Assembly: GCA_016702505.1 (NCBI GenBank)
Contig: JADJDU010000003.1
Coordinates: 256,265 to 320,264, forward strand
Direction: 5' to 3'
Length of the DNA: 64,000 bases
DNA from: Microthrixaceae bacterium
GTDB taxonomy: Bacteria > Actinomycetota > Acidimicrobiia > Acidimicrobiales > Iamiaceae
Part shown: one piece after another, positions 1 to 64,000 of the stretch
How positions within the stretch are numbered: the first letter of the stretch is position 1
How the letters are laid out: each line of letters opens with the position of its first letter
Notes under the pieces: model-generated
The model's input: only the letters and a program-made list of their open reading frames with translations
What the model was told of the DNA's origin: nothing
Database searches by the model: none
Program-made: the position numbers and the translations under genes

Positions 1-851
1 ACCTCCGCTCCGCGGCGCAGGACGGCCACCTCCTTGGCCCCCAACTCCAAAAGGGCCCGCAGGGCGGCACCCGATCGCCGCTTGGCCCGGGCTTCGAACC
101 AGCGCCCGCTGAGGATCAACACGATCACCACCGAGGCGACCTCGAGGTAGATCTCGTGGGCCCCGCTCCCCCGACTGGGGATCAGGTCGAAGCCCATCCG
201 CATGCCCGGGTCGCCGGCGGGGGTGAACAACAGCGCGTACAGCGACCAGCCGAAGGCGGCCAGGGTGCCGACCGATATCAGCGTGTCCATGGTGGCGGCA
301 CCGTGACGGAGGTTGACCCAAGCGGCCTTGTGAAACGGCCAACCACCCCAGGCCACCACCGGGGCGGCCAGGGTCAGCGAGATCCACTGCCAGTGGTCGA
401 ACTGGAGGGGCGGCACCATGGCCAACAGGAACACCGGCAAGGTGAGTGCACCCGAGATCAGAACCCGCTGACGCAGGTCACGGTCTTCCAACTCGGCGTG
501 GTGGGATTGAGGGTCGGCGGCGACGTCACCGGCCGTCGGGCTGGCTGCACCTCCATGGCCTGGGTGGGTGTGAGCGGCTCCACCCACGGGGGGCGGGGGA
601 GGGATCACCTGGTAGCCGGTGGCCTCCACCTCCCGGGTCAGGTCGTCGATCGAGATGGCCAGGGGGGCGGTGACCCGGGCCAGTTCGGTGGCGTAGTTCA
701 CCGAGGCCTCGACACCGTCGAGCTTGTTGAGGCGGCGTTCCACCCGGGCCGCGCAGGACGCGCATGTCATCCCGCCGATCTGGAGGTCGGCCGACCAATA
801 GGTGGGGGTCTCATCGTGTTCGTGGTTGGTTGCAGACCCCGATGTGTTCAC
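1..851 (-). CDS. copA: copper/heavy-metal translocating P1B-type ATPase, N-terminal part (gene runs off the left window edge)
   Basis: Minus-strand frame (absent from the ORF track because it is edge-truncated) reads ...TYWSADLQIGGMTCASCAARVERRLNKLDGVEASVNYATELARVTAP..., an HMA domain with GMTCxxC, followed by a TM-rich P-type ATPase N-terminus. Candidate GTG start near 851. Confidence 0.75.
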   Translation of the reverse strand, partial: MNTSGSATNHEHDETPTYWSADLQIGGMTCASCAARVERRLNKLDGVEASVNYATELARVTAPLAISIDDLTREVEATGYQVIPPPPPVGGAAHTHPGHGGAASPTAGDVAADPQSHHAELEDRDLRQRVLISGALTLPVFLLAMVPPLQFDHWQWISLTLAAPVVAWGGWPFHKAAWVNLRHGAATMDTLISVGTLAAFGWSLYALLFTPAGDPGMRMGFDLIPSRGSGAHEIYLEVASVVIVLILSGRWFEARAKRRSGAALRALLELGAKEVAVLRRGAE

Positions 852-1032
852 GACCCCATCTCCCCGTGGCCTGCCTCGACGGGGTGCTCCACCCCGGCGG
901 GGTGCCGGCCAGTCGGCGACGGGTCGGTACCGACCGGTCCCACCGCCCGCCCCAGGCCGAAGCCGGCCCCGAAGATCATCACCAAAACCACGGCGAACGC
1001 GGCGAGGCGAAGCCCCGGCGACACGGCGGTCA

Positions 1033-1248
1033 CCCCTCCGTCGTAGCCAGGTCGAACCCGGCCTCGTCCACTGCCGCCCGTACCGCCTCCACGTCCAGGG
1101 GTGAGGCGCTGGTGACGGCCACCGACCCGGCCGCCAGGTCCACCTGAACGCCGGTCACTCCGGCGAGCTTGGAGACCTCCTTGGTCACCGAGTCGACGCA
1201 GTGCTGGCAGTTCATCCCGGTTACGGCGTAGCTGGCGGTGGTGGACAT
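1033..1248 (-). CDS. copZ: heavy-metal-associated (HMA) copper chaperone, CopZ-like
   Basis: ORF 1030..1275(-) contains MSTTASYAVTGMNCQHCVDSVTKEV..., a single HMA domain with MxCxxC. Immediately upstream of copA on the same strand. Confidence 0.8.
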
Positions 1249-1339
1249 GGCTGACTCCTCGGGTGGTCTGATCAACTACCCAAACCCTATACCCCTATGA
1301 GGTATATGCCAACCCTGGTTCTCGGAGAGTTCGACCCTC

Positions 1340-2314
1340 TCAGGGCAAAGCCAAGCGAACGATCTTGCGGACCACCGAGCCGAACTGACGGACCAGGCCG
1401 CCGGAGTTGTAGGTCAGTCCGTAGCGCTCGCAGATCTCCCGCACCTCCACCGACATCTCGGCGTAACGGTGGGCCGGCAGGTCGGGGAACAGGTGGTGCT
1501 CGATCTGGTAGCTGAGGTTGCCGCTCATCACGTCGAAGATCTGACTGCCCTCGATGTTGGCGGAACCGAGCATCTGACGCAGGTACCACTGGCCGCGGGT
1601 CTCGCCCTCGGCTTCCTCCTCGGTGAAGGTGGACACACCGTCGGGGAAGTGACCGCAGAAGATGATGGTGAACGCCCACACGTTGCGAACGAAGTTGGCG
1701 GTGAGGTTGGCGCCGAAGGTGAACGGCGCCGATGGGCCGGTGAGGAGTGGGAACAGGACGTAGTCCTTTAGCGACTGCCCCGAGAACTTGCGGCCCACCT
1801 CGAGAAGTTGGGAGATGAGGTCGGTCCGGTCCTTGTCGCCCTTCGTGATCTTCTCGACCTCGATCCCGTGCAGCATCACCCCGTACTGGAACAGGGTGGC
1901 CAGGGCCGCGGCGTACAGCGGGTTGGCCAGGTTGTGGAGCTTCCACGGCTGTTCGGGCGTCACCCGGATGATGGCGTAACCGACGTCGCGGTCCTTGCCC
2001 AAGGCGGTGGTGAAGGTGTGGTGCTCGTAGTTGTGGGTGTGGCGCCACTGCTCGGCCGGGCACGCCGTGTCCCATTCGAAGTGGTTGCCGACCAGTTCGG
2101 GGTCACCGAGGAAGTCGTACTGCCCGTGCATGACGTTGTGACCCACCTCCATGTTGTCGAGGATCTTCGACAACGAGAGGGCGACGGTTCCCGCCAGCCA
2201 CGCCGGCGGCAGGAAGCCAGCGAACAACAGCGCTCGGCCAGCCAATTCCAGGCGTCGCTGGGCACCGACAACACCGTCGATGTAGTCACGGTCACGCTGG
2301 CCGAGGTCGCCCAC
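1340..2314 (-). CDS. membrane acyl-CoA/fatty-acid desaturase (DesA3-like); N-terminus may extend upstream to ~2480
   Basis: 324-aa ORF with three His boxes (HNVMHGQY, HNYEHH, QIEHHLF) typical of integral-membrane desaturases. The upstream in-frame stretch ...LTPEQVEALGAELDDLRRRTVGDLGQ resembles the DesA3 N-terminus but has no canonical start codon before the GTG at 2314. Confidence 0.8.
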   Translation of the reverse strand: MGDLGQRDRDYIDGVVGAQRRLELAGRALLFAGFLPPAWLAGTVALSLSKILDNMEVGHNVMHGQYDFLGDPELVGNHFEWDTACPAEQWRHTHNYEHHTFTTALGKDRDVGYAIIRVTPEQPWKLHNLANPLYAAALATLFQYGVMLHGIEVEKITKGDKDRTDLISQLLEVGRKFSGQSLKDYVLFPLLTGPSAPFTFGANLTANFVRNVWAFTIIFCGHFPDGVSTFTEEEAEGETRGQWYLRQMLGSANIEGSQIFDVMSGNLSYQIEHHLFPDLPAHRYAEMSVEVREICERYGLTYNSGGLVRQFGSVVRKIVRLALP

Positions 2315-2585
2315 CGTGCGCCGACGAAGGTCGTCGAGCTCAGCGCCGAGAGCCTCGACCTGTTCGGGGGTCAGGTGCTCGGCCGAACGCAGCGGCCGGG
2401 GCGAGCGGGCCGCCTGGTTGCGGCTGGCTGGACTCTGCGGGTCCGGCTCGTGGGCTTGGGCGGATGCGACGGGTTCGGCGTTCGATTCCCGCGGGGCTTG
2501 GTTTCAAGGTCATCGGGTCACTCCTGGATCATGCGGGGCTCGGCGGCCCCGCTTCGTCACGTTGCTGGGGTCGTCTACCCCGGGG

Positions 2586-3071
2586 TCAGAGGTCGAGCAC
2601 GACCGGTCCTTCGGCCACCGACACGCACAGGCGCACCGGGGCCGGCCCTTCCACAAGGTCACCGGTCCGGCTGTCACAGACCGTGCCGCTCACCAAGACG
2701 GTGGTGCAGGTGGCACACACCCCACGTCGACACCGGTTGGGCGGCGTGAGTCCGGCGGCCTCGGCCACCTCGAGCAAGGTCCCGTCGTGGTCGGAGGTGA
2801 CCCCCGATCGGGCGAAGGTGGTCCCCTCGGTCGACACGGTGTCGACCGAAGACTCCGCAGCCGGTCGCGGGTTTCGGGGAGGGGCGACGGCAACACCCGA
2901 GTACACGGCGCGGGCCGAGCGAGGGGTGAGCCAGCGCAGGTATGCGTCGGCGCCGTGGGGGGCGAAGAGTCGATCCACCAGTGCTGTCAAGACATCTCTC
3001 CTTGGTTCAAGTCCTGGGCGATCCGACCCGGCGACCAGGCCGCCGCCTTCGACAAACCGAGACCGGCCCAC
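2586..3071 (-). CDS. 2Fe-2S ferredoxin-domain protein (probable desaturase electron donor); true start likely internal
   Basis: C-terminal ~85 aa carry CRRGVCATCTT plus later Cys residues, a plant-type 2Fe-2S motif. Lies directly upstream of the desaturase on the same strand. Confidence 0.55.
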   Translation of the reverse strand: MGRSRFVEGGGLVAGSDRPGLEPRRDVLTALVDRLFAPHGADAYLRWLTPRSARAVYSGVAVAPPRNPRPAAESSVDTVSTEGTTFARSGVTSDHDGTLLEVAEAAGLTPPNRCRRGVCATCTTVLVSGTVCDSRTGDLVEGPAPVRLCVSVAEGPVVLDL

Positions 3072-3167
3072 CTGACCAACGCATTACCGGCAGACGGCAG
3101 GCCGACTTCGTACGAGTTCAGTATACACTTGTTTACCGTATAGATCACCACTCCACTCGCCAACCCC

Positions 3168-3929
3168 ATGCCTTCCTTGGACCCTCATGCCCAAATCGTG
3201 AACATACGTACACCGAGGGAGGTCCGGTCTACGCTCGTCCCGATGCCGTCCACCGAACGACCAGCCTCGGGACCAGCCCACCGGGGTCGATCCTCCAGCG
3301 GCTCGAGCCACCCCCGGTCCCACGACAAGGCCCGGACCCGGCGCGCTCTGCTCGACGGCGCCCTCGAGCTGCTGGCCGACCGCAGCCTCGACAACGTCGG
3401 CATACGCGAAGTCACCCGGGCCGCGGGCGTGACCCCCGCCGCCTTCTACCGTCACTTCGACCGAATGGACGACCTCGGCGTGGTCCTGGTCGACGAGGCC
3501 TTCGCCACCCTGCGCCAGCTCATGCGCGACGCCCGTGACGACGTGGTCGCCGCCGACGACATTGCCCAGCGATCGGTTGGCGTGCTGGTCCGCCACATTC
3601 ACGATCACCGGCCCCACTATCGGTTCCTGGTCCGCGAGCAGTACAGCGCTCTACCCGAGGTCCGAACCCGGATCCGCACCGAGATCAGGTTGTTCTCCAC
3701 CGAACTGGCCACCGACCTGGCCCGCCTCCCCGTGGTGAACGGATGGCCGGTGCGCGATCTGGTGATGTTGGCCGACCTCATCGTGGACCTGATGGTCCGC
3801 ACCGCCCAGCGGATCCTCGAGGCGGTCGAGGAAGCCCCCGAACGAGAACCGGTCCTGGTCGAAGAGACCGTCCGCCAGCTCCGCTACCTCACCCTGGGCG
3901 CCACAGTCTGGCAACCCCGCCGCACCTGA
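3168..3929 (+). CDS. TetR/AcrR family transcriptional regulator (start possibly at ~3243 MPSTERP)
   Basis: N-terminal HTH RALLDGALELLADRSLDNVGIREVTRAAGVTPAAFYRHFDRMDDL is classic TetR_N. Divergent from the ferredoxin-desaturase pair. Confidence 0.8.
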   Translation: MPSLDPHAQIVNIRTPREVRSTLVPMPSTERPASGPAHRGRSSSGSSHPRSHDKARTRRALLDGALELLADRSLDNVGIREVTRAAGVTPAAFYRHFDRMDDLGVVLVDEAFATLRQLMRDARDDVVAADDIAQRSVGVLVRHIHDHRPHYRFLVREQYSALPEVRTRIRTEIRLFSTELATDLARLPVVNGWPVRDLVMLADLIVDLMVRTAQRILEAVEEAPEREPVLVEETVRQLRYLTLGATVWQPRRT

Positions 3930-4002
3930 AGAACCGGGCGAGCCCGACCCCGCCGTGGCTCCGGTCTACGCCTTTGCTGCCATGACCCACGCGGCCATCA
4001 GG

Positions 4003-4491
4003 TCAGAGCGGGTCCAGTTGGAAGACCCGAATGTTGCGACCGCTCACCTCGACGTAGTCGTCATAGGCCGGCCACACCGCCACCAGAACCGGCCACACCG
4101 TGGCCTTCTCATCGTCGTCGAGGAGCCGGGCAGTGACCTCGGTGGTCTTGCGTCGGACGACCACGGTCGCCTTGGGATTGGCGATCAAGTTGCCCGTCCA
4201 CGCCGGATGCTTCTCGCGGCCGAAGTTGGAGCCCACCACGTACCACCCGCCCTCGGGTCGGGGCACGCAAGCCAACGGTGACTCCCTCGGAAGGCCGGAC
4301 TTGGCGCCGGTGGTGGTCAACACCAAGCTGGGCACGATCGCCCCGCTGACCGACCACCGGCCACCCGAAACGCGGTGGACGAAGCGGTCCAGCGGCGGAA
4401 CCACCTTGGGGCCGACCTTGCGGAAGGCCGAGCTGGTGGCGACCTTCTGGACCGCTCGACTCATTGAACTGGACGGCGCGAAGGTGGGCAT
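4003..4491 (-). CDS. nitroreductase-family deazaflavin (F420)-dependent oxidoreductase (Ddn-like)
   Basis: 162 aa with VLTTTGAKSGLPRESPLA and GWYVVGSNFGREKHPAW, characteristic of the PPOX-like F420H2-dependent nitroreductase family. Confidence 0.7.
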   Translation of the reverse strand: MPTFAPSSSMSRAVQKVATSSAFRKVGPKVVPPLDRFVHRVSGGRWSVSGAIVPSLVLTTTGAKSGLPRESPLACVPRPEGGWYVVGSNFGREKHPAWTGNLIANPKATVVVRRKTTEVTARLLDDDEKATVWPVLVAVWPAYDDYVEVSGRNIRVFQLDPL

Positions 4492-4525
4492 CGCAGCAGA
4501 GTACCCAGATCGGTGACCGGGCCCG

Positions 4526-5959
4526 CTAGGCCCCGACGCGGTCGTTGTACTCCTGGATCACTATGTCGGCCTCGGCCTTGGCATCTCGGGCCGCCTTCTC
4601 GGGATCGACGTTCTGACGCAAGGTGCGGATCAGGCCGTCTCGCACCGCGTTGCGCAGGCCCTGGTACTCCCCCAACAGGGTGCCCACGTTGGCGTCGCTC
4701 ATCTCGCCGCCCAACAGTTGGTCATGGGCGACGCGGAACATCGGGAACTCCTTCCACTTGGCCTGGAGCACCGGCTGGTCCACCGCGGAGAGGCGCGTGG
4801 GCACGTATCCGCCGGCCGCGGCCATCTCGGCCTGACGCTCGGGTGAGTTCAGCCAGGTCATGAACTGCCAGGCCGCGGCCCGATGGGCGGGATCGGAGGC
4901 CTTGGGCATCCACAGGGCCCCGTCACCCACCGGCACCCCGCCGCCGGGGGTTAGGGCCGGAAGCGGTGCCACGTCGGGCTTGACGTGGGGGAAGGCCCCG
5001 GTGGCCAAGATCCCGGCGATGGGACCGATCGATGCCGAGGATTCGAGCGTCATGGCCGCACCCTCGGTCTCGTTGGCCAGGGCCAGGATGTGATCGATGT
5101 TGGCCGGGTCCTCACCGGCGGTATCCAGAGCCAACCCGTCGGCCACCATGTCGTGCCACCACTGCCAGATTGCCAACGCCTCGGGTGAGTCCAAGTTGGC
5201 GTGCACGGCCCGTGCCTGGCGGCCGTTGCCGTTGTCTACGTACTCCCCGCCGCTCTTGGCCAGCAGGAACTCGAAGATGAACGGTGCCGGCTTCAGGGCG
5301 ATCCCGAACTTCGCTGCACCGGACTCAACGATCTTCTCGGAAACCTCCCGGACCTCGTCCAGGGTCTCAGGCGGATCGTCGGGGTCGAGCCCGGCCTTCT
5401 CGAAGGCGACGCGGTTCATGAGCAGCACAGGGCTGGAGATGACCCACGGCATGGCCCGCTGAACGCCTCCCGAGGAGTAATAGGCCAGGCCTCGGGGCAG
5501 GTAGTCGGACAGATCGGTCTTGGTGGCGTCGATGCAAGCCTGGGCCGGCACCGTGGAACGGCTGTCGATCATCTGCTGGACGACGGTCTCTTCGGCCTGG
5601 ATCAGGTCGGGTAGATCCCCACTGGCCAGGCCGGCCTTGTACTTGGTGAACATGTCCTCGTAGTTGGGCTGCCGGCGCAGGACCACCTTCACCTTGTCCT
5701 GAGATGCGTTGAACTCCTTGGTGGAGGAGATCAACCAGTCCAACGAGGTTTCGGCCAGGGCGTGCCAGAACACGATCTCCACCGGGCCGTCTTCGGCCTC
5801 AAGCGCTTCGATCCCGCAGTCGGCAGGGTCGACGGTGGTGTCGAAGGTGCCGCCCACCCGGTCGTCGGCCGTGCAACCAGCCAGCAACGATCCGACCAGG
5901 GCCAGGGACACCAACCCCCGGGCTCCGATGCGACCAGCGGCCCCACTGATGGCTCTCAT
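4526..5959 (-). CDS. carbohydrate ABC transporter substrate-binding lipoprotein (family 1 SBP)
   Basis: Track ORF 4526..6601 has a spurious N-extension. The real start is MRAISGAAGRIGARGLVSLALVGSLLAGC (lipobox) at 5959, overlapping the upstream permease stop by ATGA. The remainder is a typical sugar SBP fold. Confidence 0.8.
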   Translation of the reverse strand: MRAISGAAGRIGARGLVSLALVGSLLAGCTADDRVGGTFDTTVDPADCGIEALEAEDGPVEIVFWHALAETSLDWLISSTKEFNASQDKVKVVLRRQPNYEDMFTKYKAGLASGDLPDLIQAEETVVQQMIDSRSTVPAQACIDATKTDLSDYLPRGLAYYSSGGVQRAMPWVISSPVLLMNRVAFEKAGLDPDDPPETLDEVREVSEKIVESGAAKFGIALKPAPFIFEFLLAKSGGEYVDNGNGRQARAVHANLDSPEALAIWQWWHDMVADGLALDTAGEDPANIDHILALANETEGAAMTLESSASIGPIAGILATGAFPHVKPDVAPLPALTPGGGVPVGDGALWMPKASDPAHRAAAWQFMTWLNSPERQAEMAAAGGYVPTRLSAVDQPVLQAKWKEFPMFRVAHDQLLGGEMSDANVGTLLGEYQGLRNAVRDGLIRTLRQNVDPEKAARDAKAEADIVIQEYNDRVGA

Positions 5960-6846
5960 CCCTTCACCGCCCCGGCCGTGAGGCCTCGCACCAGCTGCTT
6001 CTGGAAGAAGATCAGCAGGATGAACAGCGGCAGCGCGGCCAGGATGGTTCCGGCAAAGGTCACGTTGATCTGATCCACCTGGGTGTTCTGTAGGTACTTG
6101 AGCCCGATCTGAACGGTTCGTAGCCGTTCGTCCTTGGTGACGATCAGTGGCCACAGGTATTGGTTGAACGCACCGAAGAAGCTGAACAGCGCCAACGCCG
6201 CGATCCCGGGTCGGGCCAGCGGCACCGCCACCTTGGTCATGAACCGCCAGTGGCCGGCCCCGTCGAGTTCGGCGGCATCGCGCAACTGGGGAGGAAGGGC
6301 AAGGAACGACTGGCGTATCAGGAACGCCCCGAACCCGGTGGCCAAGAACGGCACGGTCAATGCCAGGTAGGTGTCGTACCAACCGAGGTGGACGATGGTG
6401 GTTTGGTTGGTGAAGAAGGTGACCTCGAAGGGAACCATCATGGTGGCCAGGAAGAACACGAACAGCGCTCGTCGCCCGGGAAAGTCCAAGAAGGCGAAGG
6501 CGTAGGCAGCAAGGACCGATGTGATCACCTGGCCGACCACGATCACCGCGGTGACCAGGAAGCTGTTCATCAGATAGCGCCCCAGGTGCCCCTTGGTCCA
6601 CGCCGTCGAGTAGGTGGACCAGTCGGGATCAGTGGGGAACAACGTCGGCGGCCGTTTGGCAATCTGCTCGGGTTGAAGCAGCGAGTTCACCACCGTGATG
6701 TAGATCGGGAACAAGATGATCGCGGCCAACACCGTGAGCAGCAGGTAGCGCCCGATCAGCACCGCGGTGCGGCGAGCCCGGCGGCGAGAGGCGGCCTGTT
6801 TGACCGAAGGGAAATCGACCACGGGAGTCGGCAGTTCATCGCTCAT
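5956..6846 (-). CDS. carbohydrate ABC transporter permease (MalG-like)
   Basis: 296 aa with six TM helices and an EAA-like loop DAAELDGAGHWRFMTKVAVPLARPG. Confidence 0.85.
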   Translation of the reverse strand: MSDELPTPVVDFPSVKQAASRRRARRTAVLIGRYLLLTVLAAIILFPIYITVVNSLLQPEQIAKRPPTLFPTDPDWSTYSTAWTKGHLGRYLMNSFLVTAVIVVGQVITSVLAAYAFAFLDFPGRRALFVFFLATMMVPFEVTFFTNQTTIVHLGWYDTYLALTVPFLATGFGAFLIRQSFLALPPQLRDAAELDGAGHWRFMTKVAVPLARPGIAALALFSFFGAFNQYLWPLIVTKDERLRTVQIGLKYLQNTQVDQINVTFAGTILAALPLFILLIFFQKQLVRGLTAGAVKG

Positions 6847-7759
6847 AGGACACCCGCCGTTCGATGAGGCGAATCTGCACCAGGGTCAGGATCAGGGTCA
6901 GTCCGAACAGGGCTACCGACAGAACCGCGGCCTTTCCTTCGTTGTTCTGGCGGAACACCGCGTCGTACATGGCGTACACCAGGACGTTGGTCTTCTTGAG
7001 GGGTCCGCCGTTGGTGAGGATGTCGATCTGCCCGAAGGCTTGAAGTGACATGATCCCGCCGACCACCGCGGCAAAGAACAGCGTGGGCGACAGCATCGGC
7101 AAGGTCACGTTGCGAAGCCGGGACCAGGCCCCGGCGCCATCGATCTCGGCAGCCTCCAACAGGTCGTCGGGCACCGCCTGGAGCCCGGCCGACATCAGGA
7201 TGAACGACAGGCCCAGGTTCTGCCACACCGTCACCACGGCGACTGCCACCAGCGCCCACTGCGGGTCGGCCAGCAGAGACGGCCGACCCTGGAGACCCAG
7301 CCAGTAGCTGAGCAGGCCGACCTGGGGGTTGAGCAAGGTGAAGAAGATGACCGAGGCCACCGCCACCGAGGTGGCCACGGTGGAGGAGAAGATCGTCCTA
7401 TAGATGCCAATGCCTCGTAGTTGCTGGTGGGCGACAACCGCCAGCAACAGCCCCAGGAACAGTCCTGTCGGCACGGTCATGACCAGGAACAGGGCGGTGG
7501 TCCGCAGGCTGGCCACGAACTCGGGCGAGGTGAGGATCTGCTGGTACTGCTCGTAGGCGGCGTACCGGCGGGGCAGCCCGGGGAAGGGAGGGGTCCGGTA
7601 CAGACCGAGCCAGATGTTGCGGGCGAACGGGTAGACCACGAAGGCCATGAACACCACGAGCGAAGGCGACAGCAACAGGTAGGCGAAGAGCGTCTCCCGT
7701 CGCTTCCGGGACTTGACCGTGCGAGGACGACGGCCAGCAGCAGCAACCGGCACGGTCAT
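6836..7759 (-). CDS. carbohydrate ABC transporter permease (MalF-like)
   Basis: EAAEIDGAGAWSRLRNVTLPMLSP EAA motif. Real start MTVPVAAAG at 7759 overlaps the ATPase stop (ATGA). Confidence 0.85.
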   Translation of the reverse strand: MTVPVAAAGRRPRTVKSRKRRETLFAYLLLSPSLVVFMAFVVYPFARNIWLGLYRTPPFPGLPRRYAAYEQYQQILTSPEFVASLRTTALFLVMTVPTGLFLGLLLAVVAHQQLRGIGIYRTIFSSTVATSVAVASVIFFTLLNPQVGLLSYWLGLQGRPSLLADPQWALVAVAVVTVWQNLGLSFILMSAGLQAVPDDLLEAAEIDGAGAWSRLRNVTLPMLSPTLFFAAVVGGIMSLQAFGQIDILTNGGPLKKTNVLVYAMYDAVFRQNNEGKAAVLSVALFGLTLILTLVQIRLIERRVSYER

Positions 7760-8871
7760 GGGTCGAGCCGATCGCCGCTGGCCCGATCGAAGATGTGCAC
7801 GGCATCGGGATCCCACACCACGTGCACGGTCTCGTCGTCGGCCGGCACCGGGTCGTCGTGATCGATCCTGACGGTGATGCCCTGCCCGTCCGGGGTGGTG
7901 CAGACGACGTGGCGCTCATGGCCGAGTGACTCGATCACGGTGACCTTGGCCGTTATCCCCCCCGAGGAGGCCAGGCTGAGGTGCTCAGGTCTCACCCCCA
8001 CCACCGCTTCGCCTCCGCTGGCCTGGGCCGCGGCGGCGGTCAGGTGACCGGGGAGCTCGAGTCGGTCGGACCCGATGGTCACCGAAGCGGCCTGCTCGGT
8101 GCCGGTCGAGATCTTGCCGTCCAACAGGTTCATGGGGGGATTGCCGATGAACCCAGCCACGAAGACGTTGGCCGGGCGGTCATAGACCTCGCCGGGGGGA
8201 CCGACCTGTTGGAGCACGCCGGCCACCATGACGGCGATCCGGTGACCCATGGTCATGGCCTCGACCTGATCATGGGTGACGTAGACGACGGTGGTTTCCA
8301 GTCGACGCTGGAGGTCGATCAGCTCGGCCCGGGTCTGGACCCGAAGCTTGGCGTCGAGGTTGGACAGCGGTTCGTCCATCAAGAAGACCGTGGGGCGCCG
8401 GACGATGGCTCGGGCCAAAGCGACCCGCTGTCGTTGGCCACCCGACAGTTGCGCCGGGCGACGATCAAGGAGGTTGTCCAAACCCAGGACACGGCTGGCC
8501 TCGGCCACCGCAGCATCCATCTCGGCCTTGGGAACCTTGCGGTTGCGCAGCGGGAACTCGATGTTCTTGCGCACCGACATGTGCGGGTACAGGGCATAGC
8601 TCTGGAACACCATGGCGACGTCGCGGTCGCGGGCCACCACGTCGGTGACGTCCTCGCCAGCGATCTCGATGGTGCCCTCATCGGGCAGATCGAGCCCGGC
8701 GATCATGCGCAACGCTGTCGACTTGCCACAGCCTGACGGACCGAGAAGCACCAGGAACTCGCGGTCGACGATCTCGAGATCGAGGTTGTTCACCGCCACC
8801 ACATCGCCGAAGCGACGGGTAACGCCGTTCAGTACCACGGCTCCACTTCGGCTGGATGACCCCACGGGCAC
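7756..8871 (-). CDS. sugar ABC transporter ATP-binding protein (MalK/UgpC family)
   Basis: Walker A GPSGCGKST, signature LSGGQRQR, Walker B FLMDEPLSNLD, plus a C-terminal MalK-type regulatory/TOBE domain. Confidence 0.9.
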   Translation of the reverse strand: MPVGSSSRSGAVVLNGVTRRFGDVVAVNNLDLEIVDREFLVLLGPSGCGKSTALRMIAGLDLPDEGTIEIAGEDVTDVVARDRDVAMVFQSYALYPHMSVRKNIEFPLRNRKVPKAEMDAAVAEASRVLGLDNLLDRRPAQLSGGQRQRVALARAIVRRPTVFLMDEPLSNLDAKLRVQTRAELIDLQRRLETTVVYVTHDQVEAMTMGHRIAVMVAGVLQQVGPPGEVYDRPANVFVAGFIGNPPMNLLDGKISTGTEQAASVTIGSDRLELPGHLTAAAAQASGGEAVVGVRPEHLSLASSGGITAKVTVIESLGHERHVVCTTPDGQGITVRIDHDDPVPADDETVHVVWDPDAVHIFDRASGDRLDP

Positions 8872-9005
8872 TCCCTGTTCAGATGTCCGGCCACCTCACC
8901 GGAAAATCAGCCACCACAGTAGGGACGTTGGACACCCCATGCGGGGTGACCACCATCACGCAGAGCCTCCCGGCCCTGGCGAATCACCGTGGCGACGGGC
9001 GCTCC

Positions 9006-10157
9006 TCAGGGGTTGGGGAGCATGCTGGTTCGGGTGGTGGGCTCGAATGGGTGCAAGCCGAGCACCTGGAGCACGACCTCGGCCGCTGGGCCACCTTCGG
9101 TCTCGGCCACGGCCAGGGCGGCCGGTACATCGAGGTCGTCGGCCAAGGCCGCCATCACGCGGTCTCGGCCTCCCTCGGTGGAGCCGGGTCGAGCTGCCCC
9201 CGCCCGCAGTGCGGCGACCCTCTCCTCGGCCCGCTCCAACTCGGAGGCGTCGAAGGTCCAGTCATCCCACCAACGACGGTCGCAGATCATGAGGCGAATG
9301 GCGCCAGCGGAGTGGCCGACCAGAAGGTCCCGCACCATCACCAGGTTGCCCACCGACTTGGCCATCTTCTGCCCGTCGTGGTGAACCGAACCAGCCCGCA
9401 GCCAGGCTCGAGCGAAGGGCGTGACCCCGGTGGCGGCCTCGGCATGTGCCGCCTCGAAAGCGTGGTGGGGAAAGGCCAGGTCGGCGCCACCACAGTGGAG
9501 GTCGAGGCCAGGACCGAGGGTGGCCAGGGCCATTGCCGAGCATTCGACGTGCCAGCCCGGTCGACCTCGACCCCAGGGGCTGTCCCAGACCGGCTCGGTG
9601 GCATCGCCTCCGGCACCTGCCCCTTGCCACAGCACGGTATCCAGCGGATTCTCCTTGGCCGGATCAGCCGGCTCCTCACCCCTCTCTCCGGCGAGCCCCA
9701 GGGCGTCCTCGTCGGTGAGACCGGCGCGCTGGGCCACTCCGGGGTGACGGGCGTATATGGTGCCCGACCGCTCGTAGGCGTGGCCGAGGTCGAGGAGGGC
9801 CTGAGTCAGTTCGATGACCTCGGCCACGTAGTTGTGGGCCTGGGGTTCGAACGTGGGGGTCGACACCCCGAGTCGGGCCATGTCGTCCTCGAACTGGTAG
9901 GTCTGTCGGGTGGCAAGGGTCCGCCATGGGGTCCCGGTCTCGCGGGCCCGGGTCAGGAGGCTGTCGTCCACGTCGGTGATGTTGCGGGTGACCTGGACAT
10001 CGTGCCCGAGCTGGCGAAGGAACCGAACCGCCACATCGCTCCACACGAAGGTGGCGGCATGACCCAGGTGGGTGGCGTCATAGGGCGTTATCCCACAGAT
10101 GTAGACGCGGGCCCGGCCCACGATCGCAAGGTCTTGACCACCGAGTCTGATCAGCAT
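9006..10157 (-). CDS. mshC: L-cysteine:1D-myo-inositol 2-amino-2-deoxy-alpha-D-glucopyranoside ligase (mycothiol ligase)
   Basis: CysRS-like catalytic core ([24 protein letters not shown]) without an anticodon-binding domain. Length and motifs match MshC rather than CysS. Confidence 0.8.
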
Positions 10158-10218
10158 GGATGGCAGCCTACGTAGACCTCACGAAACCAGGCACACGACG
10201 TGGTGCCGGGACCGCGGC

Positions 10219-11067
10219 TCAGCCGATGCGGGCCGACTGCCCGCCATCGACGGGCAGGATCACGCCGGTGACGAAACGACTCCGATCGCTGGCCAGGTAC
10301 AGGACCGCCTCGGCGACATCCCAGGCGGTGCCCATCTTCCCGCCGAGCGGCACCATCGAGTCACGAAGCCGGCGGAGGTCGTCGGGATCGACCCCGGCGG
10401 CTTCGCTGATCCCCTCGATGGCCATGGGGGTGTCCATCAAACCCGGCATGATGGCGTTGACCCGCACGCCTCGCTTGACGCTGGACATGGCCAGCTGGTG
10501 GGTGAGGGCGTTCACCCCGGCCTTGGAGGTCTTGTAGGCCAGGACCCCGACCGAACAGACCGCGGCCACCGAGGAGACGTTGACCACCGCTCCCGATCCC
10601 TGAGCGCGGAGCAACGGGACGATGTGCTTGCAGGTGAGCCACATCCCCTTGAGGTTGACGTCGTGGATGAGGTCCCAGCTCTCCTCGGTGAGCTTGGTGG
10701 CGCCGGTGTCGCCCGAGCCGATACCGACGTTGTTGATCAACACGTCGACGTGGCCGTACCGCTCGATTACCTCGGTGGCGATGACGCGGCAGTCCGCCTC
10801 GCTGGTGATATCGGCTCGCAGGGCCGATGCGGTACCTCCTTCGGCCTCGATCATCGCCACCGTCTCGGCCGCCGAATCCAGGTCACGGTCTACAGCCAGT
10901 ATCGAAGCACCATCTCGAGCCAGGAGGATGGACGTGGCCCGTCCGTTTCCGATGGTCGTGCCGGGGGTCTGGCCGGCTCCGACCACCACCGCCACGTGGC
11001 CGGTGAGCCGTCGTTCGCCAGGATCAGGCCCACCTAACACGGGCTCCGCTGCGGTCACGTCGGCCAT
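10219..11067 (-). CDS. SDR family NAD(P)-dependent oxidoreductase
   Basis: VVVGAGQTPGTTIGNG Rossmann motif and a YxxxK active site (LAYKTSK). Confidence 0.8.
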   Translation of the reverse strand: MADVTAAEPVLGGPDPGERRLTGHVAVVVGAGQTPGTTIGNGRATSILLARDGASILAVDRDLDSAAETVAMIEAEGGTASALRADITSEADCRVIATEVIERYGHVDVLINNVGIGSGDTGATKLTEESWDLIHDVNLKGMWLTCKHIVPLLRAQGSGAVVNVSSVAAVCSVGVLAYKTSKAGVNALTHQLAMSSVKRGVRVNAIMPGLMDTPMAIEGISEAAGVDPDDLRRLRDSMVPLGGKMGTAWDVAEAVLYLASDRSRFVTGVILPVDGGQSARIG

Positions 11068-11723
11068 CCGGGCACGCCTGGTTCGCGCTGGACGCCGAAG
11101 GTATTGAGCGCCATCGAGACCATCACGTACTGGCCGACGGTGAACACGAGATCGATCAACTGCTGAACGCTCAGCTCAGCCTCGAGCAATGCCCAGGTCT
11201 GATCGGTGATCCGGTGCTCGGCGACCAGTTCGTCGACGGCTCGTACCAACATCGAATCGCTTTCGGACCAGCCCGAAACGCCCTCGGTGGCGAGACTCCT
11301 CACCTCGTCATCGGTGAGTCCGGCTCGCAGTCCGATCACCGTGTGCTGACCGAACTCGTAGTCGCTTCGGCACCGCCAACCAGCGCGCAGGATCATCATC
11401 TCTCGCTCCCGCTCGGGGATGGAGTTCCCGGCGAGGACGTGGCCACCGAAGCGGAGCCAGCTCTTGAGGGCCTTGGGATGGTGGGCGAGCGTGGTGAAGA
11501 TGTTGAGCCCACCCAGCGAGTCGATCAGCGTGTTGGTCTCTGGGTCGCGTTGGTCTGCAGTGGTGGGCGCCAACCGGGGACCTGATTCGGTCGAGGTCGG
11601 CTCAGGTCCGGGTGATGCCATGTGGCTCCGATCGTGGTCCCTGACTCGGTCCCGGCGGGGCGCCGGCGAGGACCGCGATGGTCCCACAGGAAATCGGTGG
11701 ATGTGGCGGTTTGGGACTGGCAA
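11055..11723 (-). CDS. carboxymuconolactone decarboxylase (AhpD-like) family protein; start probably internal (~11624)
   Basis: C-terminal ~150 aa match the CMD/AhpD fold (two alpha-helical repeats; HTVIGLRAGLTDDEV...). Confidence 0.65.
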   Translation of the reverse strand: MPVPNRHIHRFPVGPSRSSPAPRRDRVRDHDRSHMASPGPEPTSTESGPRLAPTTADQRDPETNTLIDSLGGLNIFTTLAHHPKALKSWLRFGGHVLAGNSIPEREREMMILRAGWRCRSDYEFGQHTVIGLRAGLTDDEVRSLATEGVSGWSESDSMLVRAVDELVAEHRITDQTWALLEAELSVQQLIDLVFTVGQYVMVSMALNTFGVQREPGVPGWPT

Positions 11724-13030
11724 TTAGATCGCAATACGATGTATTTGTGGTTGCCCAGGACAAGACCCCGTCAGACCTCCGATGGAGAACCAACAGGTTG
11801 CGCCAACGTCTGGTCTCCCCCGAACTGAGCGCGGGTCTTTCGGTCCCGGTGATCGTGGTCGGCCTAGGCGGTGGCCTCATCGGCGCCGCCTACCTCACCG
11901 CCCTCCACCTCGTCACCGAACTGATCGGACCTGGTGATCGTCCGAGCTGGCATCAAGGGTTGATCCTGGTCGTGGTCGGCGCGGCCATCACCCTGCTGAC
12001 GAAGGTCCTGGGCCCCAGCGGCAACGTCGAACTGCTCGTCGACAACATCCACGTACTTGGAGGTGCCGAGGACACCCGGATGGTCCGCTCGGTGATACCC
12101 ACCTCGCTCTTGTGCGTCGGCGCAGGCGGAACCATGGGCCCCGAAGCCCCGCTCGTGCAGACCAACGGCACCCTCGGGTCCTGGGTCGCCGGAAGGTACG
12201 GACTGGATCCGGCCGACGTGCGGGTGCTCACCATCACCGGCATGGCCGCCGGGTTCAGCGTGTTGTTCGGAGCTCCGCTGGGTGCCGCGCTGTTCGCCCT
12301 GGAGATCCTCCACCGACGGGGTCTCCAGTACTACGAGGCCCTGGTGCCCGCCATCATCGGGGCCTTGGCCGGCCACGCCGTCTACTTCGCCGCATCCGGA
12401 CTCGGGCTCCGCCCGGTGTGGACCCTTCCCCCGGTGGGAAGCCTGAGCGGTGCCGACCTCGGGTGGGGAATCATCTGTGGTCTGCTCGGCGGCGTCGGCG
12501 CCCTGGCCTTCGGGCGCCTGGTGAACATGGCGAAACGCGTCACCTCGGGAATCTCTCCGATCTGGTTGCCGACGCTCGGCGGTGCCGCCCTCGGCGCCTT
12601 GGCCTGGTGGTCGCCCTTCGCGCTCACCAACGGCGAGTTCCAGGTGGAGGAGATCGTGGCCGGAGGCCTCACCGCCGGTGCTCTGGCCGTAGCAATGGTG
12701 GCCAAGCTGGCCGGAGTGCTCGTGACCCTCACCGCCCAGTGGAAGGGCGGTTTCATCATCCCTCTGTTCTTCATCGGAATCGCCGGAGGTCAACTGATCG
12801 GCGAGCTGGTGCCATCGGCAAACGTGACGGTGGTGATGGTGGGCCTGGCCGTCGGCCTCTGCGTCGGGGTCACCAAAACCCCCCTGGGCTCGACCCTGGT
12901 CGTCACCCAGATGGCGGGCCTGACCCTGGCCCCCACTGCGCTGATCGCCGCCACCCTCGCCCTGGTGTTGACCAACCGAGACGCGGTGATCGAATCTCAA
13001 CGACCCCGGGTAGACCTGTCCACGACATGA
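11678..13030 (+). CDS. ClC family voltage-gated chloride channel / H+-Cl- antiporter (start uncertain)
   Basis: Multi-TM protein with ClC selectivity motifs GTMGPEAP, GAPLGAALFALE and GGFIIPLFFIG. Confidence 0.75.
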   Translation: MVPQEIGGCGGLGLAIRSQYDVFVVAQDKTPSDLRWRTNRLRQRLVSPELSAGLSVPVIVVGLGGGLIGAAYLTALHLVTELIGPGDRPSWHQGLILVVVGAAITLLTKVLGPSGNVELLVDNIHVLGGAEDTRMVRSVIPTSLLCVGAGGTMGPEAPLVQTNGTLGSWVAGRYGLDPADVRVLTITGMAAGFSVLFGAPLGAALFALEILHRRGLQYYEALVPAIIGALAGHAVYFAASGLGLRPVWTLPPVGSLSGADLGWGIICGLLGGVGALAFGRLVNMAKRVTSGISPIWLPTLGGAALGALAWWSPFALTNGEFQVEEIVAGGLTAGALAVAMVAKLAGVLVTLTAQWKGGFIIPLFFIGIAGGQLIGELVPSANVTVVMVGLAVGLCVGVTKTPLGSTLVVTQMAGLTLAPTALIAATLALVLTNRDAVIESQRPRVDLSTT

Positions 13031-13452
13031 ACGCCCGGCCCGACGATGAACTGACCGACAAGGACTACCAGAGACTGGCACGCTTCCGCCACGGCCTGCG
13101 GGTGTTCCTTCGCTTCTCCGAGGAAGCGGCCCGTTTCGAGGGCATCACCCCGGCCCAACACCAGTTGATGCTGGCCGTGCGAGGCTGGCCCCACCCTCAA
13201 GACCCCACCCTCACCAACCTGGCCGAAGCCCTCCAGCTTCGTCTTCACTCCGCTGGGGAACTGGCCCGACGGGCTCAAGCCGCCGGATTGGTGGACCTTC
13301 ACGTCGACCCGAGCGATCACCGCAGACAGCACGTGTCCCTCACCGCGATGGGAGCAGAGAAGCTCCGCGCCTTGTCGGTGCTACACCGAGACGAGCTACG
13401 GCGCTTCGGAGCCGACCTGTCAGACCTGTTCACCGGGGACGAATCGTTCTGA
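13027..13452 (+). CDS. MarR family transcriptional regulator
   Basis: Real gene is only the C-terminal part of track ORF 12112..13452. ATG at 13027 overlaps the ClC stop (ATGA). Winged-helix ...ITPAQHQLMLAVRGWPH...LTNLAEALQLRLHSAGELARRAQAAGLV. Confidence 0.7.
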   Translation: MNARPDDELTDKDYQRLARFRHGLRVFLRFSEEAARFEGITPAQHQLMLAVRGWPHPQDPTLTNLAEALQLRLHSAGELARRAQAAGLVDLHVDPSDHRRQHVSLTAMGAEKLRALSVLHRDELRRFGADLSDLFTGDESF

Positions 13453-13564
13453 ACACCAGATGTGCGGGCCAGCCGTGGCTGGACCTAGTGGATCCCCATT
13501 AGGTTTACTGACCCCGCACGCCCCGGACAGACGCCGTCAACCACGGCCCGGGACCCGGACCCCG

Positions 13565-13640
13565 GGGCCACTAGCTCAATTGGCAGAGCATCGGACTTTT
13601 AATCCGCCGGTTCAGGGTTCGAGTCCCTGGTGGCCCACCA
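13565..13640 (+). tRNA. tRNA-Lys (anticodon UUU), with CCA encoded
   Basis: GGGCCACTAGCTCAATTGGCAGAGCATCGGACTTTTAATCCGCCGGTTCAGGGTTCGAGTCCCTGGTGGCCCACCA. Cloverleaf folds with a 7-bp acceptor stem, anticodon loop CTTTTAA and T-loop GGTTCGAGTCC. Close to canonical bacterial tRNA-Lys. Confidence 0.85.
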
Positions 13641-13645
13641 ACTCG

Positions 13646-13669
13646 AATCCCCTGCTCACGTAGGGGATT
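13646..13669 (+). terminator. perfect 8-bp stem-loop immediately 3' of tRNA-Lys (AATCCCCT-gctcacgt-AGGGGATT); tRNA terminator or att-associated inverted repeat
   Basis: Inverted repeat read directly from the sequence. No U-tract follows, so the function is uncertain. Confidence 0.3.
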
Positions 13670-13870
13670 TGGCCGTTCAGAGGCTCCTTCGCGGGAGGTG
13701 CATCAGGCCCACTTACGCGGTTCGCGACCGCGATGCACCCTCTGATGCACCTTCCGATGCACCGTTTGGCGGCGTACCCTGTTGTCCGGTGGTCGATGGC
13801 CTCCACCTCGTCATGGCCGTCCCAAACGTTGTTGCAGCGCCGCGGAGCGCTGGACGAAGGGACGAAGGCC

Positions 13871-15325
13871 ATGGCGAGATCGTTGGCGGAACGGTTCGAG
13901 GAGAAGGTCGATCGGACTGGTGAGCACCACCTGTGGCTCGGAGCCACGAACCCCGATCGGGGCACCGGGCGACTGAAGGTCGCTGGACGCAACATGACGG
14001 CGCACCGGGTTGCTTGGGAGATCGAGCACGGCGAGGCGCCGCCAGGCACCAAGGTGCTCCCGTGCCGGGTCGAGCCGAGGTGCGTCCGACCGGATCATCT
14101 GACTGTCGAGCACACCACCAGTGGTGCAGTGCAGCGGTCAGCTCGAGGTGGTGGCTCCAAGCGTGAGGTCGGCCCGGGCACCTGGGAGCTGGCAGCGTCT
14201 GCGGGCATCGGTTCGGATGGCAAGCCCAAGCGGGTGTTTCGCCGCGTGACCGGGACCAAGCAGGAAGCGGCCCGAGCCCTTGCCGCGCTCGTAGCCGAGG
14301 TCGGCGACGGCCGAGATGTTCCGGACCGCTCCCAGAAGGGCGTCACGGTGAAGCAGCTGCTCGACGGCTACCTCGATCACCTGCGCGATCACAAGGGTCG
14401 ACGTCACTCGACGCTGGTCCGCTACGGAGGTCTCGCCGAGCGTTGGATCGCCCCGCATCTGGGCAGCCGTGTCGCTGATCGAGTGCTTCCTGATGACGTC
14501 GAGCGGGCGCTCGGGGTCATGCGGGCTGCCGGGCAGAGCCAGAGCTCGATCCACCAGACGTTCACGTTGCTCAACGGCACGTTCAAGTGGGCTCGGCGCA
14601 ATCGGGTGATCAGCCGCAACCCGATGATCGAAGCCGAGGAGCCGAGGAGCACCGCGATTCGCCGCGAGGTCATCCCGCCCGACATCGAGTCGCTCCTGCG
14701 GCTGCTCGCCGCCGCGAAGGACGTCGATGCCGAGTTCGGGCTCCTCGCCCACCTCGGCGCGGTGACGGGTATGCGTCGTGGTGAGCTTGCCGGGCTCCGC
14801 TGGCGCGCTGTCGATCTCGAGGCCGAACGCATCGAGGTCGCGACGACGGTCAACGACGCTGGCGGCACCGTCGTGATCACCGACACCACCAAGACCGGCA
14901 AGCCCCGCCTGGTGGGCATCGACGCCCACACCGTCGGGATGCTCCGCTCGCACCGCCGCGGCATGGAGGAGCGCGCGGCGGCGTGCGGGACCGTGCTTGT
15001 CGAGGACGCGTTCGTCGCCAGCAGGTCACCCGACGGCTCCCTGCCGGTGCGCCCCGAACAGCTGTCCCGCAAGATGCTCCGGCTCCGCCGGCGGCTCGGC
15101 ATGGACGCCGCCAACTTCGACGCCACGATGCACGCCCTGCGGCACTGGGCCCAGACGACGCTCACCGAAGCCGGGTTCGATTCGCGTCAGATCGCGGATC
15201 GGGGCGGCCACACCGAGGCCCTGATGAAGTCGGTCTACATCCACCGCACCGACGAGTCCGAGCAGAGGATGACCTCCCATCTCGGGTCGCTGCTGGCAAC
15301 CCCGCCGAGCACTCCCGAGGGGTGA
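13871..15325 (+). CDS. int: tyrosine-type site-specific integrase with an N-terminal HNH_3/AP2-like DNA-binding domain
   Basis: C-terminal catalytic domain with ...HALRHWAQTTL... and ...SVYIHRTDESEQ (R-H-R-Y family). N-terminus HHLWLGATNPDRGTGRLKVAGRNMTAHRVAWEIEHGEAPPGTKVLPCRVEPRCVRPDHL fits an HNH_3/AP2-type arm-binding domain. RBS GAAGG before ATG 13871. Confidence 0.85.
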   Translation: MARSLAERFEEKVDRTGEHHLWLGATNPDRGTGRLKVAGRNMTAHRVAWEIEHGEAPPGTKVLPCRVEPRCVRPDHLTVEHTTSGAVQRSARGGGSKREVGPGTWELAASAGIGSDGKPKRVFRRVTGTKQEAARALAALVAEVGDGRDVPDRSQKGVTVKQLLDGYLDHLRDHKGRRHSTLVRYGGLAERWIAPHLGSRVADRVLPDDVERALGVMRAAGQSQSSIHQTFTLLNGTFKWARRNRVISRNPMIEAEEPRSTAIRREVIPPDIESLLRLLAAAKDVDAEFGLLAHLGAVTGMRRGELAGLRWRAVDLEAERIEVATTVNDAGGTVVITDTTKTGKPRLVGIDAHTVGMLRSHRRGMEERAAACGTVLVEDAFVASRSPDGSLPVRPEQLSRKMLRLRRRLGMDAANFDATMHALRHWAQTTLTEAGFDSRQIADRGGHTEALMKSVYIHRTDESEQRMTSHLGSLLATPPSTPEG

Positions 15326-15450
15326 ACAGGCGGGGCGTGTCGCAGATCGGGGACAAGGAATCGCGGTGAGTTCGCGATTTCTGCGCGGTTTTCGAGGCCT
15401 AGAGAGGCCTACGTAGGTAACGGGATCATCGCGCCCGTTCGGAGGTCACC

Positions 15451-15912
15451 ATGGCAGCCGAGCAGCTCACCCTCCTGGACCTCGCACCCGAGGTCACCGG
15501 ACCGAGGTCGGCGCGTCCGCGGGCGCGCCGAGCCGGACCCGCCAAGCCTGCGATCGCTGCGCGTTCGGACGCCAGGTCGGCCGAGCCGGTGGCGGGAGAG
15601 GTAGTGATCGAGCACCGCTACCCGCAGGCGCTCGAGTTCCTGCGCGAGCACGGGCCCGACGCGGTGGCGGTGCTGCACGTCCTTGTCGCCCAGGCCGACT
15701 CGGTCGACGGGCGGCTGGAGGTCGCGGCGAGCACCCGGGGTATGGCCGAGCGGCTCGGGTTCCTGTCCAAGGACAGCGCGCATCGGCGGCTGCGCCAGCT
15801 CAGCCGAGCCGGCGTCCTCGAAGCCCTGCCTTCGACGGGACCAATGGACCCACCTGCCTACGTGGTTCACCTCGACGGCACCGGCATCACCGTCACCCAT
15901 CCCTCCCGCTGA
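15451..15912 (+). CDS. winged-helix DNA-binding protein (putative relaxosome accessory/regulatory protein)
   Basis: GGAGG RBS 6 nt before the ATG. C-terminal ...AERLGFLSKDSAHRRLRQLSRAGVLEAL is wHTH-like. Confidence 0.55.
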   Translation: MAAEQLTLLDLAPEVTGPRSARPRARRAGPAKPAIAARSDARSAEPVAGEVVIEHRYPQALEFLREHGPDAVAVLHVLVAQADSVDGRLEVAASTRGMAERLGFLSKDSAHRRLRQLSRAGVLEALPSTGPMDPPAYVVHLDGTGITVTHPSR

Positions 15913-15970
15913 AGGAGCTACCCGTGACCGAACCGACTCGAGCGCAAGCGTCGCAGCGATCGACAGACGA

Positions 15971-18900
15971 GTGCACGAGCTCGTGCGGGGGTCGGTCGTG
16001 ACCGCCAGAGTGACCACGCTCAAGGGCCCCGATGCCGGCGCCTACTACGTCGACGGCCCCGGCCGGTACTACCTCGACGGCGACGAGCCGCCCGGCCGGT
16101 GGTTCGGCCGCGGCGCCACTGCGCTCGGCCTCGCGGGGGAGGTGGATGACGATGACTTCCTGTCCCTGATGGATGGCCGGGACCCGGCCAGCGGCGAGCT
16201 GCTGGGCACAAGGCATCACGAGCGAACAGTGCGCGGGTTCGACGTCACCTGCTCGGCCCCGAAGTCGGTGTCGGTCCTGTTCGCTATCGGAGACGACCGC
16301 GTCCGCAAGGAGGTCCTCGAGGCGCATGACGCTGCGGTCGCTGCGGCGTTCGGGTGGATCGAGGATCACGCCCACTGCCGGTATCGGGTCGATGGCGAGG
16401 TGTGGACCGTCGATGCCCGGGGCCTGGTCGCTGCCGCGTTCCGCCAGCACACCAGCCGGGCACATGATCCGCAGCTCCACACCCACCTGGTGATCCTGAA
16501 TCGGGTGATGGCCCCCGACGGCCGGTGGCTGGCGCTCGATGCGCGGACCCTGAAGCACGACCAGCGCACCATCTCCGCGCTCTACGCCGCGGGGCTGCGC
16601 TCGGAGCTGACCACCCGGCTCGGCGTCCGGTGGAACGAGGTCGTGAACGGTCAGGCCGAGATGGTTGAAGCCCCCGACGAGGTCCTCGACGCCTTCTCCC
16701 AGCGCACCCGCCAGATGGCCCGCCGCCTCGATGAGAAGACAGAGCGCTTCGTCGACAACCTGGGCCGACGACCCACGCCACGGGAGCGGTGGCGCATCGA
16801 ACGCGAAGCCGCCATCGACAGCCGACCCTCCAAGACCAGCGAGGACGCCCAGAGCCTCCACGAGCAATGGGCCGAGCAGCTCGACGCACTCGGCTACAAT
16901 TCATCCAGCTACCTGGAGCGGGTCGCCGGCCGCACCCGCGCGATCGAGGCCGACGCCACTACCGATCGGGACGCGGTCGTCGACGCGTTGTCCTCGCTAC
17001 GAGACACCCAGTCGGTGTGGCGCCCCGCCGAGATCACCCGCGAGATCGCCGCCGCACTGCCCACCCGCCTCGGCGGCACCGCCACCGAGACCGTCGACAG
17101 AGCGCAGCGGCTGGCGTCGCACGTCGAGGACGAGCTGACCGTCGACATCTCCCGACCCGTGCCCGGCAACATCCCGCTCCGCCAGGACGGGCGACCGGTC
17201 ACCGAAGGAGCCCTCGACCGCATCCTCACCACGAAGGCGATCCTCGACGAGGAGGGGCACATTCTCGACCTCACCCGCCGCTGGACGGCCGAAGGCGGCA
17301 GCGATGCGCAGGACCTGGACCCCGACGGCGAGCTGACCGCCGTGCAGAACCACGCAGCGGGCGCCGTCGCAGGAGAGCGACGCCTCGTGCTGGTCGTGGG
17401 ACCGGCTGGCACCGGCAAGACCACCGCCATGCGCCCCGCCGTTGCCCGACTTCACGCCGAGGGGCGACCGTGCTTCGGTGTCGCACCCTCGGCCGCGGCA
17501 GCGGAGGTGCTGGCGGTGGACACCGGGATGGATGCCGACACGCTCGACAAGCTCCTCATCGAGCACCGCCTCGAACGGCCGCCGCGCCATCGCTACGACC
17601 TCCCCGCCGGGACGACCGTCGTGGTCGATGAAGCCGCGATGGTGCCCACGCCACGCCTGGCCGAGCTGATCAACCTCGCTGAGCGACGTGGGTGGCGGCT
17701 CGCCCTGGTCGGTGACCCGATGCAGTTCGCCGCCGTCGGCCGCTCGGGCATGTTCGGCCACCTCGTCGACACCATCGGCGCCGTCGAGCTCGACCGGGTC
17801 CATCGCTTCGACGCGTCCTGGGAACGAGACGCCAGCCTCCGGCTCCGCCGAGGCGACACGGACGTCGTCGCCCTCTACAACAACCACGACCGGTTCCACG
17901 GCGGCACCGCCCGCCAGATGGCCACCGCCACCGTCATCGCATGGCGACGCGCCATCGAGGCCGGGGAGACCGCGGCGATGATGGCCCCGACCCGCGAAGC
18001 CGTCGCTGTCCTCAACGAGATCGCGCAACAGATCCGGATCGCCGCCGAAGAGGTCGAGCCGAAGAGCCCGTCGGTGAAGCTCGGCCCGACCCGGGCGCAT
18101 GTCGGCGACCTGGTCGCCACCCGACGCAACGACCGCACGCTGCTCACCGACCGAGGACGGATGGTCAAGAACCGCGACCACTGGACCATCCAAGCCGTCC
18201 ACGCTGACCGGTCGGTCACGGTCGCCGGGGCGACCGGACGCGTCACCCTGCCCGTCGACTACGTCGCTGGGGATGTCGAGCTGGCGTACGCCGAGACCAG
18301 CCACGCCACCCAAGGACGCACCGTCGACCGCTCCTTCCTCTACCTCGACGGCCCCGCCGACACCCGAGGCATCTACGTCCCACTCACCCGAGGCCGCACC
18401 GCCAACAAGGCCTTCGTCGTCCTGCGCGATGAGCGCACCGCCGCCGAGGTCATCGCAGAATGCGTCGCTCGAACTTGGATCGACCAACCCGCCACAGCAC
18501 TCCGCCGCGACCACGCCTCCGAGCCGTCGGATACGGGTAGGGGAAGAGGCCGCGGTGTGGCGGCCGCCCCCGCTGCCAGGCCTCGCCTGCCTCTACCAGC
18601 CGACGAGCTGCTGGACCTGGTACAACGCACCATCTGCCAACAGGCCGCCGCCGACAAGCACCAGGCCGTGCTCAAGGCCCACAAACAGAACCTCTCGAAC
18701 CTCGCCAGCTGGGCCCGTGAGGCCAACCGGGAGTACCGCAGCACCGTAAGGCGCCTGGCGGAAGCCAAGCGGATGCTCGCCGAGCACGACCGGCCGCTAC
18801 ACCGACGCCAACACCGGGCCGCGATCCGCCAAGCAAAGCAAGATGTAGCCGACCTACCCGGCAGACTCGACGCCCTGAACCAGGAACGCACCGACCTCGT

Positions 18901-19315
18901 GTCGAGACACGCCGCCGAGAAGAAGGCGCAACACCGAACGAACATCGCTGCGAAGGCCAGGCCCGAGAACTTCGCCGTCGACAGGACCGACGCCGCCATC
19001 GCCGACGACGCCCGCACCCGAGGCGAACGGATTGCAGCCGGCCCCGACCCGGTATACCTCGATCACCTCGGCCCCGTCCCCGACGCCCCGGAGGCGCGAG
19101 AACACTGGATCGACGCCGCCGGCAGAGTCGCCCAACACCACACCCTCTGGGGCCAGCCCACCGGGCCGACCTTCGTCGGCCACATGCCCACGTTCAACAA
19201 CGACGAGGACTATCGCCAAACCTTCTACGCCGCCAACCAAGCCATCCACGACCTCGACCGTACCGCCGGCATCCCCCATCGAGCCCAACAGTGCCCGGGC
19301 CTGGCGCTCTTATAA
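15971..19315 (+). CDS. MobF-family conjugative relaxase (TrwC/TraA-like) with C-terminal RecD-like helicase domain
   Basis: N-terminal relaxase motifs as in TrwC: YY..GxxYY, CSAPKSVSVLFA, HTSRAHDPQLHTHLVILN (3-His motif). Central Walker A VVGPAGTGKTT. Start is a GTG at 15971, 15998 or 16010, downstream of GAAGGAG. Confidence 0.85.
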   Translation: MHELVRGSVVTARVTTLKGPDAGAYYVDGPGRYYLDGDEPPGRWFGRGATALGLAGEVDDDDFLSLMDGRDPASGELLGTRHHERTVRGFDVTCSAPKSVSVLFAIGDDRVRKEVLEAHDAAVAAAFGWIEDHAHCRYRVDGEVWTVDARGLVAAAFRQHTSRAHDPQLHTHLVILNRVMAPDGRWLALDARTLKHDQRTISALYAAGLRSELTTRLGVRWNEVVNGQAEMVEAPDEVLDAFSQRTRQMARRLDEKTERFVDNLGRRPTPRERWRIEREAAIDSRPSKTSEDAQSLHEQWAEQLDALGYNSSSYLERVAGRTRAIEADATTDRDAVVDALSSLRDTQSVWRPAEITREIAAALPTRLGGTATETVDRAQRLASHVEDELTVDISRPVPGNIPLRQDGRPVTEGALDRILTTKAILDEEGHILDLTRRWTAEGGSDAQDLDPDGELTAVQNHAAGAVAGERRLVLVVGPAGTGKTTAMRPAVARLHAEGRPCFGVAPSAAAAEVLAVDTGMDADTLDKLLIEHRLERPPRHRYDLPAGTTVVVDEAAMVPTPRLAELINLAERRGWRLALVGDPMQFAAVGRSGMFGHLVDTIGAVELDRVHRFDASWERDASLRLRRGDTDVVALYNNHDRFHGGTARQMATATVIAWRRAIEAGETAAMMAPTREAVAVLNEIAQQIRIAAEEVEPKSPSVKLGPTRAHVGDLVATRRNDRTLLTDRGRMVKNRDHWTIQAVHADRSVTVAGATGRVTLPVDYVAGDVELAYAETSHATQGRTVDRSFLYLDGPADTRGIYVPLTRGRTANKAFVVLRDERTAAEVIAECVARTWIDQPATALRRDHASEPSDTGRGRGRGVAAAPAARPRLPLPADELLDLVQRTICQQAAADKHQAVLKAHKQNLSNLASWAREANREYRSTVRRLAEAKRMLAEHDRPLHRRQHRAAIRQAKQDVADLPGRLDALNQERTDLVSRHAAEKKAQHRTNIAAKARPENFAVDRTDAAIADDARTRGERIAAGPDPVYLDHLGPVPDAPEAREHWIDAAGRVAQHHTLWGQPTGPTFVGHMPTFNNDEDYRQTFYAANQAIHDLDRTAGIPHRAQQCPGLALL

Positions 19316-19681
19316 GCGGACCAGGTCGCTCAACCGGTCGACAGCCGGCTCCCGCATAGCCGGCGCTCTCCACCGCAAGAAGTGGGCCAGACTTTAGCAG
19401 CGCCCGAGACCATCATCGTTAGAAGCAGCCAAGCCACCCGCCCTGCGACGGAACACTTGCCCCCGAATGGGGCCAAAGGTCAAGCCTAGATCAGGCAACA
19501 CCGTCGATCTGATAATTGCCCCGCAAAAGATTTGACCGGCGCCGCAATCTGCGGCCGGCCGCCATGCTATGCGCCACACGCCGCCAACACGCCGGAATCG
19601 CTAGGAACCCGTCTCTGCCCTAGTTCCGCAACCTAAGAGCCGAGGACCGTGTCGCCGCCGACCTTCAGGAAGCGTGGAGCG

Positions 19682-20611
19682 TCATAAGAGATCGAAGTAG
19701 CCTCGGACCGAATGGTGGTCCGACATGCCCAGAATCGTAATTGTAGCGTTCCCCGCCGAGGCGGTATTGGGCCTCACAGCGTATATGTAATCAATCCCAG
19801 TGCCGCCGTCCGTTGTCGAGCGTTTCGGACTGGTTAGGTCAGCTTCTCGAAAGTCGGTCTGATACGAGCCTGGTAGACTAGCTCGGCCGCGATTTAGATC
19901 GCCCATTCCGAAGCGATACGTAGCAGTAGAAAAGATTGTGTAGTTATAGAAATCCGCCTCCTCTGTGGACCAGCCTCCGAAATGCGTGGAACATGAGTGG
20001 AAGGCGTTGAGGAACGCAGTCGTGTCTATGCAGACAATATTGGGCCAATGGTACGAGTCAGTACCCGCTGAATACGCTGCGCTTCCCTGACGAGCGGCGA
20101 GGGAGGAGGCGAACGTGAACCGACTCAAGACCTGGTTACCGTACTCCACGCGAGAAGAATTACCATCGAGTCGACAGTTTCCAGCTGCCGCGTTCCACGG
20201 GCGATGAAACTTCCACTCGTACCTTTGAGAGTAGCTTCCGTTCAAGTAATAAGCTAGAGAGAACGCCTGCGACAGGCAAAGCTCATTGAGAGAGATCGAT
20301 ATAAATTGCTCCGACACTGCGCGGGATCGAATGTACTCAATTTGGTCCAATCGCCGCGAATCGCTGCTATTCCCAATCAAGCCCTGCACGTTCCAGTGAA
20401 AGAACGCCGATTCAGTAGCCGCCCTTGACTGAGATGCGCCTGGCTGAGCCGCCTGCTCAACTGACGTTCCGGCACCATCCAGCCCCCGCTGCATTAAGGA
20501 CTCTGCATGCGCTGCTCGCGACGCTATTGGACCCAGCATTGTGACGACTGCAGCACAAGCAAGCGCCCCTCTCATAGCCGCTCTCACTCTAGAGGCCACC
20601 GAGGCCGGCAT
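19682..20611 (-). CDS. secreted endonuclease/exonuclease/phosphatase (EEP) family protein (nuclease or sphingomyelinase/phosphatase-like)
   Basis: Signal peptide (...AAVVTMLGPIASRAAHA). EEP motifs FHWNVQG (N-terminal WNV), catalytic-type Glu region ISLNELC and C-terminal GMSDHHSV (SDHxPV-like). Lower-GC gene. Confidence 0.65.
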   Translation of the reverse strand: MPASVASRVRAAMRGALACAAVVTMLGPIASRAAHAESLMQRGLDGAGTSVEQAAQPGASQSRAATESAFFHWNVQGLIGNSSDSRRLDQIEYIRSRAVSEQFISISLNELCLSQAFSLAYYLNGSYSQRYEWKFHRPWNAAAGNCRLDGNSSRVEYGNQVLSRFTFASSLAARQGSAAYSAGTDSYHWPNIVCIDTTAFLNAFHSCSTHFGGWSTEEADFYNYTIFSTATYRFGMGDLNRGRASLPGSYQTDFREADLTSPKRSTTDGGTGIDYIYAVRPNTASAGNATITILGMSDHHSVRGYFDLL

Positions 20612-21768
20612 CAGTTCCCACCAATCTCTATCAAATCGCGGTTGAGGCCGCCATCCAGGCCGAGCCGGAGGAGTACAGACTCAGAGACGGGAACCATTAC
20701 AGATACCTTCTGTGAAAGACCGGCGAGCTCTCTTGTAGTCCCACGGTCGGGATCAAACTCAAGCAAATTAGAACCATACGGAAGTGGCGTAGCAATGACT
20801 GAGTCGACGGTTGGCCAACTAAATGGTTGGAGGGCTCCGAATCCAGGGGCCAGCGATACTTCTGTCCAGACCCCTGACGAGATGTCAAGCACTGCGCCTC
20901 GAGTCGGAGACTCGGGTGGCCCCCATGGAATAATGACAACGTGGCTTTTCGTGCAATTTACCTTCAATCCCGTACCCGCGCCTGTCAAGATTTTGGGCGA
21001 GTTGCGGATGTCCGCCCATCTGCCATCTACGTCCAACACGGAAAGCTGAGTTGCGAGCTCCTCAGAACCTTTCGTATCAAACGGAAGCATCGCCGCTTCT
21101 CCAGAGGATGCGATCAAACGATCGCCCGACTGGCACAAAGAACCGCTTGTCTGCTCTATGGGAGTCCAACCATCAACAACTCTCTGAGCGTACTGTATTC
21201 CGGGACTTCCGTTTGAATTAGCATATCCCATTACAAGCCTACCGTAAGACGAGTTCAAACTAACATATCGGCCGACCATGGACATGTCTGCTAAGCCTGG
21301 CTCCGGTAGATCTAGGGCCCGTTCCTTGCCAGTAGTAAGATCGTATTCAAACAGACGGTACCCTCCGGGCTCACAGATAAACTGCCCTACGTCGTCGTAT
21401 TGGAACTCACCTACGCACGGAATACCAGCCAAGAAGAGCGATCGCCCGATTGCAGTCGCAACCGGCTCGGCTAAAGGTGTGCTCAGACTCAAGTTGTCCA
21501 CCACTTCCCCGTCTGAATTGAGTCGCACTCCAGAGCGCGTCGCAATGACGCCACCACCGGTGCGTTCGTGCCCAACAACAATTACCGCACCGCCATCGGC
21601 GAGAGGAACAGTGAGTGGATCCACTGTGCCTTCGGTGACCTTAATAAGATAGTCCCGTTCCGGGAGCTGATCACCGCCACTCGATTGACGGCTCGGCTCA
21701 ATCTGCTCCTGATCGCCACAAGATACGGTCCCCACAACCAGAACGCCCGCAGCGATAATCCGGTACAT
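20611..21768 (-). CDS. hypothetical secreted protein/lipoprotein (cargo gene, lower GC)
   Basis: N-terminal hydrophobic signal ending ...VVGTVSCGD (lipobox-like). No recognisable domain. Its stop overlaps the start of the EEP gene. Confidence 0.5.
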   Translation of the reverse strand: MYRIIAAGVLVVGTVSCGDQEQIEPSRQSSGGDQLPERDYLIKVTEGTVDPLTVPLADGGAVIVVGHERTGGGVIATRSGVRLNSDGEVVDNLSLSTPLAEPVATAIGRSLFLAGIPCVGEFQYDDVGQFICEPGGYRLFEYDLTTGKERALDLPEPGLADMSMVGRYVSLNSSYGRLVMGYANSNGSPGIQYAQRVVDGWTPIEQTSGSLCQSGDRLIASSGEAAMLPFDTKGSEELATQLSVLDVDGRWADIRNSPKILTGAGTGLKVNCTKSHVVIIPWGPPESPTRGAVLDISSGVWTEVSLAPGFGALQPFSWPTVDSVIATPLPYGSNLLEFDPDRGTTRELAGLSQKVSVMVPVSESVLLRLGLDGGLNRDLIEIGGN

Positions 21769-22372
21769 GGATCTGACGACCATTTCTTGAGTCCATTCAG
21801 TGCGAAGACGACCGGCACCGAGCACGATATCAGGCGCTGGCCTGCGCAGGCGGGTAGCTCCAGTCTCGACACATACCCGCTCTTCGGATCTGAGGGAGAA
21901 GTGATCGGCGGGTAGGGGTATCGGCTAGACCCCATCTGAAGGCCGACGTCGCTCAGAGCATCGGCATAGCCGAAGTACTGGCCAAGCGAGCCCTTGATCC
22001 TCTGGTCGACGTCGGCGTCGGTGCCGAGCCGCGCGGCATGACGTGCGCGTCGTTGGTGAGCCGCTGGTCTCGGTGGCGCAGCTCGACCGAGTAGCCCATG
22101 CAGCCCAGGGCCGGAGCGGACCACGTCATTCCGCGTCTTCTGGAGCAGCAGCCATACGGACCGGCTTCTCGGTCACAGGCACCCTGCTTCGGCCGCTCCT
22201 AACCCTTATATGGGGAGCGCCACCAGCCGCGCTCGTCTCGGGCAACCCTCCACCGCGTATCTCACCGCGTAGCTCGGTGGACCGGGGTGCGTCCAGAGGT
22301 ACAGAACAGACGGACTGCTTCAAGGGAACGGCAGGTCAGGGTACAGATCGGTACGCAATGGCACGCTGTTCG

Positions 22373-22424
22373 TCGGGCTTTTAATCCGCCGGTTCAGGGT
22401 TCGAGTCCCTGGTGGCCCACCAAC
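22373..22424 (+). repeat. attR: 52-nt direct repeat of the tRNA-Lys 3' half (TCGGGCTTTTAATCCGCCGGTTCAGGGTTCGAGTCCCTGGTGGCCCACCAAC)
   Basis: Identical to tRNA positions ~13594..13643 except for one base (G for A at the anticodon-stem position). Confidence 0.8.
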
Positions 22425-22807
22425 CGAGGTCGAAGCCAGGCCGCAAACTCGGCCTCACCCCAGATCCCGGATGCCACCGCGACCACCGCTTGCTCCGCGT
22501 CATCGATCGACGGCGAATCGACCCAGGTCCACTCGTTCAGCATGACGAAGTACCGCATGGCGACCCAGGCCACCCGCTTGTTTCCGTCTGGCAGGGGATG
22601 GTTCTTGGCCAGCCGGACCATCAGCACCGAGGCCTTGTCCACGAAATCCGGGTAGAGGTCTGATTGCCCGAACCCCGCCGCTGGAGCGTGCAGCGCCGAA
22701 TCTGCGAGATCCAGGTTCGCGACTCTCAGGACGGTGGTCCCGTCGAGCCCGGTGACCTCCTCGGCGATCGCGACGTAGTCGGTGAGGTCGAGGTATCTGA
22801 CGGTCAC
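22394..22807 (-). CDS. doc: type II toxin, Doc/Fic family (death-on-curing); annotated C-terminus runs into the att repeat
   Basis: Fic/Doc motif HPLPDGNKRVAWVAMRYF (HPFxDGNKR). ~126-aa core. Confidence 0.7.
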   Translation of the reverse strand: MTVRYLDLTDYVAIAEEVTGLDGTTVLRVANLDLADSALHAPAAGFGQSDLYPDFVDKASVLMVRLAKNHPLPDGNKRVAWVAMRYFVMLNEWTWVDSPSIDDAEQAVVAVASGIWGEAEFAAWLRPRLVGHQGLEP

Positions 22808-23013
22808 CTGGCCAGACGTTCGAGAAGTTGCCGGTCCTCCTCGACGATCTGACTGATCCGTGCCTTGAACTTTGGGTCCCGCCGCCTGCGCTCGACTGTC
22901 TCCCCGAGTGCTTCCTTCACCAGTTCGTTGACGCTCTTGCCCTCGACACGAGCCAGCGCCTCGGCGTCCGCGGCGAGGTCGTCAGGCAACCGAACGGTCA
23001 TGTTCCTAGTCAT
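22804..23013 (-). CDS. ribbon-helix-helix (CopG/Phd-like) antitoxin
   Basis: 69 aa: MTRNMTVRLPDDLAADAEALARVEGKSVNELVKEAL... is RHH. Overlaps the doc start by 4 nt. Confidence 0.7.
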   Translation of the reverse strand: MTRNMTVRLPDDLAADAEALARVEGKSVNELVKEALGETVERRRRDPKFKARISQIVEEDRQLLERLAR

Positions 23014-23302
23014 GGTGTCATGCTACTACGCCACCAACCTAGAACGAGGGGGCTTCATGGGCAGGACCAACGTTGAGGTGGCTCGAACAAGAGGTCGGGG
23101 CCCCGTGAACCCGGCCGCTACTTGCCGGTTCAATCGTTCTACCCACCTCGAGTAGTCCGCTGTCGGATTGCCCGAACGCCACCGCGTATCTCACCGCGCA
23201 ACTCCTTGGCACGAGGTGGGTCCAGGAGGGACGGAACGGGAGGAGCGGTCCAAGAGAACGGCACGTCATAGGACGAATCAGCACGGGACGACACGCTGTT
23301 CG

Positions 23303-23354
23303 TCGGGCTTTTAATCCGCTGGTTCAGGGTTCGAGTCCCTGGTGGCCCACCAAC
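23303..23354 (+). repeat. second direct copy of the tRNA-Lys 3' half (one mismatch, CCGCT vs CCGCC); remnant att site of an older tandem element
   Basis: TCGGGCTTTTAATCCGCTGGTTCAGGGTTCGAGTCCCTGGTGGCCCACCAAC. The ~130 nt to its left are also partly similar to the ~130 nt left of attR. Confidence 0.75.
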
Positions 23355-23373
23355 GAAGAGCTGGCGGAACGGG

Positions 23374-23619
23374 TCAGTGCTCCTCGTGATTCGACACCCA
23401 GGTGACCCCCGCCACCATCGTGCCGAACCCGACGCCACCCCAGAACCCGACGAAAAGTCCGAGACCTACAGCCGAACCCACCTCGGCACCGGCCGCGACC
23501 ATGCCAGCCGTGGTGGCTATGAACGACAGGACGATGCCGATGGCCGCGCCCAACGCGACAGCCCGTCCCATCCCCGGGGTCTCCTGCCACTGGTCACCTG
23601 CAACACCATGATCGGTCAT
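23374..23619 (-). CDS. small hypothetical membrane protein (2 TM)
   Basis: 81-aa ORF, hydrophobic Gly/Ala-rich. Weak support only. Confidence 0.35.
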   Translation of the reverse strand: MTDHGVAGDQWQETPGMGRAVALGAAIGIVLSFIATTAGMVAAGAEVGSAVGLGLFVGFWGGVGFGTMVAGVTWVSNHEEH

Positions 23620-23732
23620 ACTTCTGGTATCTACCAGATATAAAGGCGCTGGTCACCCTCGCACTCGGGACCCCTCCACCTCAGACCCTCGCCCATTACC
23701 CGCAGACCCACACCTGACCTTCAGGAATCGCC

Positions 23733-24410
23733 ATGCCAGAACCGTCGTTGCAGGACCAGGCCCGAGCGCTCGGCGATCCAACACGGCACTCCATTTTCCG
23801 ATACGTCGCCGACTCGCCCGTTCCTGTGGGTGTAGCCGAGTTGACCGATCACCTGGGCCTCAACCACAACGCCATCCGCCAGCACTTGGCCCGGCTGGTC
23901 GAGGCGGGGCTGCTACTGGAGAGGACGGCGCCGCCTACCGGACGGGGACGCCCACGGTTGCTCTACCGGGAGAACCCGAATGCAGACAGCAGGTGGGGCG
24001 TCACCGGCCCTTACGAGCGGCTGGCCATCCTTCTCGCCGAGGTGGTGCGGAGCGGCGACAGCCCTGAGGAAGTAGGTCGACGAGCCGGGCTCCGAACTGG
24101 AAGCTCCAACAGGTCTAGCCACCCAGACCCCATGACCGCATTCAGCGAGGAGATGGCCCGCCAGGGCTTCTCTCCAACCGTCGAGCGCAATGGGTCCGAA
24201 GCCACGGTGACCCTCATGAACTGCCCGTTCGAGTCCGTGGTTCCGGCCGACGCCGACACGGTGTGTGGCCTACACCTCGGGCTAGCCCGTGGCGTGGCCG
24301 AAGCGGTGGGAGGGCTCGAGGTGACCTCACTGGAAGCCCACGAACCGAAACGAGCCGAGTGCCGCCTCAGGTGCCATGTCGGAGACGCAACTGCGACGTC
24401 GGGGACGTAG
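23733..24410 (+). CDS. ArsR/SmtB-family HTH transcriptional regulator with C-terminal extension
   Basis: LGDPTRHSIFRYVADSPVPVGVAELTDHLGLNHNAIRQHLARLVEAGLL is an ArsR-type wHTH. Confidence 0.7.
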   Translation: MPEPSLQDQARALGDPTRHSIFRYVADSPVPVGVAELTDHLGLNHNAIRQHLARLVEAGLLLERTAPPTGRGRPRLLYRENPNADSRWGVTGPYERLAILLAEVVRSGDSPEEVGRRAGLRTGSSNRSSHPDPMTAFSEEMARQGFSPTVERNGSEATVTLMNCPFESVVPADADTVCGLHLGLARGVAEAVGGLEVTSLEAHEPKRAECRLRCHVGDATATSGT

Positions 24411-24419
24411 CGGATTCGT

Positions 24420-24914
24420 TCAGTCGGCCCACACCAAGCCCGACCAGCAAGCCGGGTCGCCGGCCTCTGCATCCGGCTGCCACTCGAAGGGCCGACCGGT
24501 CAGGTGTTGGCTGTGCACTCGGGCCACGTTGCGGGCCAGGGCCATGGCCTGGTCCGCCATGGGACCGGTCCAGCCACCGCCGACGGTGTCGTGGAAGAGC
24601 GTGAGCCATCGATCGAAGTGCGCGGGTGTGAACGGCACCTGCTCGTGGGTCTCGACGTGGGCGCGCATCGGGTTACCCGTGAACCCGGGAATCCCTAGGA
24701 GCACGCGATTCCAAAAGGCAGCGAGCTTGGGCAGATGTTCGTTCCAGTCGACCTGGGCGACATCGATGAAGATCGGGCCGAGAAGCGGGTCCTGAGCCAC
24801 GTCCTGGTAGAAGCGGCGAACCATCTCGGCCACCTCCTCGGGAGTGTCGAGATCCCGGGTGGGCGTGGTTGTGGGTCGACATTGACTCATGGCGGGATCA
24901 TATCTAGTAACCAC
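24420..24914 (-). CDS. truncated (2/2) hemoglobin, group II-like
   Basis: RFYQDVAQDPLLGPIF...KLAAFWNRVLLG...HFDRWLTLFHDTV matches trHbO-type globins. Confidence 0.65.
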   Translation of the reverse strand: MVTRYDPAMSQCRPTTTPTRDLDTPEEVAEMVRRFYQDVAQDPLLGPIFIDVAQVDWNEHLPKLAAFWNRVLLGIPGFTGNPMRAHVETHEQVPFTPAHFDRWLTLFHDTVGGGWTGPMADQAMALARNVARVHSQHLTGRPFEWQPDAEAGDPACWSGLVWAD

Positions 24915-24923
24915 TAGAACAAT

Positions 24924-26103
24924 TCACCCGGGACCGTCTACAACCGCTTCCAGGACGCCGCGGTAACGCTCGCCTGCCACCGCCATCGAGAACCGGGCCG
25001 CGCGTAGACGTGCAGCCCGGCCCATGCCGTCAAGGCGCTCACGATCGGCCAGCAAACCCGACACCGCGTCGGCCATGGCGGTCACCTCGTGTGATGCGAG
25101 GACCAGCCCGGTCTCACCGTTGGCCACCACCGCGGCCACCCCGCCTACCGGGAAGGAGACCACCGGGCATCCAGCCATCTGAGCCTCGATCGCCACCCCC
25201 GGCATTCCCTCCCCGTCGCTGGTGAGGATCAACAGATCGATCCCACCTAGGACCTGCTCCACCTCTGACACATGACCCAAGAGGTGAACCCGTTCCGCCA
25301 GACCGGCCTTGCCGACCTGGAGCTTGACGGCACCCGACCGTGGCCCTTCCCCGCCATAACCAGGTGAACCTCCACGCCCCGCTCGGCCAGTGCGGCCACC
25401 ACCTCCACGGCCACGTCGGGACGTTTCTGGTCTCGAAGTGACCCACGAAGCCGACGAGCACGGCATCGGACGGCAAACCCAGGCGCGACCGCAGACGACC
25501 GGCCTCGAGTTCTCGGTCGATGGTGTCGAAGCGAACCGAGCTACGAGAGTTGGGAATCAGTTCGACCGGTCCTTCGAAGGCCAACGCCCTCACCTCAGCC
25601 GTCAACTCAGGTGTCAGCGAGATGATCGCATCGGTACGCCCGAACACCAATCGCCACCACCAGCGCCAACACCGGCCCCGCTCTGCCACCGGCATCCCCA
25701 TTATGAGCTGGTTGACCACCGGACGCCTCCGACCGCCCAACACCGCCACCTGCAACGCTGAGCCGCCGTGGGCCAGGATCACGTCGGCATCGGTAACACC
25801 GACAGCACGACGCAACCGGGCCGCCGCCAGGGCAATCGCCAGCGGGGACTGACGAACCGCTCCGGTCAGTACCGGCAGGTCGGCAACGGTTCCTCCCTCG
25901 TGACCCGGACCGACTGCCCAAAAGGAGCTGGAGTGGCCGAACCGCTCCAGCTCTCGAGCCAACTCCAACGCCACCAACTCGGCACCACGATGGTGACTGC
26001 GGCCGACGAGGTGGAGGATCCGCACGGCCGGGAGTCTGTCACGCGCACCCGGACCATCGGAGCGGGTCATACTCGCGTGCCGTGTCCACTCCCGACTGCG
26101 CAC
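24924..26103 (-). pseudogene. GT4 (group 1) glycosyltransferase disrupted by two frameshifts (~25425 and ~25345)
   Basis: N-domain in frame A (25114..26103 ORF: ...LVGFVGHFETR). The next ~28 aa are readable only in a third frame (KRPDVAVEVVAALAERGVEVHLVMAG). The C-domain is in frame B (..25466 ORF: EGPRSGAVKLQVGKAGLAERVHLLGHV...EGMPGVAIEAQMAGCPVV). Confidence 0.6.
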
Positions 26104-27232
26104 CTGTCAATGGCCAGGAGCGGCCCGTGCGCGTCCTCGACCTGGTCAAGGGGCTCGACCGAGGCGGAGCCGAGACGCTCCTACTGACCGGCGCCCGCCA
26201 CCGGTACCCCGCCATCACCTCCGAGATCGCCTACCTGAGCTCCCGCCACGACCAACTCGTCGATGAGCTGACCGCCGAGGGGGTGAAGGTCACATGCCTG
26301 GCACCAGGTTCTATGGTCGACCCCCGCTGGCTTTGGCGTTTGCGTCGCGCCTAGCCGAAGTGGACGTGACCCATTCCCATTCACCGGTCCCGGCCACCGC
26401 GGCCAGGATCGTCTCGCGGACGATTCCCCGCCACCGTCGACCATCGCTGGTGACCACCGAGCACAACGTCTGGGACAGCCACCACCCCCTGACCAGACTG
26501 GCCGAGCGGATCACCTTCAAACTCGACGACGCCCACCTAGCAGTGTCCACCGCTGTGCTCGAGTCGCTCCCAGAGACCTACCGACCGGGTGTCGAGGTGG
26601 TGAGAGCGGGTGTCGACCTCGACGACGTCCGCTCTCACGCCGACCGGACCGGGATGCGCACAGAACTGGGAGTCTCCGATGACGAGGTCCTGATCGGCAC
26701 CGTGGCGAACCTGCGAGCGCAGAAGGGCTATCCCGACCTCCTGAGAGCGGCAAGACACGTGATCGATGCCGTGCCCAACGCCCGGTTCGTGGCCGCGGGA
26801 CGAGGGCCCCAACAGGGCGAGCTGGAGGCCCTGCACCTCGACCTGGGCCTAGGTGACCGATTCAGGTTCCTCGGTCACCGGGCCGATGCCGTGCGGGTGA
26901 TGTCCGGGCTGGACCTGTTCTGCCTCGCATCGCATCACGAAGGCCTGCCCGTCGCCCTAATGGAAGCACTGGCTCTGGGTCTGCCGGTGGTGTTGACATG
27001 AGTTGGAGGCATTCTTGAGCTGATCACCGACGGTGATCAAGGCCTCTTGGTCGACATCGGGTCGGTGGACGCCCTGGCCAACGCCCTCATCTCCGAGGCC
27101 CGCAACACCGAAGAACGCGCCACCCACGCCCGGGCGGCGCTGGCCACCGGCGATCAGCTCTCGATCAAGACCTCGGTGAAGCGGACCGAGGATCTGTACC
27201 GAACGATGGTCGAGGCCCGATGAGCGCCACCG
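26082..27232 (+). pseudogene. GT4 glycosyltransferase with one frameshift (~26340) and an in-frame TGA (26998-27000)
   Basis: ORF 26082..26354 is the N-term (RVLDLVKGLDRGGAETLLL...DPRWLWRLRRA). ORF 26294..27001 continues (LAEVDVTHSHSP...EGLPVALMEALALGLPVVLT*). After the TGA the same frame reads VGGILELITDGDQGLLVDIGSVDALANAL..., the canonical GT4 C-terminus. Confidence 0.6.
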
Positions 27233-29219
27233 AACCGGGTACCGGCGGTCACGAGGCCGGTCAGGCCCGCGAAGGCGACATTCCCAACCTTCAACGCCAA
27301 CTCGAAGCAGAACGGGCCGGAGCCACCTATTGGCGAGAACGGGCCCAGCACCACGAGAGCGCCCTGGCTGAGATCAAGTCCCGAACCGGGGTCCGAGCGG
27401 TCCTGGCTCTCGAACGTCGCACCGCGGGGATTCGCCGACGAGCCAAGGCCGTCGCCGCCGAGGTCCAAGCCGCCGGTTCGAGGTCAGCGCTGACGATTTC
27501 GGCCTTGCCCACGAGGGCGGTGATCCCCTCCCGACGCCGGGCGTTGGACGAAGCGGTGGCCCAAGCCAATCGCATGCCCCCCCTCGACCTTCGGCCAGTC
27601 CTGGTGGTGTGCATCGGGGTTGCATCGCCTCCGGCGTGGGCGGCATCAGTGGCCAGTCGTTCGACCGCCTCCGGCTCGATCACCGTCACCGTGTCCGAGA
27701 TCGAGGACCTGCCCGAGGTTGTGTCTCAGGCCGACGACGAGATCGAACTGATCTGCCTGGTCGATGCCCAGGTCGAGCCGCTCACGTCCACCTGGCTGGA
27801 CCATCTGTATGGGTCCCTCACCGAGAACGACGCGGCCGCGGCAACCGGCGTCATGGTTCACCCCCAACGGGCCCTCGCTCATTCGACGCCTCACGACTAC
27901 CTGATCCGCTCAGCCGGGTTCGAAGTGCTCACCGACACCTCGGGCGCCCCATCGGTGGTCCCGCTCCTGGCCGGCAGCATCGTCTCCCGTGCTGTCGACC
28001 GCACCGTCGATCTGGCCGGCGGGGCAATGTTGTTGGTGGATCGCCAGGCCGCGGTCGCCGCCGGTGGCTTCGACCGCTGGGGTTCCGCCGATGCCTGTGC
28101 CGTCGACCTGTGTTCGAGGCTCAACCGGAGGGCCCGGGCCGTGACCGTGGCGTCGGCTGCGCTCGGTATCGACCACCGCGACGTAACCGATCGACGCGGA
28201 TTGCGCCGCCCCTTCGACGAGACCGCTCCGGTTTGGTGCGATCTGCTCGAGCGATGTGGTCCGGCGCTGCGCCGAAGCGCAGCCACCGACCGCAATGCCC
28301 CGACATCGTTCACGTTCGCGGTGGCTGCACCCTCACCCAAGGTGGCCGACCGATGGGGTGATTGGCACCTGGCCGAGGCCATGTCCCGCGCCCTGCGATC
28401 GGCGGGATACGGAGCCGCCGTCCACACCAATCAGAGCGGAACGATCCCGGGGCCCTGTGTGCCGACGTTCAGGTGGTCGTCCGTGGCCTGGCTGGCTCGA
28501 CCCCCACCCCGGGACGCCACCAGGTGCTGTGGGTTATCAGCCACCCTGAGGACCTGCAGATCACCGAGTGCGACCGAGCCGACCTGGTACTGGTCGCTTC
28601 GAAGCTCTACGCCGATCACCTGGCGACCCTCACCTCGACTCCTGTCGGCGTGCTCCTCCAGGCCACCGACACGGCGCGCTTCCGCCCGGTACCCACCAAC
28701 CCGGATCGTCACCACGACGTGGTGGTGGTCGCGAAGTCCAGGGATGTCCTTCGGCCCATGGTGTCCCACGCCCTGGCGGCCGGCCTTCGGCCCGCCATCT
28801 ACGGCAGCGGTTGGGACCACCTAATACGACCGTCACTGATCGTCTGCGACCACATCGACAACGAATCCCTCCCCGAGCTCTACTCATCGGCCGGAGTTGT
28901 CCTCAACGACCACTGGGACACCATGCGCCACTGGGGCTTCCTGTCCAACCGCCTGTTCGACGTCCTCGCCTGCGGTACACCTGTCATATCCGACCCGATT
29001 CCCGGCCTCGGGGAACACCTCGGCGACCTGGTACCAACCTGTTCGACACCCGGTGAGCTGGCAGACCTGGTCCGCGGTGCGTTGTCGCTGAACCGAGACG
29101 CCTTTGCCGAACGGGCCCGGACAACCATCACCGCGGCCCACACCTTCACCCAGCGGGCCCGCGAGCTGACCAACGCATTGGCCGCGGCTGGAGTTCCCAT
29201 CCACCATCCAGTGTGCTGA
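27220..29219 (+). pseudogene. CgeB-family / group-1-like glycosyltransferase with N-terminal coiled coil; one frameshift at ~28440 within CCGGGGCCC (or a sequencing indel)
   Basis: ORF 27220.. is coherent to ...AVHTNQSG and then degenerates. ORF 28362..29219 continues from ALCADVQVVVRGLAG...HQVLWVISHPEDL...DLVLVASKLYADHLA (DUF3880/CgeB-like) through a GT1-type C-terminus. Confidence 0.5.
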
Positions 29220-29282
29220 TCGGCGATCGATAACGCGCGCTAGCATTTCCGGTCGCTGTTACCAAAGGAGTCGGTTCGCACA

Positions 29283-29738
29283 ATGGGTTACGTGATGGTG
29301 CCGGTGCCCGAGGAACACGTCGAGGAAGCGATGGAGGCCGTCCTTCGCATCACGCGCAGCGCTCGACTCACGCCTTGGGATCAGGAATCCATGGATGAGT
29401 TCTGGGCCGGGCTCGACGAGGGGGCCAAGGCCTTGGCTTCGTTGGTTGCCAGGGCAACGCTGGCCAACCGGCAGATCTCCCAGGCATCAGCAGCAGACCG
29501 CATGGAGGTCACCCAACGGGAGATCCTCGGGATCGTGCGAGACGTGAACCACCGAGCCCACGACATCGAAAGGCCCGCGGTCCTGATGGTCCAGGAGGCC
29601 ACCGAGACCCTGGCCAACGGGCGGACCCGGCCGGTTTCCATCGTTTCCACCAACGTGGCGCTGGCCCCCCTGATCCAACAGGCCGAACAGAACGACCTGG
29701 CCGGAGGCACCTCCACAGGGAGCGGGCTTCCGGGGTGA
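29283..29738 (+). CDS. hypothetical small protein, paralog of 49946..50374 (shared N-terminus MG.V.VPVPEEH.EE)
   Basis: 151 aa. Stop overlaps the wzm-wzt start (ATGA). No recognisable domain. Confidence 0.5.
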   Translation: MGYVMVPVPEEHVEEAMEAVLRITRSARLTPWDQESMDEFWAGLDEGAKALASLVARATLANRQISQASAADRMEVTQREILGIVRDVNHRAHDIERPAVLMVQEATETLANGRTRPVSIVSTNVALAPLIQQAEQNDLAGGTSTGSGLPG

Positions 29739-31378
29739 CAGACTTCGCCAGCGCGGCCGGCGAGCGCCCGTACAGCGACGTCGAGTACGTCTTCGAGCCG
29801 CACGACCACTCGCTTCCCGACCCTCGCGGCTACATCCGCGATGTCTGGGATCGTCGTGCCTTCATGGTGGCGAACGCCAAGGCGGAGATGAAGAGCCCCT
29901 ACGCCGGGACCGTTCTGGGCGAAGCCTGGCACATCCTCGATCCGCTCTTCCAAGCCCTGATCTACATGTTCCTGTTCACCGCTATCAGAGGAAACGGGAG
30001 CACCGACTACTTCCTCATGGTCGTGTCGGGGGTGTTCCTGTTCAACTTCACCATGGTCGGTCTGGGTCGTGGAGGGCGGGCCATCCAACGGTCGAAAGGG
30101 CTGGTGCTCAATTCGACCTTCCCGCTGGCAACCCTCCCGTTCTCGATGCTGTACGGCGGGTTCTTGGAGTTGTTGCCCACGTTGGGCGTGTACGCCGTGT
30201 TCCACCTCGTCTTCGGGGAGCGTTCGGGGTTGGCTTGTTCACCCTTCCTCCTGTTCATCCTTCAGGTCGCGATAATCGTGGGGCTGATGCTCCTCTTCGC
30301 CACCCTCACCGTCTACGTGAGGGACATGTCCAACCTGTTGGACTACATCCTCCGTATCCTGATGTTCGTCACCCCGGTCATCTATCCGGCGTCCCAGTTG
30401 GAGAAGCTCCCCACGGTTCTGGCCGCGATTTTGCACCTGAACCCGTTCTTCACCCTCTTCACCTCCTACCAGACCGCACTGAGCGGTGGGGTTCCGCGGC
30501 CCACGGACATCGCCCAGTCGATGGTGTGGGCCGTGGTGCTACCCATCTTGGGATTTCGGTTCTTCGTGTCCGGGAACGGGCTTCGCCATGAGGCTCCAGT
30601 GACTACAGGACCCGATCTGCCCGCGATCGAGGTGCAGAACCTGTCGACGTCCTACCACGTCCACCTCGACGCTGGTTCGACGTGGGGCGGCATCTACGAC
30701 CTGCTTCGACGCAGCCCGGACACCGACAGGATCGTCCCGGCCTTACGAGATGTCTCCTTCGAGGTGCCCCGAGGCAACGTTCTGGGTGTCATCGGACGAA
30801 ACGGTGCCGGAAAATCGACCCTGCTGCGCTGCATCGCTGGGGTACTACCCCCCGAACAGGGGCGAGTGGTGGTCCGGGGCCGAATCTCCTCACTTCTCAG
30901 CATCGGCGTGGGCATGAACGGCAGCCTCACCGGACGGGAGAACATCAGGCTCGGTGGTCTGGCCATCGGCCTGAGCCCCGACCAACTCGATGACATGACC
31001 GACGACATCGCCCACTTCGCCCAGTTGGGCGAGTACGTGGACTTCCCGGTCAACGCCTACTCGTCGGGGATGAAGGCCCGCCTCGGATTCGCGGTCGTCG
31101 CCCACTTGGACCCCGAAGTCCTCCTCATCGACGAGGCCCTGGCTGGCGGCGACTCCAAGTTCCAGGAGAAGGTGGCCAAGAAGATGGCCGAGATCTGCAG
31201 CAGCGGCCGGACCATCGTCTTGGTGAGCCACGGTCTCAATGCTCTGCGGTCGATGGCCACCACCGCCATTTGGCTGCACCAAGGACAGATCGTCGAGGAC
31301 GGGGACCCCGATGACGTCGTTTCCTCATACATGCGCTTTGCTCGAATCCAGGCCCTCGGCGGCGAACTCGACTTCTGA
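29735..31378 (+). CDS. fused ABC-2 permease / ATPase polysaccharide exporter (Wzm-Wzt / TagG-TagH-like)
   Basis: N-terminal six-TM ABC-2 domain. C-terminal NBD with Walker A GRNGAGKST, signature YSSGMKARLGFA and Walker B LLIDEAL. No C-terminal carbohydrate-binding extension. Confidence 0.85.
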   Translation: MTDFASAAGERPYSDVEYVFEPHDHSLPDPRGYIRDVWDRRAFMVANAKAEMKSPYAGTVLGEAWHILDPLFQALIYMFLFTAIRGNGSTDYFLMVVSGVFLFNFTMVGLGRGGRAIQRSKGLVLNSTFPLATLPFSMLYGGFLELLPTLGVYAVFHLVFGERSGLACSPFLLFILQVAIIVGLMLLFATLTVYVRDMSNLLDYILRILMFVTPVIYPASQLEKLPTVLAAILHLNPFFTLFTSYQTALSGGVPRPTDIAQSMVWAVVLPILGFRFFVSGNGLRHEAPVTTGPDLPAIEVQNLSTSYHVHLDAGSTWGGIYDLLRRSPDTDRIVPALRDVSFEVPRGNVLGVIGRNGAGKSTLLRCIAGVLPPEQGRVVVRGRISSLLSIGVGMNGSLTGRENIRLGGLAIGLSPDQLDDMTDDIAHFAQLGEYVDFPVNAYSSGMKARLGFAVVAHLDPEVLLIDEALAGGDSKFQEKVAKKMAEICSSGRTIVLVSHGLNALRSMATTAIWLHQGQIVEDGDPDDVVSSYMRFARIQALGGELDF

Positions 31379-31399
31379 TACGGAACAAAGGACACCTAC

Positions 31400-32602
31400 G
31401 TGACGATCCCTTTCACTCCATTCGAAGACGACGACCTCCCACCCAGATCACGTCCTGTCAAAGAGCCCGAGCCGATCGACGACACCGTGCCGCCAACGTC
31501 AGCGCAGACGGGCCGAACCCCCGATGCCGGCGCCTCCAGCGACGATGTGACCGAAGACGACGACGAACCCCGCCTGGGGACGTCGCCCACCATCTCCAAG
31601 GCCGACGTCTCGGCCAAGGCGTCTAGGCGCAAGGCTCGGACCGGGGGTTCAGGTGGCTCAGGAGCGCGGCGCCGCAGCCGCCCCATCCTGGGGATCTCAC
31701 TCGTGGTTCTGGCGGCGGTGGTGTTCGCTGGCCTTCCGCTCCTCAAGTCGGCGTTCGCCCGCACACCCAAGGACCGCATCGGCATCAGCTACGGCGGTGG
31801 CCCGATCGAAGGCGTTCACTTCCAAAAGATCGTCGAACCCGGCCACGGCCTCTTCTTCAACGGCTTCTTCGATTCTCTCTACCTCTACCCCGCCGACCAG
31901 CTCAACTACATCCTGGCTCCCAAGCCGACCAAGGACGGCAAGGACACGACCCCCGACGCGGTCGTTGCACCCACCTCAGACCGTGTGAACGTGAGCTATC
32001 AGGTTGCCGTCTACTACCGGCTGAACACCGACAAGCTCCGAGACTTCCACGAGGAGTTCGGCCTCCGCTATCAGGCCTACACCAACAAGGGCTGGGATCG
32101 CCTGGTGGCCGACACCCTGCGCCAGCAGATCGAGGCTGCCCTCCAGGAGGAGACCAGGCGGCACACCGTCGCCGACCTGTTCGGGGACGCTGACCTTCTC
32201 GTCAAGGTCCAGAACGAGATCCAGGGAACCATCAGCACCCGCCTGGAAGCGGCGATGGGCGGACGGTTCTTCTGCGGCCCCACGTTCACAGCGGGCGGTG
32301 AGTGCGGCAACCCGACCTTCGTGATCAAGCGGATCGACATCCCCGAGTCGGTAGCCGCCGCCTTCGAGTCGAACCGGACTTCTGAGGTGATGATCACCAC
32401 CCGCCAGAACGAGGTCCGTCAACGCGAGGAGGAGGCTCGGGCCATCGCCGCCATCAACGAAGCCCTCCAGCAGAACTCCCGCGCCTACGTGATGCTCAAG
32501 GCCATCGAGTCCGGGAAGATCAACTTCTGGGTCATCCCCGAGGGAGCAGACGTCGACCTCACCGCTCCCGACACCTCCACGCCGCCCACGGCCGGCCAGT
32601 AA
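31400..32602 (+). CDS. SPFH/band-7 (stomatin/prohibitin-like) membrane protein with acidic disordered N-terminus
   Basis: One TM (ILGISLVVLAAVVFAGLPLL) followed by an SPFH-like core and a C-terminal coiled coil. Confidence 0.65.
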   Translation: MTIPFTPFEDDDLPPRSRPVKEPEPIDDTVPPTSAQTGRTPDAGASSDDVTEDDDEPRLGTSPTISKADVSAKASRRKARTGGSGGSGARRRSRPILGISLVVLAAVVFAGLPLLKSAFARTPKDRIGISYGGGPIEGVHFQKIVEPGHGLFFNGFFDSLYLYPADQLNYILAPKPTKDGKDTTPDAVVAPTSDRVNVSYQVAVYYRLNTDKLRDFHEEFGLRYQAYTNKGWDRLVADTLRQQIEAALQEETRRHTVADLFGDADLLVKVQNEIQGTISTRLEAAMGGRFFCGPTFTAGGECGNPTFVIKRIDIPESVAAAFESNRTSEVMITTRQNEVRQREEEARAIAAINEALQQNSRAYVMLKAIESGKINFWVIPEGADVDLTAPDTSTPPTAGQ

Positions 32603-32622
32603 GCATCGGCACTCCCCTAACC

Positions 32623-35458
32623 ATGCAGCTGGTCATATTGGGAATGCACCGGTCCGGCACCTCGGGTGTCACCCGGCTGCTGAACATGGCCGGCGCCTAC
32701 TTTGGCCCCCCAGGGATCGCCACCGATGCCAACGAGGAGAACCCCAAGGGTTTCTGGGAACGCCGAGACGTGCGCGCCCTGTGCGACGGGCTCCTCCAGG
32801 GAGCCGGATTCGACTGGTTCCGACTCGGCGGCTTCTGAGCCGTCCGCCATCCCCGATGATCTACGTCAGGTCCAGGCAGAAGCCTTTGCTCATGTCCTAG
32901 ATGACCTGAACGCCCATCAGCCTTGGGTGGTGAAGGAACCGAGGCTCTGCCTGCTCATGCCGGTTCTGGAACACCTCCTCGACAGCGCGGTGTTCGTTCA
33001 CGTGTCGCGTGACCCCATCGAGGTGGCCCGATCCGTACACCACAGGAACAACCTCCCGATGGCGGGAGCCGTCGCCCTCTGGGAGACCTACACCCTCAGC
33101 GCCCTTTCGGCATCCGCAGGCCGCCCGCGGGCCCACGTCCGCCACGAGGAGGTCATGGCTGACCCGGTCGGCACCTTGAACCGCCTGATCGCTGACCTGG
33201 AAGCGTTGGGTGTGACCGGACTCGTCGCACCGGACCCCGAGGCGATAACCGACTTCATCGTTCCCAGCCTTCACCGCCAGCGCAGCGATCGCTCCAATCG
33301 GGAACACCACCTGAACGCCGACCAGCTCCACCTGGCCGACCTGTTGGACCGCAACCCACTGCCTGAGGTCCTGCCGCCACTGTCAGCAGGTGGGGCCGAC
33401 GCGCTTGCCGACCTCGTCCGCTTCGATGACGAGATCGTGGCCCGCAAGCAGGCCGAGCTCGACCAGCGGAGGGCACAGGCCGAGACCAGGCGGCTGACAG
33501 CCGAGACCCAAAGGCTTGAGCGCGCTATCGAGCGCATGGAAGCCACCCTGGACCATGAGCGAACCAGAAGGGCCGAACTCGGAGCGTCAGCCCTCGAATC
33601 GCTGGACCGAGCCGAGCGCGACATCAGGGCCATGACTGCTGGCCGGACCGCGACGGCCGCCGCCTACCTCACTGCCGCCCGCCGCACCGTGACACCTGGC
33701 GTCAGTCGGACCGACCCAACTCCGTTCTCCCGGGCCCTAGCCGGCGTCGAGAAGGGACGACGTCGCATTCGCGGGATGACCGCCGACTTACCCAGCACCT
33801 CGGTACGTACCACGACCCCTGGGATTGCTGAGGACCAAGCCGACCCCCCATCCAAACCTGAGACTCCGATCCAGCGGACCCGGCCTAGAACACCGAGCAG
33901 CGATCGACCGAAGGTGGCCGTACTGGCCTGGGACGTAGGGCACAACCCGCTGGGTCGAGCCAACGTATTGGCCGAGGTCTTGAGCGGTGATTACGAGGTA
34001 GAGCTCTGGGGCGCTCAGTTCGAGCGATATGGAAGCCGGATCTGGGCCCCGCTGCGAGACATCCCGACTCCTGTGAACGTCTTCCCCGGACGTCCCTTCC
34101 CCGACCACCTCGAGACGATGGAACAGGTCGCCGCCACCATCGATGCCGACGCCCTCTGGGTGTCCAAGCCTCGGCTGCCATCGTTCCTGCTCGGGGCATT
34201 GACCAAACAGCTCCGAAATCGACCACTGGTGCTGGACATCGATGACCACGAGCTGGCGTTCTTCGACGTCGACGAAGGGTTGGACATCAGATCGCTCTCA
34301 CCCCGACGCGGCGACAAGTCGCTGATTCTCCCCTTCGAGCGGGACTGGACCCGTGCCTGTGAGCCCTTGGTCGGTGGGGCAGATCTCCTCACCGTGTCCA
34401 ACGTCGCCCTCCAACAACGGTTCGGGGGCACGATCGTCCCCCACGCCCGGGACGAGGACATCTTCGACCCCGGAGTCGTAGACCGTGGAGCGGCTCGCCA
34501 TCGGCTGGGCATCGGGCCCAACGAGCGGGTTCTGCTCTTCGGGGGAACACCAAGGCTTCACAAGGGGATAATGGAGATCCTCACCGCGCTCGAGAAGCTC
34601 GGCGACCGTCGCTACCGGCTGATGGTGTTCGGAACCCGCGAGTTCGACGAGATGCGACCCCAGATCGGTGATTTGGCTCGATGGCTCCTACCCCTTCCTT
34701 ATCAGCCGTTCTCGGCGTTGCCCGAGGTGGTGGCAGCGGCCGACCTGGCCTGCATCCTCCAGAACCCCGAACATCCGGTCTCGGCGTACCAACTGCCGGC
34801 CAAGCTCACCGATGCGTTGGCCATGGGGGTGCCGGTCCTACTGCGGGAGACCCCACCGCTCCGTCCGATCATCGAGGCCGGGGCCGTCGCTGCTCTCCAG
34901 CCCGAAGACGACCTCGCAGATGCCATCGGTGCGGTATTCGAAGATGCCGAGACCACCTCTGAGCGGGTGGATGCCGGCCGCCGGCTGTTCCTGGACACGA
35001 TGAGCTATGGGGCGGTCCGCCACCAGATCCGCCCGGTGTTCGACTCGCTCATCAGCGATCCCCCCGCCCTATCTGCTGACCTCCGTGCCCTGATAGAGGT
35101 GCCAACGGAGTTGTTCGCCGGTCAGACCTCCTCGAGCCGCGAACCCCAGGCGTTCGCGCCAACCGTCGCGGCCTCGAGTCTCGGACCTGGCTGTACGGCG
35201 GCTCCCGGACCAGACGTCTCGGCCTGCCGGCCCGCAGCGACTACGTCGACCACGTCACCCGCGCACTGGCGAAGAAGGGCATCGGCGAGCGGCCATGGGT
35301 GCTTTGGGCATACCCGACAAATCCCGACCTCCCCCTTCTCATCGATCGTCTTCGTCCCGACGTGGTGTTGGCCGACGTGGTGGACGACAACCGGACCTGG
35401 TACTCACCGGGTACCGCCGAGCACGATCGGATCGACCAGAACTACCGCGACGTGCTGA
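32623..35458 (+). CDS. multidomain sulfotransferase / coiled-coil / GT4 glycosyltransferase fusion (frameshift at ~32835; region after ~35100 probably mis-framed)
   Basis: ORF 32623..32838 is the 5'-PSB motif MHRSGTSGVTRLLNMAG. The 32702.. frame continues with sulfotransferase KEPRLCLLMPVLEHL...HVSRDPIEVARSVHHRN. Coiled coil ~33400-33650, a Pro/Thr linker, then a GT4 domain at 33900-35050 (VAVLAWDVGHNP...GVPVLLRETP). Confidence 0.6.
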
Positions 35459-36129
35459 GCCGCTCCGACCTGGTCATCGCCAACTGCGAGCCGGCAGCCG
35501 CGGCCATGAAGGAGTTCGCCCCCGAGGTGCACGTGGTGCCCAATGGTCTCGAGCTCGATCCCCCGACGGTCACCGCCAAGATCGATGTGCGCGCTTTCGG
35601 CAGCCCGATCATCGGCTACGTGGGGAACCTCTCGTCCCGCATAGACATCGATCTGCTCGACGCCCTAGCCCGGGCACGACCTCGCTGGCAGTTCGTGTTC
35701 GTGGGCTCGACCCACCTGGACCCAGCCATCCTCCGCCTCGATGAGCACGCCAACGTTCATTTCCTCGGAGTTGTCCACCATCACCAGGCCAGAGCGATCA
35801 TGGCCGACTTCGATGTGGCTCTCATTCCCCACATCGACAACGAGATGACCCAGTCGATGAATCCACTCAAGGCTTTCGTGTACGCCTCCGTTGGTGTCCC
35901 GGTCGTGTCTACGCCCATCGCCAACCTGGGCGAACTAGGTGGGCTCATCTCGATCGCCAGCGGGGTCGACGGCTTCGTGACCGCCATCGAAGCCGAGCTG
36001 ACCAAGCCGCGCACCTCCGTCGACCGTGCCAGGCTCGAACCCCATTCCTGGGGGTCGCGACTGAAGTCGGTCCTGGATCTGATCGACGGCATCGGCCGTG
36101 GTGATTCGCCTTTGGGACCTAACAACTAG
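35299..36129 (+). CDS. glycosyltransferase group 1 C-terminal-domain protein; N-terminus may continue upstream to ~35080 in the same frame or belong to the preceding fusion protein
   Basis: GYVGNLSSRIDIDLLDALARARPRWQFVFVG...PLKAFVYASVGVPVVST is a GT-B C-domain. Upstream same-frame peptide ...RRLGLPARSDYVDHVTRALAKKGIGERPWVLW has no start codon. Confidence 0.5.
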   Translation: MLWAYPTNPDLPLLIDRLRPDVVLADVVDDNRTWYSPGTAEHDRIDQNYRDVLSRSDLVIANCEPAAAAMKEFAPEVHVVPNGLELDPPTVTAKIDVRAFGSPIIGYVGNLSSRIDIDLLDALARARPRWQFVFVGSTHLDPAILRLDEHANVHFLGVVHHHQARAIMADFDVALIPHIDNEMTQSMNPLKAFVYASVGVPVVSTPIANLGELGGLISIASGVDGFVTAIEAELTKPRTSVDRARLEPHSWGSRLKSVLDLIDGIGRGDSPLGPNN

Positions 36130-36187
36130 ATGCGCGTTCGCTGATAGCTTCCGCGCGTCGTCATCTGTCAAGGGGTAGATCCGCAAC

Positions 36188-39100
36188 ATGTATCCGTTCT
36201 GGGATATCGCTGTCGCGCCAGCGCTCAAGGCCGCCAAATCACGAAGGATCGTGGAGATCGGTGCCCTCCGTGGGGAGACCACGGCGTTCATGCTCGCCGA
36301 CCTCGGAGCCGACACCGAGCTTCACGTGATCGACCCTGTTCCGGTCTTCGATCCGTCTGAGCACGAGGAGCAGTTCCCTGGTCGCTACATCTTCCACCGC
36401 GACCTGAGCCTCAACGTCCTGCCCGATCTCCCAGCGGTCGACGCCGCCCTGATCGACGGTGACCACAACTGGTACACGGTGTTCAACGAGCTGCGGCTGT
36501 TGAGCGAGACCGCCCGCGCCGCCGAGGCCCCACTGCCGCTCCTGGTCCTCCACGACGTCGGGTGGCCCTACGGCAGGCGGGACCTGTACTACGTCCCCGA
36601 GCAGATCCCCGAGGAGTTCCGCCAGCCCTACGCCGCTCAGGGAATGCTCAGGGGCCAATCCGAGCTGGCCGAGCGAGGCGGGCTGAACCCCACCAACTGC
36701 AACGCCACCCACGAAGGTGGGCCCCGCAACGGCGTCATGACCGCGGTCGACGACTTCATCGATGGCTACGACCGGCCGCTCCGACTCGTGTTCCTCCCCA
36801 CCTACTTCGGGCTGGCGATCGTGGTCGAGGAAACGGTGCTAGAGGCGCACCCGGCGCTCAGAGACCATCTCGACTGGCTCGAAGGCAGGGATGGTCAGGC
36901 CGCCTTGGTCGAGATGACCGAGGCCTCCCGGCTCGACACGCTCGTCATGCAGCACAGCGTCTACTTCACCGACAAGGAGCGGAGCGCGGCGGCCGCCGAC
37001 CGCTACCTCGGGCTGCTGGAGGGCGCCCTCCTCAACGAGCACTACATCGAACAGGAGATCCGCATCAGCTACCTGCTGGAGTGCAGCGAGCGCGGCATCA
37101 CCCCTCGACCCGAGGCACTTCGAGACCCAGCCCGCCAGCTCACCGAGGAGCTCCAGCGCCTTCGTCGGGCCAGACACGCCGGCGATACCGTCGACGATGC
37201 CGGGCCTGTGGGTGCCGCGTTCCCCTACACCACCGTCGGGCGCCAGCACCTCCGCCACCTTGTCCAGCTTCTCGACACCATCCATGCCGAAGCGGTGACC
37301 GGAGACCTTGTCGACATAGGCCCAGGACGCGGCGGTACCTCCATCCTTTTCCGGGGATACCTCGAGGCCTACGCCATCGACGTGCCCCGGGTATGGGTGG
37401 TCGACCGGTTCCGAGCTCGTCCAGCGCCATCCGATGATCCTCGGGCGACGTCTGTCGGTCGAAGTGGCGACAAGCCTGTAGAGGCCCAGAGTGCCTGGGA
37501 AGTCGTGGGAGGACCGGGACTGCCGGAACTGCTCGGGGACCTCAACAGCGTTCGCGAAGGTTTCCATTCCTTCGACCTACTCGATGACCAAGTTCGGTTC
37601 GTGGCCGGAGACGACCTCACCGCCCTGGAAGCCGCTCCCATCGAACGGATTGCGTTGCTCCACCTGGGTGAACGGTCGGCTTTGGACGTTGCCGCTGCCC
37701 TTGATCTGCTCTACGACCGTCTGACACTGGGTGCATTCATTGTGGTCGACGACTTTGACGACCCCGACCGCCGGGCTGCGGTGGAAGCGGTCCGGGCCCG
37801 ACATGGGTCCGACGAGGAGATCGTCACCATCGACCACGGCACCGTCATGTGGCGCAAGACCGAGAGGTCCCAGGCCGAGCTCGATGCGGCCGACGGAGCC
37901 TTGCCATCCTCAGACGATCGACCCACCGGCCCCGTGTTGGCCCCAGCACGAGGCTGGTTCCCGACCGACCTAACCGTGGTCGTGGTCTTCTACAACATGA
38001 AGCGCGAGGCAGCCCGGACGTTGCATTCGCTGTCCCGGGCCTACCAGCAAGGTATCGACGACATCACCTACGACGTCGTCGTCGTCGACAACGGCTCGGC
38101 CCCCGACCAGAAGCTCGATCCGGCCTGGGTCCGAAGCTTCGGCCCGGAGTTCCGGTTCATAGACATGGGCAGCGATGCCAAACCGTCGCCCATCCCGGCA
38201 CTTAACCGCGGGATCGCCGAAGGCCACGGCATCAACTACGCCCTCATGATCGACGGTGCCCACGTCCTCACCCCTGGCGTCCTTCGCCACGGCCTGGCCG
38301 GCCTGACCACCTATGCCCCCGCCGTCGTCGCCACCCAGCAGTGGTATGTGGGCCCCGGACAACAGGCCGATCTGGTGGCAGAGGGCTACAACCAGAGTTA
38401 CGAAGACGTCCTCTTCGACAAGATCAACTGGCCCTCAGATGGCTACCGCCTGTTCGACATCGGCCACTTCATCGGCGAGCGAGACTGGTTCGACGGCATG
38501 TGGGAGTCGAACTGCCTGTTTGCTCCCCGCAGCCTCCTCGAACAGGTCGGAGGGTTCGACGAACGGTTCTCTATGCCCGGTGGCGGATACGCCAACCTCG
38601 ACCTCTACGAGCGACTCGGCGCCAGCCCTGACGTCACGGTGGTGACCATGCTCGGTGAGGGGTCGTTCCACCAGGTCCACGGAGGTACGACCACCAATCT
38701 GTCCGGTGACGAGAAGCGCCACAACACCCTGGCCGAGTACTCCCAGCACTACCAGGATGTTCACGGTCGCCCGTTCCGCGGCAACGCCAAACCGGTGCAC
38801 TACGTCGGGTCCATGCCCCGTGAGGCAGCCCGCACAAAGGCCCGCCGTCGGGTTTCGCCCAACATGTTCAGCCTTCATGCGCCCGACCAGGTCGGCGGAG
38901 TACCCGAGAAGGCATCACCGATGCCGCAGGACCTGTGGTCGGAGTTCACCGACGCCTACTGGCACACCCTCAAGTGGCGCCAGACCCATTGGATGGGTCA
39001 GCGATTGTCCAAGCTTCCTGGAGACATGGTGATCATCCAGGAGATCCTCACCAAGGTCCGGCCCGACTGGATCGTCCACACCGGCACCGCCAACGGTGGA

Positions 39101-39583
39101 CTGGACTGGTTCCTGGCCACGATCTGCGACCTGCTCGACCACGGTCAGGTCATCTCCATAGACCGCAAGCTGCACGAAGACCTTCCCCGCCACGATCGCA
39201 TCACCTACATCGAGGGCGAAGCCCACCTTTCCAAGGTGAACAAGCAGGTCACCGACCTGACCGGTCCCGATAGCCATGCCGTGGTCATATTGGGCACCAA
39301 GGCCAGCTCAGCACGGACTTCGGCCGAGTTCCACATCTACGAGGACCTGGTCCCCGAGGGGTCGTACCTGATCGTCGAGGACACGATCGTCGGTGGCCAC
39401 CCGGTGTGGGGCAACTTTGGGGTCGGGCCCTACGAAGCTGTCAAGGGCATCACCGAAACCAGGGGAGACTTCGTATCCGACACATCCCTGGAGAAGTACG
39501 GCCTGACGTTCAACACCACCGGCTACCTCCGGCGGATCAGCAAGGTCCAACACACGGCGCGCCGAAAAGGGCGCAAACGCTGA
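36188..39583 (+). CDS. giant four-domain enzyme: CmcI-like MTase / TylF-like O-MTase / GT2 glycosyltransferase / CmcI-like (rhamnosyl-O-MTase-type) MTase
   Basis: 1131 aa. aa 1-200: IVEIGALRGETT...LIDGDHNWYTV. aa ~340-560: LVDIGPGRGGTSILFRGYLEAY...VWVVDRF. aa ~600-850: TVVVVFYNMKREAARTLHSL...YDVVVVDNGS (GT2). aa ~930-1131: VIIQEILTKVRPDWIVHTGTANGGLDWFLA...VEDT (CmcI family). Confidence 0.85.
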   Translation: MYPFWDIAVAPALKAAKSRRIVEIGALRGETTAFMLADLGADTELHVIDPVPVFDPSEHEEQFPGRYIFHRDLSLNVLPDLPAVDAALIDGDHNWYTVFNELRLLSETARAAEAPLPLLVLHDVGWPYGRRDLYYVPEQIPEEFRQPYAAQGMLRGQSELAERGGLNPTNCNATHEGGPRNGVMTAVDDFIDGYDRPLRLVFLPTYFGLAIVVEETVLEAHPALRDHLDWLEGRDGQAALVEMTEASRLDTLVMQHSVYFTDKERSAAAADRYLGLLEGALLNEHYIEQEIRISYLLECSERGITPRPEALRDPARQLTEELQRLRRARHAGDTVDDAGPVGAAFPYTTVGRQHLRHLVQLLDTIHAEAVTGDLVDIGPGRGGTSILFRGYLEAYAIDVPRVWVVDRFRARPAPSDDPRATSVGRSGDKPVEAQSAWEVVGGPGLPELLGDLNSVREGFHSFDLLDDQVRFVAGDDLTALEAAPIERIALLHLGERSALDVAAALDLLYDRLTLGAFIVVDDFDDPDRRAAVEAVRARHGSDEEIVTIDHGTVMWRKTERSQAELDAADGALPSSDDRPTGPVLAPARGWFPTDLTVVVVFYNMKREAARTLHSLSRAYQQGIDDITYDVVVVDNGSAPDQKLDPAWVRSFGPEFRFIDMGSDAKPSPIPALNRGIAEGHGINYALMIDGAHVLTPGVLRHGLAGLTTYAPAVVATQQWYVGPGQQADLVAEGYNQSYEDVLFDKINWPSDGYRLFDIGHFIGERDWFDGMWESNCLFAPRSLLEQVGGFDERFSMPGGGYANLDLYERLGASPDVTVVTMLGEGSFHQVHGGTTTNLSGDEKRHNTLAEYSQHYQDVHGRPFRGNAKPVHYVGSMPREAARTKARRRVSPNMFSLHAPDQVGGVPEKASPMPQDLWSEFTDAYWHTLKWRQTHWMGQRLSKLPGDMVIIQEILTKVRPDWIVHTGTANGGLDWFLATICDLLDHGQVISIDRKLHEDLPRHDRITYIEGEAHLSKVNKQVTDLTGPDSHAVVILGTKASSARTSAEFHIYEDLVPEGSYLIVEDTIVGGHPVWGNFGVGPYEAVKGITETRGDFVSDTSLEKYGLTFNTTGYLRRISKVQHTARRKGRKR

Positions 39584-39610
39584 CTACCCCGAGCTAACCC
39601 CCACCTTTGC

Positions 39611-40675
39611 TCAGAAGAGGATCGGTAGCTGCTCGGCCGGGTAGTGCGATGGCGAGAAGAACCAGTGCTCCAGCGCGTAGCGGTTGGTGTCCATCCCCGG
39701 AGAGATGCCGGTGCGGTGGAGCAGGAGATCGTCGAAGAGAAGAGCGTCACCAGCGTTGAAGACCGGCCGGATCACCGGTGCATCGATTGCCAACTCGTCG
39801 GCCAAACCGTCGCCCACCGCCCAGTCGAACAACGCCCCGTGAGAACCGGTCTCGACCAACTCGTCGAGGCGGCGGGGAATCCACTCCAGGCCAGGGGCCG
39901 TGGAGTCTCCCCCGCAGTCGGTGAGCGTCACCCAGACGTTGCAGCTACGGATCCCACGGCTCATGAACGCCCCGTCTTGGTGCCAGCCCGTTCCCGTTGT
40001 GTAGGGGACATGACGCAGAGTGCCCTTCTTGAGGGACAGGGCCGGGCGTTCCCCGAAGTACTCGGTGAGAACGGCCTGGAGGTTGGCACCCTCGAAGAAA
40101 TCGAGCAGGGTCTTGAGCGCCCGCGGTGAATCGCCGGTGTACATGGAGCCCTGGGGTACCAAGAAGTGACGGCCACCCATCACGTCGTACTGGCCGTAGG
40201 CCTCACTGGGCTCGAAGAACGAGCACCACACCTCGGAGCCGTCTGAGCTGGTGCCCTCCACCCGTGCCTTGAACGCCGCCAAGGACTTGTCGATCACGCC
40301 CTTGAACTGCTCGACCTGTTCGGCGTCGAGCAACCCGCGCACGAGGAGACAGCCGTGGTGGCGCACCGCAGATGCCAGCTTGTCGGTGGTCAGTTCCGAG
40401 GCATCGATCTCGGGTGGTTCTACGCATCCTTCGAAAAGGTCCGGAACCGAGGGGGGCCATGACTCCCGACCACCGCTGCGGGCCACCTGGCTGAAAGCTC
40501 GATGACGAAGCTCGACCATTCGAACCTCGAGGGCATCGTCGGGCCTGACCTTCAACGCGTTCGCATAGTGCTGCACCGCAGACTGAAGGTCTCCTTCCTT
40601 CTCTGCGGCTCGACCGGCCTCAAGGGCCGCATCGGCGTCTGCGTGGTCCGTGGCAAGGGTTCCCGGAGGCGTCAT
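39611..40675 (-). CDS. PhyH-superfamily Fe(II)/2-oxoglutarate-dependent oxygenase with N-terminal TPR-like segment
   Basis: GTGWHQDGAF (HxD), a second His in LLLHRTGISPGMDTNRYALE with the conserved Arg. Paralog of 41308..42303. Confidence 0.65.
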   Translation of the reverse strand: MTPPGTLATDHADADAALEAGRAAEKEGDLQSAVQHYANALKVRPDDALEVRMVELRHRAFSQVARSGGRESWPPSVPDLFEGCVEPPEIDASELTTDKLASAVRHHGCLLVRGLLDAEQVEQFKGVIDKSLAAFKARVEGTSSDGSEVWCSFFEPSEAYGQYDVMGGRHFLVPQGSMYTGDSPRALKTLLDFFEGANLQAVLTEYFGERPALSLKKGTLRHVPYTTGTGWHQDGAFMSRGIRSCNVWVTLTDCGGDSTAPGLEWIPRRLDELVETGSHGALFDWAVGDGLADELAIDAPVIRPVFNAGDALLFDDLLLHRTGISPGMDTNRYALEHWFFSPSHYPAEQLPILF

Positions 40676-40684
40676 GGCCGGAAG

Positions 40685-41311
40685 CTACTTCGACAACGGC
40701 CGGGCGGGAACCCCCACAACGGTCGTTTTTGGAGCGACATCTGTCACTACGACGGCGTTGGCGCCGATCTGGGCGTCCTCACCGATCTTGACCGGTCCGA
40801 TCACCTTGGCACCCGTGCCGATGTGAGCCCGGGCCCCGACGACAGCACCGTTCACATTGCCCTCCTTGAGGCCGATCGTGACCCACGGACGCACCTCCAC
40901 GTGCGGCCCGATCTCTACGATCCCGTCGATCACCACCGCCCCATGGGGAAGGTAGAGCCCAGGAGCGACTACCACCGGATCACCGATGCACACCTGGCCG
41001 ATCATCATGGCCAACCGATGGAGTATCGACGGCAGAATCGGGACCTCGTGAACCTGGAGCGTCGCCTTCAGCCGATAGCAGAGCAAAGCGGCGAAAGCGT
41101 CGCTGCGCCAACAAAGCCTGATCACCTGGAGGACTAGGTCAGTCCGGGACCGAAACTCGTAACGCTCACCCCTGAACAGGCAGAAGATGCGCGCGTCCTC
41201 GCGCACCGCCCGTCTGAACGATGGGAAACGACGCCGGAACTTGCGCATCAGATCCCGACGTTGCGCCTTGGTTGGCCCCGGGGTCGTTGCCTTCACCCTC
41301 CGCCCACTCAT
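40685..41311 (-). CDS. hexapeptide-repeat O-acyltransferase (CysE/WcaB/NodL family)
   Basis: SATase_N-like helical region followed by left-handed beta-helix hexapeptide repeats (IGDPVVVAPGLYLPHGAVVIDG...IGANAVVVTDVAPKTTVVGVPARP). Confidence 0.75.
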   Translation of the reverse strand: MSGRRVKATTPGPTKAQRRDLMRKFRRRFPSFRRAVREDARIFCLFRGERYEFRSRTDLVLQVIRLCWRSDAFAALLCYRLKATLQVHEVPILPSILHRLAMMIGQVCIGDPVVVAPGLYLPHGAVVIDGIVEIGPHVEVRPWVTIGLKEGNVNGAVVGARAHIGTGAKVIGPVKIGEDAQIGANAVVVTDVAPKTTVVGVPARPLSK

Positions 41312-42303
41312 ACGAGGATCGGGACGTAGCGCTCAGGGAAGCACGAAGGCGCGAAGAACCATGACTCCAGGGCGTACCGATCGGCAGTGAACTCCCGCTC
41401 CGACGAAGACCGGTGAACGAAGAAGTCATCGAAGAAGATCGCATCGCCAGGCGCAAACGACGGGGTCTCGGGCGGAGCGTCCACGGCCACCTCGTCGACG
41501 AGACCTTGGCCTATCGAGTTGGGGAAGATCGATCCCTTGGTGCCGGTCTCCAGTATCTCGTTCACCCTCTTGGGCACGATGTCCAAGCCCGGAGCGGGAT
41601 GGTCTCCACCGCAGTGCGACAACGACAGCCACAGGTCGATGGCCCTGATCCCCGCACCGATGAAGGCCCCATCTTGGTGCCAGGTGGGGGCCGATTCCCG
41701 CAGGCGCCGCAGAACGCACTTGTTGTAGGAGAGAGCCGGACGCTCCCCCAGATAGCCGGTCACGGTGTCGATAACGCCTTTGGCCCGAAAGATCTCCAGG
41801 ACCTCCAACATCATCTCTGGCGCATCGGCAACCAACATCCCTCCGACCTCGCGCACCCAGGCTCGTTCGGTGGGGACGCTGGCGGCATCTACCTGGAAGG
41901 GACGGTAGGACCCGTTGCCCTCTGGACCTCCAGCGCTGGGATCGTCGTCTCGGTCTCCCAGCACATCGAGTGCCCGGGCCTTCACCGCCGAGACCTCCTC
42001 GGGGGACAACAAGCCGCGGACTATCACGCCACCGTGGTGGAGGATGCTCCCTCCCACCACGTCAACCGAGATCTGATCAGGAATGATCTCGGGAATCCCG
42101 GTTACCTCAGGGAAGGGATCGGATAGGTCCGGCGGCCAAGATGCCCGCAGCGACGGACCTCGTTCCCGGCCGAAGGCATCATGACGAAGCCTCACGATCT
42201 GGCGGGCAAGGTCAGAGTCGGGGTTGTGGCGGTACTCCTCGGTGAGGATGTCGACCGCCGCCATGACCCGACCCCCACCGTCGGAAACCAACGAACCTGT
42301 CAT
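41308..42303 (-). CDS. PhyH-superfamily Fe(II)/2OG oxygenase, paralog of 39611..40675
   Basis: TWHQDGAF; FFVHRSSSEREFTADRYALESWFF. Confidence 0.65.
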   Translation of the reverse strand: MTGSLVSDGGGRVMAAVDILTEEYRHNPDSDLARQIVRLRHDAFGRERGPSLRASWPPDLSDPFPEVTGIPEIIPDQISVDVVGGSILHHGGVIVRGLLSPEEVSAVKARALDVLGDRDDDPSAGGPEGNGSYRPFQVDAASVPTERAWVREVGGMLVADAPEMMLEVLEIFRAKGVIDTVTGYLGERPALSYNKCVLRRLRESAPTWHQDGAFIGAGIRAIDLWLSLSHCGGDHPAPGLDIVPKRVNEILETGTKGSIFPNSIGQGLVDEVAVDAPPETPSFAPGDAIFFDDFFVHRSSSEREFTADRYALESWFFAPSCFPERYVPILV

Positions 42304-42938
42304 GCGGATGTCCTCCGTGTCGATGCACCCTGGGGCGCCTGATCTTCCGGCGCTATCACCGGGGTCGCCTGGGGTTCCTTCTTGCTGTTTGCGCCCACCG
42401 GACGGGCCGGTACGCCAGCCACCCGACTGTGCGCCGCCACGTCGCCGGTGACCACCGCGTTGGCGCCTATTCGGGTGTGGGCTCCAACCGATGCCGGTCC
42501 GTTGATGACCGCGCCAGTACCAACCCTCACATCGGTCCCGATGGTCACCTCTCCTCCAGAGGAGTCAATGGTGGACCACGGGAACATCACAACGCCGTCA
42601 GCCAGGCGAACCGGTCCGCGTAGGTCCACCTGACCATGGGCCAGGTACAGCCCTGGCCCCACCACCGCTTCGGGCCCGATGTGAACCTGGGCCACGACGG
42701 CGGCGGCCACCTTCATGAGGCGAGGAACCAACGGAACGCCATGCTGGCGGGCAGAGGCCCCAATTCGGTAACAGACCTGGGCCAGGTAGGCATCGCTTTC
42801 GAGAGCGAGCCTCACCATCTGCCCGGCGGTCACCCAACGGTTGCCCATGCGGTGGTACTCGCCCCTGAACCGGGCCGCGGCTCTGGCATCCGCGACCAAG
42901 GCCGAAACGAGCGGCGGCGATTCAGAGTTGGTGGGCAC
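42300..42938 (-). CDS. hexapeptide-repeat O-acyltransferase (CysE/WcaB family), paralog of 40685..41311
   Basis: Hexapeptide repeats ...IGANAVVTGDVAAHSRVAGVPARP. A 4-nt overlap couples it to the downstream oxygenase. Confidence 0.75.
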   Translation of the reverse strand: MPTNSESPPLVSALVADARAAARFRGEYHRMGNRWVTAGQMVRLALESDAYLAQVCYRIGASARQHGVPLVPRLMKVAAAVVAQVHIGPEAVVGPGLYLAHGQVDLRGPVRLADGVVMFPWSTIDSSGGEVTIGTDVRVGTGAVINGPASVGAHTRIGANAVVTGDVAAHSRVAGVPARPVGANSKKEPQATPVIAPEDQAPQGASTRRTSA

Positions 42939-43079
42939 GATGGTGTGATCTACCGGCGGGCTGACGGACGGGGACCATCCCGGGACCAGGGAGGTGGGGG
43001 GATGGTAGCGGGAGCACGACGGTTGATCCGCGTGACATCGGGCCCTTCTGGTCGGGTCCTTTTGACCTACCGCCCGAGC

Positions 43080-43922
43080 TCAACCCAACGGCTTTCGCCA
43101 GTACGCCCCGGTCCAATCCACCGGGTGGATCTCGGCCTCTATCGAATGCTTCTTCCGATAGTCGTGAACCGCCTCCTGGCAGGCAGGAATGCAGCCGTAG
43201 TCGTCGATGATGACGAACCCGCCGGGTGAGACCCGCGGCTCGAGGTTGACCAAGGCGTCCATGGTCGACTCGTAGAGATCTCCGTCGAGCCTAAGGACAG
43301 CGACATCACCTATGGGAGCGGTGGGCAGGGACTCGGAGAACCACCCCTCCACGAACCTGACCTGGTCGTCGAGCAGGCCATAGCGGGCGAAGTTCGCCTT
43401 CACCTGTTCGACCGATACCGCCAACCCCAGGTCCAGAATCGCCTTGGCATCGGGGTTGGAGACCTGCATGGATGCATCAGCCGGGTAACGGTCCGGGTCT
43501 GGTTCGGGCAGGCCTTGGAACGAATCGCACACCCATACGGTTCTGTCGGTGACACCGAGGGTGGCGAGTACCGCCTTCATGAGAATGACCGTGCCCCCAC
43601 GCCACACCCCGGTTTCGACGAGGTCACCTCGAACCCCCTCGGCGACAACTCGCCTCACCAGAGCCTCGACGTTGTCCAACCGGGCCCGGCTCACCATCGT
43701 CTCAGCGCTTCCCGGTATCCAGTCCTGGCCGATCGTCGATCGATCATCAGCGCTCATCCGTCGCACCAGCCGCCACCCGTTGGCGTGAAGAACATCCCAG
43801 ACATCGTTGGGGGGGCCAAGGACCTCACTTGGCTGCCAGTGCAAGACATCGAGGACCTCATCGTCGGGGAAGAGGTCTCGGGTCAGGCAACCCTTCAGTA
43901 GGTCCAGGTATCGCTGGGCCAT
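43080..43922 (-). CDS. TylF/MycF-family class I SAM-dependent sugar O-methyltransferase
   Basis: MAQRYLDLLKGCLTRDL...TMVSRARLDNVEALVRRVV...GDLVETGVWRGGT...VWVCDSFQGLPEPD...VLRLDGDLYEST...GFVIIDDYGCIPACQEAV closely matches TylF/MycF. Confidence 0.8.
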   Translation of the reverse strand: MAQRYLDLLKGCLTRDLFPDDEVLDVLHWQPSEVLGPPNDVWDVLHANGWRLVRRMSADDRSTIGQDWIPGSAETMVSRARLDNVEALVRRVVAEGVRGDLVETGVWRGGTVILMKAVLATLGVTDRTVWVCDSFQGLPEPDPDRYPADASMQVSNPDAKAILDLGLAVSVEQVKANFARYGLLDDQVRFVEGWFSESLPTAPIGDVAVLRLDGDLYESTMDALVNLEPRVSPGGFVIIDDYGCIPACQEAVHDYRKKHSIEAEIHPVDWTGAYWRKPLG

Positions 43923-44027
43923 CGCGTTGTCGCCGGTTGGAGGATCAATGGTGGGGCTGGGCACGGCGGGCAGGATAGATCGCTCAGAGCACACCGATCG
44001 GTTCGTTGTGGCCCGGCACACCTGGGC

Positions 44028-45172
44028 TCACGGGGTGTCGCCGTCGCCACCTTCGCCACCCTGGTTCGCCATGAGGTGAGCGATCAGCTTCTGACGCACC
44101 TCCTCATTGGTCTCAGCCAACTGGGCGAACAGGATCTTCTCGTGCTCCTCGATCGAGACGGTGGTGAGGGTCCAGCCCTCCCGGCCGTGAGCAGCCCCGG
44201 GACCACCCCGATACGGCACCGCCGGAGCATCATCGACCACGAAATCCCACTCGGCATAAAAGTCCTTACGAGTCCAAGCCAACGTCGAAGGCGTCTCACC
44301 CGGACGCTGAGTCCGCAACGGCCCCACGAACACCTGACCCAACCCAACCCCAGAACCAGCACCCATCAAACCAGGCGGCGGACGATCGAAATACGTCCGC
44401 CAATACCGCTCCGAGAAGAACAACGCGCAGTAATCCAACCGGTGGTACTCATCGATGAACATGTACCCGTCATCGACCAGATACGGCCACAAACCAATCA
44501 CACACTCATGGAAACTGGACTGATAATCCACATCCACATACGCACACACGATCGGCTCAGAGTGCGAACCCATCGTGTCCGAGAACCACCCCTTACGGAA
44601 CTCACACACCTCCACCGCCCCAAACCGCGTGACGTTGGAACGCACCTCCTCCAACTCACCCTTGAACGCCCCCTCACCCATCTCACTGGCCCAATGATCG
44701 CCCTCCACCGCCGGCGGCAACCCTTCGAAGCTGTCATAGACGATCAAGCTCCGACCCGCCGCCTGAGCGATCAACGACAAGTTCGCAGTAGTACCACCCT
44801 TCCAACACCCCGCCTCCACCATCACACCTCAACCGAGCGCGGCACCGACAACACCTTCGCCGCAATGGCCAGATGCCCCCGATAGCTCAACCCGGTCTGG
44901 ATCTTGGTCGTGTTCCGACGCATGCGTCGCGCCAACCCGAACCGCTTACGCCACGTCAACCCGTGCGAAGGATCGATCGGAGCCCCATAGAACAAGAACA
45001 ACGTCAAATGAAACCACGACGCCGCCTCATAGGCGTCCGCAACCCGCCTCACCAACCGCGTACGCCGACCTTTCGAAAAACGCTGCGAAACCGCGGCCCG
45101 AACACGCCGACGAAGTCCAAACCCCTTAGATGACACGAGGCGCGACCGTAGTGCCCCCCTGCCACCGCGCAC
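44028..45172 (-). CDS. TylF-family O-methyltransferase, apparently split by a frameshift at ~44822 (C-terminal part 44028..44825; possible N-terminal part 44822..45172)
   Basis: C-part: VEAGCWKGGTTANLSL...IVYDSFEGLPP...DVDYQSSFHECV. The upstream ORF ends ...LAIAAKVLSVPRSVEV* with its stop overlapping the C-part start codon (ATGA). The N-part match to TylF is weak. Confidence 0.5.
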
Positions 45173-45191
45173 GGCGGCTGACCGCCAACCG

Positions 45192-47144
45192 TCAAGGAGC
45201 CGTCAGCGACACGTGGAACATCGGATCTCGACCAGGGTGATGGCCGATCGAGGGTCCTGGGTGGTCAGGAATCCTCGACTGCCCGGCCAGGCAGAAGCCC
45301 AGCCCGATCGGACCAGCGGTCGGACGAACCGGTGCCGATCCCAACTGCACCGACGGCCAGTCACTCGCCGGATCACCCCCCATGAAGGTCGGATCCGACC
45401 CCGAGGCGACCAGCACCGCCACCCACCACCGGACGCCGGCGTCGAGCACCACCGCATCCACAAGCGCCGCCCCGAACACCCCCGACCCTTCCAGCTCGAT
45501 CCCCGCTGGTCCGGTAGAGGTGACCACCGCACCTGGCCGCCCATCCGCGGCGGTGGACACCACTGCGGCCGTCACCGAAACACCGGCCTGCGCCGACACC
45601 ACTTCCAACCAGATGTCGGTGGCCCGGGCCGGTGCCGCCAGCACCGGCAACGGCATCCACATCACCACACCTCGCTCCAGCACCGTCCCGACCCCTGACG
45701 CCCGCAGCGACGAAACGGCGCATGGGACGGGGGCCAGGAATCCTCCCTGGCTCCCCATCGAGTTGGCGAGAACCGTGGTTGCGCCTCCCGGAAAGCTAGC
45801 GATCAACTCGGCCCGCCCCCCGGTGTCCCGAGCGGTGAGCACCGGGTCAGGCAATCCGGAATCCACCCGTTCGGCAGGGGTCAACCGCAACCGCGCCAGA
45901 TCTACCTGCCCGGATCCACTGTTGACGGCCAAGCTCCCGACCCCCGCCCGGGAGAGGAAGGTGTCCATCGGCATGGAGCCGCCGGGTCCAAGCCCAAGGG
46001 TGGGGCCTGGGAGCCCAATGAGATCCAGGACAGGACGAGACGCTGACAGGCCCCAAGCCAGCTCCGGATCATCCTGGTGTACCCGGCCGGCCAGCACCGC
46101 TCCACCCAGTTTTGTGGAGACCGAAATGGTCCCAGCGCCTGGGCTCCACTCCTGTTCGCGGTGCAGCGAACTGACCACCTGCGATAGCAGTGATGCAGCC
46201 ACGATTCCGGGGGCGATAGCCGCGGCAGCATGACCCGCAGCGATCGCCGACGTGATCGATGCCGGATGGACACCGTCGAGCGTCGGGAGCCGGCCAAGAG
46301 CACCGGCTCCATCGATCAGCAGGCACCCCAGGCGTTGGGCCACCCGACGTCCCGCCTCGGCGTGGTCCGGTGTGAACTGCGAGCTGATCGGGGCCAACCA
46401 AAGGGCAACGTCCGTCTCTGGGCGCCGCGCCTGGATGCCGGTGACCAGCCGGGAGACATCGCCCTCATAGTCATCATCGTTGGTGCCGGTGCCGACCACC
46501 ACCAGGTCCGGTCGGATCGTGTCCAGAGCATCGAGAACCCAGCCGGGGTTCTCGAGGAAATCGAGGCTGGTGCTTCCACTGCGGACGGCGGGCCAGACCC
46601 TCACTCCCTGGTGCGCGTTGTGCTGGTGGACGTAGACGCCCTCCAACACCGAGGTACCCCCCTGAGATTCGATCACCAACTCCACCGGAGACGATCCGTC
46701 GGACCTGGTGAACAACGAGAGTCGCGAATGAGCCACGACCCCCTCCGTGTCGATGACGCCCATGACGCCGTCACCCCAAGTGACCCTCAACTGACCGGCA
46801 TCGGGTCGACGCGTCCAAACGACGGAGAGGGCTTGACCGCCAACCTCGACCCGCGCCCTCTGACCCACCTCCAGCAAAACCGACCGACCGCCGAGGCCAC
46901 ATTCCGGGTCCGGAGGTGCCCCTGCCGCGCTGGACAACGGGTTCACGTAGGCGTTGTCGCTGGCCCTGCGGTACTGGACGGTCTCGACCCGATTCGAGAG
47001 CAGCTCACCGAGTTGCCACGGAATCGGGTTACCCGTCGCGTTCAGCTCGCTGATCGAGTCTCCGAGCCAGATGATGTTCGCTATCGCCGAGCCCGCTTGG
47101 GCGTCACGGAGCTTCGCCGCCCAACGGGACTCCTCGATCAACAC
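45192..47144 (-). CDS. SGNH/GDSL hydrolase-family protein with ~350-aa Gly/Ala/Val-rich C-terminal extension
   Basis: Block I IIWLGDSISE, block III VVVGTGTNDDD, block V DGVHP. C-terminal half is repetitive, small-residue-rich and of unknown fold. Confidence 0.65.
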   Translation of the reverse strand: MLIEESRWAAKLRDAQAGSAIANIIWLGDSISELNATGNPIPWQLGELLSNRVETVQYRRASDNAYVNPLSSAAGAPPDPECGLGGRSVLLEVGQRARVEVGGQALSVVWTRRPDAGQLRVTWGDGVMGVIDTEGVVAHSRLSLFTRSDGSSPVELVIESQGGTSVLEGVYVHQHNAHQGVRVWPAVRSGSTSLDFLENPGWVLDALDTIRPDLVVVGTGTNDDDYEGDVSRLVTGIQARRPETDVALWLAPISSQFTPDHAEAGRRVAQRLGCLLIDGAGALGRLPTLDGVHPASITSAIAAGHAAAAIAPGIVAASLLSQVVSSLHREQEWSPGAGTISVSTKLGGAVLAGRVHQDDPELAWGLSASRPVLDLIGLPGPTLGLGPGGSMPMDTFLSRAGVGSLAVNSGSGQVDLARLRLTPAERVDSGLPDPVLTARDTGGRAELIASFPGGATTVLANSMGSQGGFLAPVPCAVSSLRASGVGTVLERGVVMWMPLPVLAAPARATDIWLEVVSAQAGVSVTAAVVSTAADGRPGAVVTSTGPAGIELEGSGVFGAALVDAVVLDAGVRWWVAVLVASGSDPTFMGGDPASDWPSVQLGSAPVRPTAGPIGLGFCLAGQSRIPDHPGPSIGHHPGRDPMFHVSLTAP

Positions 47145-47156
47145 GGTTCGGAGTTG

Positions 47157-49829
47157 TCAGTTGGCCATCCCGTGCGCGGCCAGCGTCCGCTCAACGGGTG
47201 AGTGCAGCTCCCAGTGGAGGTACTCGTCAATGTCGGTATCGAAACCCAGTCCGATATCGCAGAGCCGGTGAGGATCCTCAACCGTGAAGGAGGCAGGACC
47301 ATAGGACTCCAGCGGAGGGACGTGGTCGGCCCAGTCTGTCCTGTGCCCGGAATCTTTGGCCTTCAACACGTCGCGGTACCAGGCTCCGACATCGTGACCC
47401 ACCTCGATCGTGTAGGGGAACTTCCGACCCTGGGCGGGGAGGACGGCATGTTGGGCCGCCAAGACAGCATCGAGCCCTGAACCAGGCGGCACGCCGAGTC
47501 GCTCGACCGCGAAGCGCCCCATCTCGTCGATGAAGAGGCGCCAGCTCACGGGAGGCACCATGGTCACCGGCACCACCCGGGTAGCGGTGGTGATCGTGGG
47601 GTAGGCCTCCGGCTCGTTCTGGGTCAGCTCTCGCAACGCCTCGATCAGGTCTGCTTCTCGCAGGCCAACGGTATGGCGCAGATACCTGGCCGTGAGGCGC
47701 AACACCGCGAAGTTCTCCATCAGGCGGAACACCGCTCGGAGCTGGAGCATCACGTCGTAATCCTCCCGGGTGAAGCTGGAGGACGAGACCACCAGCGCAC
47801 GTCCGAGTCCTGCTGACCCCCGAGACGGGATCGCGGGCGACGGCGATCGGTCGATTCGCTCGGTCCGGATCTGGTTCTCAGTCCTGTAGGACGGTTCGTT
47901 CATCGGGCTGTTGATCAGCATCTCGGTCTGGAAGACCTTTGCGTTGATCTCACGATCTATGCACTGCTGGAAGTCCTCTCGCACCGAGGCGGTCGTAGCT
48001 CCGGGTAGACCGATCATGAGATCAACCATCAGCGGAAGCTGGGCCTGGCGGAACTCACGGGCGAGATCGTCGTACTTCTCGACCTTGATGTTCTTCCGCC
48101 GAATGGTGGCCAGCGTGTCGTCGTCCATCGACTGCAACGAGAGAAGCCCTTCGGTGACAACGCCAGCTCCGGCCATCACCTGAACGATCTTCTGAAGGTA
48201 CTTGACCGTGTTCTTGGCGTAGTTGGTGACGAAGCTTCCGGGATAGCCCTTGGTCGTATACAGCTCCGCGACCTTCTCCGCGATCTGGACGTCCTGGTCG
48301 AAGATGCCGAAGTTGGCGTCGCAGAGGAAGATCTTCTCGACCTTGTTGTCTGCGCACCACTCGAGCTCCGCGAAGATCCGCTCCAGGTCGAACTTCCTGA
48401 TCCTCGAGGCAGTGCTCGATCCCCAGTCGCAGTAGGTGCAGCTGTAGGGACACCCACGGTTTGTCTCGATCATGGCCGTATTGATCACACCGCCACCGAA
48501 CGGCTCGTACAGGCCTGTCAGATACGGCGATGGCACCACGTTGATGTCGGTCAGCCGGTCGCGGTCCGCCGTCCGCACGACGCCATTGGGGCCTCGGTAA
48601 CTCAGGCCCGGCACCGAATCGAGGACCGAGAGGTCTCGCTCCTCGTCATCTCTAATGGGTGCCAACGCGGCCAACAGCTCGGCAAAGGTCACCTCGCCTT
48701 CGCCATGGACCACCACATCGATGAACGGGTTGGCAGCGAAGTAGGCCTCGACATCGCCCGGGTACTTGGGGGAGTCGGGTCCGCCATGGATCGTGATCGC
48801 CCTCGAGCTGCGATCCTTGATGATCTTGGAGCTCTCCAGGTTGACGCCGTGGGACCACACGTAGTTGCTGAACATGAAGACCGAGCCGTCGTCTATCAGC
48901 GACTCAAGCACGTCCGGGTACATGAAGGTGGCCGGGAGGAAGTCGTAGCTCTCCAAGAGCTGACCCTCGTTCCATGCCGATGCATATGACACCAACATCC
49001 CGAGTGACAACGGCATGATCAGCTGGTCATAGATCGGGATGACCGCAGTTCGGCGAACACCGGTCTCCGCCTGCTGGGCGTAGCGCTGCTCGATTCGATC
49101 TTCGAAATCAGATCGCAGGTGGGCCTGGGTTTCGATCGCCTTGGCGAACAGGTGACTAGCAATGAACTCCTGGCGAGAGGAGGTCTGCATCGACTCGGAT
49201 CGTCCGACGATGCGCGATGCCAGGAGGATCCCGGCCGTTTCCATGAAACGGTCCTCAGTCAGCGCCGCCCGGCCCGCCTGCTCGACGTGGGCCGCAAAGG
49301 CCGCCTCGACCGATTGCGAGGTGCTCAAGTTCACGGCAGCGAGCACCTGAGCTGCGCTCAACACCGCCCGGACACCTCCGTCGTGGTCGAGCGCGTAGTA
49401 GCTGCCATCAGCCACCGTCAAGAGGATCGGGCTCCCGATGTCGAGATTGTCAGACATCGCTACTGCTTCGGCTGCCCCCTGTCCCTCCGACGAACCGCGG
49501 GACGGCACCACCGCTCTGTTGGAGCCCTCGACCAACTTGCGCTCCCGCAAGTAGAAGAGCGTGACGTGAAGGTCGAATGCGGGCACGCTCCAGTCAGCCG
49601 ATATCTCCTCGATCAGGGGAGAAACGTCTCGAACCTCGGGCCCCGACAACTCAGCCATCAAGGCTAGATCGGCACCGGCGATCACAATCTCGGGAAGCAT
49701 GTCGATCTTGGGAATGCACACTCCTTCGCGACGGAGCATGACGGTGGCGAAACGGCTGAGCCGCGCGCCGTCTGCGGATGATGCTTCAGAGTGTTGGCTC
49801 TCACGCGTAGTTGAGATGTCGGTCATCAA
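47157..49829 (-). CDS. B12-binding radical SAM enzyme (class B rSAM) with ~250-aa N-terminal and ~250-aa C-terminal extensions
   Basis: Cobalamin-binding region (ITIHGGPDSPKYPGDV...VVVHGEGEVTF) followed by IETNRGCPYSCTYCDWG (CxxxCxxC). Confidence 0.85.
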   Translation of the reverse strand: MMTDISTTRESQHSEASSADGARLSRFATVMLRREGVCIPKIDMLPEIVIAGADLALMAELSGPEVRDVSPLIEEISADWSVPAFDLHVTLFYLRERKLVEGSNRAVVPSRGSSEGQGAAEAVAMSDNLDIGSPILLTVADGSYYALDHDGGVRAVLSAAQVLAAVNLSTSQSVEAAFAAHVEQAGRAALTEDRFMETAGILLASRIVGRSESMQTSSRQEFIASHLFAKAIETQAHLRSDFEDRIEQRYAQQAETGVRRTAVIPIYDQLIMPLSLGMLVSYASAWNEGQLLESYDFLPATFMYPDVLESLIDDGSVFMFSNYVWSHGVNLESSKIIKDRSSRAITIHGGPDSPKYPGDVEAYFAANPFIDVVVHGEGEVTFAELLAALAPIRDDEERDLSVLDSVPGLSYRGPNGVVRTADRDRLTDINVVPSPYLTGLYEPFGGGVINTAMIETNRGCPYSCTYCDWGSSTASRIRKFDLERIFAELEWCADNKVEKIFLCDANFGIFDQDVQIAEKVAELYTTKGYPGSFVTNYAKNTVKYLQKIVQVMAGAGVVTEGLLSLQSMDDDTLATIRRKNIKVEKYDDLAREFRQAQLPLMVDLMIGLPGATTASVREDFQQCIDREINAKVFQTEMLINSPMNEPSYRTENQIRTERIDRSPSPAIPSRGSAGLGRALVVSSSSFTREDYDVMLQLRAVFRLMENFAVLRLTARYLRHTVGLREADLIEALRELTQNEPEAYPTITTATRVVPVTMVPPVSWRLFIDEMGRFAVERLGVPPGSGLDAVLAAQHAVLPAQGRKFPYTIEVGHDVGAWYRDVLKAKDSGHRTDWADHVPPLESYGPASFTVEDPHRLCDIGLGFDTDIDEYLHWELHSPVERTLAAHGMAN

Positions 49830-49945
49830 GTTCCCCTACCAGGCACACCTGGAACCTGCGCCCGTTGGCGCTGTGGACAGGATCCCACCCTATCGCCGGG
49901 TCGGGCCCGATGCCGATGGGCCGGGGCCCAAAGGTCGCAGGTGGG

Positions 49946-50374
49946 TCAGTCCCCTTCAGCCACGTCAGGGACGTGGGCGAGTATTCGCCGGGCCAGCGAG
50001 GGGATGATGTAGATCAGGTTCTCGACTTGATGCCCGTCGCCGCCGTCGGAGTTCACCTTTGCTTCCATCACGAGGCAAGGAGCGAGATCTCGGATCTGAA
50101 AGGCACCGTTGATGTTCAGCGCCAGCCCGTAGACCTCACCCACGCTCGAGGCCGTGACCGCCGCTATGGAATCGCAGGAGAGCAACTCGCGGCGCGCCGA
50201 TGCCCGACAGATGACGTCGAAGACCGTCCGCTCGTCATCGGTCAAGCTCAGGCGAGTCTCCACCACCGAATCGATCTCGTGGTCGGACATCCTCGTGGAG
50301 ATGAGGTGTCGGATCATCTGCCGACTGAACTCCTCCGCGTGTTCCTCGGGGACCGGAATCAGAACGTCACCCAC
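49946..50374 (-). CDS. hypothetical small protein, paralog of 29283..29738
   Basis: MGDVLIPVPEEHAEEF... versus MGYVMVPVPEEHVEEA.... Sits ~120 nt upstream of the rSAM gene on the same strand. Confidence 0.5.
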   Translation of the reverse strand: MGDVLIPVPEEHAEEFSRQMIRHLISTRMSDHEIDSVVETRLSLTDDERTVFDVICRASARRELLSCDSIAAVTASSVGEVYGLALNINGAFQIRDLAPCLVMEAKVNSDGGDGHQVENLIYIIPSLARRILAHVPDVAEGD

Positions 50375-50478
50375 CGGTCAGGATCCCTTGGGGGCGGCCG
50401 AAGTCATGCTCCCATCCTATTAGGCACCTGAGCGATAGGTCCGGTAGTCGTCGCTACCAGGTTGATCAGACCGGGGGA

Positions 50479-51402
50479 TCAGGGGCGGCGTTCGATCGCC
50501 AGTCGGGCGCAGTGGTCGAGCATCTCCAACGCCGGGTCCGGCATTCGTCCGAGGTGAATCGGGTCAGCCGTCAGCTCCCGGAATGGGGCGCCACGAAGCG
50601 TCTGGTACTGGGCGTCCATGTCGGCCCAGGTGAACCTTCGGGACGTAGCCGCACCGCCATGGATCTGGTGGAACGTGCCCTCGGCCAGGAGCTGGACCAG
50701 TGTCGTGTCATCCCGCTGGCAGGCCCGCAGGTAGAGGTCGTGGTTCACCAGCCCGCCTCCGGGTAGGTCGAAGGCTTCGTCATAACCCCCGAGGTCAGTC
50801 CACAGATCGCGACCCATGAAGAGCGAACTGCTTTCGCTCTTGGCGCCGAACCAACCCCGATGCGACGAGCCCGCCAGGGTGGAGCAACCGAACAGCCGAT
50901 AACCGTCCTTCGTCCACTCCACCTGCTCCAACAACGCGTCCTCGACGGCCTGGTCATAGCCAGCTTCGGCCGCCTTCATGTGGGTGGTGGGTCCAAGGTG
51001 GTATGCGGGAGCGGTCACCACCGCACGGTCTGCCACTCGGTCACCGCGAATGGCCATTGCCAGCAACCCAGGAGATGCCAATCGAGCACCATCCATCACC
51101 ACCCCGACCAGCGACCCGCGGGCCGCCTCGATACCGATGTTGGCGGCACGTGCCGGCGATGCCGGGGCCGGGTCGAGCCTGATCAACCTGGCATCGAGCA
51201 CCGAGTCTGCGACGATCCGATCCAGCGGCTCGGGGGAGCCGTTGTCGACGACGACCACCTCGTAGTCGTCAGGATCGACCTCTCGTTGGTATCGGGGAGA
51301 CAGGCTGTAGAGGGTCCGTGGCAGTTCGCGACCCATTCCGTAGGCCACCACCACGACGGTCAGGGCCGGGCGTCGTTCCTCGCCCCCGGCGCGAAGCGTC
51401 AC
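50479..51402 (-). CDS. GT2 glycosyltransferase, stand-alone paralog of the GT2 domain of the giant enzymes
   Basis: TVVVVAYGMGRELPRTLYSLS...YEVVVVDNGS and W.KDGYRLFG...GGYDEAFDLPGGGLVNHDLY parallel aa ~600-850 of 36188..39583. Confidence 0.8.
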   Translation of the reverse strand: MTLRAGGEERRPALTVVVVAYGMGRELPRTLYSLSPRYQREVDPDDYEVVVVDNGSPEPLDRIVADSVLDARLIRLDPAPASPARAANIGIEAARGSLVGVVMDGARLASPGLLAMAIRGDRVADRAVVTAPAYHLGPTTHMKAAEAGYDQAVEDALLEQVEWTKDGYRLFGCSTLAGSSHRGWFGAKSESSSLFMGRDLWTDLGGYDEAFDLPGGGLVNHDLYLRACQRDDTTLVQLLAEGTFHQIHGGAATSRRFTWADMDAQYQTLRGAPFRELTADPIHLGRMPDPALEMLDHCARLAIERRP

Positions 51403-51415
51403 CGATTCCGGACCT

Positions 51416-54400
51416 TCATCGCACCCGGCGGAGGTACCCGCCGGGGTTGAAGGAAAGGTGGTACTTCTCCATCTTGGGATCGGGGGCGAAGTTCCCGTTG
51501 CGAGCCAGGATCTGCTTCACGGCCTCAGCCGGGCCAGGACCGAACCCAGCCCACACGGGGTGACCGTTTACCACCGTGTCAGCGATCACAACGTAAGAAC
51601 CGACTGGCACGAGCGGCGCGTACCGCTCGAACTCCTCAGATGTCGTGTGACGGTCCACCAGGGACCCGAGCACGACCAAAGCCGTCCCCCCGGCCACCCG
51701 TCGATGCACCTCCTCGGCCACATCTCGGTGATGCGGGCGACCGGTCAGGTGCTCGAGACGGGGGTGTGTCGGTCGACCATCGCCATCGGATGGGTCGACC
51801 GACAAGACCTGCCCGTGTCCGATCAGTTCGCAGATCGAGGCCAACAGGATCGAACGACCGCCGTCCTTGGACCCGGTCTCGATGATCCAATCGGGTCGCA
51901 CCGTCGAGATGATCTCCTGATAGGCGACGAGGTCGGTGGGAGGCGTCCGGGTCGACTGACCCAACCAAGTCGTGTCCTCCCAAGGCATCGCGGCGTAAAC
52001 CGACTCGATGAACGCCTTGCCCAACTCCTCGGGCATGGGCCGGGGAGCCATCGGAGGACCGTCCACCCCACCGGCTGCGGCAGCAGCGTTGAACATCTCG
52101 GCCGACATCCGTCGAGGCCTGGTACGTCGGGCGGGCTGAGAGCGGATCGCCCCTACGTAGTGAACCGGCTTGCCCGGTCCGTGGAAGGCCCTACCCCTGA
52201 GATCCGCGTACTGCTGGCTGTAGTCGAAGACCTTGGTCCGACGCTCGGCGGCATCGACTCGGTTGGTGGTGTCGCCCCCGTGCAACTGGTGGAACGATCC
52301 CTCACCCAAGATGGTGGCCACAGTGATGTCGGGACCGCCCGCCAAGCGCTCGTACAAGTCGAGGTTGGCGAAACCAGCACCCGGAAGGTCGAAGCTCTCG
52401 TCGAACCCTCCGACCTGCTCCAGCGTCTCTCGCGCCACGAACAGGCAGTTGCTCTCCCACAGCCCGTCCAGCCAGTCTCGGTCACCGATGAAGTGACTGA
52501 TCTCGAACAGGCGGTAGCCGTTGGTGGGCCAGGCGATCTGCTCGAACAGCCGATCCTCGTATTCACGGTCGTAGCCGGCAGCCATGGCATCGCCCTGCTG
52601 ACCGGGACCGACGTACCACTGTTGGGTGGCCACGATCGCCGGTGCATAGGTGGCGAGTCCAGCCAGTCCCCAGCGGAGGACTCCCGGAGTCACCACGTGG
52701 GCTCCATCGATCATCAGCGCGAAGTTGCGACCTCGTCCCGCACGGATTCCCGCGTTGAGAGCGTTGACCGGAGACGGATGGATCGAGTCGAGCGACAGCA
52801 GGCGGAACTCGGGGCCGAACTCGGACACCAGGTCGGCACTCAGGGCCTGGCCGGGCCCGGATCCGTTGTCGATCACCAACACCTCATAGGTGATGGCGTC
52901 CACGCCGTCTTGGTACGACCTCGACAACGAGTGGAGCGTCCGACGAGCCTCACGAGCCATGTTGTGGAAGACCACTACGACGGTCAGATCTACCTGGTCA
53001 CCCGGCGCGGGAGGAGCCAACGGCGCGCGAGGTAGATCGGCCTGGGGGGCGATGTCCAGAGCGCTCTCGAATGGCTCACCCCCGACCTTGCGCCACACCA
53101 TCAAGCCGTGATCCCGGTGATCACACGGGCCGGTAAGACCTCGGCGCGTCCGGAACTCCTCCACCGAACGGCGGGTCTCGGACTCCTCGCTGGCATCGAC
53201 GACCACGAACCCACCCACCGGGATCCGGCGGTAGAGCGCATCGAGCACCAACCCGGCATCCGCCCCGGTGTCGTGCCCCAGCCTCAACATGGCGACCTGT
53301 TCGATGTCGGCATCGGCCAACGACGCCTCGAGCTCACCCGACAGGAACTTCACCCGAGCGTCGAGCAACCCGAAGCGGGTGAATCCATCTCGGATCAGGT
53401 TCAGATCGGCGCGGAAGTCGGCCACGCCCCGCTCGGTCCATCGGGCTGACTTGAGCCCTTCGGGAGCGGCTCGGAAGCGGTCCACCACCCACACCTTCTG
53501 GTCCTTCAGGTCGTAGGCGTCGAGCCAGGCCCGAAAGAAGATGCCAGCACCTCCGCGTCCTACCCCGACGTCGACCAGATCGCCGGGTACGGCCTCTGCC
53601 TTGACGGTCTCGAGGCGACCGTGAAGATCATCGAGGCGGGCTCGTCCCATGTCGGTGTAGGGCACGAAGGAACGTCCGCGACCATCGTCGGGGCCGGCAG
53701 GCCCGAGCCGCTCGCGGGCCAGGCGAGGCCAGACCTCGGGGTCTTGGCGCACCGGGTCCCGCAGTATCCGGGCGTCGGGGGCCCGCCCGGCTTCGATCCG
53801 GGCAGCGAGGTGCGCCAGTCGGGCTTCGTCTTCCAGGTAGTGCTCGTTCAGCAGCGCCGCCTTGACCGTGCCGAGGTAGCGGGCCACCAGCCGTAGCTCT
53901 CGGGCAAGGGCCGGGAAGTGAGCGTTGTGCTGGAACACCATGGCCTGGAGACGGAGACGTTCCCCCAACTCCAAGAGCAGATTGCGTCCTTCCACACCCT
54001 CGAGGCGGTCGAGCACCGAAGCCAGATCCGGCTGTCGGGCCAGCCGCTCCTCGGCCACCACGATGGCCAGCCCGAAGTAGACGGGCAACACCACCAGCCG
54101 CACTGGCTCGTCGTAGCCAGCTATCCAATCCTCCAACCCGGTCATGACACCGTTGCGGGGTCCGCCCTCGTGCGTGGCGTTGAAGTGATTCGGGTTGAGT
54201 CCCGATGCACCCTTTGCCAGCTCGTTGCGATCGAGGTGGACTCCCTTTTGGGCATACGGCTGACGGAACTCGGCTGGCACCGTGTCCGGCGAGTAGTAGA
54301 GGTCGCGACGGCCGTAGGGCCAGCCGACATCATGGAGGATCATGATGGGTAGCTCGGCCCCCAAAGACCGGTTCCGCTCCGCCAGGAGCCGACACTCGTT

Positions 54401-54696
54401 GTACACCGTGTACCAGTTGTGATCGCCGTCGATCAGCGCTGCATCCATGGCCGGCAGTTCACCGAGGACATCGACGCTCAGGGCTCGGTGGAACACGTAC
54501 TGACCGGCGAACTCCCGTTCATGCTCGGCGGGATCAAACGCCGGCTTCGGGTCGATCACGTGTAGCTCGGTCTCAGGCCCGAGCGTCTCGATGATCTGGC
54601 GGGTGTTCTCTCCCCGGAGGGCACCGATCTCGACCAGGCGTTTGACTCCGCCCGCCTCTAGCACGGGAGCGATGACGTCGTTCCAGAAGGGGAACA
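51416..54696 (-). CDS. giant four-domain MTase / MTase / GT2 / MTase enzyme, paralog of 36188..39583
   Basis: Track ORF 51416..55099 carries a spurious 134-aa N-extension. The real start MFPFWNDVIAPVLEAGGVKRLVEIGALRGENT... is about 70% identical to the paralog over the first 200 aa, with the same domain order through the CmcI-like C-terminus (VAYQEIISTVRPDWIIETGSKDGG). Confidence 0.85.
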
Positions 54697-54845
54697 TCGG
54701 CGGGGCGCGATTCCTTGACCGGGTTTGGGACGGGCGGACCCTAGCGCGGCGGGGAACGGGCGGGGCCGACGGCCAAAGAGCCGCACGGGTCACAGCTCCG
54801 GCCATTACCGGAGCCTTTCTGGTCGGGCGTGGTATCGATTTGGGG

Positions 54846-56578
54846 TGAGCACCGTCACCTACTCCGACTCCGCCGCAGACGGGACCGGGAGCTACACGGC
54901 CGAGTCGGCGATGGCCACCTCCCCGTCGGCACGGACCGCTCGCTGGGCGGCGTGGACATTCGGTGTCTACGTGGCAGCCGCTTTCCCTCTCATCCTGTTC
55001 GGACTCGGTCGGTACTGGTGGTTCTTCCGTGACGACTGGTACTTCGTCGCCGAGCGTGACATCTCCGTCGACGGACTGATGCAGGATCACAACGGTCACT
55101 GGTCATCCGTGCCGGTCGCAGCCTTCCGGCTCGCCTACGTCGTCTTCGGAATCCGGTCGTACATGCCGTATCAGGCGATGGTGGTGGTGGCGCACCTGGC
55201 TGTAGCGGTCTGCATCCGGATGATCATGCGTCGGTACGATGTGAACCCGTGGCTGGCAACGGTGGCGGCAGGTGCGCTCGTGCTCTTCGGTTCGGGCCGC
55301 GAGGACATCATCTGGGCCTTCCAGATCGGCTTCACCGGTTCACTGGCCTTCACCCTTGCCCAATGGGTCATCGCCGACCGGCCGGGCCCGGTGCGCCGGA
55401 GCGACTACCTGGCTCCCGTGTTGGGCACGTTGGGGCTTGCGTCTAGCAGTCCGGCGCTGATGGTCATGGCTGGTCTGTCGGTCACCCTTTTGGTCCGACG
55501 AGGTTGGAAGCCCATGGTGATCAACGTGGGCCCGCCCGCCCTCGCCTACCTGGTGTGGTCGGCCTTGATCCACCCCGACAGGAGTAGCCCGTGGGGACGC
55601 CCCGGACTCGGCGAATACCAGGACTGGGTGACCACCGGCGTGCGGGGCGTGTTCGTCGAGCTCACCGGATTTTGGTGGGCCGGAGCGATCCTCGGTCTTG
55701 CCGTCGCCGTCGGGATCGCCATGGCGGTCCTGAGGCCCGGGACCGACAGCACCAGCTCCAGCGACCGCGGCGATGAGATACACGGCTCCTCCAGCCGCGT
55801 CGTCAGAACGGTGGCGTCGGCCCGCTTGCGGCTGACACCGATCATCGGACCGCTGGCCTTGTTCGGATCGACCATCCTCTTCATCCTGGTGGCCGCCCAG
55901 CGTGCCTGGCTGTTCGGGCCCGGTGCGGCCGTGGCCAGCCGCTATCTGTACGCGTACGTGGCCCTGTCCCTGCCGCTGATAGCGGCGTCGATCCAGTCGA
56001 TCTCACGGTGGTGGCGACCAGCCGCCGTTGCGATTCCTGCGCTGCTGATCCTGGGGGTACCTCACAACATCGCGCAGTTCGAGGACACCGTTTTCAGCCC
56101 CGATCACCACGACCACCAGGGCAGGCTGATCCTCAACGTCCTGCGCCATCCGGCCGCGGCCAACGCACCAGATCGACTTCGTCCCGATCCCGACGTGTTC
56201 AACTCCCAGAGCCTGACCGTGGGCTTCCTCCGCAGAGCCGCAACCGAGGGCAAACTCCCGGAGGTGTCGGGACCCATCCCCGCCGACATCGATGCCGAGT
56301 TGACGGTTCGGTTGGGGCTCATGCAAGAACTCGGTGACTGGCGGGTGGTCCCTTGCCAGGCGACAACAGTGGCCCACCTCGAGCCGACGGTCGGCATGGT
56401 CTTCTTCCTGACCGAGCCAGTGCTGGTGACTCCCCGCTCGAGTTCGGGCCAGCGCTTTCCGGTGGAAGTCACCCCCGACGACGGGGCCATCGTGACCGTG
56501 GTCGCGCCAGGCCTCGATCTCGACCTCACCAGCCAGGCGAGACCTGGTTCCCCCGCTTCGATCTGTGTCGTCAACTAA
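54846..56578 (+). CDS. polytopic membrane protein (>=11 TM), putative GT-C-type glycosyltransferase or glycan-processing membrane enzyme
   Basis: Hydrophobic helices throughout the N-terminal 400 aa (FRDDWYFV loop motif after TM1), then a soluble ~180-aa C-terminal domain. Start is GTG ~54846 or ATG 54908. Confidence 0.55.
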
Positions 56579-56601
56579 CAGGGCCGAACCATCCGGTTCG
56601 G

Positions 56602-57873
56602 TTAGAGCGCCGAGACCAACTCGAGCACCCGACGGACCTGGAGGTCCCAACTGAAGGAAACCTCCACCTCGGCTCGTCCAGACGAACCCAGCCGTGATCG
56701 CAGATCTGGGTCGTCTCGAAGACGGACCATCGCCGACCGGAGCTCACCCAGATCTACCGGGGAAACCAGGAGGGCCTGTTCCTCGTGGGTCAGGCGACTG
56801 GCGACCGTCGGGACATCTGGAGCTATCACTGCCAGACCTGACGCCAAGTACTCAGCCAGCTTGAGCGGCGAATAGTGGAACTCCCCGTGTTCGGGAGCCA
56901 CGACCACGGCCGTGTCCATCGCCCCGAAGTAGCGGGGAAGATCGAAATGGGGAACGGTGCCGGTGAACACCGCCCGCACCCCGAGCGACCTGGCCCGCTC
57001 TTCGACCATCGGACGATCAGGTCCATCACCAACCATCAACAGACAGACCCCATCGAGACCTGCTGCGGCATCCACGAGCCGGGTCAAGGAGTGGAACGGC
57101 CGGAAGCTCCCCACCCAGCCCACGACGAACTCCGCACCAATTCCGAGCCGAGCCCGCACTGCTGCCGCTTCTTCCGCGGAGGCCGGCTCCTCGATCTCCA
57201 CACCCGACGGGGTGATGAGGATCCGGTCCCGGTCGACGCCGATGCGGACCGCTTCCTCGGCGACCTCCTCCGAGCCACAGGCCAACACCGAGGCTCGGCG
57301 AAGGGTGGGAGCCTCGCCTAGACGCTCCACCAACCCCCCCCAACCCGGACGCGCCACACCCCACCGCTTGGCCTCCCACACGGCGACGGCCGGAGCAAAG
57401 ACCACCGAGGGAACCCCCAATGCGTCAGCCAGGTCGACCCCTGCGGTGTGGAACAACTCGTGTCGCTGCCACACGAAGTCGACCTGATGTCCAGACCAGG
57501 GCCCGTCGGGGGTGACGGTGAAGCCCGATCCCCGGGCCACCTGCCGAAGATCCTTCGCCGCGGTCTTGACCATCGTCGGAACCCGCGATGCAACCGAAGG
57601 GGACGCAGATGGACTCAGGTGGGCGCCCGAGGCTCGCCGTCGCGCTTCATCGGCATCGAGCACCCCCTCAGGGGTGACCATCCACGACGGGCCCACCACC
57701 CTTTCGCAGGCCGCCAGCCACCCAGCCGAGCTCAACAGCGCGGCCACAGGACCCTGCTGACCGGCAGTAGTCGTCGGGAGAACCAGGACCGCACCCACGG
57801 GGCGGACCCTAATGGGACCTCCCGCAGCGCACGGCTGCCAACGTCCCCGTCCGAACAATCGGAACGACCACAC
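56602..57873 (-). CDS. GT4 (group 1) glycosyltransferase
   Basis: C-domain GWVGSFRPFHSLTRLVDAA...LLMVGDGPDRP...EFHYSPLKLAEYLASGLAVIAPD (EX7E-type). Confidence 0.8.
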   Translation of the reverse strand: MWSFRLFGRGRWQPCAAGGPIRVRPVGAVLVLPTTTAGQQGPVAALLSSAGWLAACERVVGPSWMVTPEGVLDADEARRRASGAHLSPSASPSVASRVPTMVKTAAKDLRQVARGSGFTVTPDGPWSGHQVDFVWQRHELFHTAGVDLADALGVPSVVFAPAVAVWEAKRWGVARPGWGGLVERLGEAPTLRRASVLACGSEEVAEEAVRIGVDRDRILITPSGVEIEEPASAEEAAAVRARLGIGAEFVVGWVGSFRPFHSLTRLVDAAAGLDGVCLLMVGDGPDRPMVEERARSLGVRAVFTGTVPHFDLPRYFGAMDTAVVVAPEHGEFHYSPLKLAEYLASGLAVIAPDVPTVASRLTHEEQALLVSPVDLGELRSAMVRLRDDPDLRSRLGSSGRAEVEVSFSWDLQVRRVLELVSAL

Positions 57874-57985
57874 CCCGTGGCGGCCTATCCCCTGGTGGGG
57901 TAGCGTTTGCGCCTCGGAGCCGGTAGCCGGCCGACCGCGTCCGCCAGAAGAAGCCCACCATGATCCGACGTAGCCAGGAAGGCCC

Positions 57986-60034
57986 GTGAACCAGGAACGT
58001 TCGCTTCCGCCGGCCGATCCGATCTCACCGGTACCGGAGCTGCCGAGCCTCGTCTACCGAGTGGCTCGGGGGGCAGACAACCTGAGCCTACGGTTCATGG
58101 ACCTGGGCATCGTGGCCGCGGCTTGGGCCTTGGCCATCAGTGCCGCCTTCGACACCTCGGCCAAGGACATGACCCTGGCGCTGGCTTGGATCATGCCCCT
58201 GGCCGTCATCGTCCAACTGGTCGGCCACCGCCTTGCTGGTCTCTACGGGCCGGTGTGGCGCTATGCCTCGGTCGACGAAGCGGCTCGGGTGGTGGCTGGC
58301 GTCTTGGGCGGGTCGATCCTGGCCACGATCACCACCGTCATCGCGGCCACCACCACCCACACCCCGTTCCCATTCGTCACCGCTCCGCCTCTCGCCGCTT
58401 TTCTGAGCTTGCTCGGTTGTGGTGGCGTCCGCTTCCAGTCCCGCCTCTTCGCCCTGGAACGTCAACAGGCCCGTGACGCCTCCGGCCTCCGGTCTGTCAT
58501 CGTCGGTGCTGGCACCGCTGGCGCGGCCCTGGCCTACGAGCTCACCCACACCGACGCCGGACGACCCACCAACGTGGTCGGCTTCATCGATGACGACCCC
58601 GAGCTCGTCGGCCGGTCGGTGCGAGGCTTCACCGTGCTGGGCACCACCGACGACCTGGAATCGATCTGTGTCAGCCACCGGATCGAAAGGGTTCTGATCG
58701 CCGAGGACGAGGACAATCGGCACCGGGTCAAGACGGTGGTGGACCAGGCCTTGCGTACCCACGCCCAGGTCAAGGTGCTGCCGTTGTCCACCGGGCGGGT
58801 GGACGGCCCCCTCGTGCGCAACCTGCGCGACCTGGATGTGACCGACCTGCTCGGGCGCGAGCACGCCCCCGTCGACTCCGACGACATCGACCACTATCTA
58901 CGCGACGCCACCGTGCTGATCACCGGGGCCGGGGGGTCGATCGGCAGCGAGATCGCGCGCCAGGTGGCTCGGCACCGTCCCGCTCGGCTCCTGCTCCTCG
59001 ATCGTGACGAGAGCCTCCTCCACGACGTGACCACCGGGCCTCTCGCTGACTCGGGGGTAGACATCGCTCCGGTACTGGCCGACATCTGCGATCAGGTGAG
59101 GGTCCAGGATCTGTTCGAGAACGAACGACCCGACGTGGTGTTCCACGCCGCCGCTCAAAAGCACGTGCCCATCTTGGAGAAATACCCGGTGGAAGCGGTG
59201 CGGACCAACGTGTTCGGCACCTGGAACCTGATCAGCACCGCAGCCGAGTACGGCACCGGTCGTTTCGTGCACATCTCCACCGACAAGGCCGCCGATCCCT
59301 GTTCGGTCATGGGAGCCACCAAGCGCGCCGCTGAGCAGATGGTGTTCGAGGTCGGTCGTCGCCACCAACTCCCGTTCGTGGCCGTTCGCTTCGGCAACGT
59401 ATTGGGCAGCCGGGGCAGCGTGGTGCCCACGTTCCTGCGCCAGATCGTGGATGGCGGACCGGTCACGGTCACCAGCCCCGAGATGACCCGCTACTTCATG
59501 ACCATCCCTGAGGCCGTGAGCCTGGTGCTCCAGTCCGGGGCGATGGCCGATCCGGGCCGCGTCTACCTGTTGGACATGGGCGAGCCCGTGTCCATCCTGG
59601 CTCTGGCCCGACAGCTGATTCGCCTCGCTGGCCTCCGGCCAGGAGAGGACGTGAGGATCTCCATCGTCGGCACCAGGCCCGGAGAGCGACTCCACGAACG
59701 TCTCCACGACGACGCCGAGAGCATCGAACCGTCAGATCACCCCTCGATATCTTCGTTGAACCCGAAGATCCCATGGCAGTGGGATGAACTGGTCGAGGCC
59801 CTCGCCTCCCTGCGCAAGTCCGTCGATGCCCGTGACGACGCCATGGTCAGACACCAGCTCGAGTCGATGCTCCGAAAGGGCGGCGTCGATTGCGTACTCG
59901 ACCATGGTGAGACCACCATTCCCGTCGACCAGCACCCGGGCTCGCCCCGGGCGACGGCGATCGTCAGAGACCTGTCCGAGAAGCGGGCCGAACGCCAGGC
60001 TCCACCGGCATCCGATACCGGCACCGTCCGCTGA
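57986..60034 (+). CDS. membrane-anchored NDP-sugar 4,6-dehydratase/epimerase (CapD/WbpM/PglF-like polysaccharide biosynthesis protein)
   Basis: Four N-terminal TM helices, then tandem Rossmann domains (VIVGAGTAGAALAYEL; VLITGAGGSIGSEIARQV) and a catalytic YxxxK region, as in the CapD family. Confidence 0.85.
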   Translation: MNQERSLPPADPISPVPELPSLVYRVARGADNLSLRFMDLGIVAAAWALAISAAFDTSAKDMTLALAWIMPLAVIVQLVGHRLAGLYGPVWRYASVDEAARVVAGVLGGSILATITTVIAATTTHTPFPFVTAPPLAAFLSLLGCGGVRFQSRLFALERQQARDASGLRSVIVGAGTAGAALAYELTHTDAGRPTNVVGFIDDDPELVGRSVRGFTVLGTTDDLESICVSHRIERVLIAEDEDNRHRVKTVVDQALRTHAQVKVLPLSTGRVDGPLVRNLRDLDVTDLLGREHAPVDSDDIDHYLRDATVLITGAGGSIGSEIARQVARHRPARLLLLDRDESLLHDVTTGPLADSGVDIAPVLADICDQVRVQDLFENERPDVVFHAAAQKHVPILEKYPVEAVRTNVFGTWNLISTAAEYGTGRFVHISTDKAADPCSVMGATKRAAEQMVFEVGRRHQLPFVAVRFGNVLGSRGSVVPTFLRQIVDGGPVTVTSPEMTRYFMTIPEAVSLVLQSGAMADPGRVYLLDMGEPVSILALARQLIRLAGLRPGEDVRISIVGTRPGERLHERLHDDAESIEPSDHPSISSLNPKIPWQWDELVEALASLRKSVDARDDAMVRHQLESMLRKGGVDCVLDHGETTIPVDQHPGSPRATAIVRDLSEKRAERQAPPASDTGTVR

Positions 60035-60083
60035 CCACCGACCAACGCGTCACGCCCCTCCCCCCACAAAGGCGAAACAACAG

Positions 60084-61172
60084 ATGAAGGGTCTCATCCT
60101 CGCTGGCGGCTCGGGCACCCGGCTCCGCCCCATCACCCACACCGGCGCCAAGCAACTGGTGCCGGTGGCCAACACTCCGATCCTGTTCTACGGGCTTCAG
60201 CACATGGCCGATGCCGGCATCGAAGAGGTCGGCATCATCGTGGGCGACACCGGTGACGAGATCCGGGCCGCGGTGGGAAACGGATCGCGCTGGGGTCTCG
60301 AGGTCACCTACCTGCCTCAAGACGCTCCGCTCGGGCTGGCCCACGCCGTGCTGATCGCCCGGGATTTCTTGGGTGACGACGAGTTCGTGATGTACCTCGG
60401 AGACAACCTCCTCCGTGACGGGATCACCAGCTTCGTAGACGAGTTCACCGCCCACCGGGCCGAAACCGGCCCCGACTCCTGTTCGGCCCAGATCCTTTTG
60501 GCCCACGTTCCCGATCCGCAGCGTTTCGGTGTGGCCGAGCTCGGCCCCGATGGCGAGGTCGTGGCCCTGGTCGAGAAGCCCGAGGTTCCACCGTCGGACC
60601 TTGCCCTGGTCGGCGTGTACCTCTTCGATCCCTCCATCCACGAAGCGGTCAGAGCGATCGAGCCTTCGGACCGCGGCGAGTTGGAGATCACCGACGCCAT
60701 CCAGTGGCTGATCGACAACGGCCACCGCGTCCGCCATGAGGTGCTCGACGGGTGGTGGCTCGACACCGGCAAGCTCACCCCACTCCTGGAAGCCAACCGC
60801 TTGATCCTCGAGGTTCTGGAGCCTTCCAACCACGGCAAGGTCGACGAGCACTCTCAGCTCGACGGCCGGGTTCAGGTGGCCGAAGGGGCCGAGATCATCC
60901 GGTCGACCATTCGTGGTCCGGTGGCCATCGGAGCCAATACCCGGGTTGTCGACAGCTACATCGGCCCGTTCTCATCGGTAGACGCTGACTGCGAGATCAT
61001 CCAGTCCGAGTTGGAGCACTCGATCGTCCTGGCCAACAGCCGCGTCGAAAACGTCCCGAGGGTGATCGACTCGCTGATCGGTCGCCACGCCGTGGTCCAA
61101 CGCACCCATCAGCGACCGCGAGCAAACCGCTTCTTGGTGGGCGACCACTGCCAGATCGACATCGATTCCTGA
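60084..61172 (+). CDS. rmlA: glucose-1-phosphate thymidylyltransferase (long actinobacterial form)
   Basis: MKGLILAGGSGTRLRPITHTGAKQLVPV is the sugar nucleotidyltransferase signature. The C-terminal half is a left-handed beta-helix. Confidence 0.9.
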   Translation: MKGLILAGGSGTRLRPITHTGAKQLVPVANTPILFYGLQHMADAGIEEVGIIVGDTGDEIRAAVGNGSRWGLEVTYLPQDAPLGLAHAVLIARDFLGDDEFVMYLGDNLLRDGITSFVDEFTAHRAETGPDSCSAQILLAHVPDPQRFGVAELGPDGEVVALVEKPEVPPSDLALVGVYLFDPSIHEAVRAIEPSDRGELEITDAIQWLIDNGHRVRHEVLDGWWLDTGKLTPLLEANRLILEVLEPSNHGKVDEHSQLDGRVQVAEGAEIIRSTIRGPVAIGANTRVVDSYIGPFSSVDADCEIIQSELEHSIVLANSRVENVPRVIDSLIGRHAVVQRTHQRPRANRFLVGDHCQIDIDS

Positions 61173-61185
61173 AAGAGCGACCTTC

Positions 61186-61764
61186 ATGGCCACCATCACC
61201 CCATCCGACGTCATCGACGGGGTCACCGTCGTACAACCTGACATCCACGGTGACGAACGCGGGATCTTCATAGAGACGTACCGCCGGAACTGGTTCCCCG
61301 GCGGTCGGGAGATGATCCAAGGCAACCGCGGCGACCGCCGGGCCGGAGCCATCGTCGGCCTCCACTACCACCTGCACCAGGCCGACTACTGGTACGTGCC
61401 CTTCGGGCAGGCCCGGGTCGTGCTCCACGACCTCCGCACCGGTTCCCCCACCGACGGAGCCACGCTCACCATCGACATAGGGTCGACGCCCGGCACTGCC
61501 GGGGTAGACCACGACCACCGGGGCATCTACATCCCGCCCGGAGTGGCCCACGGGTTCTCCGCGCTCACCGACATGACCATCACCTACCTGGTCGACGGCT
61601 ACTACAACCCGGCCGACGAGTTGGGGGTGGCCTGGGATGACCCCGCCATCGGAGCCGACTGGGGAGTGACCGACCCGGTCGTGTCGGCCCGAGACCAGGC
61701 CAACCCCCGCCGCTCCGACCTGGAGCCCGCCCTGCAACCTCACCACCGGCTGCGCATGGCGTAA
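61186..61764 (+). CDS. rmlC: dTDP-4-dehydrorhamnose 3,5-epimerase
   Basis: Cupin fold with ...HGDERGIFIETYR...GLHYH...YVPPGVAHGF. Confidence 0.85.
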   Translation: MATITPSDVIDGVTVVQPDIHGDERGIFIETYRRNWFPGGREMIQGNRGDRRAGAIVGLHYHLHQADYWYVPFGQARVVLHDLRTGSPTDGATLTIDIGSTPGTAGVDHDHRGIYIPPGVAHGFSALTDMTITYLVDGYYNPADELGVAWDDPAIGADWGVTDPVVSARDQANPRRSDLEPALQPHHRLRMA

Positions 61765-61805
61765 CCCGCCCCCGGTTCCCCAGCGTCCACTAAGTTCCGC
61801 ACCCC

Positions 61806-62807
61806 ATGAGCATCCTCGTCACCGGCGGCGCCGGCTTCATCGGCTCCAACTTCGTCCGCTACTGGACCGACCACCACCCCGAGGACCACGTTGTCGCCCT
61901 CGATGCCCTCACCTACGCCGGGGTTCGGGAGAACGTCGACGGGATCGACGGGGTCACCTTCGCCCTCGCCGACATCGGTGACACCGACACCGTGGCCGGG
62001 TTGCTCGAGACCCACTCCGTGGATCGCATCGTTAACTTCGCTGCCGAGTCCCACAACAGCCTGGCCGTGGTTGATCCAGCTCGCTTCTTCCGTACCAACG
62101 TCTTGGGTACCCAGGGGTTGTGCGAAGCGGCCCGTCGAGTCGGTGTCACCCGGTTCCACCACGTCTCCACCTGTGAGGTGTACGGCGACCTCGACTTGGA
62201 CACCGACGAGATGTTCACCGAGGAATCCCCCTACCGGCCCCGCACGCCGTACAACGCATCCAAGGCCGGGGGAGACCACGTCGTCAGGTCCTACTACGAG
62301 ACCTGGGACCTGCCCATCACCATCACGAACTGCGCCAACAACTACGGGGCCTACCAGTTCCCCGAGAAGGTCATCCCCTTCTTCACCACCCTGGCCATCC
62401 AGGACCAGTCGCTCCCCATGTACGCGTCTACCCAGAACCGGCGCGAGTGGATCCATGCCTTGGACCACTGCCGGGCCATCGACCTGATCCTGGAGCGAGG
62501 CCGGATCGGCGAGACGTACCACGTCGGCACCGGAGTCGAGAAGAGCGTGGAAGAGATCGCCGACCTGATCCTGGCGCACCTCGACAAGCCTCAAAGCCTG
62601 AAGACCATCGTTCCGGACCGTCCCGGCCACGACCGCCGCTACGTCCTGGACTGGACCAAGATCCGCACCGAGCTGGGTTGGGAGCCCACCATCGGCTGGG
62701 ACTCTGGCATCGCCGAGACCATCGACTGGTACGTCGCCAACCAAGCCTGGTGGGAGCCACTGCGCGACCGTGCACCGGTAGCCGAGGGAACAGCATGGTC
62801 CAAGTGA
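61806..62807 (+). CDS. rmlB: dTDP-glucose 4,6-dehydratase
   Basis: MSILVTGGAGFIGSNFV..., catalytic YNASKAG and NNYGAYQFPEKVIP. Confidence 0.9.
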   Translation: MSILVTGGAGFIGSNFVRYWTDHHPEDHVVALDALTYAGVRENVDGIDGVTFALADIGDTDTVAGLLETHSVDRIVNFAAESHNSLAVVDPARFFRTNVLGTQGLCEAARRVGVTRFHHVSTCEVYGDLDLDTDEMFTEESPYRPRTPYNASKAGGDHVVRSYYETWDLPITITNCANNYGAYQFPEKVIPFFTTLAIQDQSLPMYASTQNRREWIHALDHCRAIDLILERGRIGETYHVGTGVEKSVEEIADLILAHLDKPQSLKTIVPDRPGHDRRYVLDWTKIRTELGWEPTIGWDSGIAETIDWYVANQAWWEPLRDRAPVAEGTAWSK

Positions 62808-62817
62808 CGTCGTCGCC

Positions 62818-63690
62818 GTGAGCATCCGACGAAAGGTCCTGATCACCGGCGCGGGCGGCCAGGTCGGCCAGGAGGCCACCGACCTGTTCGGGGCGGCCGA
62901 CTGGGAGGTCGTCGCCTGTGACCGGGCCCGTCTCGACGTCACCAACCGAGACGAGGTACTCGATGCCGTGGCGACGGCCAAGCCCGAGGCGGTCTTGAAC
63001 CTGGCCGCATGGAACGCCGTCGACCTGGCCGAATCCGAACCCGACGGCGCTTACGCGGCCAACACCATGGCGGTGCGCCACCTGGCAGAAGCCTGCCGTC
63101 GCCACAACGCCCGCCTCGCCCACGTATCCACTGACTACGTGTTCGACGGGACCAAGGACACCCCCTACGTCGAGTGGGATGACACCAACCCCCTATCGGT
63201 GTACGGGCGTTCCAAACGCGGCGGTGAGGTGGAGGCCGGGTCCGAGGCGCTGGTGGTCCGGACGTCGTGGGTGTGCGGGGCCCGTGGCTCCAACGCGGTC
63301 ACCACCGTGCTCCGACTGGCCGCCGAGACGGACCAGACGCTGGCCTTCGTCACCGACCAGCGTGGCTGCCCCACTCTGGCCAAGGACCTGGCCGCCACCC
63401 TGCTCACGCTCGTCTCGGATCGGCACAACGGCATCTACCACGTGACCAACTCAGGGGCCGTGAGCTGGTACGAGTTCGTTCAACACATCCTGGAGGCCGC
63501 CGGCCACCCCGTGTCGAGGGTCCGTCCGATCACCACCGCCAAGTTGGATCCCGCTCGACCCGCTACCCGACCGGCCAACTCGGTGCTCGATCATGCCGCC
63601 CTGCGCCTAAGTGGCATAGCTCCGATGCGACACTTCTCCGAGCCGCTGGCCGAGATGATCGCTGAGCTTGCGACCGGGGCACGGTGGCGT
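62818..63690 (+). CDS. rmlD: dTDP-4-dehydrorhamnose reductase; 3' end uncertain because the frame stays open to the window edge
   Basis: GTG start at 62818 gives VSIRRKVLITGAGGQVGQE...VSTDYVFDG...YGRSK... The frame is not in the ORF track because it has no stop before position 64000. Confidence 0.75.
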
Positions 63691-63816
63691 TGCCCTGAGG
63701 CCAGCGGACCAACACTGCCAACGCGCCAGCCGGTGACGACCAGCTCCCCGCACACTCGACCGCCCCGGGTTCCCTACTCGTCTCGGGGCAGGACCAGGAC
63801 GCCCCTGCTGACGGTC

Positions 63817-64000
63817 ATGGCCGTGCTGACATCTTCGGTACTGGCCGCCTGCGGGCTGTTCGGTCGCGCCGACCCGACTGTCGGCCACAAACGCACTGCT
63901 CCCTCGCGGCCATCGGTGGTGGTACTCGACCACGGGAGTTCTCCCCGGACCCGGCTCCGTTACCGCCCGACCGCCGGCACCACCGGTGAGCTGGAGCTGC
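63817..64000 (+). CDS. possible lipoprotein N-terminus (MAVLTSSVLAACG...), in frame with rmlD and running off the window
   Basis: Signal peptide plus lipobox LAAC read from the same open frame. Partial and speculative. Confidence 0.3.
   Translation, partial: MAVLTSSVLAACGLFGRADPTVGHKRTAPSRPSVVVLDHGSSPRTRLRYRPTAGTTGELEL

What the first reader, a model, noticed from the sequence alone, without database searches (positions are those of the whole stretch)
24924..29219. Three consecutive glycosyltransferase genes each disrupted by frameshifts or an in-frame stop
GT4 #1 (24924..26103, minus) needs two frame changes within ~100 nt. GT4 #2 (26082..27232, plus) has one frameshift and a TGA exactly where a conserved residue precedes VGG (...LPVVLT*VGGILELITDG). 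The CgeB-like GT (27220..29219) shifts frame inside CCGGGGCCC. Further single shifts occur at 32835 (sulfotransferase) and 44822 (TylF MTase). The two giant genes (1131 and 1093 aa) are intact. Either this part of the locus is decaying (recent pseudogenisation, phase variation) or there are local homopolymer indel errors.
Basis: seen in the sequence. Interest (0 to 1): 0.5.

Follow-up and report, generated by a model that had tools for sequence, protein, structure and literature searches.

The report
Probable assembly errors breaking sugar-transferase genes
The three broken sugar-transferase genes are really broken in this sequence, but the damage is private to one long-read metagenome assembly of a sewage-sludge Microthrix-family bacterium and looks like a stretch of uncorrected sequencing error rather than real gene decay, so it is most likely ordinary.

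Summary
GT4 #1 has two frameshifts, GT4 #2 has one frameshift plus an in-frame TGA, and the CgeB-like gene has one frameshift.

Thirteen independent assemblies of the same species (99.6-99.95% identical) together cover window 5983-61402. The nine error-free ones that span the three genes carry them intact (382, 365/380 and 666 aa). Adding four single bases and reverting one T to C restores all three genes at 99-100% identity.

The lesions are private to the window. There are 12 small indels, 11 of them within 25349-32836, and none in about 45 kb of flanks except 44829. There is also a burst of five C>T changes in 41 bp, one of which makes the TGA, and a 277-bp deletion at 35154|35155.

Private indels versus SNPs are 11:13 in the window and 2:66 in the other assemblies. 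Eight of the 12 indels shorten C/G runs of 3-5 bases.

The window matches an NCBI MAG (Microthrixaceae bacterium, 643,761-bp contig), so it is a long-read assembly.

Best reading: a locally unpolished long-read consensus, confidence about 0.7. Genuine strain-specific decay is not excluded (about 0.1-0.15). Phase variation and recoding are rejected. Only read mapping can settle it.

The parts
24924..26070 (-). GT4 glycosyltransferase #1 (382 aa when intact), broken by two private 1-nt deletions at 25349 (C5>C4) and 25434 (A)
   Evidence: Pfam Glyco_transf_4 + Glycos_transf_1. Intact 382-aa orthologue in L010-L018. Lesions. The repaired frame is 381/382 identical to P0004.
26082..27223 (+). GT4 glycosyltransferase #2 (365/380 aa when intact). 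Private 1-nt deletion at 26350 (C3>C2). Five private C>T changes at 26994, 26999 (CGA>TGA stop), 27003, 27015 and 27034.
   Evidence: The repaired frame is 375/379 identical to P0021; three of its four differences (S305L, A308V, P312L) come from the C>T burst and the fourth (I192M) is a population polymorphism at 26656. Nearest solved relatives are BshA/MshA/PimB-type GT4 enzymes.
27220..29219 (+). CgeB-like glycosyltransferase (666 aa when intact; C-terminal PF13524 domain). Private 1-nt deletion at 28427 (C3>C2), C>T at 28547, and a C moved at 28827/28830 (Asp>Arg).
   Evidence: The repaired frame is 664/666 identical to P0014.
29735..31378 (+). Wzm permease (29735-30602) and Wzt ATPase (30599-31378). 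They read as one 547-aa ORF because of private deletions at 30572 (C3>C2) and 30578 (G4>G3). There is also 30219 G>A with 30220 delC and 30247 delCC (net -3).
   Evidence: The other assemblies carry separate genes of 290 aa and 259 aa. Lesions. Coordinates mapped.
32623..36129 (+). Sulfotransfer_3 + GT gene (1260 aa when intact). Private extra T at 32836, private SNP at 34771, and a private 277-bp deletion at 35154|35155 with no flanking repeat.
44028..45052 (-). TylF-like methyltransferase (341 aa when intact). Private 1-nt deletion at 44829 (C3>C2) and SNP at 44837. Both lie in the stretch where most short-read contigs of the species end.
25349..35154 (.). The error-rich stretch. It holds 11 of the 12 private small indels, 8 of the 13 private SNPs and the 277-bp deletion. 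The flanks 5983-25348 and 35155-61402 carry no private indel except 44829.

Best explanation
The three glycosyltransferase genes, the Wzm/Wzt pair, the sulfotransferase/GT gene and one TylF-like gene belong to an ordinary ABC-transporter-dependent surface-glycan locus. That locus is intact in the species.

The window comes from a long-read metagenome-assembled genome: NCBI 'Microthrixaceae bacterium', locus-tag prefix IPG97, contig of 643,761 bp. About 10 kb of it (25.3-35.2 kb), plus one site at 44.8 kb, appears to have kept raw long-read consensus quality while the rest was corrected.

The frameshifts, the TGA and the apparent gene fusion would then be consensus errors, not biology.

Shown: the lesions are private, clustered, indel-dominated and mostly in short C/G runs, and the source is a long-read MAG.

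Inferred: the sequencing platform and pipeline (probably Nanopore R9.4.1, CANU, racon/medaka and a single Illumina racon round), and the reason polishing failed locally.
For: 1. Nine error-free independent assemblies from JGI, ENA, Logan and NCBI span the three genes at 99.6-99.8% identity and have all six affected genes intact. With further contigs, 13 sources cover 5983-61402.

2. Five single-base edits restore the three GT genes at 99-100% protein identity.

3. All 12 private small indels lie at 25349-32836 or at 44829. None lies in the other roughly 45 kb compared. Clustering P = 3e-9.

4. Private indels versus SNPs are 11:13 in the window and 2:66 across the other assemblies (Fisher P = 3e-6). 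Ten of the 12 indels are missing bases. Eight of the 12 shorten C/G runs of 3-5 bases, against 12.7% expected (P = 2e-5).

5. Lesions come in short bursts: 25349/25434, five C>T in 41 bp, 28827/28830, 30219-30247 and 30572/30578. Independent natural mutations would not be expected to do this.

6. Apart from its private lesions, the window is an ordinary member of the population in this stretch, with 0-5 mismatches per 2-3 kb to most strains. There has been little evolutionary time in which decay could accumulate.

7. NCBI proteins MBK6855803.1 and MBK6855806.1 carry the window's private alleles. They come from a MAG with a 643,761-bp contig.

8. Nanopore consensus indels that cause frameshifts are well documented and need short-read polishing (PMC9262707). 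The pipeline of the likely source study used one Illumina racon round with --include-unpolished (PMC8012365). The Microthrix-family MAGs listed from that study had 7-57x Illumina and 10-70x Nanopore coverage (PMC8267870 supplement).

9. Another long-read contig of the same species (L009/L019) has its own local burst of about 58 indels. Regional error clusters therefore do occur in such assemblies.

10. The isolated lesion at 44829 sits where most short-read contigs of the species end. Short-read polishing is expected to be weak there.

11. The broken or fused products of 534, 318 and 547 aa are on record nowhere. Their intact neighbours are listed in 103-149 blocks of the collection.
Against: - No reads were available, so no base call was tested directly.
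- No cause was found for a polishing failure over exactly this 10 kb. The stretch has no repeat within the window and no unusual composition, and short-read assemblies of other samples cross it without trouble.
- A clean 277-bp deletion without flanking repeats is not a typical base-calling error.
- Three lesions (25434, 32836 and the C>T burst) are not homopolymer errors.
- The lesions coincide with functionally linked genes of one locus, which is what real decay of a dispensable pathway would also produce.
- The link to BioProject PRJNA629478 rests on my recollection of its locus-tag style. No tool confirmed it.
Confidence: 0.72

Rival explanations
1. Genuine strain-specific pseudogenisation. 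A Microthrix-family strain in one treatment plant has inactivated this surface-glycan locus, for example under phage pressure or relaxed selection, and the lesions are real mutations.
For: The lesions are confined to functionally linked genes of one glycan locus. The 277-bp deletion without repeats looks like a real structural change. CGA>TGA is a classic nonsense transition. Four of the six C>T changes lie in CGA, as methyl-cytosine deamination would give (a post hoc test). The flanks show that the assembly is otherwise accurate.
Against: Private indels versus SNPs are 11:13 here and 2:66 in the natural population. From general knowledge, neutral bacterial DNA gains several substitutions per indel, so 12 indels should come with many tens of substitutions, and only 8 are seen in the stretch. 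Five C>T in 41 bp and the paired indels a few bases apart are not what independent mutations give. Outside its private lesions the strain is not diverged. None of the broken products occurs in any other public assembly.
Confidence: 0.12
2. A mixed case. The 277-bp deletion, and perhaps the nonsense codon, is a real variant of a minor co-occurring strain. That part of the contig was built from few reads of that strain, and the small indels are uncorrected consensus errors.
For: The deletion differs in kind from the other lesions. Strain heterogeneity was reported for several Microthrix MAGs of the likely source study, with StrHet up to 67%. This reading would give a reason for locally low effective coverage.
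Against: Shared polymorphisms give no sign of a switch of strain background in the stretch. There is no direct coverage information.
Confidence: 0.15
3. Phase variation or programmed recoding. Slippage at homopolymer tracts switches the genes on and off, or ribosomal frameshifting or stop-codon readthrough yields full-length proteins.
For: Eight of the 12 indels are in C/G runs. Glycosyltransferases are classic phase-variable genes in other bacteria (general knowledge).
Against: The tracts are only 2-5 bases long, and known contingency tracts are usually 7 or more (general knowledge). All other error-free assemblies show the same in-frame length at every tract, with no length polymorphism. No X XXY YYZ slippery site is visible at the shift points. 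Five separate recoding events in three genes, absent from 99.8%-identical strains, is implausible. The TGA replaces an ordinary Arg codon inside a burst of C>T changes.
Confidence: 0.01

Closest known systems
Residual indel errors in Nanopore-based, short-read-polished genomes and MAGs (frameshifted or fragmented gene calls)
   Same: The lesions are one-base indels that mostly shorten short C/G runs. They fragment genes, are private to one long-read assembly and appear in local bursts. A parallel burst exists in another long-read contig of the same species.
   Different: The errors are confined to about 10 kb of an otherwise clean 55 kb, and no cause for that was found. The set also includes a 277-bp deletion and a C>T burst, neither of which is a classic homopolymer error.
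Genuine decay of surface-polysaccharide loci in bacterial lineages (general knowledge, e.g. O-antigen gene inactivation in Yersinia pestis)
   Same: Several linked glycan-synthesis genes carry frameshifts, a nonsense codon and a deletion.
   Different: The ratio of indels to substitutions is far too high. The lesions are bunched within tens of bases. The background strain is not diverged, and no second assembly shares any lesion.
Phase-variable glycosyltransferase genes with homopolymer tracts (Campylobacter, Haemophilus, Neisseria contingency loci; general knowledge)
   Same: Glycosyltransferase genes are interrupted by a change in the length of a nucleotide run.
   Different: The runs are 2-5 bases, not 7 or more. 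No length variation is seen among 13 other assemblies. Some lesions are not in runs at all.
ABC-transporter-dependent (Wzm/Wzt) glycan biosynthesis loci with GT4 enzymes of the BshA/MshA/PimB fold class
   Same: The intact locus in the other assemblies has two GT4 genes, a CgeB-like GT, Wzm, Wzt, a sulfotransferase/GT, TylF-like and CmcI-like methyltransferases, a radical-SAM protein and dTDP-sugar genes.
   Different: No NCBIfam equivalog cut-off is reached, so donor and acceptor sugars are unknown. The 666-aa CgeB-like protein has about 500 residues with no family match.

Membership tests
GT4 glycosyltransferases (Pfam Glyco_transf_4 + Glycos_transf_1) | N-terminal GT4 domain and C-terminal GT1-type domain, both above Pfam gathering scores | tested here: met
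   Intact orthologues P0004 and P0021 score 112.9/53.8 and 118.8/54.1 bits. The window fragments also hit both halves.
GT4 glycosyltransferases (specific named enzymes such as BshA, MshA, EpsE) | Score above the NCBIfam equivalog cut-off | tested here: not met
   Best hits reach 98.6 and 130.3 bits against cut-offs of 273.7 and 409. This gives the family only, not a named function.
CgeB-like glycosyltransferase (Pfam PF13524 Glyco_trans_1_2) | C-terminal PF13524 domain above the gathering score | tested here: met
   69-70.7 bits against a cut-off of 25, in both the window fragment and the intact 666-aa orthologue. The remaining roughly 500 residues have no match.
Long-read consensus artefact | Lesions absent from independent assemblies of the same population | tested here: met
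   All 12 small indels, the 277-bp deletion and 13 SNPs are private to the window among up to 10 independent sources per site.
Long-read consensus artefact | Source assembly made from error-prone long reads | tested here: inconclusive
   The window's private alleles equal NCBI MAG proteins from a 643,761-bp contig, which implies long reads. The platform and pipeline are attributed from memory of the locus-tag series and were not verified.
Long-read consensus artefact | Indel-dominated, homopolymer-biased error spectrum | tested here: met
   Private indels versus SNPs are 11:13 against 2:66 (P = 3e-6). Eight of the 12 indels are in C/G runs of 3 or more bases (P = 2e-5).
Long-read consensus artefact | Reads contradict the consensus at the lesion sites | not testable with these tools
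   No read data are available.
True pseudogenes (recent decay) | Lesions supported by reads or shared by a second independent isolate or assembly | tested here: not met
   No other assembly shares any lesion. The broken products are not on record. Reads could not be tested.
True pseudogenes (recent decay) | Mutation spectrum like neutral evolution, with substitutions outnumbering indels | tested here: not met
   The stretch holds 11 small indels and one 277-bp deletion against 8 private substitutions, 5 of which form one 41-bp burst.
Phase-variable contingency locus | Long simple-sequence tract whose length varies among strains | tested here: not met
   The tracts are 2-5 bases and identical in all other error-free assemblies.
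Programmed ribosomal frameshift or stop-codon recoding | The frameshift or stop is conserved in relatives, together with a slippery site or recoding signal | tested here: not met
   Relatives at 99.8% identity and at about 70% identity (L001, L002) encode uninterrupted frames. No slippery heptamer is visible at the sites.

The most novel reading that the evidence does not exclude
The lesions are real. A single Microthrix-family strain suffered a localised, indel-biased burst of mutation over about 10 kb of its surface-glycan locus. This could have been an error-prone repair or replication tract, or damage to single-stranded DNA that produced strand-coordinated C>T changes. The stretch begins 2 kb from an integrated element at tRNA-Lys that encodes a TrwC relaxase. 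The burst knocked out glycan synthesis in one step.
Probability: 0.07. Interest if true: 0.45.

Novelty: not a real feature. Interest (0 to 1): 0.08.

Why it matters
If the artefact reading is right, the finding has no biological meaning. Its value is as a warning. This public 'high-quality' MAG holds a 10-kb stretch at roughly one error per 500 bp. That stretch creates six false pseudogenes, two truncated protein records in NCBI (MBK6855803.1 and MBK6855806.1) and a false Wzm-Wzt fusion.

Anyone using this genome for pseudogene counts, pan-genome work or glycan-locus comparison would be misled. This matters more if, as I infer but could not verify, it serves as a species representative.

If the lesions were real, they would be an unusual case of localised, indel-rich inactivation of a surface-glycan locus in a bacterium that causes sludge bulking. 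The evidence is against that.

Tried and rejected
1. Exact-product look-ups of the window's broken or fused proteins (547, 534, 318 and 222 aa) found nothing. This fits private lesions, but it is weak evidence, because the window's own genome is apparently not in that index either.

2. Look-ups with the 439-aa, 1093-aa and 282-aa ORFs failed. Other ORFs were used instead. Positions 1-5982 and 61403-64000 stayed without a close comparator.

3. Two scans of metagenome contigs returned nothing, one for the 277-bp deletion junction and one for either allele at 30572/30578. The second pattern does match the wild-type allele in ten loci already fetched. The collection therefore lacks this species' contigs, and both negatives say nothing.

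4. Import of the stretch from a diverged lineage by recombination is rejected. Shared polymorphisms show no change of background.

5. A repeat within the window as the cause of mis-polishing is rejected. No second copy of 25-35.5 kb or of 43-46 kb exists in the window.

6. Unusual base composition of the stretch is rejected.

7. Phase variation, programmed frameshifting and selenocysteine or readthrough at the TGA are rejected. The reasons are given under rival explanations.

8. A CGAG or CGA context for the C>T and +T lesions is enriched. The test was post hoc, and the pattern fits both methylation-linked miscalls and real methyl-cytosine deamination, so it does not discriminate.

9. I looked for the MAG's identity in the supplement of PMC8267870. 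Neither '643761' nor 'IPG97' occurs there. The exact MAG remains unidentified.
Full report
**What is in the sequence**

The window is high-GC DNA, about 66%. Between 24924 and 29219 there are three glycosyltransferase genes, and none has a single open frame.

Pfam places Glyco_transf_4 and Glycos_transf_1 halves on separate ORF pieces of the first two genes. It places a PF13524 (CgeB-type) domain on the last piece of the third. An in-frame TGA lies at 26999-27001.

**Relatives**

A scan of one genome per species returned four syntenic Acidimicrobiales/Actinomycetota MAG loci at about 70-76% DNA identity. Where these loci reach the three genes, the genes are uninterrupted. In L001 they are 376, 382 and 659 aa, and L002 is likewise intact.

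Exact-protein look-ups with intact neighbouring ORFs gave much closer material. The ORFs used were the 151-aa, 331-aa and 307-aa proteins and the 1110-aa TrwC. They returned contigs from 13 independent sources (JGI, ENA, Logan and three NCBI MAGs). These contigs are 99.6-99.95% identical to the window and together cover 5983-61402.

In every one of these that reaches the relevant gene, except one visibly noisy long-read contig (L009/L019):
- GT4 #1 is 382 aa.
- GT4 #2 is 365 or 380 aa, depending on the start chosen.
- The CgeB-like gene is 666 aa.
- Wzm (290 aa) and Wzt (259 aa) are separate genes.
- The sulfotransferase/GT gene is 1260 aa.
- The TylF-like gene is 341 aa.

**The lesions**

A base-by-base comparison gives the window-private differences.

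Small indels and linked changes:

| Position | Change in the window | Context |
|---|---|---|
| 25349 | missing C | C5>C4 |
| 25434 | missing A | no run |
| 26350 | missing C | C3>C2 |
| 28427 | missing C | C3>C2 |
| 28827 / 28830 | a C moved | turns Asp into Arg |
| 30219 / 30220 | G>A plus missing C | complex change at a G5 run |
| 30247 | missing CC | C4>C2 |
| 30572 | missing C | C3>C2 |
| 30578 | missing G | G4>G3 |
| 32836 | extra T | no run |
| 44829 | missing C | C3>C2 |

Other private changes:
- A 277-bp deletion at 35154|35155. It has no flanking repeat or microhomology, and the missing 277 nt are identical in nine other contigs.
- Five C>T changes within 41 bp, at 26994, 26999, 27003, 27015 and 27034.
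- Single substitutions at 28547 (C>T), 34771, 44837, 20534, 52525/52526, 54200 and 60743.

The change at 26999 turns CGA (Arg) into the TGA stop.

Inserting four bases and reverting 26999 restores all three genes. They become 381/382, 375/379 and 664/666 identical to the proteins of the other assemblies. These lesions are therefore the whole cause of the disruption.

It is in fact about 20 nt upstream.

**Distribution and spectrum**

Of the 12 private small indels, 11 fall in 25349-32836 and one at 44829. None falls in 5983-25348, 32837-44828 or 44830-61402. The binomial P for this clustering is 3e-9.

Among sites covered by at least four other sources, the window has 11 private indels and 13 private SNPs. 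All the other assemblies together have 2 private indels and 66 private SNPs (Fisher P = 3e-6).

Ten of the 12 indels are missing bases. Eight shorten C/G runs of at least 3 bases, although such runs make up only 12.7% of the stretch (P = 2e-5).

The lesions are bunched within tens of bases of each other.

Apart from its private lesions, the window differs from most strains by only 0-5 sites per 2-3 kb in this stretch, the same as in the flanks. The stretch was therefore not imported from a diverged lineage, and its branch is short.

**Where the window comes from**

Cluster look-ups returned two NCBI proteins that carry the window's private alleles:
- MBK6855803.1 is 222 aa and ends '...LPVVLT'. 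That includes the private S>L change and stops at the TGA.
- MBK6855806.1 is 153 aa and carries the private 'HLIRPSL'.

Both are labelled 'MAG: ... [Microthrixaceae bacterium]'. The neighbouring 151-aa protein has locus tag IPG97_04420, and the contig is 643,761 bp long. A contig of that size from activated sludge implies long reads.

From memory, and not verified by any tool, this locus-tag series belongs to the 1083 MAGs of Singleton et al. 2021. Their pipeline was as follows (PMC8012365):
- CANU assembly of Nanopore R9.4.1 reads.
- One round of racon with Nanopore reads.
- Two rounds of medaka.
- A single racon round with Illumina reads, run with --include-unpolished.

The 12 Microthrix-family MAGs listed from that study had 7-57x Illumina and 10-70x Nanopore coverage, and several showed strain heterogeneity (PMC8267870 supplement).

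Nanopore consensus indels that cause frameshifts, and the need for short-read polishing, are documented in PMC9262707.

**Interpretation**

The best explanation is that about 10 kb of this contig, plus a spot at 44.8 kb, escaped short-read correction and kept long-read consensus quality.

The error density is about one per 500 bp. From general knowledge that is the order expected for low-coverage R9.4.1 consensus. The flanks have no private indel at all, as expected after polishing.

Two observations in this dataset support the idea:
- Another long-read contig of the same species (L009/L019) has its own burst of about 58 one-base insertions in 1.45 kb, with few elsewhere.
- The isolated lesion at 44829 lies in a strongly C/A-skewed stretch where most short-read contigs of the species end on either side. 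Short reads evidently do not cover that stretch well.

**Weaknesses of this reading**

- I found no cause for a polishing failure over exactly 25.3-35.2 kb. There is no repeat within the window and no compositional anomaly, and other short-read assemblies cross it.
- A clean 277-bp deletion is not a typical base-calling error.
- Three lesions are not in homopolymers.

A mixed scenario therefore remains plausible. In it, the deletion is real in a minor strain whose few reads built this part of the contig.

**Rival readings**

Full genuine decay would need an indel-to-substitution ratio above 1. It would also need a five-hit C>T burst and closely paired indels, all on a branch too short to show extra substitutions. 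I give it about 0.12.

Phase variation is rejected because the tracts are only 2-5 bases long and do not vary among the other assemblies.

Recoding is rejected because relatives at both 99.8% and about 70% identity encode uninterrupted frames, and no slippery sites are present.

**What the locus is**

In intact form the locus is an ordinary ABC-transporter-dependent surface-glycan cluster. It contains:
- Two GT4 enzymes. Their nearest solved relatives are of the BshA/MshA/PimB class, and no NCBIfam equivalog cut-off is reached.
- A 666-aa protein with a C-terminal CgeB-type domain.
- Wzm and Wzt, and a Band_7 protein.
- A 1260-aa sulfotransferase/GT protein.
- Large multidomain TylF/CmcI methyltransferase-GT proteins of 1131 and 1093 aa.
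- Further TylF-like methyltransferases, hexapeptide acyltransferases and a radical-SAM protein.
- dTDP-sugar genes.

Nothing about its content is unusual enough to change the verdict.

**Verdict**

- As biology, this is most likely not a real feature.
- Interest is low.
- Mapping the MAG's own reads would settle it.

Noticed in passing
window 13565-23354: tRNA-Lys(ttt) lies at 13565-13640. Its 3' 52 nt are repeated at 22373-22424 and 23303-23354. The DNA between them is an integrated element of about 8.7 kb plus a 0.9-kb remnant. The element carries an integrase (13733-15325), a TrwC-type relaxase (15983-19315), two unknown ORFs and a Fic/RHH pair. It is absent from two otherwise near-identical contigs (L013, L017) and present in five others.
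   Followed up: partly
window 29735-31378: The 547-aa 'ABC transporter' ORF is a false fusion of the Wzm permease and the Wzt ATPase. Private deletions at 30572 and 30578 create it. A further 9-codon out-of-frame patch lies between 30220 and 30247.
   Followed up: yes
window 35154|35155: A private 277-bp deletion lies inside the 1260-aa sulfotransferase/GT gene. It has no flanking repeat or microhomology. It is the lesion least like a base-calling error and could be a real variant of a minor strain.
   Followed up: partly
window 44300-45000: The 5' part of a TylF-like gene (minus strand) is strongly C/A-rich on the + strand (GC skew -0.34). Most short-read contigs of the species end on either side of it (44213-44299 and 44973-45106). 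No repeat within the window explains this.
   Followed up: partly
L009 / L019 (JGI 3300056999, Ga0558716_00922), equivalent to window 37738-39185: This long-read contig of the same species has about 58 one-base insertions in 1.45 kb, which break the 1131-aa gene, and a few elsewhere. It is an independent example of a local error burst.
   Followed up: partly
window 26994-27034, 28547, 32836: Four of the six private C>T changes lie in a CGA context, and three lesions hit CGAG (post hoc P about 0.001-0.002). This could reflect a methylated motif, through either nanopore miscalls or real deamination.
   Followed up: partly
NCBI proteins MBK6855803.1 and MBK6855806.1: These public protein records are truncated fragments (222 aa and 153 aa) of the 365/380-aa and 666-aa glycosyltransferases. 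They exist only because of the window's private lesions.
   Followed up: yes

Follow-up and report, generated by a model that had tools for sequence, protein, structure and literature searches.

The locus at 32623-36129 of the window (the 64,000-nucleotide stretch of Microthrixaceae DNA analysed here) raises the question of whether its sulfotransferase and glycosyltransferase (GT) sequences, which are spread over shifting reading frames, belong to one protein, and what such a protein would do. A first-pass annotation, made from the sequence alone, had described a sulfotransferase N-terminus joined to a complete GT4 domain by a coiled coil and a Pro/Thr linker and followed by an orphan GT C-terminal domain, with frame breaks near 32835 and between about 35100 and 35300. 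Three-frame translation and the list of open reading frames (ORFs) show frame 1, which opens with MQLVILGMHRSGTSGVTRLLN, to be open over 32623-32838 and to end in a TGA at 32836-32838. Frame 2 then supplies ...KEPRLCLL...SRDPIEVARSVHHRN..., the charged helix, the P/T-rich linker and the GT4 domain before degenerating into low-complexity nonsense beyond ~35150; frame 1 reopens at ~35080, has no ATG, GTG or TTG upstream of 35299, and stops at 36127-36129. The region is almost certainly a single gene with a four-part architecture that is broken in this assembly, and its features are as follows.

32623-32835, + strand: sulfotransferase residues 1-71 in frame 1, by translation identical to residues 1-71 of the intact allele P0001
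32641-32664, + strand: 5'-phosphosulfate-binding loop GMHRSGTS, with little or no variation among 93-114 homologues
32836, + strand: extra T that produces the TGA stop and a +1 frameshift; missing from L001, L002, L083 and L084, and outside any homopolymer
32837-33358, + strand: sulfotransferase residues 72-245 in frame 2 (Pfam Sulfotransfer_3; Foldseek matches of the P0110 AlphaFold model)
32933-32944, + strand: KEPR, invariant or nearly so among homologues
33005-33034, + strand: 3'-phosphate-binding motif SRDPIEVARS, within the frame-2 sulfotransferase piece
33395-33640, + strand: long charged alpha-helical spacer, residues ~258-339, a putative coiled-coil or single-helix ruler (AlphaFold models of homologues, composition)
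33632-33778, + strand: conserved basic stretch following the spacer, residues 337-385 (sequence; length kept at ~48 aa)
33779-33907, + strand: Pro/Thr/Ser-rich flexible linker, residues 386-428 (sequence; pLDDT <50 in the equivalent stretch of the model)
33908-35098, + strand: GT4 (GT-B) module 1, residues 429-825 (Pfam Glycos_transf_1 and Glyco_trans_1_4)
35154-35155, + strand: junction of a 277-nt deletion (blastn against L001, L002, L083 and L084)
35155-36129, + strand: remnant of GT module 2, a TuaH-like GT4, residues 937-1260 plus the stop codon, in frame 1 (Pfam, NCBIfam)

Four independent assemblies, each from a different sample (L001, L002, L083 and L084), have the gene unbroken, and an identical domain order recurs in more than 100 clusters of homologues of 1185-1408 aa. 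The intact product is a 1260-aa cytoplasmic enzyme composed of a sulfotransferase, a helical spacer with basic segment and linker, a GT4 module and a TuaH-like GT4 module; the earlier suspicion that the true protein was even larger was well founded, the downstream GT being its fourth module. DNA alignment to the intact relatives traces the two suspected frame breaks to the T inserted between GGCTTC and GAG and to the deletion, which is clean and has no microhomology flanking 35154/35155. This deletion cuts away the last part of the inter-module linker together with residues ~844-936, among them the invariant FWKQNDTGIYGRR motif of GT module 2. The second GT loses its N-terminal core in this way, which explains the apparent orphan C-domain, a remnant that matches the P0001 C-terminus save for two residues. 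Once reconstructed, the window product differs from the intact near-identical alleles by 1-6 amino acids. As written in the window, the gene is non-functional, with the T at 32836 severing the PAPS loop and the 277-nt deletion removing the core of module 2.

Since the two lesions occur in this genome alone and the four independent assemblies are intact, a sequencing or assembly error is likely. Thirteen other small indels near the gene, mostly in C/G homopolymers, are private in the same way, and 10 of the 11 deleted bases fall in C/G runs of at least three, which account for 13% of bases (p = 1e-8), a signature of nanopore consensus error. Alternatively, the lesions may be real and mark a decaying glycan locus in which the polymerase/terminator gene, wzm and three GT genes have been inactivated, with loss or switching of the surface glycan under, for example, phage pressure. 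Such decay would be in keeping with the clustering of indels within the glycan genes (12 small ones in 22.6-32.8 kb versus one in 35.2-46.1 kb), with private substitutions that include five clustered C>T changes at 26994-27034, with the adjacent integrase and TrwC relaxase, and with the fact that neither the T insertion, outside any homopolymer, nor the clean deletion is a typical long-read error. Nevertheless, it is somewhat unlikely, given an indel/substitution ratio of ~0.45 at only ~0.13-0.3% divergence, a 643,761-bp contig typical of a long-read assembly, an intact allele only one residue away, and the agreement of the four other assemblies, with their differing SNP haplotypes, at every indel site. 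For the small indels, homopolymer error in long reads is the most likely origin, and the 277-nt deletion may represent either a misassembly or a real strain variant.

The sulfotransferase head is recognized by Sulfotransfer_3 (PF13469) over residues 3-193 of the intact allele P0001 (42.7 bits versus a cut-off of 27). In the window, the frame-2 piece reaches 27.3 bits against the same cut-off, and the 71-aa N-terminal fragment by itself has no Pfam match. GMHRSGTS (residues 7-14) and SRDPIEVARS (residues 128-137) fit the patterns xRSGT[ST] and R-x-P-x(5)-S, respectively, and stand in different frames in the window because of the T at 32836; R10, G12, R129, P131 and S137 show no variation among 93 homologues, and RxPxExxxS is invariant or nearly so among homologues. 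The AlphaFold model of the homologue P0110 (pLDDT 91.7) retrieved PAPS sulfotransferases at all of Foldseek PDB ranks 1-26 (best E = 4e-6). Taken together, the conserved motifs and the modelled fold suggest that the head of intact alleles is probably an active PAPS sulfotransferase.

The spacer that follows is rich in A (19%), R (17%), E (14%) and L (12%) and nearly devoid of P (0.2%), and the corresponding position in AlphaFold models of the homologues P0107 and P0110 is taken up by helices of 61-71 residues. It is the variable part of the protein: among 114 homologues its length ranges from 36 to 153 aa (SD 23), in contrast to SDs of 1-8 aa for the catalytic modules, and across phyla the interdomain region extends from 141 to 619 aa (35 species representatives). 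The coiled coil of the first-pass annotation was borne out as a long predicted helix, but not as a strict heptad repeat; the periodicity of the window protein is not significant (z = 0.44) and that of the family is modest (mean z = 1.36), so 'long helical spacer' is the safer term, and the element could be a single charged helix instead of a coiled coil. The basic segment behind it has a mean net charge of +6.4 and amphipathic helices, carries the motif S-x-S-W-[RK]-L-T-A-P-L-R in distant relatives (P0120, L028 and L045), and is possibly a membrane tether.

Both GT pieces of the window match Glycos_transf_1 and Glyco_trans_1_4 above the Pfam cut-offs, and the corresponding matches on P0001 cover residues 623-785 and 1087-1213; the profile searches proposed with the initial description thus recovered both enzyme types. 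Module 1, of nearly constant length across the family (393 +/- 1.4 aa), resembles GT4 enzymes (MshA, BshA, PimA and a methylmannose polysaccharide mannosyltransferase) in Foldseek searches, with E down to 1e-16. The module 2 remnant scores 45.8 bits with Glyco_trans_1_4 (Pfam) and has a weak TuaH-like match (NCBIfam). Two GT-B units are also evident in the AlphaFold model of P0107 (residues 382-773 and 792-1181; pLDDT 90.7). The canonical E-x7-E motif is absent from the C-terminal domains of both modules; module 1 has a conserved Q-x-P-A-K-x-x-D (YQLPAKLTDA, 722-731) and module 2 has MNPLKAFVY (1171-1179), both without the pair of glutamates. Many GT4 enzymes deviate from this motif, so its absence weakens only a strict subfamily assignment.

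The head, helix and GT parts behave as exchangeable modules. Among the long relatives 56 of 57, and among the short ones 72 of 88, have a coiled-coil-like helix directly behind the sulfotransferase, and this sulfotransferase-helix cassette is also fused to unrelated GT sets (GT2 plus GT4; RgpF, TOD1 and GT2; TOD1, GT2 and a WsaF-like domain). It is present in Actinomycetota, Gamma- and Alphaproteobacteria and other phyla, and probably also occurs as stand-alone WbdD-like proteins. Conversely, the homologous double-GT module carries other heads, namely Methyltransf_24 with a coiled-coil-like helix (L028), PS_pyruv_trans (L027) and a class I methyltransferase (L066); a helical spacer is not obvious in the latter two.

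The genes surrounding the locus include an ABC transporter and several glycan-modifying enzymes.

29735-31378, + strand: ABC-transporter genes wzm and wzt, read as one 547-aa ORF (Pfam ABC2_membrane and ABC_tran)
31400-32602, + strand: membrane protein of the SPFH/Band 7 type, encoded between wzt and the sulfotransferase gene (Pfam Band_7)
36188-39583, + strand: 1131-aa protein directly downstream, with Methyltransf_24, TylF, GT2 and CmcI (rhamnosyl O-methyltransferase-like) (Pfam, NCBIfam)

The merging of wzm and wzt in the window results from five single-base deletions; L001 has them as distinct genes of 290 and 259 aa. They lie 1.2 kb upstream of the sulfotransferase-GT gene, and the order wzt, SPFH/Band 7, sulfotransferase gene is kept in 13 Acidimicrobiia loci, with the 1131-aa protein adjoining the sulfotransferase-GT gene in 21 related loci. 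Of 80 related loci, Proteobacteria included, 44 have a wzt homologue no more than 8 kb away, often directly upstream. Many in-chain modifiers are encoded in the neighbourhood, namely TylF/CmcI methyltransferases and hexapeptide acyltransferases. The cluster, a large one, probably makes an ABC-transporter-dependent, O-methylated, 6-deoxyhexose-containing glycan, and the sulfotransferase-GT protein is, with good confidence, the polymerase of an ABC-transporter-dependent glycan. No cap-reading carbohydrate-binding module was found on the Wzt of the locus (259 aa, no extension) or on most linked Wzt proteins; the exception, at locus L031, has a cap-reading Wzt_C (PF14524; 37.7 bits versus a cut-off of 30.4). 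An integrase gene and a TrwC relaxase gene adjoin the glycan cluster.

The most plausible overall reading, held with somewhat better than even confidence, is a broken gene for a WbbB-like fusion of polymerase, ruler and terminator with a sulfate cap. It is proposed that the two GT modules, situated near the membrane, would alternately lengthen a polyprenol-linked chain, and that the sulfotransferase at the far end of the helix would reach and sulfate the non-reducing end only when the chain is long enough, whereupon the sulfate would stop further extension. The helix would then serve as the ruler, as in WbbB (Klebsiella O12), ORF6 (O7) and WbdD (E. coli O9a), and the sulfate as the cap. This specific assignment, drawn by analogy, is about evenly balanced; comparison of homologues supports it through the variable spacer length, the swapping of head domains and the linkage to wzm/wzt, and the Wzt without a carbohydrate-binding module speaks against it, as termination in the known prototypes goes together with recognition of the cap by such a module. 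[quoted passage not shown] The layout is thus already known to fix polysaccharide chain length in other bacteria, where sulfate is not known as the chain-ending cap.

The WbdD-like logic of the first-pass annotation stands in its outline of a ruler and a terminator, with a function that remains inferred; the nearer prototype is WbbB or ORF6. WbbB of Klebsiella pneumoniae O12 and Raoultella terrigena likewise joins, in a single chain, an N-terminal terminator, an extended helical/coiled-coil spacer and a C-terminal pair of polymerising GT modules (PMC11231755), and is likewise encoded alongside wzm/wzt. However, its head is a GT99 beta-Kdo transferase instead of a PAPS sulfotransferase, which places the window protein outside the WbbB family and makes the likeness architectural only. 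Moreover, the GT modules come from other families than those of WbbB: the two in the window are both GT4 enzymes of the GT-B type and have no detectable sequence similarity to the solved WbbB parts, and the Wzt of the WbbB system, unlike that of the window, has a cap-reading module. In an actinobacterial host, furthermore, the glycan produced is not an LPS O antigen.

ORF6 of Klebsiella pneumoniae O7 consists of a methyltransferase-kinase, a carbohydrate-binding module (CBM), a coiled coil and two GT2 modules. [quoted passage not shown] Its cap is methyl-phosphate, whereas that of the window protein would be sulfate; the AlphaFold model of a window-protein homologue has no CBM-like domain between head and helix, and the window GT modules are GT4 rather than GT2.

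In the WbdD/WbdA system of E. coli O9a and Klebsiella O3, a helical ruler also parts the terminator from the polymerase (PMC11231755), and WbdA is a multi-module GT4 polymerase (PMC11231755; PMC3482155). These are two proteins, whereas the window gene has all parts fused. WbdD has a kinase plus methyltransferase head, and neither domain was found by Pfam on the intact P0001; its C-terminus provides a membrane helix and a WbdA docking site, and the only candidate tether of the window protein is the basic segment after the helix.

Sulfation as the capping chemistry, already suggested on first inspection, gains comparative support and is paralleled in animals, where a sulfate cap ends the extension of matriglycan: terminal sulfation by the HNK-1 sulfotransferase stops the dual glycosyltransferase LARGE1/2 and sets polymer length (PMC10955480). 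That sulfotransferase, however, is a separate Golgi enzyme of unrelated ancestry that works without a physical ruler, length being set by expression ratios. A broader and more tentative idea, falling just short of an even chance, is that the sulfotransferase-plus-helix unit represents a widespread, uncharacterised class of glycan chain terminators in which the helix sets length and sulfate is a fourth cap beside methyl, methyl-phosphate and Kdo in ABC-transporter-dependent assembly. If this were true, the lack of a cap-reading module on most Wzt proteins would imply another way of coupling termination to export.

Alternatively, the sulfotransferase could decorate the polymer in-chain, on each repeat or on side groups, with the helix acting in oligomerisation or as a scaffold and length being set by coupling to export. 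Known bacterial polysaccharide sulfotransferases such as Sinorhizobium LpsS and Mesorhizobium KpsS modify internal positions, and the module-free Wzt proteins, the weak heptad signal and the many in-chain modifiers encoded nearby point the same way. Nevertheless, an in-chain modifier needs no rigid spacer that varies at least four-fold while all else stays fixed, nor would it account for the transfer of the sulfotransferase-helix pair as a cassette onto unrelated polymerases. Furthermore, the head slot of the same polymerase also holds methyltransferases and a pyruvyltransferase, which are typical capping chemistries, and coiled-coil-bearing modifiers have proved to be terminators wherever they have been characterised (PMC11231755). 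In-chain sulfation is accordingly rated unlikely, and terminal capping is retained as the working interpretation.

Another reading is that the head acts on something other than the glycan built by the fused GTs, such as a protein, a small molecule or the lipid carrier, or that it has lost catalysis and binds PAPS/PAP in a regulatory role. Among solved structures, the nearest folds belong not to carbohydrate sulfotransferases but to tyrosylprotein and polyketide (CurM/OLS) sulfotransferases, at only 13-20% identity. Together with the mycobacterial Stf enzymes, these Sulfotransfer_3 relatives share the fold and both PAPS-binding motifs, and the Arg-type 5' loop (xRSGTS) of the window protein is also used by TPST. 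They differ from the window protein in being only 13-20% identical to it, in acting on proteins, polyketide intermediates or glycolipids, and in never being fused to a helix and GT modules. Fold neighbours this distant do not predict the acceptor, and the strict conservation of both PAPS-binding motifs, in a head covalently linked to glycan polymerases in several phyla, makes another acceptor, or a dead domain, very improbable; a glycan-directed, active sulfotransferase remains the preferred assignment.

The deposited annotation divides the gene into MBK6855811.1 (842 aa, window 32930-35458) and MBK6855812.1 (255 aa, window 35362-36129), both of which match the window translation exactly and are called 'glycosyltransferase'. 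Despite these public calls, there is next to no likelihood that the three frames are separate functional genes, one for a short piece of the sulfotransferase, one for a coiled-coil protein with a GT4 domain and one for a small protein with a GT C-domain, because the 842-aa product begins within the sulfotransferase fold, past the PAPS loop, and runs out of frame for its last ~100 residues, the 255-aa product has lost the N-terminal Rossmann domain of the GT-B fold, none of the more than 100 homologues is split at these points, and near-identical DNA in the four intact assemblies encodes one ORF, so that in none of these relatives do the frames form independent genes.

The gene at 32623-36129 (+) encodes, when intact, a sulfotransferase head, a helical spacer, a basic segment and a Pro/Thr linker followed by two GT4 modules, and both this four-module architecture and its breakage in the window are established. 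The first-pass annotation had described a sulfotransferase/coiled-coil/GT4 fusion with frame breaks near 32835 and 35100, and its frame description was reproduced by an ORF list and three-frame translation of 32560-36200, which yielded the following pieces.

Reading-frame pieces of the gene, from translation
ATG 32623 to TGA 32836-32838 (+): frame 1 piece, beginning MQLVILGMHRSGTSGVTRLLN and stopping after 71 codons
Frame 2 piece (+): ...EPSAIPDD...KEPRLCLL...SRDPIEVARSVHHRN..., followed by a strongly charged, helix-like region, a region rich in Pro/Thr/Ser and a complete GT4-like domain
Open from ~35080 to stop 36127-36129 (+): second frame 1 piece, ...RRLGLPARSDYVDHVTRALAKKG...VPNGLE...MNPLKAFVY...

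Frame 2 turns low-complexity past ~35150, and the second frame 1 piece contains no ATG, GTG or TTG before 35299. The domain content proposed for these pieces agreed with Pfam, which scored Sulfotransfer_3 at 27.3 bits against a cut-off of 27 and matched both GT pieces to group-1 glycosyltransferase profiles. The public MAG record, on a Microthrixaceae contig of 643,761 bp, presents two truncated 'glycosyltransferases' in place of one four-module gene: MBK6855811.1 (842 aa) is the exact window product of 32930-35458 and MBK6855812.1 (255 aa) that of 35362-36129.

A homologue search with a frame-corrected reconstruction of the window protein recovered over 100 protein clusters (1185-1408 aa) that share its domain set, mostly from Acidimicrobiales or Microthrixaceae MAGs; these are homologous fusions of the kind that the first-pass annotation had proposed to look for. 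One of these proteins, P0001 (1260 aa; used here for residue numbering), is 100% identical over the reconstructed query. After ...SSSREPQA it carries 93 residues absent from the window, the motif FWKQNDTGIYGRR among them, and then runs on into ...GLESRTWLYGGSRTRRLGLPARSDYV..., the second frame 1 piece of the window, which bears out the earlier suspicion that the true protein is larger. The P0001 90% cluster comprises 42 members, including MBK6855811.1, MBK6855812.1 and at least nine proteins of 1260 aa from NCBI, JGI, ENA and Logan. Two members of this cluster, P0124 and P0129, were the source of intact-gene loci, and intact P0129 matches the reconstructed window protein at all but one residue.

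The window DNA was aligned to four independent contigs carrying the intact gene, L001 (JGI sample 3300056788, 537,890 bp), L002 (SRR26425195), L083 (SRR20745511) and L084 (SRR28062884), with 99.7-99.9% identity. Two lesions in the gene emerged from this alignment.

Lesions in the gene
32836: inserted T, changing GGCTTC-GAG to GGCTTCTGAG
Between 35154 and 35155: clean deletion of 277 nt

The deletion, whose junction shows no microhomology, begins with the third base of codon 844 and extends to the end of codon 936, removing the terminal part of the inter-module linker together with the initial Rossmann elements of GT module 2. Thirteen further small indels appear in the same alignment. C/G runs of at least three account for 13% of the sequence yet hold 10 of the 11 deleted bases (binomial p = 1e-8). 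No indel is shared with the four other assemblies, which are concordant at every indel site despite their differing SNP haplotypes. Private single-base indels at 25349, 25434, 26350, 28427, 28827-28830 and 44827, mostly in C/G runs, disrupt genes of the surrounding glycan cluster: two for GT4 enzymes, one for a 666-aa GT and one for a TylF methyltransferase. Because the indels are private and concentrated in C/G runs within a very long contig, the small-indel pattern points to residual long-read consensus errors. Their spread is uneven (12 small indels in 22.6-32.8 kb versus one in 35.2-46.1 kb), for which local polishing failure, strain mixture or real decay may account. As errors, the T insertion and the 277-nt deletion would be less typical, and they could be real variants. 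As written, the window gene is, to judge from its reading frames, non-functional, a state that most likely arises at least partly from assembly error. The deletion junction was unmatched in JGI metagenome contigs, and the control (the intact or +1 allele at 32836) was equally unmatched there, the population evidently being absent, so that neither negative is informative. Programmed frameshifting at 32836 is ruled out, as the extra T occurs in no relative. A Wzm-Wzt fusion is likewise ruled out as a real feature: the 547-aa ORF at 29735-31378 is an indel artefact created by five single-base deletions (30215/30220, 30247 x2, 30572 and 30578), and in the four other assemblies, L001 among them, the two genes overlap but remain distinct, wzm with 290 aa and wzt with 259 aa.

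On a JGI contig of 137,487 bp from the same population, the gene is split elsewhere (P0123/P0121), with a frame change near the equivalent of window 35225; breaks in this gene thus recur in long contigs at unrelated sites. Five C>T differences from L001, L002 and L083, private to the window, lie within 41 nt (26994-27034) and could stem from recombination over a small patch or from a systematic error in the consensus.

In P0001, Pfam assigns residues 3-193 to Sulfotransfer_3 (42.7 bits), 623-785 to Glycos_transf_1 and 1087-1213 to Glyco_trans_1_4, while NCBIfam likens module 1 to WcaI-type enzymes and module 2 to the TuaH type, in both cases weakly and below threshold. An alignment of 114 full-length homologues defined conserved motifs in the sulfotransferase (GMHRSGTS, FWERRD, KEPR, RxPxExAxS), in GT module 1 (W-x(3)-HNP-x-GRA, SKPR, D-x-DD-x-E-x(2)-FF, PHARDE, GT-x-R-x-HKG, Q-x-PAK-x(2)-DA) and in GT module 2 (FWKQNDTGIYGRR, HFD, DDNR, ANCE, VPNG, GNL-x(2)-R-x-D, MNPLK-x(2)-VY). 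The catalytic segments are near-constant in length (sulfotransferase, 215 aa; GT module 1, 393 aa, SD 1.4; GT module 2, 387 aa, SD 8), whereas the helical segment (P0001 residues 262-337) varies widely (36-153 aa, median 76.5, SD 23) and contains obvious internal repeats in some members.

For structure prediction, the C-terminally truncated P0050 was dropped and P0107 used instead. The AlphaFold2 model of P0107 (1185 aa, mean pLDDT 90.7) leads from a compact N-terminal domain through helices at 255-315, 317-332 and 343-365 and then a disordered linker to a pair of GT-B units, and that of P0110 (481 aa, pLDDT 91.7) includes a 71-residue helix with pLDDT above 90. In Foldseek searches against the PDB, the whole-protein model matches GT4 enzymes (MshA, BshA, PimA/PimB' and the methylmannose-polysaccharide mannosyltransferase). 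Since this search is dominated by the GT modules, the N-terminal 481 aa were modelled separately for the sulfotransferase fold, as the P0110 model, and the top 26 matches of that model are exclusively PAPS sulfotransferases, including the OLS and CurM sulfotransferase domains, TPST1/2, Stf9 and Stf1. At the sequence level, phmmer found no match to P0001 in the PDB, and a profile search returned remote GT4 matches only.

The models and the composition of the spacer (19% Ala, 17% Arg, 14% Glu, 12% Leu, 0.2% Pro) uphold a long helical spacer, but the coiled coil originally claimed for it did not find the same backing: heptad periodicity is not significant for P0001 by either a global 3.5-residue Fourier test or a local best-register test. 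The Fourier test was also not significant in P0107, P0017 and P0120, and significant in P0005 only; the family-wide local signal is modest (mean z 1.36, 34% of members above 2). The segment is for this reason termed a long helical spacer, which may be a coiled coil or a single charged helix. It is followed by a conserved, strongly basic segment of ~48 aa (mean net charge +6.4; S-x-S-W-[RK]-L-T-A-P-L-R in distant members), a candidate membrane-interface tether.

The gene lies within a ~37-kb glycan cluster that runs, in order, through three GT4-type genes, a 151-aa ORF, wzm, wzt, an SPFH/Band 7 protein, the sulfotransferase gene, a 1131-aa Methyltransf_24/TylF/GT2/CmcI protein, a PhyH-like dioxygenase, two hexapeptide transferases, two TylF methyltransferases, a GDSL-like protein, an 890-aa radical-SAM protein, a GT2, a 1227-aa methyltransferase/GT2 paralogue, a GT4, a Polysacc_synt_2 dehydratase and rmlA- and rmlB-like genes. 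This content indicates an ABC-transporter-dependent pathway for a glycan that is probably O-methylated and 6-deoxyhexose-containing.

Selected features in and beside the cluster
13733-19315: tyrosine integrase (530 aa) and TrwC relaxase/helicase (1210 aa), upstream of the cluster
~29283-29735 (L001 6656-7111): conserved acidic 151-aa ORF immediately preceding wzm and shared by 15 related loci
31400-32602: SPFH/Band 7 membrane protein (400 aa) between wzt and the sulfotransferase gene, a position kept in 13 Acidimicrobiia loci
36188-39583 (+) and 51416-55099 (-): giant paralogues of 1131 and 1227 aa, sharing the order Methyltransf_24, TylF, GT2, CmcI/rhamnosyl-O-methyltransferase
47157-49829 (-): protein of 890 aa within the cluster, its central domain of the radical-SAM type

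We know of no described ABC-transporter-dependent glycan system with an SPFH/Band 7-type protein. The 1131-aa protein adjoins the sulfotransferase gene in 21 related loci. The integrase and TrwC genes are followed by a low-GC stretch at 19000-22000 (0.56 versus ~0.65), which together suggest an integrative mobilisable element bordering the cluster.

A scan of one genome per species yielded 221 relatives, from which 80 loci were kept. The sulfotransferase head is present in 35 of them, including Gammaproteobacteria (Halieaceae, Chromatiaceae, Thiohalocapsa, Pseudomonadales) and Alphaproteobacteria (Croceicoccus), and in these 35 the sulfotransferase end and the beginning of GT module 1 are 141-619 aa apart. 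In 44 of the 80 loci a wzt homologue is encoded no more than 8 kb away, often with its end just upstream of the gene. On the window-type polymerase, the head position is also occupied by other heads, some of them predicted to transfer methyl or pyruvyl groups: homologous double-GT modules carry Methyltransf_24 followed by a ~150-aa coiled-coil-like helix and an SRRWK motif (L028), a polysaccharide pyruvyltransferase (L027), a class I methyltransferase (L066), TPR repeats (L078) or a GT2 plus sulfotransferase (L029), and extra C-terminal modules are also found. The L028 head is 40% identical to the N-terminal domain of the 1131-aa protein. When the window sulfotransferase-plus-helix piece was searched against 1.84 billion representative proteins, 5501 clusters were recovered at E <= 1e-3 and 122 at E <= 1e-30. 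Among the best 145 of the 5501, 56 of 57 long and 72 of 88 short proteins have a coiled-coil-like helix immediately after the sulfotransferase. Only 11 of the 57 long proteins have the window-type GT module, and six others carry GT2+GT4, GT2+GT4+GT4, TOD1+GT2+WsaF-like GT4 or RgpF+TOD1+GT2. With the helix behind the sulfotransferase in most of these proteins and the GT sets so varied, the sulfotransferase-helix unit behaves as a portable cassette placed before many polymerases.

To our knowledge, chain-length control by a ruler-held terminator has been worked out only for a small number of enterobacterial O antigens, capped with methyl, methyl-phosphate or Kdo. Where such systems have been characterised, a coiled coil carries the terminating enzyme at its distal end and keeps it apart from the polymerising GT modules, and only chains of a minimum length are therefore capped; WbbB (O12) and ORF6 (O7) unite terminator, coiled coil and two polymerase GTs in a single chain, while WbdD/WbdA divide the terminator and polymerase roles between proteins (PMC11231755). 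The studied protein shares with WbbB and ORF6 the order of parts and wzm/wzt as genomic partner. It belongs to neither the WbbB nor the WbdD family, however, its head being neither GT99 nor a kinase/methyltransferase and its GT modules coming from other families. Because of the common part order, the wzm/wzt partner and the spacer variability expected of a ruler, it is proposed that the two GT4 modules would polymerise the chain and that the sulfotransferase head would end it by sulfating the non-reducing end, a sulfate cap and ruler function thus inferred by analogy. The WbdD-like ruler logic of the first-pass annotation, with sulfation as the terminating chemistry, is consistent with these same features, but the carbohydrate-binding module of the prototypes' Wzt is missing from the Wzt of this locus and of most relatives. 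The main rival reading is that the sulfotransferase adds sulfate within the chain and the helix is a scaffold. For termination by sulfate there is a eukaryotic precedent, HNK-1 sulfotransferase acting as a chain stopper on matriglycan (PMC10955480).

The novelty would lie in a sulfotransferase head set into a known terminator/ruler/polymerase layout. The literature searched links no sulfotransferase to WbdD/WbbB-type termination, although a 2019 terminator census (Mann, Kimber, Whitfield) may already list such enzymes; what comes closest is a sulfotransferase-domain ORF of 216 aa, mentioned but left unexplained, that lies between wzt and a WbbB homologue in Aeromonas salmonicida (PMC4483657). 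If sulfate is the cap, the ruler principle would gain a new chemistry and reach Gram-positive-type Actinomycetota, among them relatives of Microthrix, a sludge-bulking lineage, and sulfate-terminated surface glycans of defined length would be predicted in thousands of environmental bacteria, with the interdomain range noted among the head-bearing loci offering a natural helix-length series for probing the ruler model.

A sulfate cap would also raise the question of how termination couples to export without a cap-reading module on Wzt. The 151-aa ORF upstream of wzm, considered as a stand-alone cap reader, has no Pfam match. In two Pseudomonadales genomes carrying a sulfotransferase-helix-GT-GT gene, Wzt has a ~250-aa C-terminal extension (L060, 16410-17858 (-); L071, 16780-18294 (-)) that starts with the P-loop-like FFSGAPGARAHSLG, differs from the usual Wzt_C module and has no Pfam match. 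The best candidate system for recognition of the putative sulfate cap is L031, a locus of an Actinomycetota MAG in which a Wzt with a genuine Wzt_C carbohydrate-binding module (4-1116 (-)) is divergently adjacent to a 1446-aa sulfotransferase-GT-GT protein (1198-5538 (+)) with a mostly helical interdomain of ~360 aa.

Follow-up and report, generated by a model that had tools for sequence, protein, structure and literature searches.

Two paralogous giant proteins in a cell-surface glycan gene cluster

The window analysed here, a stretch of 64,000 nucleotides from an uncultured actinobacterium of the class Acidimicrobiia, carries one cell-surface glycan gene cluster that encodes two giant proteins of common domain architecture. 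Giant A (36188..39583, plus strand) is the 1131-amino-acid product of an ORF starting with ATG; it is a 100% match to the database protein P0001 and has orthologues at 72-84% identity. Giant B lies in a minus-strand ORF that spans 51416..55099. Because giant A and all relatives align with it only from Met135 (MFPFW) onwards, we assign the gene to 51416..54697, encoding 1093 amino acids; the end of 54696 given in a first-pass annotation of this DNA was one base off.

That annotation had described the two genes as paralogues with the same four-domain order in a glycan locus, and our analysis upholds this description with some corrections. BLASTP aligns the giants over their full length (51% identity, 65% positives, 1122 columns, E = 0), while the N-terminal 200 residues are 63.5% identical, rather than ~70% as claimed. 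Pfam profiles find the same order in both proteins, namely a Methyltransf_24-type methyltransferase (N-MT), a TylF-like domain, a GT2 domain and a CmcI-like domain. Thus, the middle regions do match TylF and GT2, and their folds correspond; however, the N-terminal domain, which had been called CmcI-like, is assigned by Pfam to Methyltransf_24. The AF2 model of giant A and structure comparison agree with the methyltransferase (MT) and GT-A assignments, and the inter-domain packing in this model is uncertain (pTM 0.55). No transmembrane segments are predicted in the giants, whose only hydrophobic stretch (residues 200-218) corresponds to a pair of N-MT beta-strands. We predict that the giants are soluble or peripheral proteins.

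At least 78 independent loci encode this architecture; the species-representative genomes that carry them are nearly all Acidimicrobiia MAGs. Two or three giant paralogues, each with an intact MT, can be found in one locus. Gene order is kept around A in one related locus (L002) and around B in another (L044), and in several genomes B-clade giants adjoin rml genes and the same GT1. Among database relatives and in the literature we found no characterised protein with these four domains, which agrees with the initial impression that the architecture was unfamiliar. The suspicion that domains had been shuffled is likewise supported by relatives with other combinations, i.e., GT2+CmcI (~520 amino acids), X+GT2+CmcI (~780 amino acids), TylF+GT2, N-MT+CmcI+GT2 (P0309) and N-MT+GT2+GT1-like (P0359).

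It might seem that such long ORFs are artefacts of assembly or gene calling, given that shorter relatives (GT2+CmcI and TylF+GT2) exist and that at least one gene of the window is frameshifted. We give this idea virtually no credence. The best 120 database matches are all 1026-1154 amino acids long with conserved linker lengths, and the window itself holds two paralogues of the same order. In nearly all of the 78 loci the matches span query residues 1 to ~1117, and the architecture is present in closed, long-read MAG chromosomes (OY969725.1, OZ244202.1 and OY970387.1); together, these observations speak strongly against an assembly chimera.

Several other genes of the locus are related to parts of the giants. 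A stand-alone GT2 of the same subfamily (50479..51402, minus strand), correctly recognised in the first-pass annotation, lies directly downstream of giant B and shares 41% identity with the embedded GT2 across 286 amino acids; at least 17 loci have such a copy next to a giant. The annotation had also placed two TylF-type genes between the giants. The first exists and ends at 44021, not 43922 (43080..44021, minus strand; Pfam 315 bits), and its product keeps the canonical LRLDGDL...IIDDY, i.e., DGD...DD. The second (44028..45172, minus strand) is indeed one TylF-type gene, but a 1-nt frameshift near 44822-44825 divides it.

The remaining gene content is that of a polysaccharide locus. The exporter (29735..31378, plus strand) is of the Wzm/Wzt type, with an ABC-2 membrane domain (ABC2_membrane; residues 46-246) fused to a Wzt/TagH-type ATPase (residues 321-536). 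These two domains account for the whole protein, and no C-terminal carbohydrate-binding module that could read a cap is present in its 547 amino acids. Two paralogous PhyH-like Fe/2OG oxygenase genes (39611-40675 and 41308-42303, minus strand) flank a hexapeptide acetyltransferase gene (40685-41311, minus strand), and this group (39611..42303) is a conserved neighbour of the giants. A B12-binding radical-SAM protein of 890 amino acids (47157..49829, minus strand) belongs to the KedN5-type C-methyltransferase family. Further genes encode a WbpM/PseB-like membrane dehydratase, a polytopic membrane protein, several GT1/GT4 enzymes, hexapeptide acetyltransferases and a sulfotransferase-GT1 fusion. 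The dTDP-deoxyhexose genes are rmlA, rmlC and rmlB (59784..62807, plus strand), where rmlA is a long form whose match starts near residue 102. Since rmlA and rmlB exceed the NCBIfam cut-offs and rmlC is also present, rhamnose is a plausible sugar. Within the window, neither rmlD nor a priming phosphoglycosyltransferase was identified.

The joint occurrence of TylF-type MTs, PhyH-like oxygenases, a B12 radical-SAM methylase, acyltransferases and an ABC exporter could also suggest a secreted, orthosomycin-like methylated oligosaccharide natural product, for which the giants would be tailoring enzymes; orthosomycin sugar chemistry involves PhyH-family oxygenases. However, the exporter belongs with the Wzm/Wzt-TagGH polysaccharide transporters, the locus encodes a WbpM-like membrane dehydratase and a polytopic membrane protein, and no PKS/NRPS was seen among the annotated genes from ~26 to 63 kb. 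Moreover, occurrence in at least 78 species-representative Acidimicrobiia genomes would be more natural for a core envelope polymer than for a specialised metabolite. We thus consider a natural product very improbable.

Conservation and loss of catalytic residues

Across 122 full-length members of the family, only the N-MT and GT2 domains retain nearly invariant catalytic-type motifs. The same two domains have a mean identity to giant A of 68%, as compared with 41% for the TylF-like and 50% for the CmcI-like domain.

In giant A the N-MT occupies residues 1-232 (36188..36883, plus strand), with a Methyltransf_24 match at residues 22-123 (50 bits); in giant B it lies at 54008..54697 (minus strand; Pfam Methyltransf_24 and alignment). 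Its motifs E23-x-G25...G29, D49, D90-G-D92-H93-N94 and H122-D123 are nearly invariant among the 122 members. The domain has the Rossmann fold, motif I and the beta2 acid of a class I cation-dependent O-methyltransferase (O-MT), and its beta4 and beta5 end in the acidic/His residues of this class. We therefore predict that the N-terminal domain is the intact MT of each giant and an O-methyltransferase. In the AF2 model it is followed by a helix of ~48 residues (234-281) and then by the TylF lid helices.

The GT2 domain of giant A (37964..38827, plus strand; residues 593-880) has a GT-A fold and a Glycos_transf_2 (PF00535) match at residues 596-726 that is borderline in score (23.5 bits; cut-off 23.3); the match in giant B (52133..52984, minus strand; Pfam and alignment) scores 29.6 bits. 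Invariant positions are N635-G-S, D689-G-A-H692, E773, D791 and E824-G-S-F-H828-Q-x-H831-G-G. At the DxD site the giants thus have an invariant D-G-A-H, in which the first Asp alone of the canonical DxD is kept. The invariant D791 (in GGFDE) is a candidate base, and H828 and H831 are invariant as well. The best structural match, at 19% identity, is WrtF, a GT2 fucosyltransferase for the O antigen of Rhizobium tropici. WrtF is active with a degenerate DxD, and it takes a beta-linked 6-deoxy-L-hexose donor (PMC12595478). WrtF has G-A-D where the giants have D-G-A-H, and the giants, unlike WrtF, carry an invariant C-terminal EGSFHQxHGGxTTN motif. GT2 synthases of the processive BcsA / HAS / NodC type have channel helices and a QxxRW motif. 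On reading the GT2 sequence we saw no QxxRW, finding QQW-YVGPGQQ instead, and the absence of transmembrane segments also argues against the proposal that the giants are processive synthases.

The TylF-like domain presents a different picture. In giant A (36998..37858, plus strand) the TylF profile (PF05711) matches residues 271-557 with 135 bits, above the Pfam gathering score, and the TylF fold is present. The nearest MT structures are SpnH, MycF, NovP and CalS11, all O-methyltransferases that act on 6-deoxyhexoses. The SAM loop G372-D-x-x-x-x-G378-x-x-R381-G-G383 and the beta2 acid D406 are nearly invariant in the 122 members. In MycF, Asp189 is reportedly a metal ligand and Asp191 the base (Bernard et al. 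2015); we verified the MycF numbering through its M56A/E139A variants. The equivalents in giant A are G494 and R496. Position 494 is Gly in 111 of the 122 members, and the Asp191 position varies (G/D/S/E/T); in the eight members where 494 is Asp, the D191 equivalent is missing. The MycF D216 equivalent is kept as D/E521, and the D217 position is variable. In giant B (53087..53884, minus strand) the DGD position reads L-G-H-D. Thus, the aspartate set D189, D191, D216 and D217, which provides metal ligands and base in MycF/TylF, is not complete in this domain in the 122 members; MycF, TylF, NovP and SpnH, moreover, are free-standing, whereas this domain of the giants is embedded in a larger protein.

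A similar loss is seen in the CmcI-like domain of giant A (38924..39541, plus strand; residues 913-1118, with the RMNT_CmcI match at 930-1117) and giant B (51422..51982, minus strand). The two domains score 132 and 126.8 bits with RMNT_CmcI (PF04989), whose cut-off is 23.2, and the NCBIfam RhmsylMtase equivalog is not reached (108 bits versus 400). The CmcI / rhamnosyl O-methyltransferase family (Rv2959c type) has D159-D160-A-H162 (D-S-D-H in canonical relatives), whereas giant A has G1036-T1037-K-A and the pattern in the giants is G-[S/T]-x-x with a non-His last residue. Giant A keeps E1064-D1065; E1064 is found in 111 of 122 members, D1065 is variable, and giant B has Ala in place of CmcI E186. 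The domain therefore does not have the CmcI set of Mg ligands (D160, E186 and D187) and D-x-x-H motif. CmcI-type domains that are fused to the same N-MT but not to this GT2 keep L-D-S-D-H...V-E-D-T; among those appended to this GT2, 105 of 109 have no Asp at the CmcI D159 position, and the more distant X-GT2-CmcI relatives have also lost the E-D pair.

These results bear on the initial proposal that each giant couples sugar transfer to three active O-MTs, which would make a multiply O-methylated residue (e.g., 2,3,4-tri-O-methyl-deoxyhexose) or a processively built, polymethylated rhamnan. There are indeed three MT folds, all with retained SAM loops, and the additional TylF-type MT genes and radical-SAM methylase of the locus indicate heavy methylation. 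Tri-O-methylated terminal deoxyhexoses are known elsewhere, for example in the O antigen of Rhizobium etli. In the M. tuberculosis PGL, three separate MTs produce such a residue (PMC3594219). However, MycF/TylF and CmcI metal and base residues are absent family-wide from two of the three MT domains, even the E-D pair is lost in distant relatives, and both of these domains evolve faster than N-MT and GT2. With a complete catalytic set only in the N-MT, three methylation activities per giant are distinctly unlikely, and the processive version faces the further objections given above. The TylF-like and CmcI-like domains are most likely non-catalytic, to judge from the lost metal and base residues. 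Because their SAM loops and beta2 acid are kept under apparent selection, they may nonetheless carry out a metal-independent methyl transfer.

Possible roles of the giants

Evidence on what the intact domains do together comes from four loci of Pseudomonadota (L079-L082), in marine Gammaproteobacteria, where a stand-alone N-MT homologue is directly beside one to three stand-alone homologues of the GT2. Identities to the giants are 39-45% for N-MT and 39-47% for GT2, and the N-MT homologues retain the DGDHNWYTV and WPYGRRDLYY motifs. Sulfotransferase, PhyH and acyltransferase genes lie alongside. In these uncharacterised operons the genes are unfused and have no attached TylF-like or CmcI-like domains, in contrast to the fused giants. 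Given this cross-phylum linkage, we regard N-MT and GT2 as the functional core.

We tentatively propose, with a little less than even confidence, that the giants are soluble modules for both sugar addition and O-methylation, carrying two decayed MT domains and working in an ABC-transporter-dependent pathway whose product is a heavily decorated, deoxyhexose-rich glycan of the envelope. The inverting GT-A/GT2 domain would add one sugar to a lipid-linked chain, probably from a beta-linked 6-deoxy-L-hexose donor such as dTDP-L-rhamnose, and the cation-dependent N-MT would methylate the added residue or a neighbour. The TylF-like and CmcI-like domains would descend from sugar O-methyltransferases and still look SAM-binding, but would most likely be non-catalytic, serving as scaffolds or to bind acceptor or SAM; at best they would be non-canonical MTs. 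The two paralogues and the stand-alone GT2 would be responsible for different linkages or residues within one glycan, which would carry O-methyl, probably O-acetyl, and possibly sulfate and C-methyl groups on the envelope. The architecture, the paralogy, the folds, the kept and lost motifs, the linkage of N-MT and GT2 across phyla and the gene content of the locus are observed, whereas we infer the donor sugar, the methylated position, the inactivity of the decayed domains and the membrane topology of the pathway.

The most serious alternative, which we consider somewhat unlikely, is a terminator-polymerase of the WsaE / O7 ORF6 / WbdD type, in which the N-MT caps the non-reducing end, the helix is a spacer and the GT2 polymerises. 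The layout matches that of WsaE and O7 ORF6 (N-terminal MT, helical segment, C-terminal GT module or modules), the N-MT is always N-terminal in the other fusions (P0309 and P0359), the ~48-residue helix follows it even in stand-alone homologues, and the locus holds a Wzm/Wzt-type exporter. In addition, the proteobacterial operons have one or two MT genes per three or four GT2 genes, so that not every step needs methylation. However, a carbohydrate-binding module that could read the cap is missing from the exporter, the helix at residues 234-281 is much shorter than the extended coiled-coil rulers of WbdD and WbbB, and two or three paralogues with intact MTs per locus would be unexpected for a single terminator.

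Returning to the add-and-methylate proposal, a more speculative and rather unlikely extension is that the decayed domains, far from being relics, are reader modules for SAM or methylated sugar, which control the GT2 in response to the supply of methyl donor or to the methylation of the nascent chain. If so, they would be a built-in checkpoint in place of the Wzt carbohydrate-binding module and the coiled-coil ruler, and the family would make a polymethylated deoxyhexose polysaccharide as a hydrophobic layer on the cell surface that would be typical of Acidimicrobiia.

Comparison with known systems

WsaE of the Geobacillus stearothermophilus NRS 2004/3a S-layer glycan has an N-terminal O-MT followed by GT module(s) in one soluble polypeptide, and serves a rhamnose polymer of the Wzm/Wzt pathway with rml genes in its cluster (PMC2943079). 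The giants resemble it in solubility, in the order of MT and GT, and in the Wzm/Wzt and rml setting, this being a comparison of layout, not of sequence. In WsaE, however, a single MT is combined with two rhamnosyltransferase domains, whereas each giant has one GT2 flanked by two extra MT folds that lack catalytic residues. O7 ORF6 of Klebsiella pneumoniae, for a rhamnose-containing O antigen, consists of MT, kinase, CBM, coiled coil, GT2 and GT2, and WbdD and WbbB have extended coiled-coil molecular rulers (PMC11231755). These too are multi-module terminator/polymerase proteins of ABC-transporter-dependent assembly. The giants differ from them in having no kinase domain and apparently no long coiled-coil ruler, in their MT families (Methyltransf_24, TylF and CmcI), and in an exporter that, unlike those of the classical systems, has no cap-reading module. 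By analogy, the giants appear akin in kind to WsaE and Klebsiella O7 ORF6, and this four-domain form would be a new one.

Two four-domain paralogues and their relatives

The glycan locus contains two paralogous genes, giant A (36188..39583, + strand; a 1131-aa ORF) and giant B (51416..54697, - strand; 1093 aa). Because the minus-strand ORF of giant B (51416..55099) matches giant A and all relatives only from Met135, we set the gene's limits at 51416..54697; the first-pass annotation had recognized this gene, with an end coordinate (54696) that is one base short. The full-length pairwise alignment that it had proposed gives 51% identity (E = 0), and the N-terminal 200 aa are 63.5% identical, less than its estimate of ~70%. 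Pfam identifies Methyltransf_24, TylF, Glycos_transf_2 and RMNT_CmcI in both giants in this one order, in agreement with the four-domain architecture first described; the Glycos_transf_2 match in giant A is borderline (23.5 bits vs 23.3). An AlphaFold model of a giant (24 relatives as input; pLDDT 74.5) was searched against the PDB with Foldseek, and matched NovP, MycF, SpnH and CmcI on the methyltransferase (MT) side and K4CP, PmHS2 and RmlT among GT2 enzymes. Given these matches and the Pfam results, we take all four predicted folds to be real.

The N-terminal domain (hereafter N-MT) had initially been called CmcI-like, which is not so in the Pfam sense. When it was modelled by itself (pLDDT 89.4), the closest folds were cation-dependent O-methyltransferases (TrmR/YrrM 14.5, COMT 14.3, SpnH 13.2), with CmcI at 11.2. 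By sequence, neither N-MT (best E 0.49) nor the GT2 domain (best E 0.32) has a significant match in the PDB.

A search of 5.8 billion proteins with giant A yielded 1136 matches at E < 1e-10. The best 120 of these are 1026-1154 aa long, share at least 52% identity with giant A and bear generic product names such as 'cephalosporin hydroxylase', 'class I SAM-dependent methyltransferase' and 'glycosyltransferase'. Where these 120 carry an organism label, it is that of Acidimicrobiales or Acidimicrobiia metagenome-assembled genomes, apart from one labelled only Actinomycetota. Acidimicrobiia are widespread across environments, and few have been cultured. In species-representative genomes there are at least 78 distinct loci, in lineages that include Microthrixaceae, Iamiaceae, Acidimicrobiaceae, Aquihabitans and a few Solirubrobacterales. 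It had been considered that the long ORFs might be assembly chimeras; since nearly all 78 loci, closed chromosomes included, match across query residues 1 to ~1117, they are not an artefact. A count of 595 relatives was obtained with peptide patterns of the N-domain, which stand-alone N-MT genes may also match, so we limit our claim to the 78 listed loci. The four-domain family is compact, in that ~8 full-length representatives are left after clustering at 50%.

Two or three giants occur within 23 kb in 12 of the 78 loci. In a neighbour-joining tree, giants A and B fall in separate deep clades, the former with L001, L002, L003 and L040, and the latter with L044, L034, L028, L035, L036, L050, L009 and L060 (numbered loci in other genomes). 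In DAIMFV01, the closest genome, each giant has a single orthologue (L001 and L044). These relationships argue that the duplication is old and that the pair has been maintained.

Conservation of catalytic residues

We scored conservation on an alignment of 122 full-length members, and placed motifs on strands using the secondary structure of models (residue numbers are those of giant A unless another protein is named). Mean identity to giant A is 68% for both N-MT and GT2, 50% for the CmcI-like domain and 41% for the TylF-like domain. N-MT keeps E23, G25 and G29 of motif I, D49 at the end of beta2, D90-G-D92-H93-N94 at the end of beta4, H122-D123 at the end of beta5, and the lid motifs WPYGRRDLYY and EGGxRNGVMT; none of the motifs checked is lost in the 122 members. 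The conserved motifs of GT2 are N635-G-S, D689-G-A-H692, E773, D791 (GGFDE) and the C-terminal E824-G-S-F-H828-Q-x-H831-G-G-x-T-T-N, and its DxD position is without the second Asp in this alignment.

Three methylation activities had been proposed for each giant, but in the 122-member alignment the TylF-like and CmcI-like domains are without the catalytic residues of their families. The TylF-like domain retains the glycine-rich loop, D406, and Asp or Glu at the position of MycF Asp216. The equivalent of MycF Asp189 is Gly in 111 of the 122 members, and the positions of Asp191 and Asp217 are variable (MycF numbering is anchored on the M56A/E139A variant chains; D189, D191, D216 and D217 are the metal-binding and base aspartates of MycF). 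Of the two Asp of the TylF motif, eight members keep the first, and all eight lack the second. The canonical motif (LRLDGDL...IIDDY) is retained in the window's stand-alone TylF-type MT gene (43080-44021, -).

The CmcI-like domain retains the SAM loop, the beta2 Asp (93/122) and E1064 (111/122; Ala in giant B), while D1065 is variable across members. D159-D160-A-H162 of CmcI, in which residue 160 is marked by the PDB entry titles 'cmcI-D160 Mg' and 'CmcI-N160', corresponds to G1036-[S/T]1037-x-x. As a control, we considered CmcI-type domains that are fused to the same N-MT without this GT2 (database proteins P0309, P0300, P0312 and P0305). These retain L-D-S-D-H...V-E-D-T, whereas of the 109 CmcI-like domains joined to this GT2, 105 have no Asp at the CmcI D159 position. 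Among more remote relatives, those of the X-GT2-CmcI type have lost the E-D pair too. With hhalign, the TylF-like and CmcI-like profiles align with 92% probability, with the Gly positions of both decayed domains in register; the N-domain profile aligned with either of them at motif I alone (probability ~1%).

Four Pseudomonadota loci (L079-L082) contain a stand-alone N-MT homologue (~283 aa; 39-45% identity over ~255 residues) that retains every motif. Its immediate neighbours are stand-alone GT2 homologues, one to three per locus, that cover the full domain (39-47% identity), MIDGAH and GEGSFHQVHGGTTTN included. In other fusions, N-MT is found at the N-terminus ahead of varied glycosyltransferase combinations. 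The adjacency of stand-alone genes across phyla, together with these fusions, argues that N-MT and this GT2 form a functional unit, to which the TylF-like and CmcI-like domains are additions particular to the actinobacterial fusion. The proteobacterial operons, whose products have generic annotation only, also contain sulfotransferases, one PhyH-family gene and one Acyl_transf_3 gene. A synthase-dependent pathway was rejected for them, as the 533-aa GT2 has no transmembrane helices. Orthology of the L080 PhyH gene with the PhyH-like genes of the window was likewise rejected (E 0.055), so that only co-occurrence of the superfamily stands.

The surrounding glycan locus

The locus (~26 to 63 kb; window G+C ~65%) contains several GT1/GT4 genes. 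One at its left edge (25768-27001, +; Pfam match on 26294-27001) seems to be interrupted, reading as two or three ORFs that overlap. The exporter (29735-31378, +) is a one-polypeptide fusion of an ABC-2 membrane domain and a Wzt/TagH-type ATPase, and has no carbohydrate-binding module. It is preceded by a 151-aa protein with N-terminus VPVPEEH (29283-29738, +), which has homologues in 11 related loci, in several cases near the ABC exporter. A 142-aa paralogue (49946-50374, -) is 29% identical, and neither protein has a Pfam match. Directly after the exporter gene lies an SPFH/Band-7 gene (31400-32602, +), and in L042 and L050 the SPFH homologue is within ~1 kb of the exporter homologue. A 918-aa protein (32702-35458, +) fuses Sulfotransfer_3 and GT1 domains; sulfotransferases are common to this locus and the homologous proteobacterial operons.

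Between the giants are two PhyH-like Fe(II)/2-oxoglutarate oxygenases (39611-40675, -, with one N-terminal TPR motif; 41308-42303, -), which are 38% identical and retain HxD and the WHQDGAF...HR motif, and two hexapeptide acetyltransferases (40685-41311; 42300-42938). Across relatives, the genes found most often beside giants are PhyH-like (~40 of 78 loci), and acetyltransferases of this type are near giants in 29. A second TylF-type MT (44028-45172, -) carries a 1-nt frameshift near 44822-44825 that divides it in two (…PRSVEV* / MVEAGCWKGG). Its counterpart in L044, the closest relative, is one unbroken ORF, and both halves share a frame in L008; the window's version is a pseudogene or else reflects an error of assembly. 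Next come a 650-aa GDSL-like protein (45192-47144) and an 890-aa B12-binding radical-SAM protein (47157-49829, -) with a ~300-aa N-terminal extension; the related locus L011 has up to three such proteins in tandem. Membership in the KedN5 C-methyltransferase family suggests C-methylated sugars. A stand-alone GT2 (50479-51402, -) lies beside giant B; in at least 17 loci a giant has a stand-alone GT2 of the same subfamily no more than 4 kb away, and in most of these the two genes abut.

Divergent from giant B is a polytopic membrane protein (54725-56578, +; at least five hydrophobic segments) with no match in Pfam or NCBIfam. Its true start is probably ~60 codons downstream, and it could be a GT-C-like transferase or ligase. 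Further along are a GT1 (56602-57873), a WbpM/PseB-like dehydratase (57986-60034) and rmlA, rmlC and rmlB (59784-62807; rmlA 451 bits vs 320, rmlB 400 bits vs 365). B-clade giants repeatedly adjoin one and the same GT1, and also rml genes. As listed, the rmlA ORF (59784-61172, +) overlaps the WbpM-like gene by 250 nt; because the rmlA_long profile matches from residue 102, translation probably begins near 60087. Neither rmlD nor a priming transferase was seen in the locus.

Upstream of the locus are a phage-type integrase (13733-15325) and a 1210-aa TrwC relaxase/helicase (15683-19315), with a low-GC stretch beyond (20000-22000; 0.56 vs ~0.65). Lying a few kb from the glycan locus, this region resembles an integrative or conjugative element.

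Proposed function and comparison with known systems

In the most economical view, a giant would be a soluble module that adds a sugar to a lipid-linked glycan and O-methylates it, after which the ABC transporter would export the glycan. Three observations, none of them conclusive, favour 6-deoxy-L-hexose as the donor sugar: dTDP-deoxyhexose genes are adjacent, the most similar MT structures (SpnH, MycF, NovP and CalS11) are those of enzymes acting on 6-deoxyhexoses, and GT2 has an atypical DxD motif. This motif recalls WrtF, the top structural match of GT2, which uses beta-linked GDP-L-fucose as donor and has G-A-D where DxD is expected (PMC12595478). The methyl group may be a chain-terminating cap, as in WsaE (PMC2943079) and O7 ORF6 (PMC11231755), and the N-terminal MT followed by a helix in the giants is consistent with this. 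However, the exporter has no cap-reading module, the helix predicted after N-MT (aa 234-281) is short for a coiled-coil ruler, and one locus can be shared by two or three paralogues with intact MT. Alternatively, the methyl group may be an in-chain decoration.

Literature searches for the combination of TylF, CmcI and glycosyltransferase, for 'cephalosporin hydroxylase' with O-antigen and for Acidimicrobiia envelope glycans found nothing. The four-domain family is a marker of Acidimicrobiia glycan loci in at least 78 species-level genomes, and a handle on a surface polymer that is probably methylated, acetylated and deoxyhexose-rich. For enzymology, it offers a natural fusion predicted to couple glycosyl transfer to O-methylation, and two clear cases of MT folds beside a GT2 that have lost their catalytic residues although they apparently still evolve under selection. 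It also widens the module catalogue of ABC-transporter-dependent glycan assembly past Proteobacteria and Firmicutes.

That a Wzm/Wzt pathway can use single polypeptides with both MT and glycosyltransferase modules is already known from WsaE, O7 ORF6, WbdD and WbbB. What is new relative to these proteins is the particular domain set of the giants and the two decayed MT-fold domains on either side of GT2. Also new are the phylogenetic setting in Acidimicrobiia and the GT2 subfamily, which is divergent and has no near relative among solved structures.
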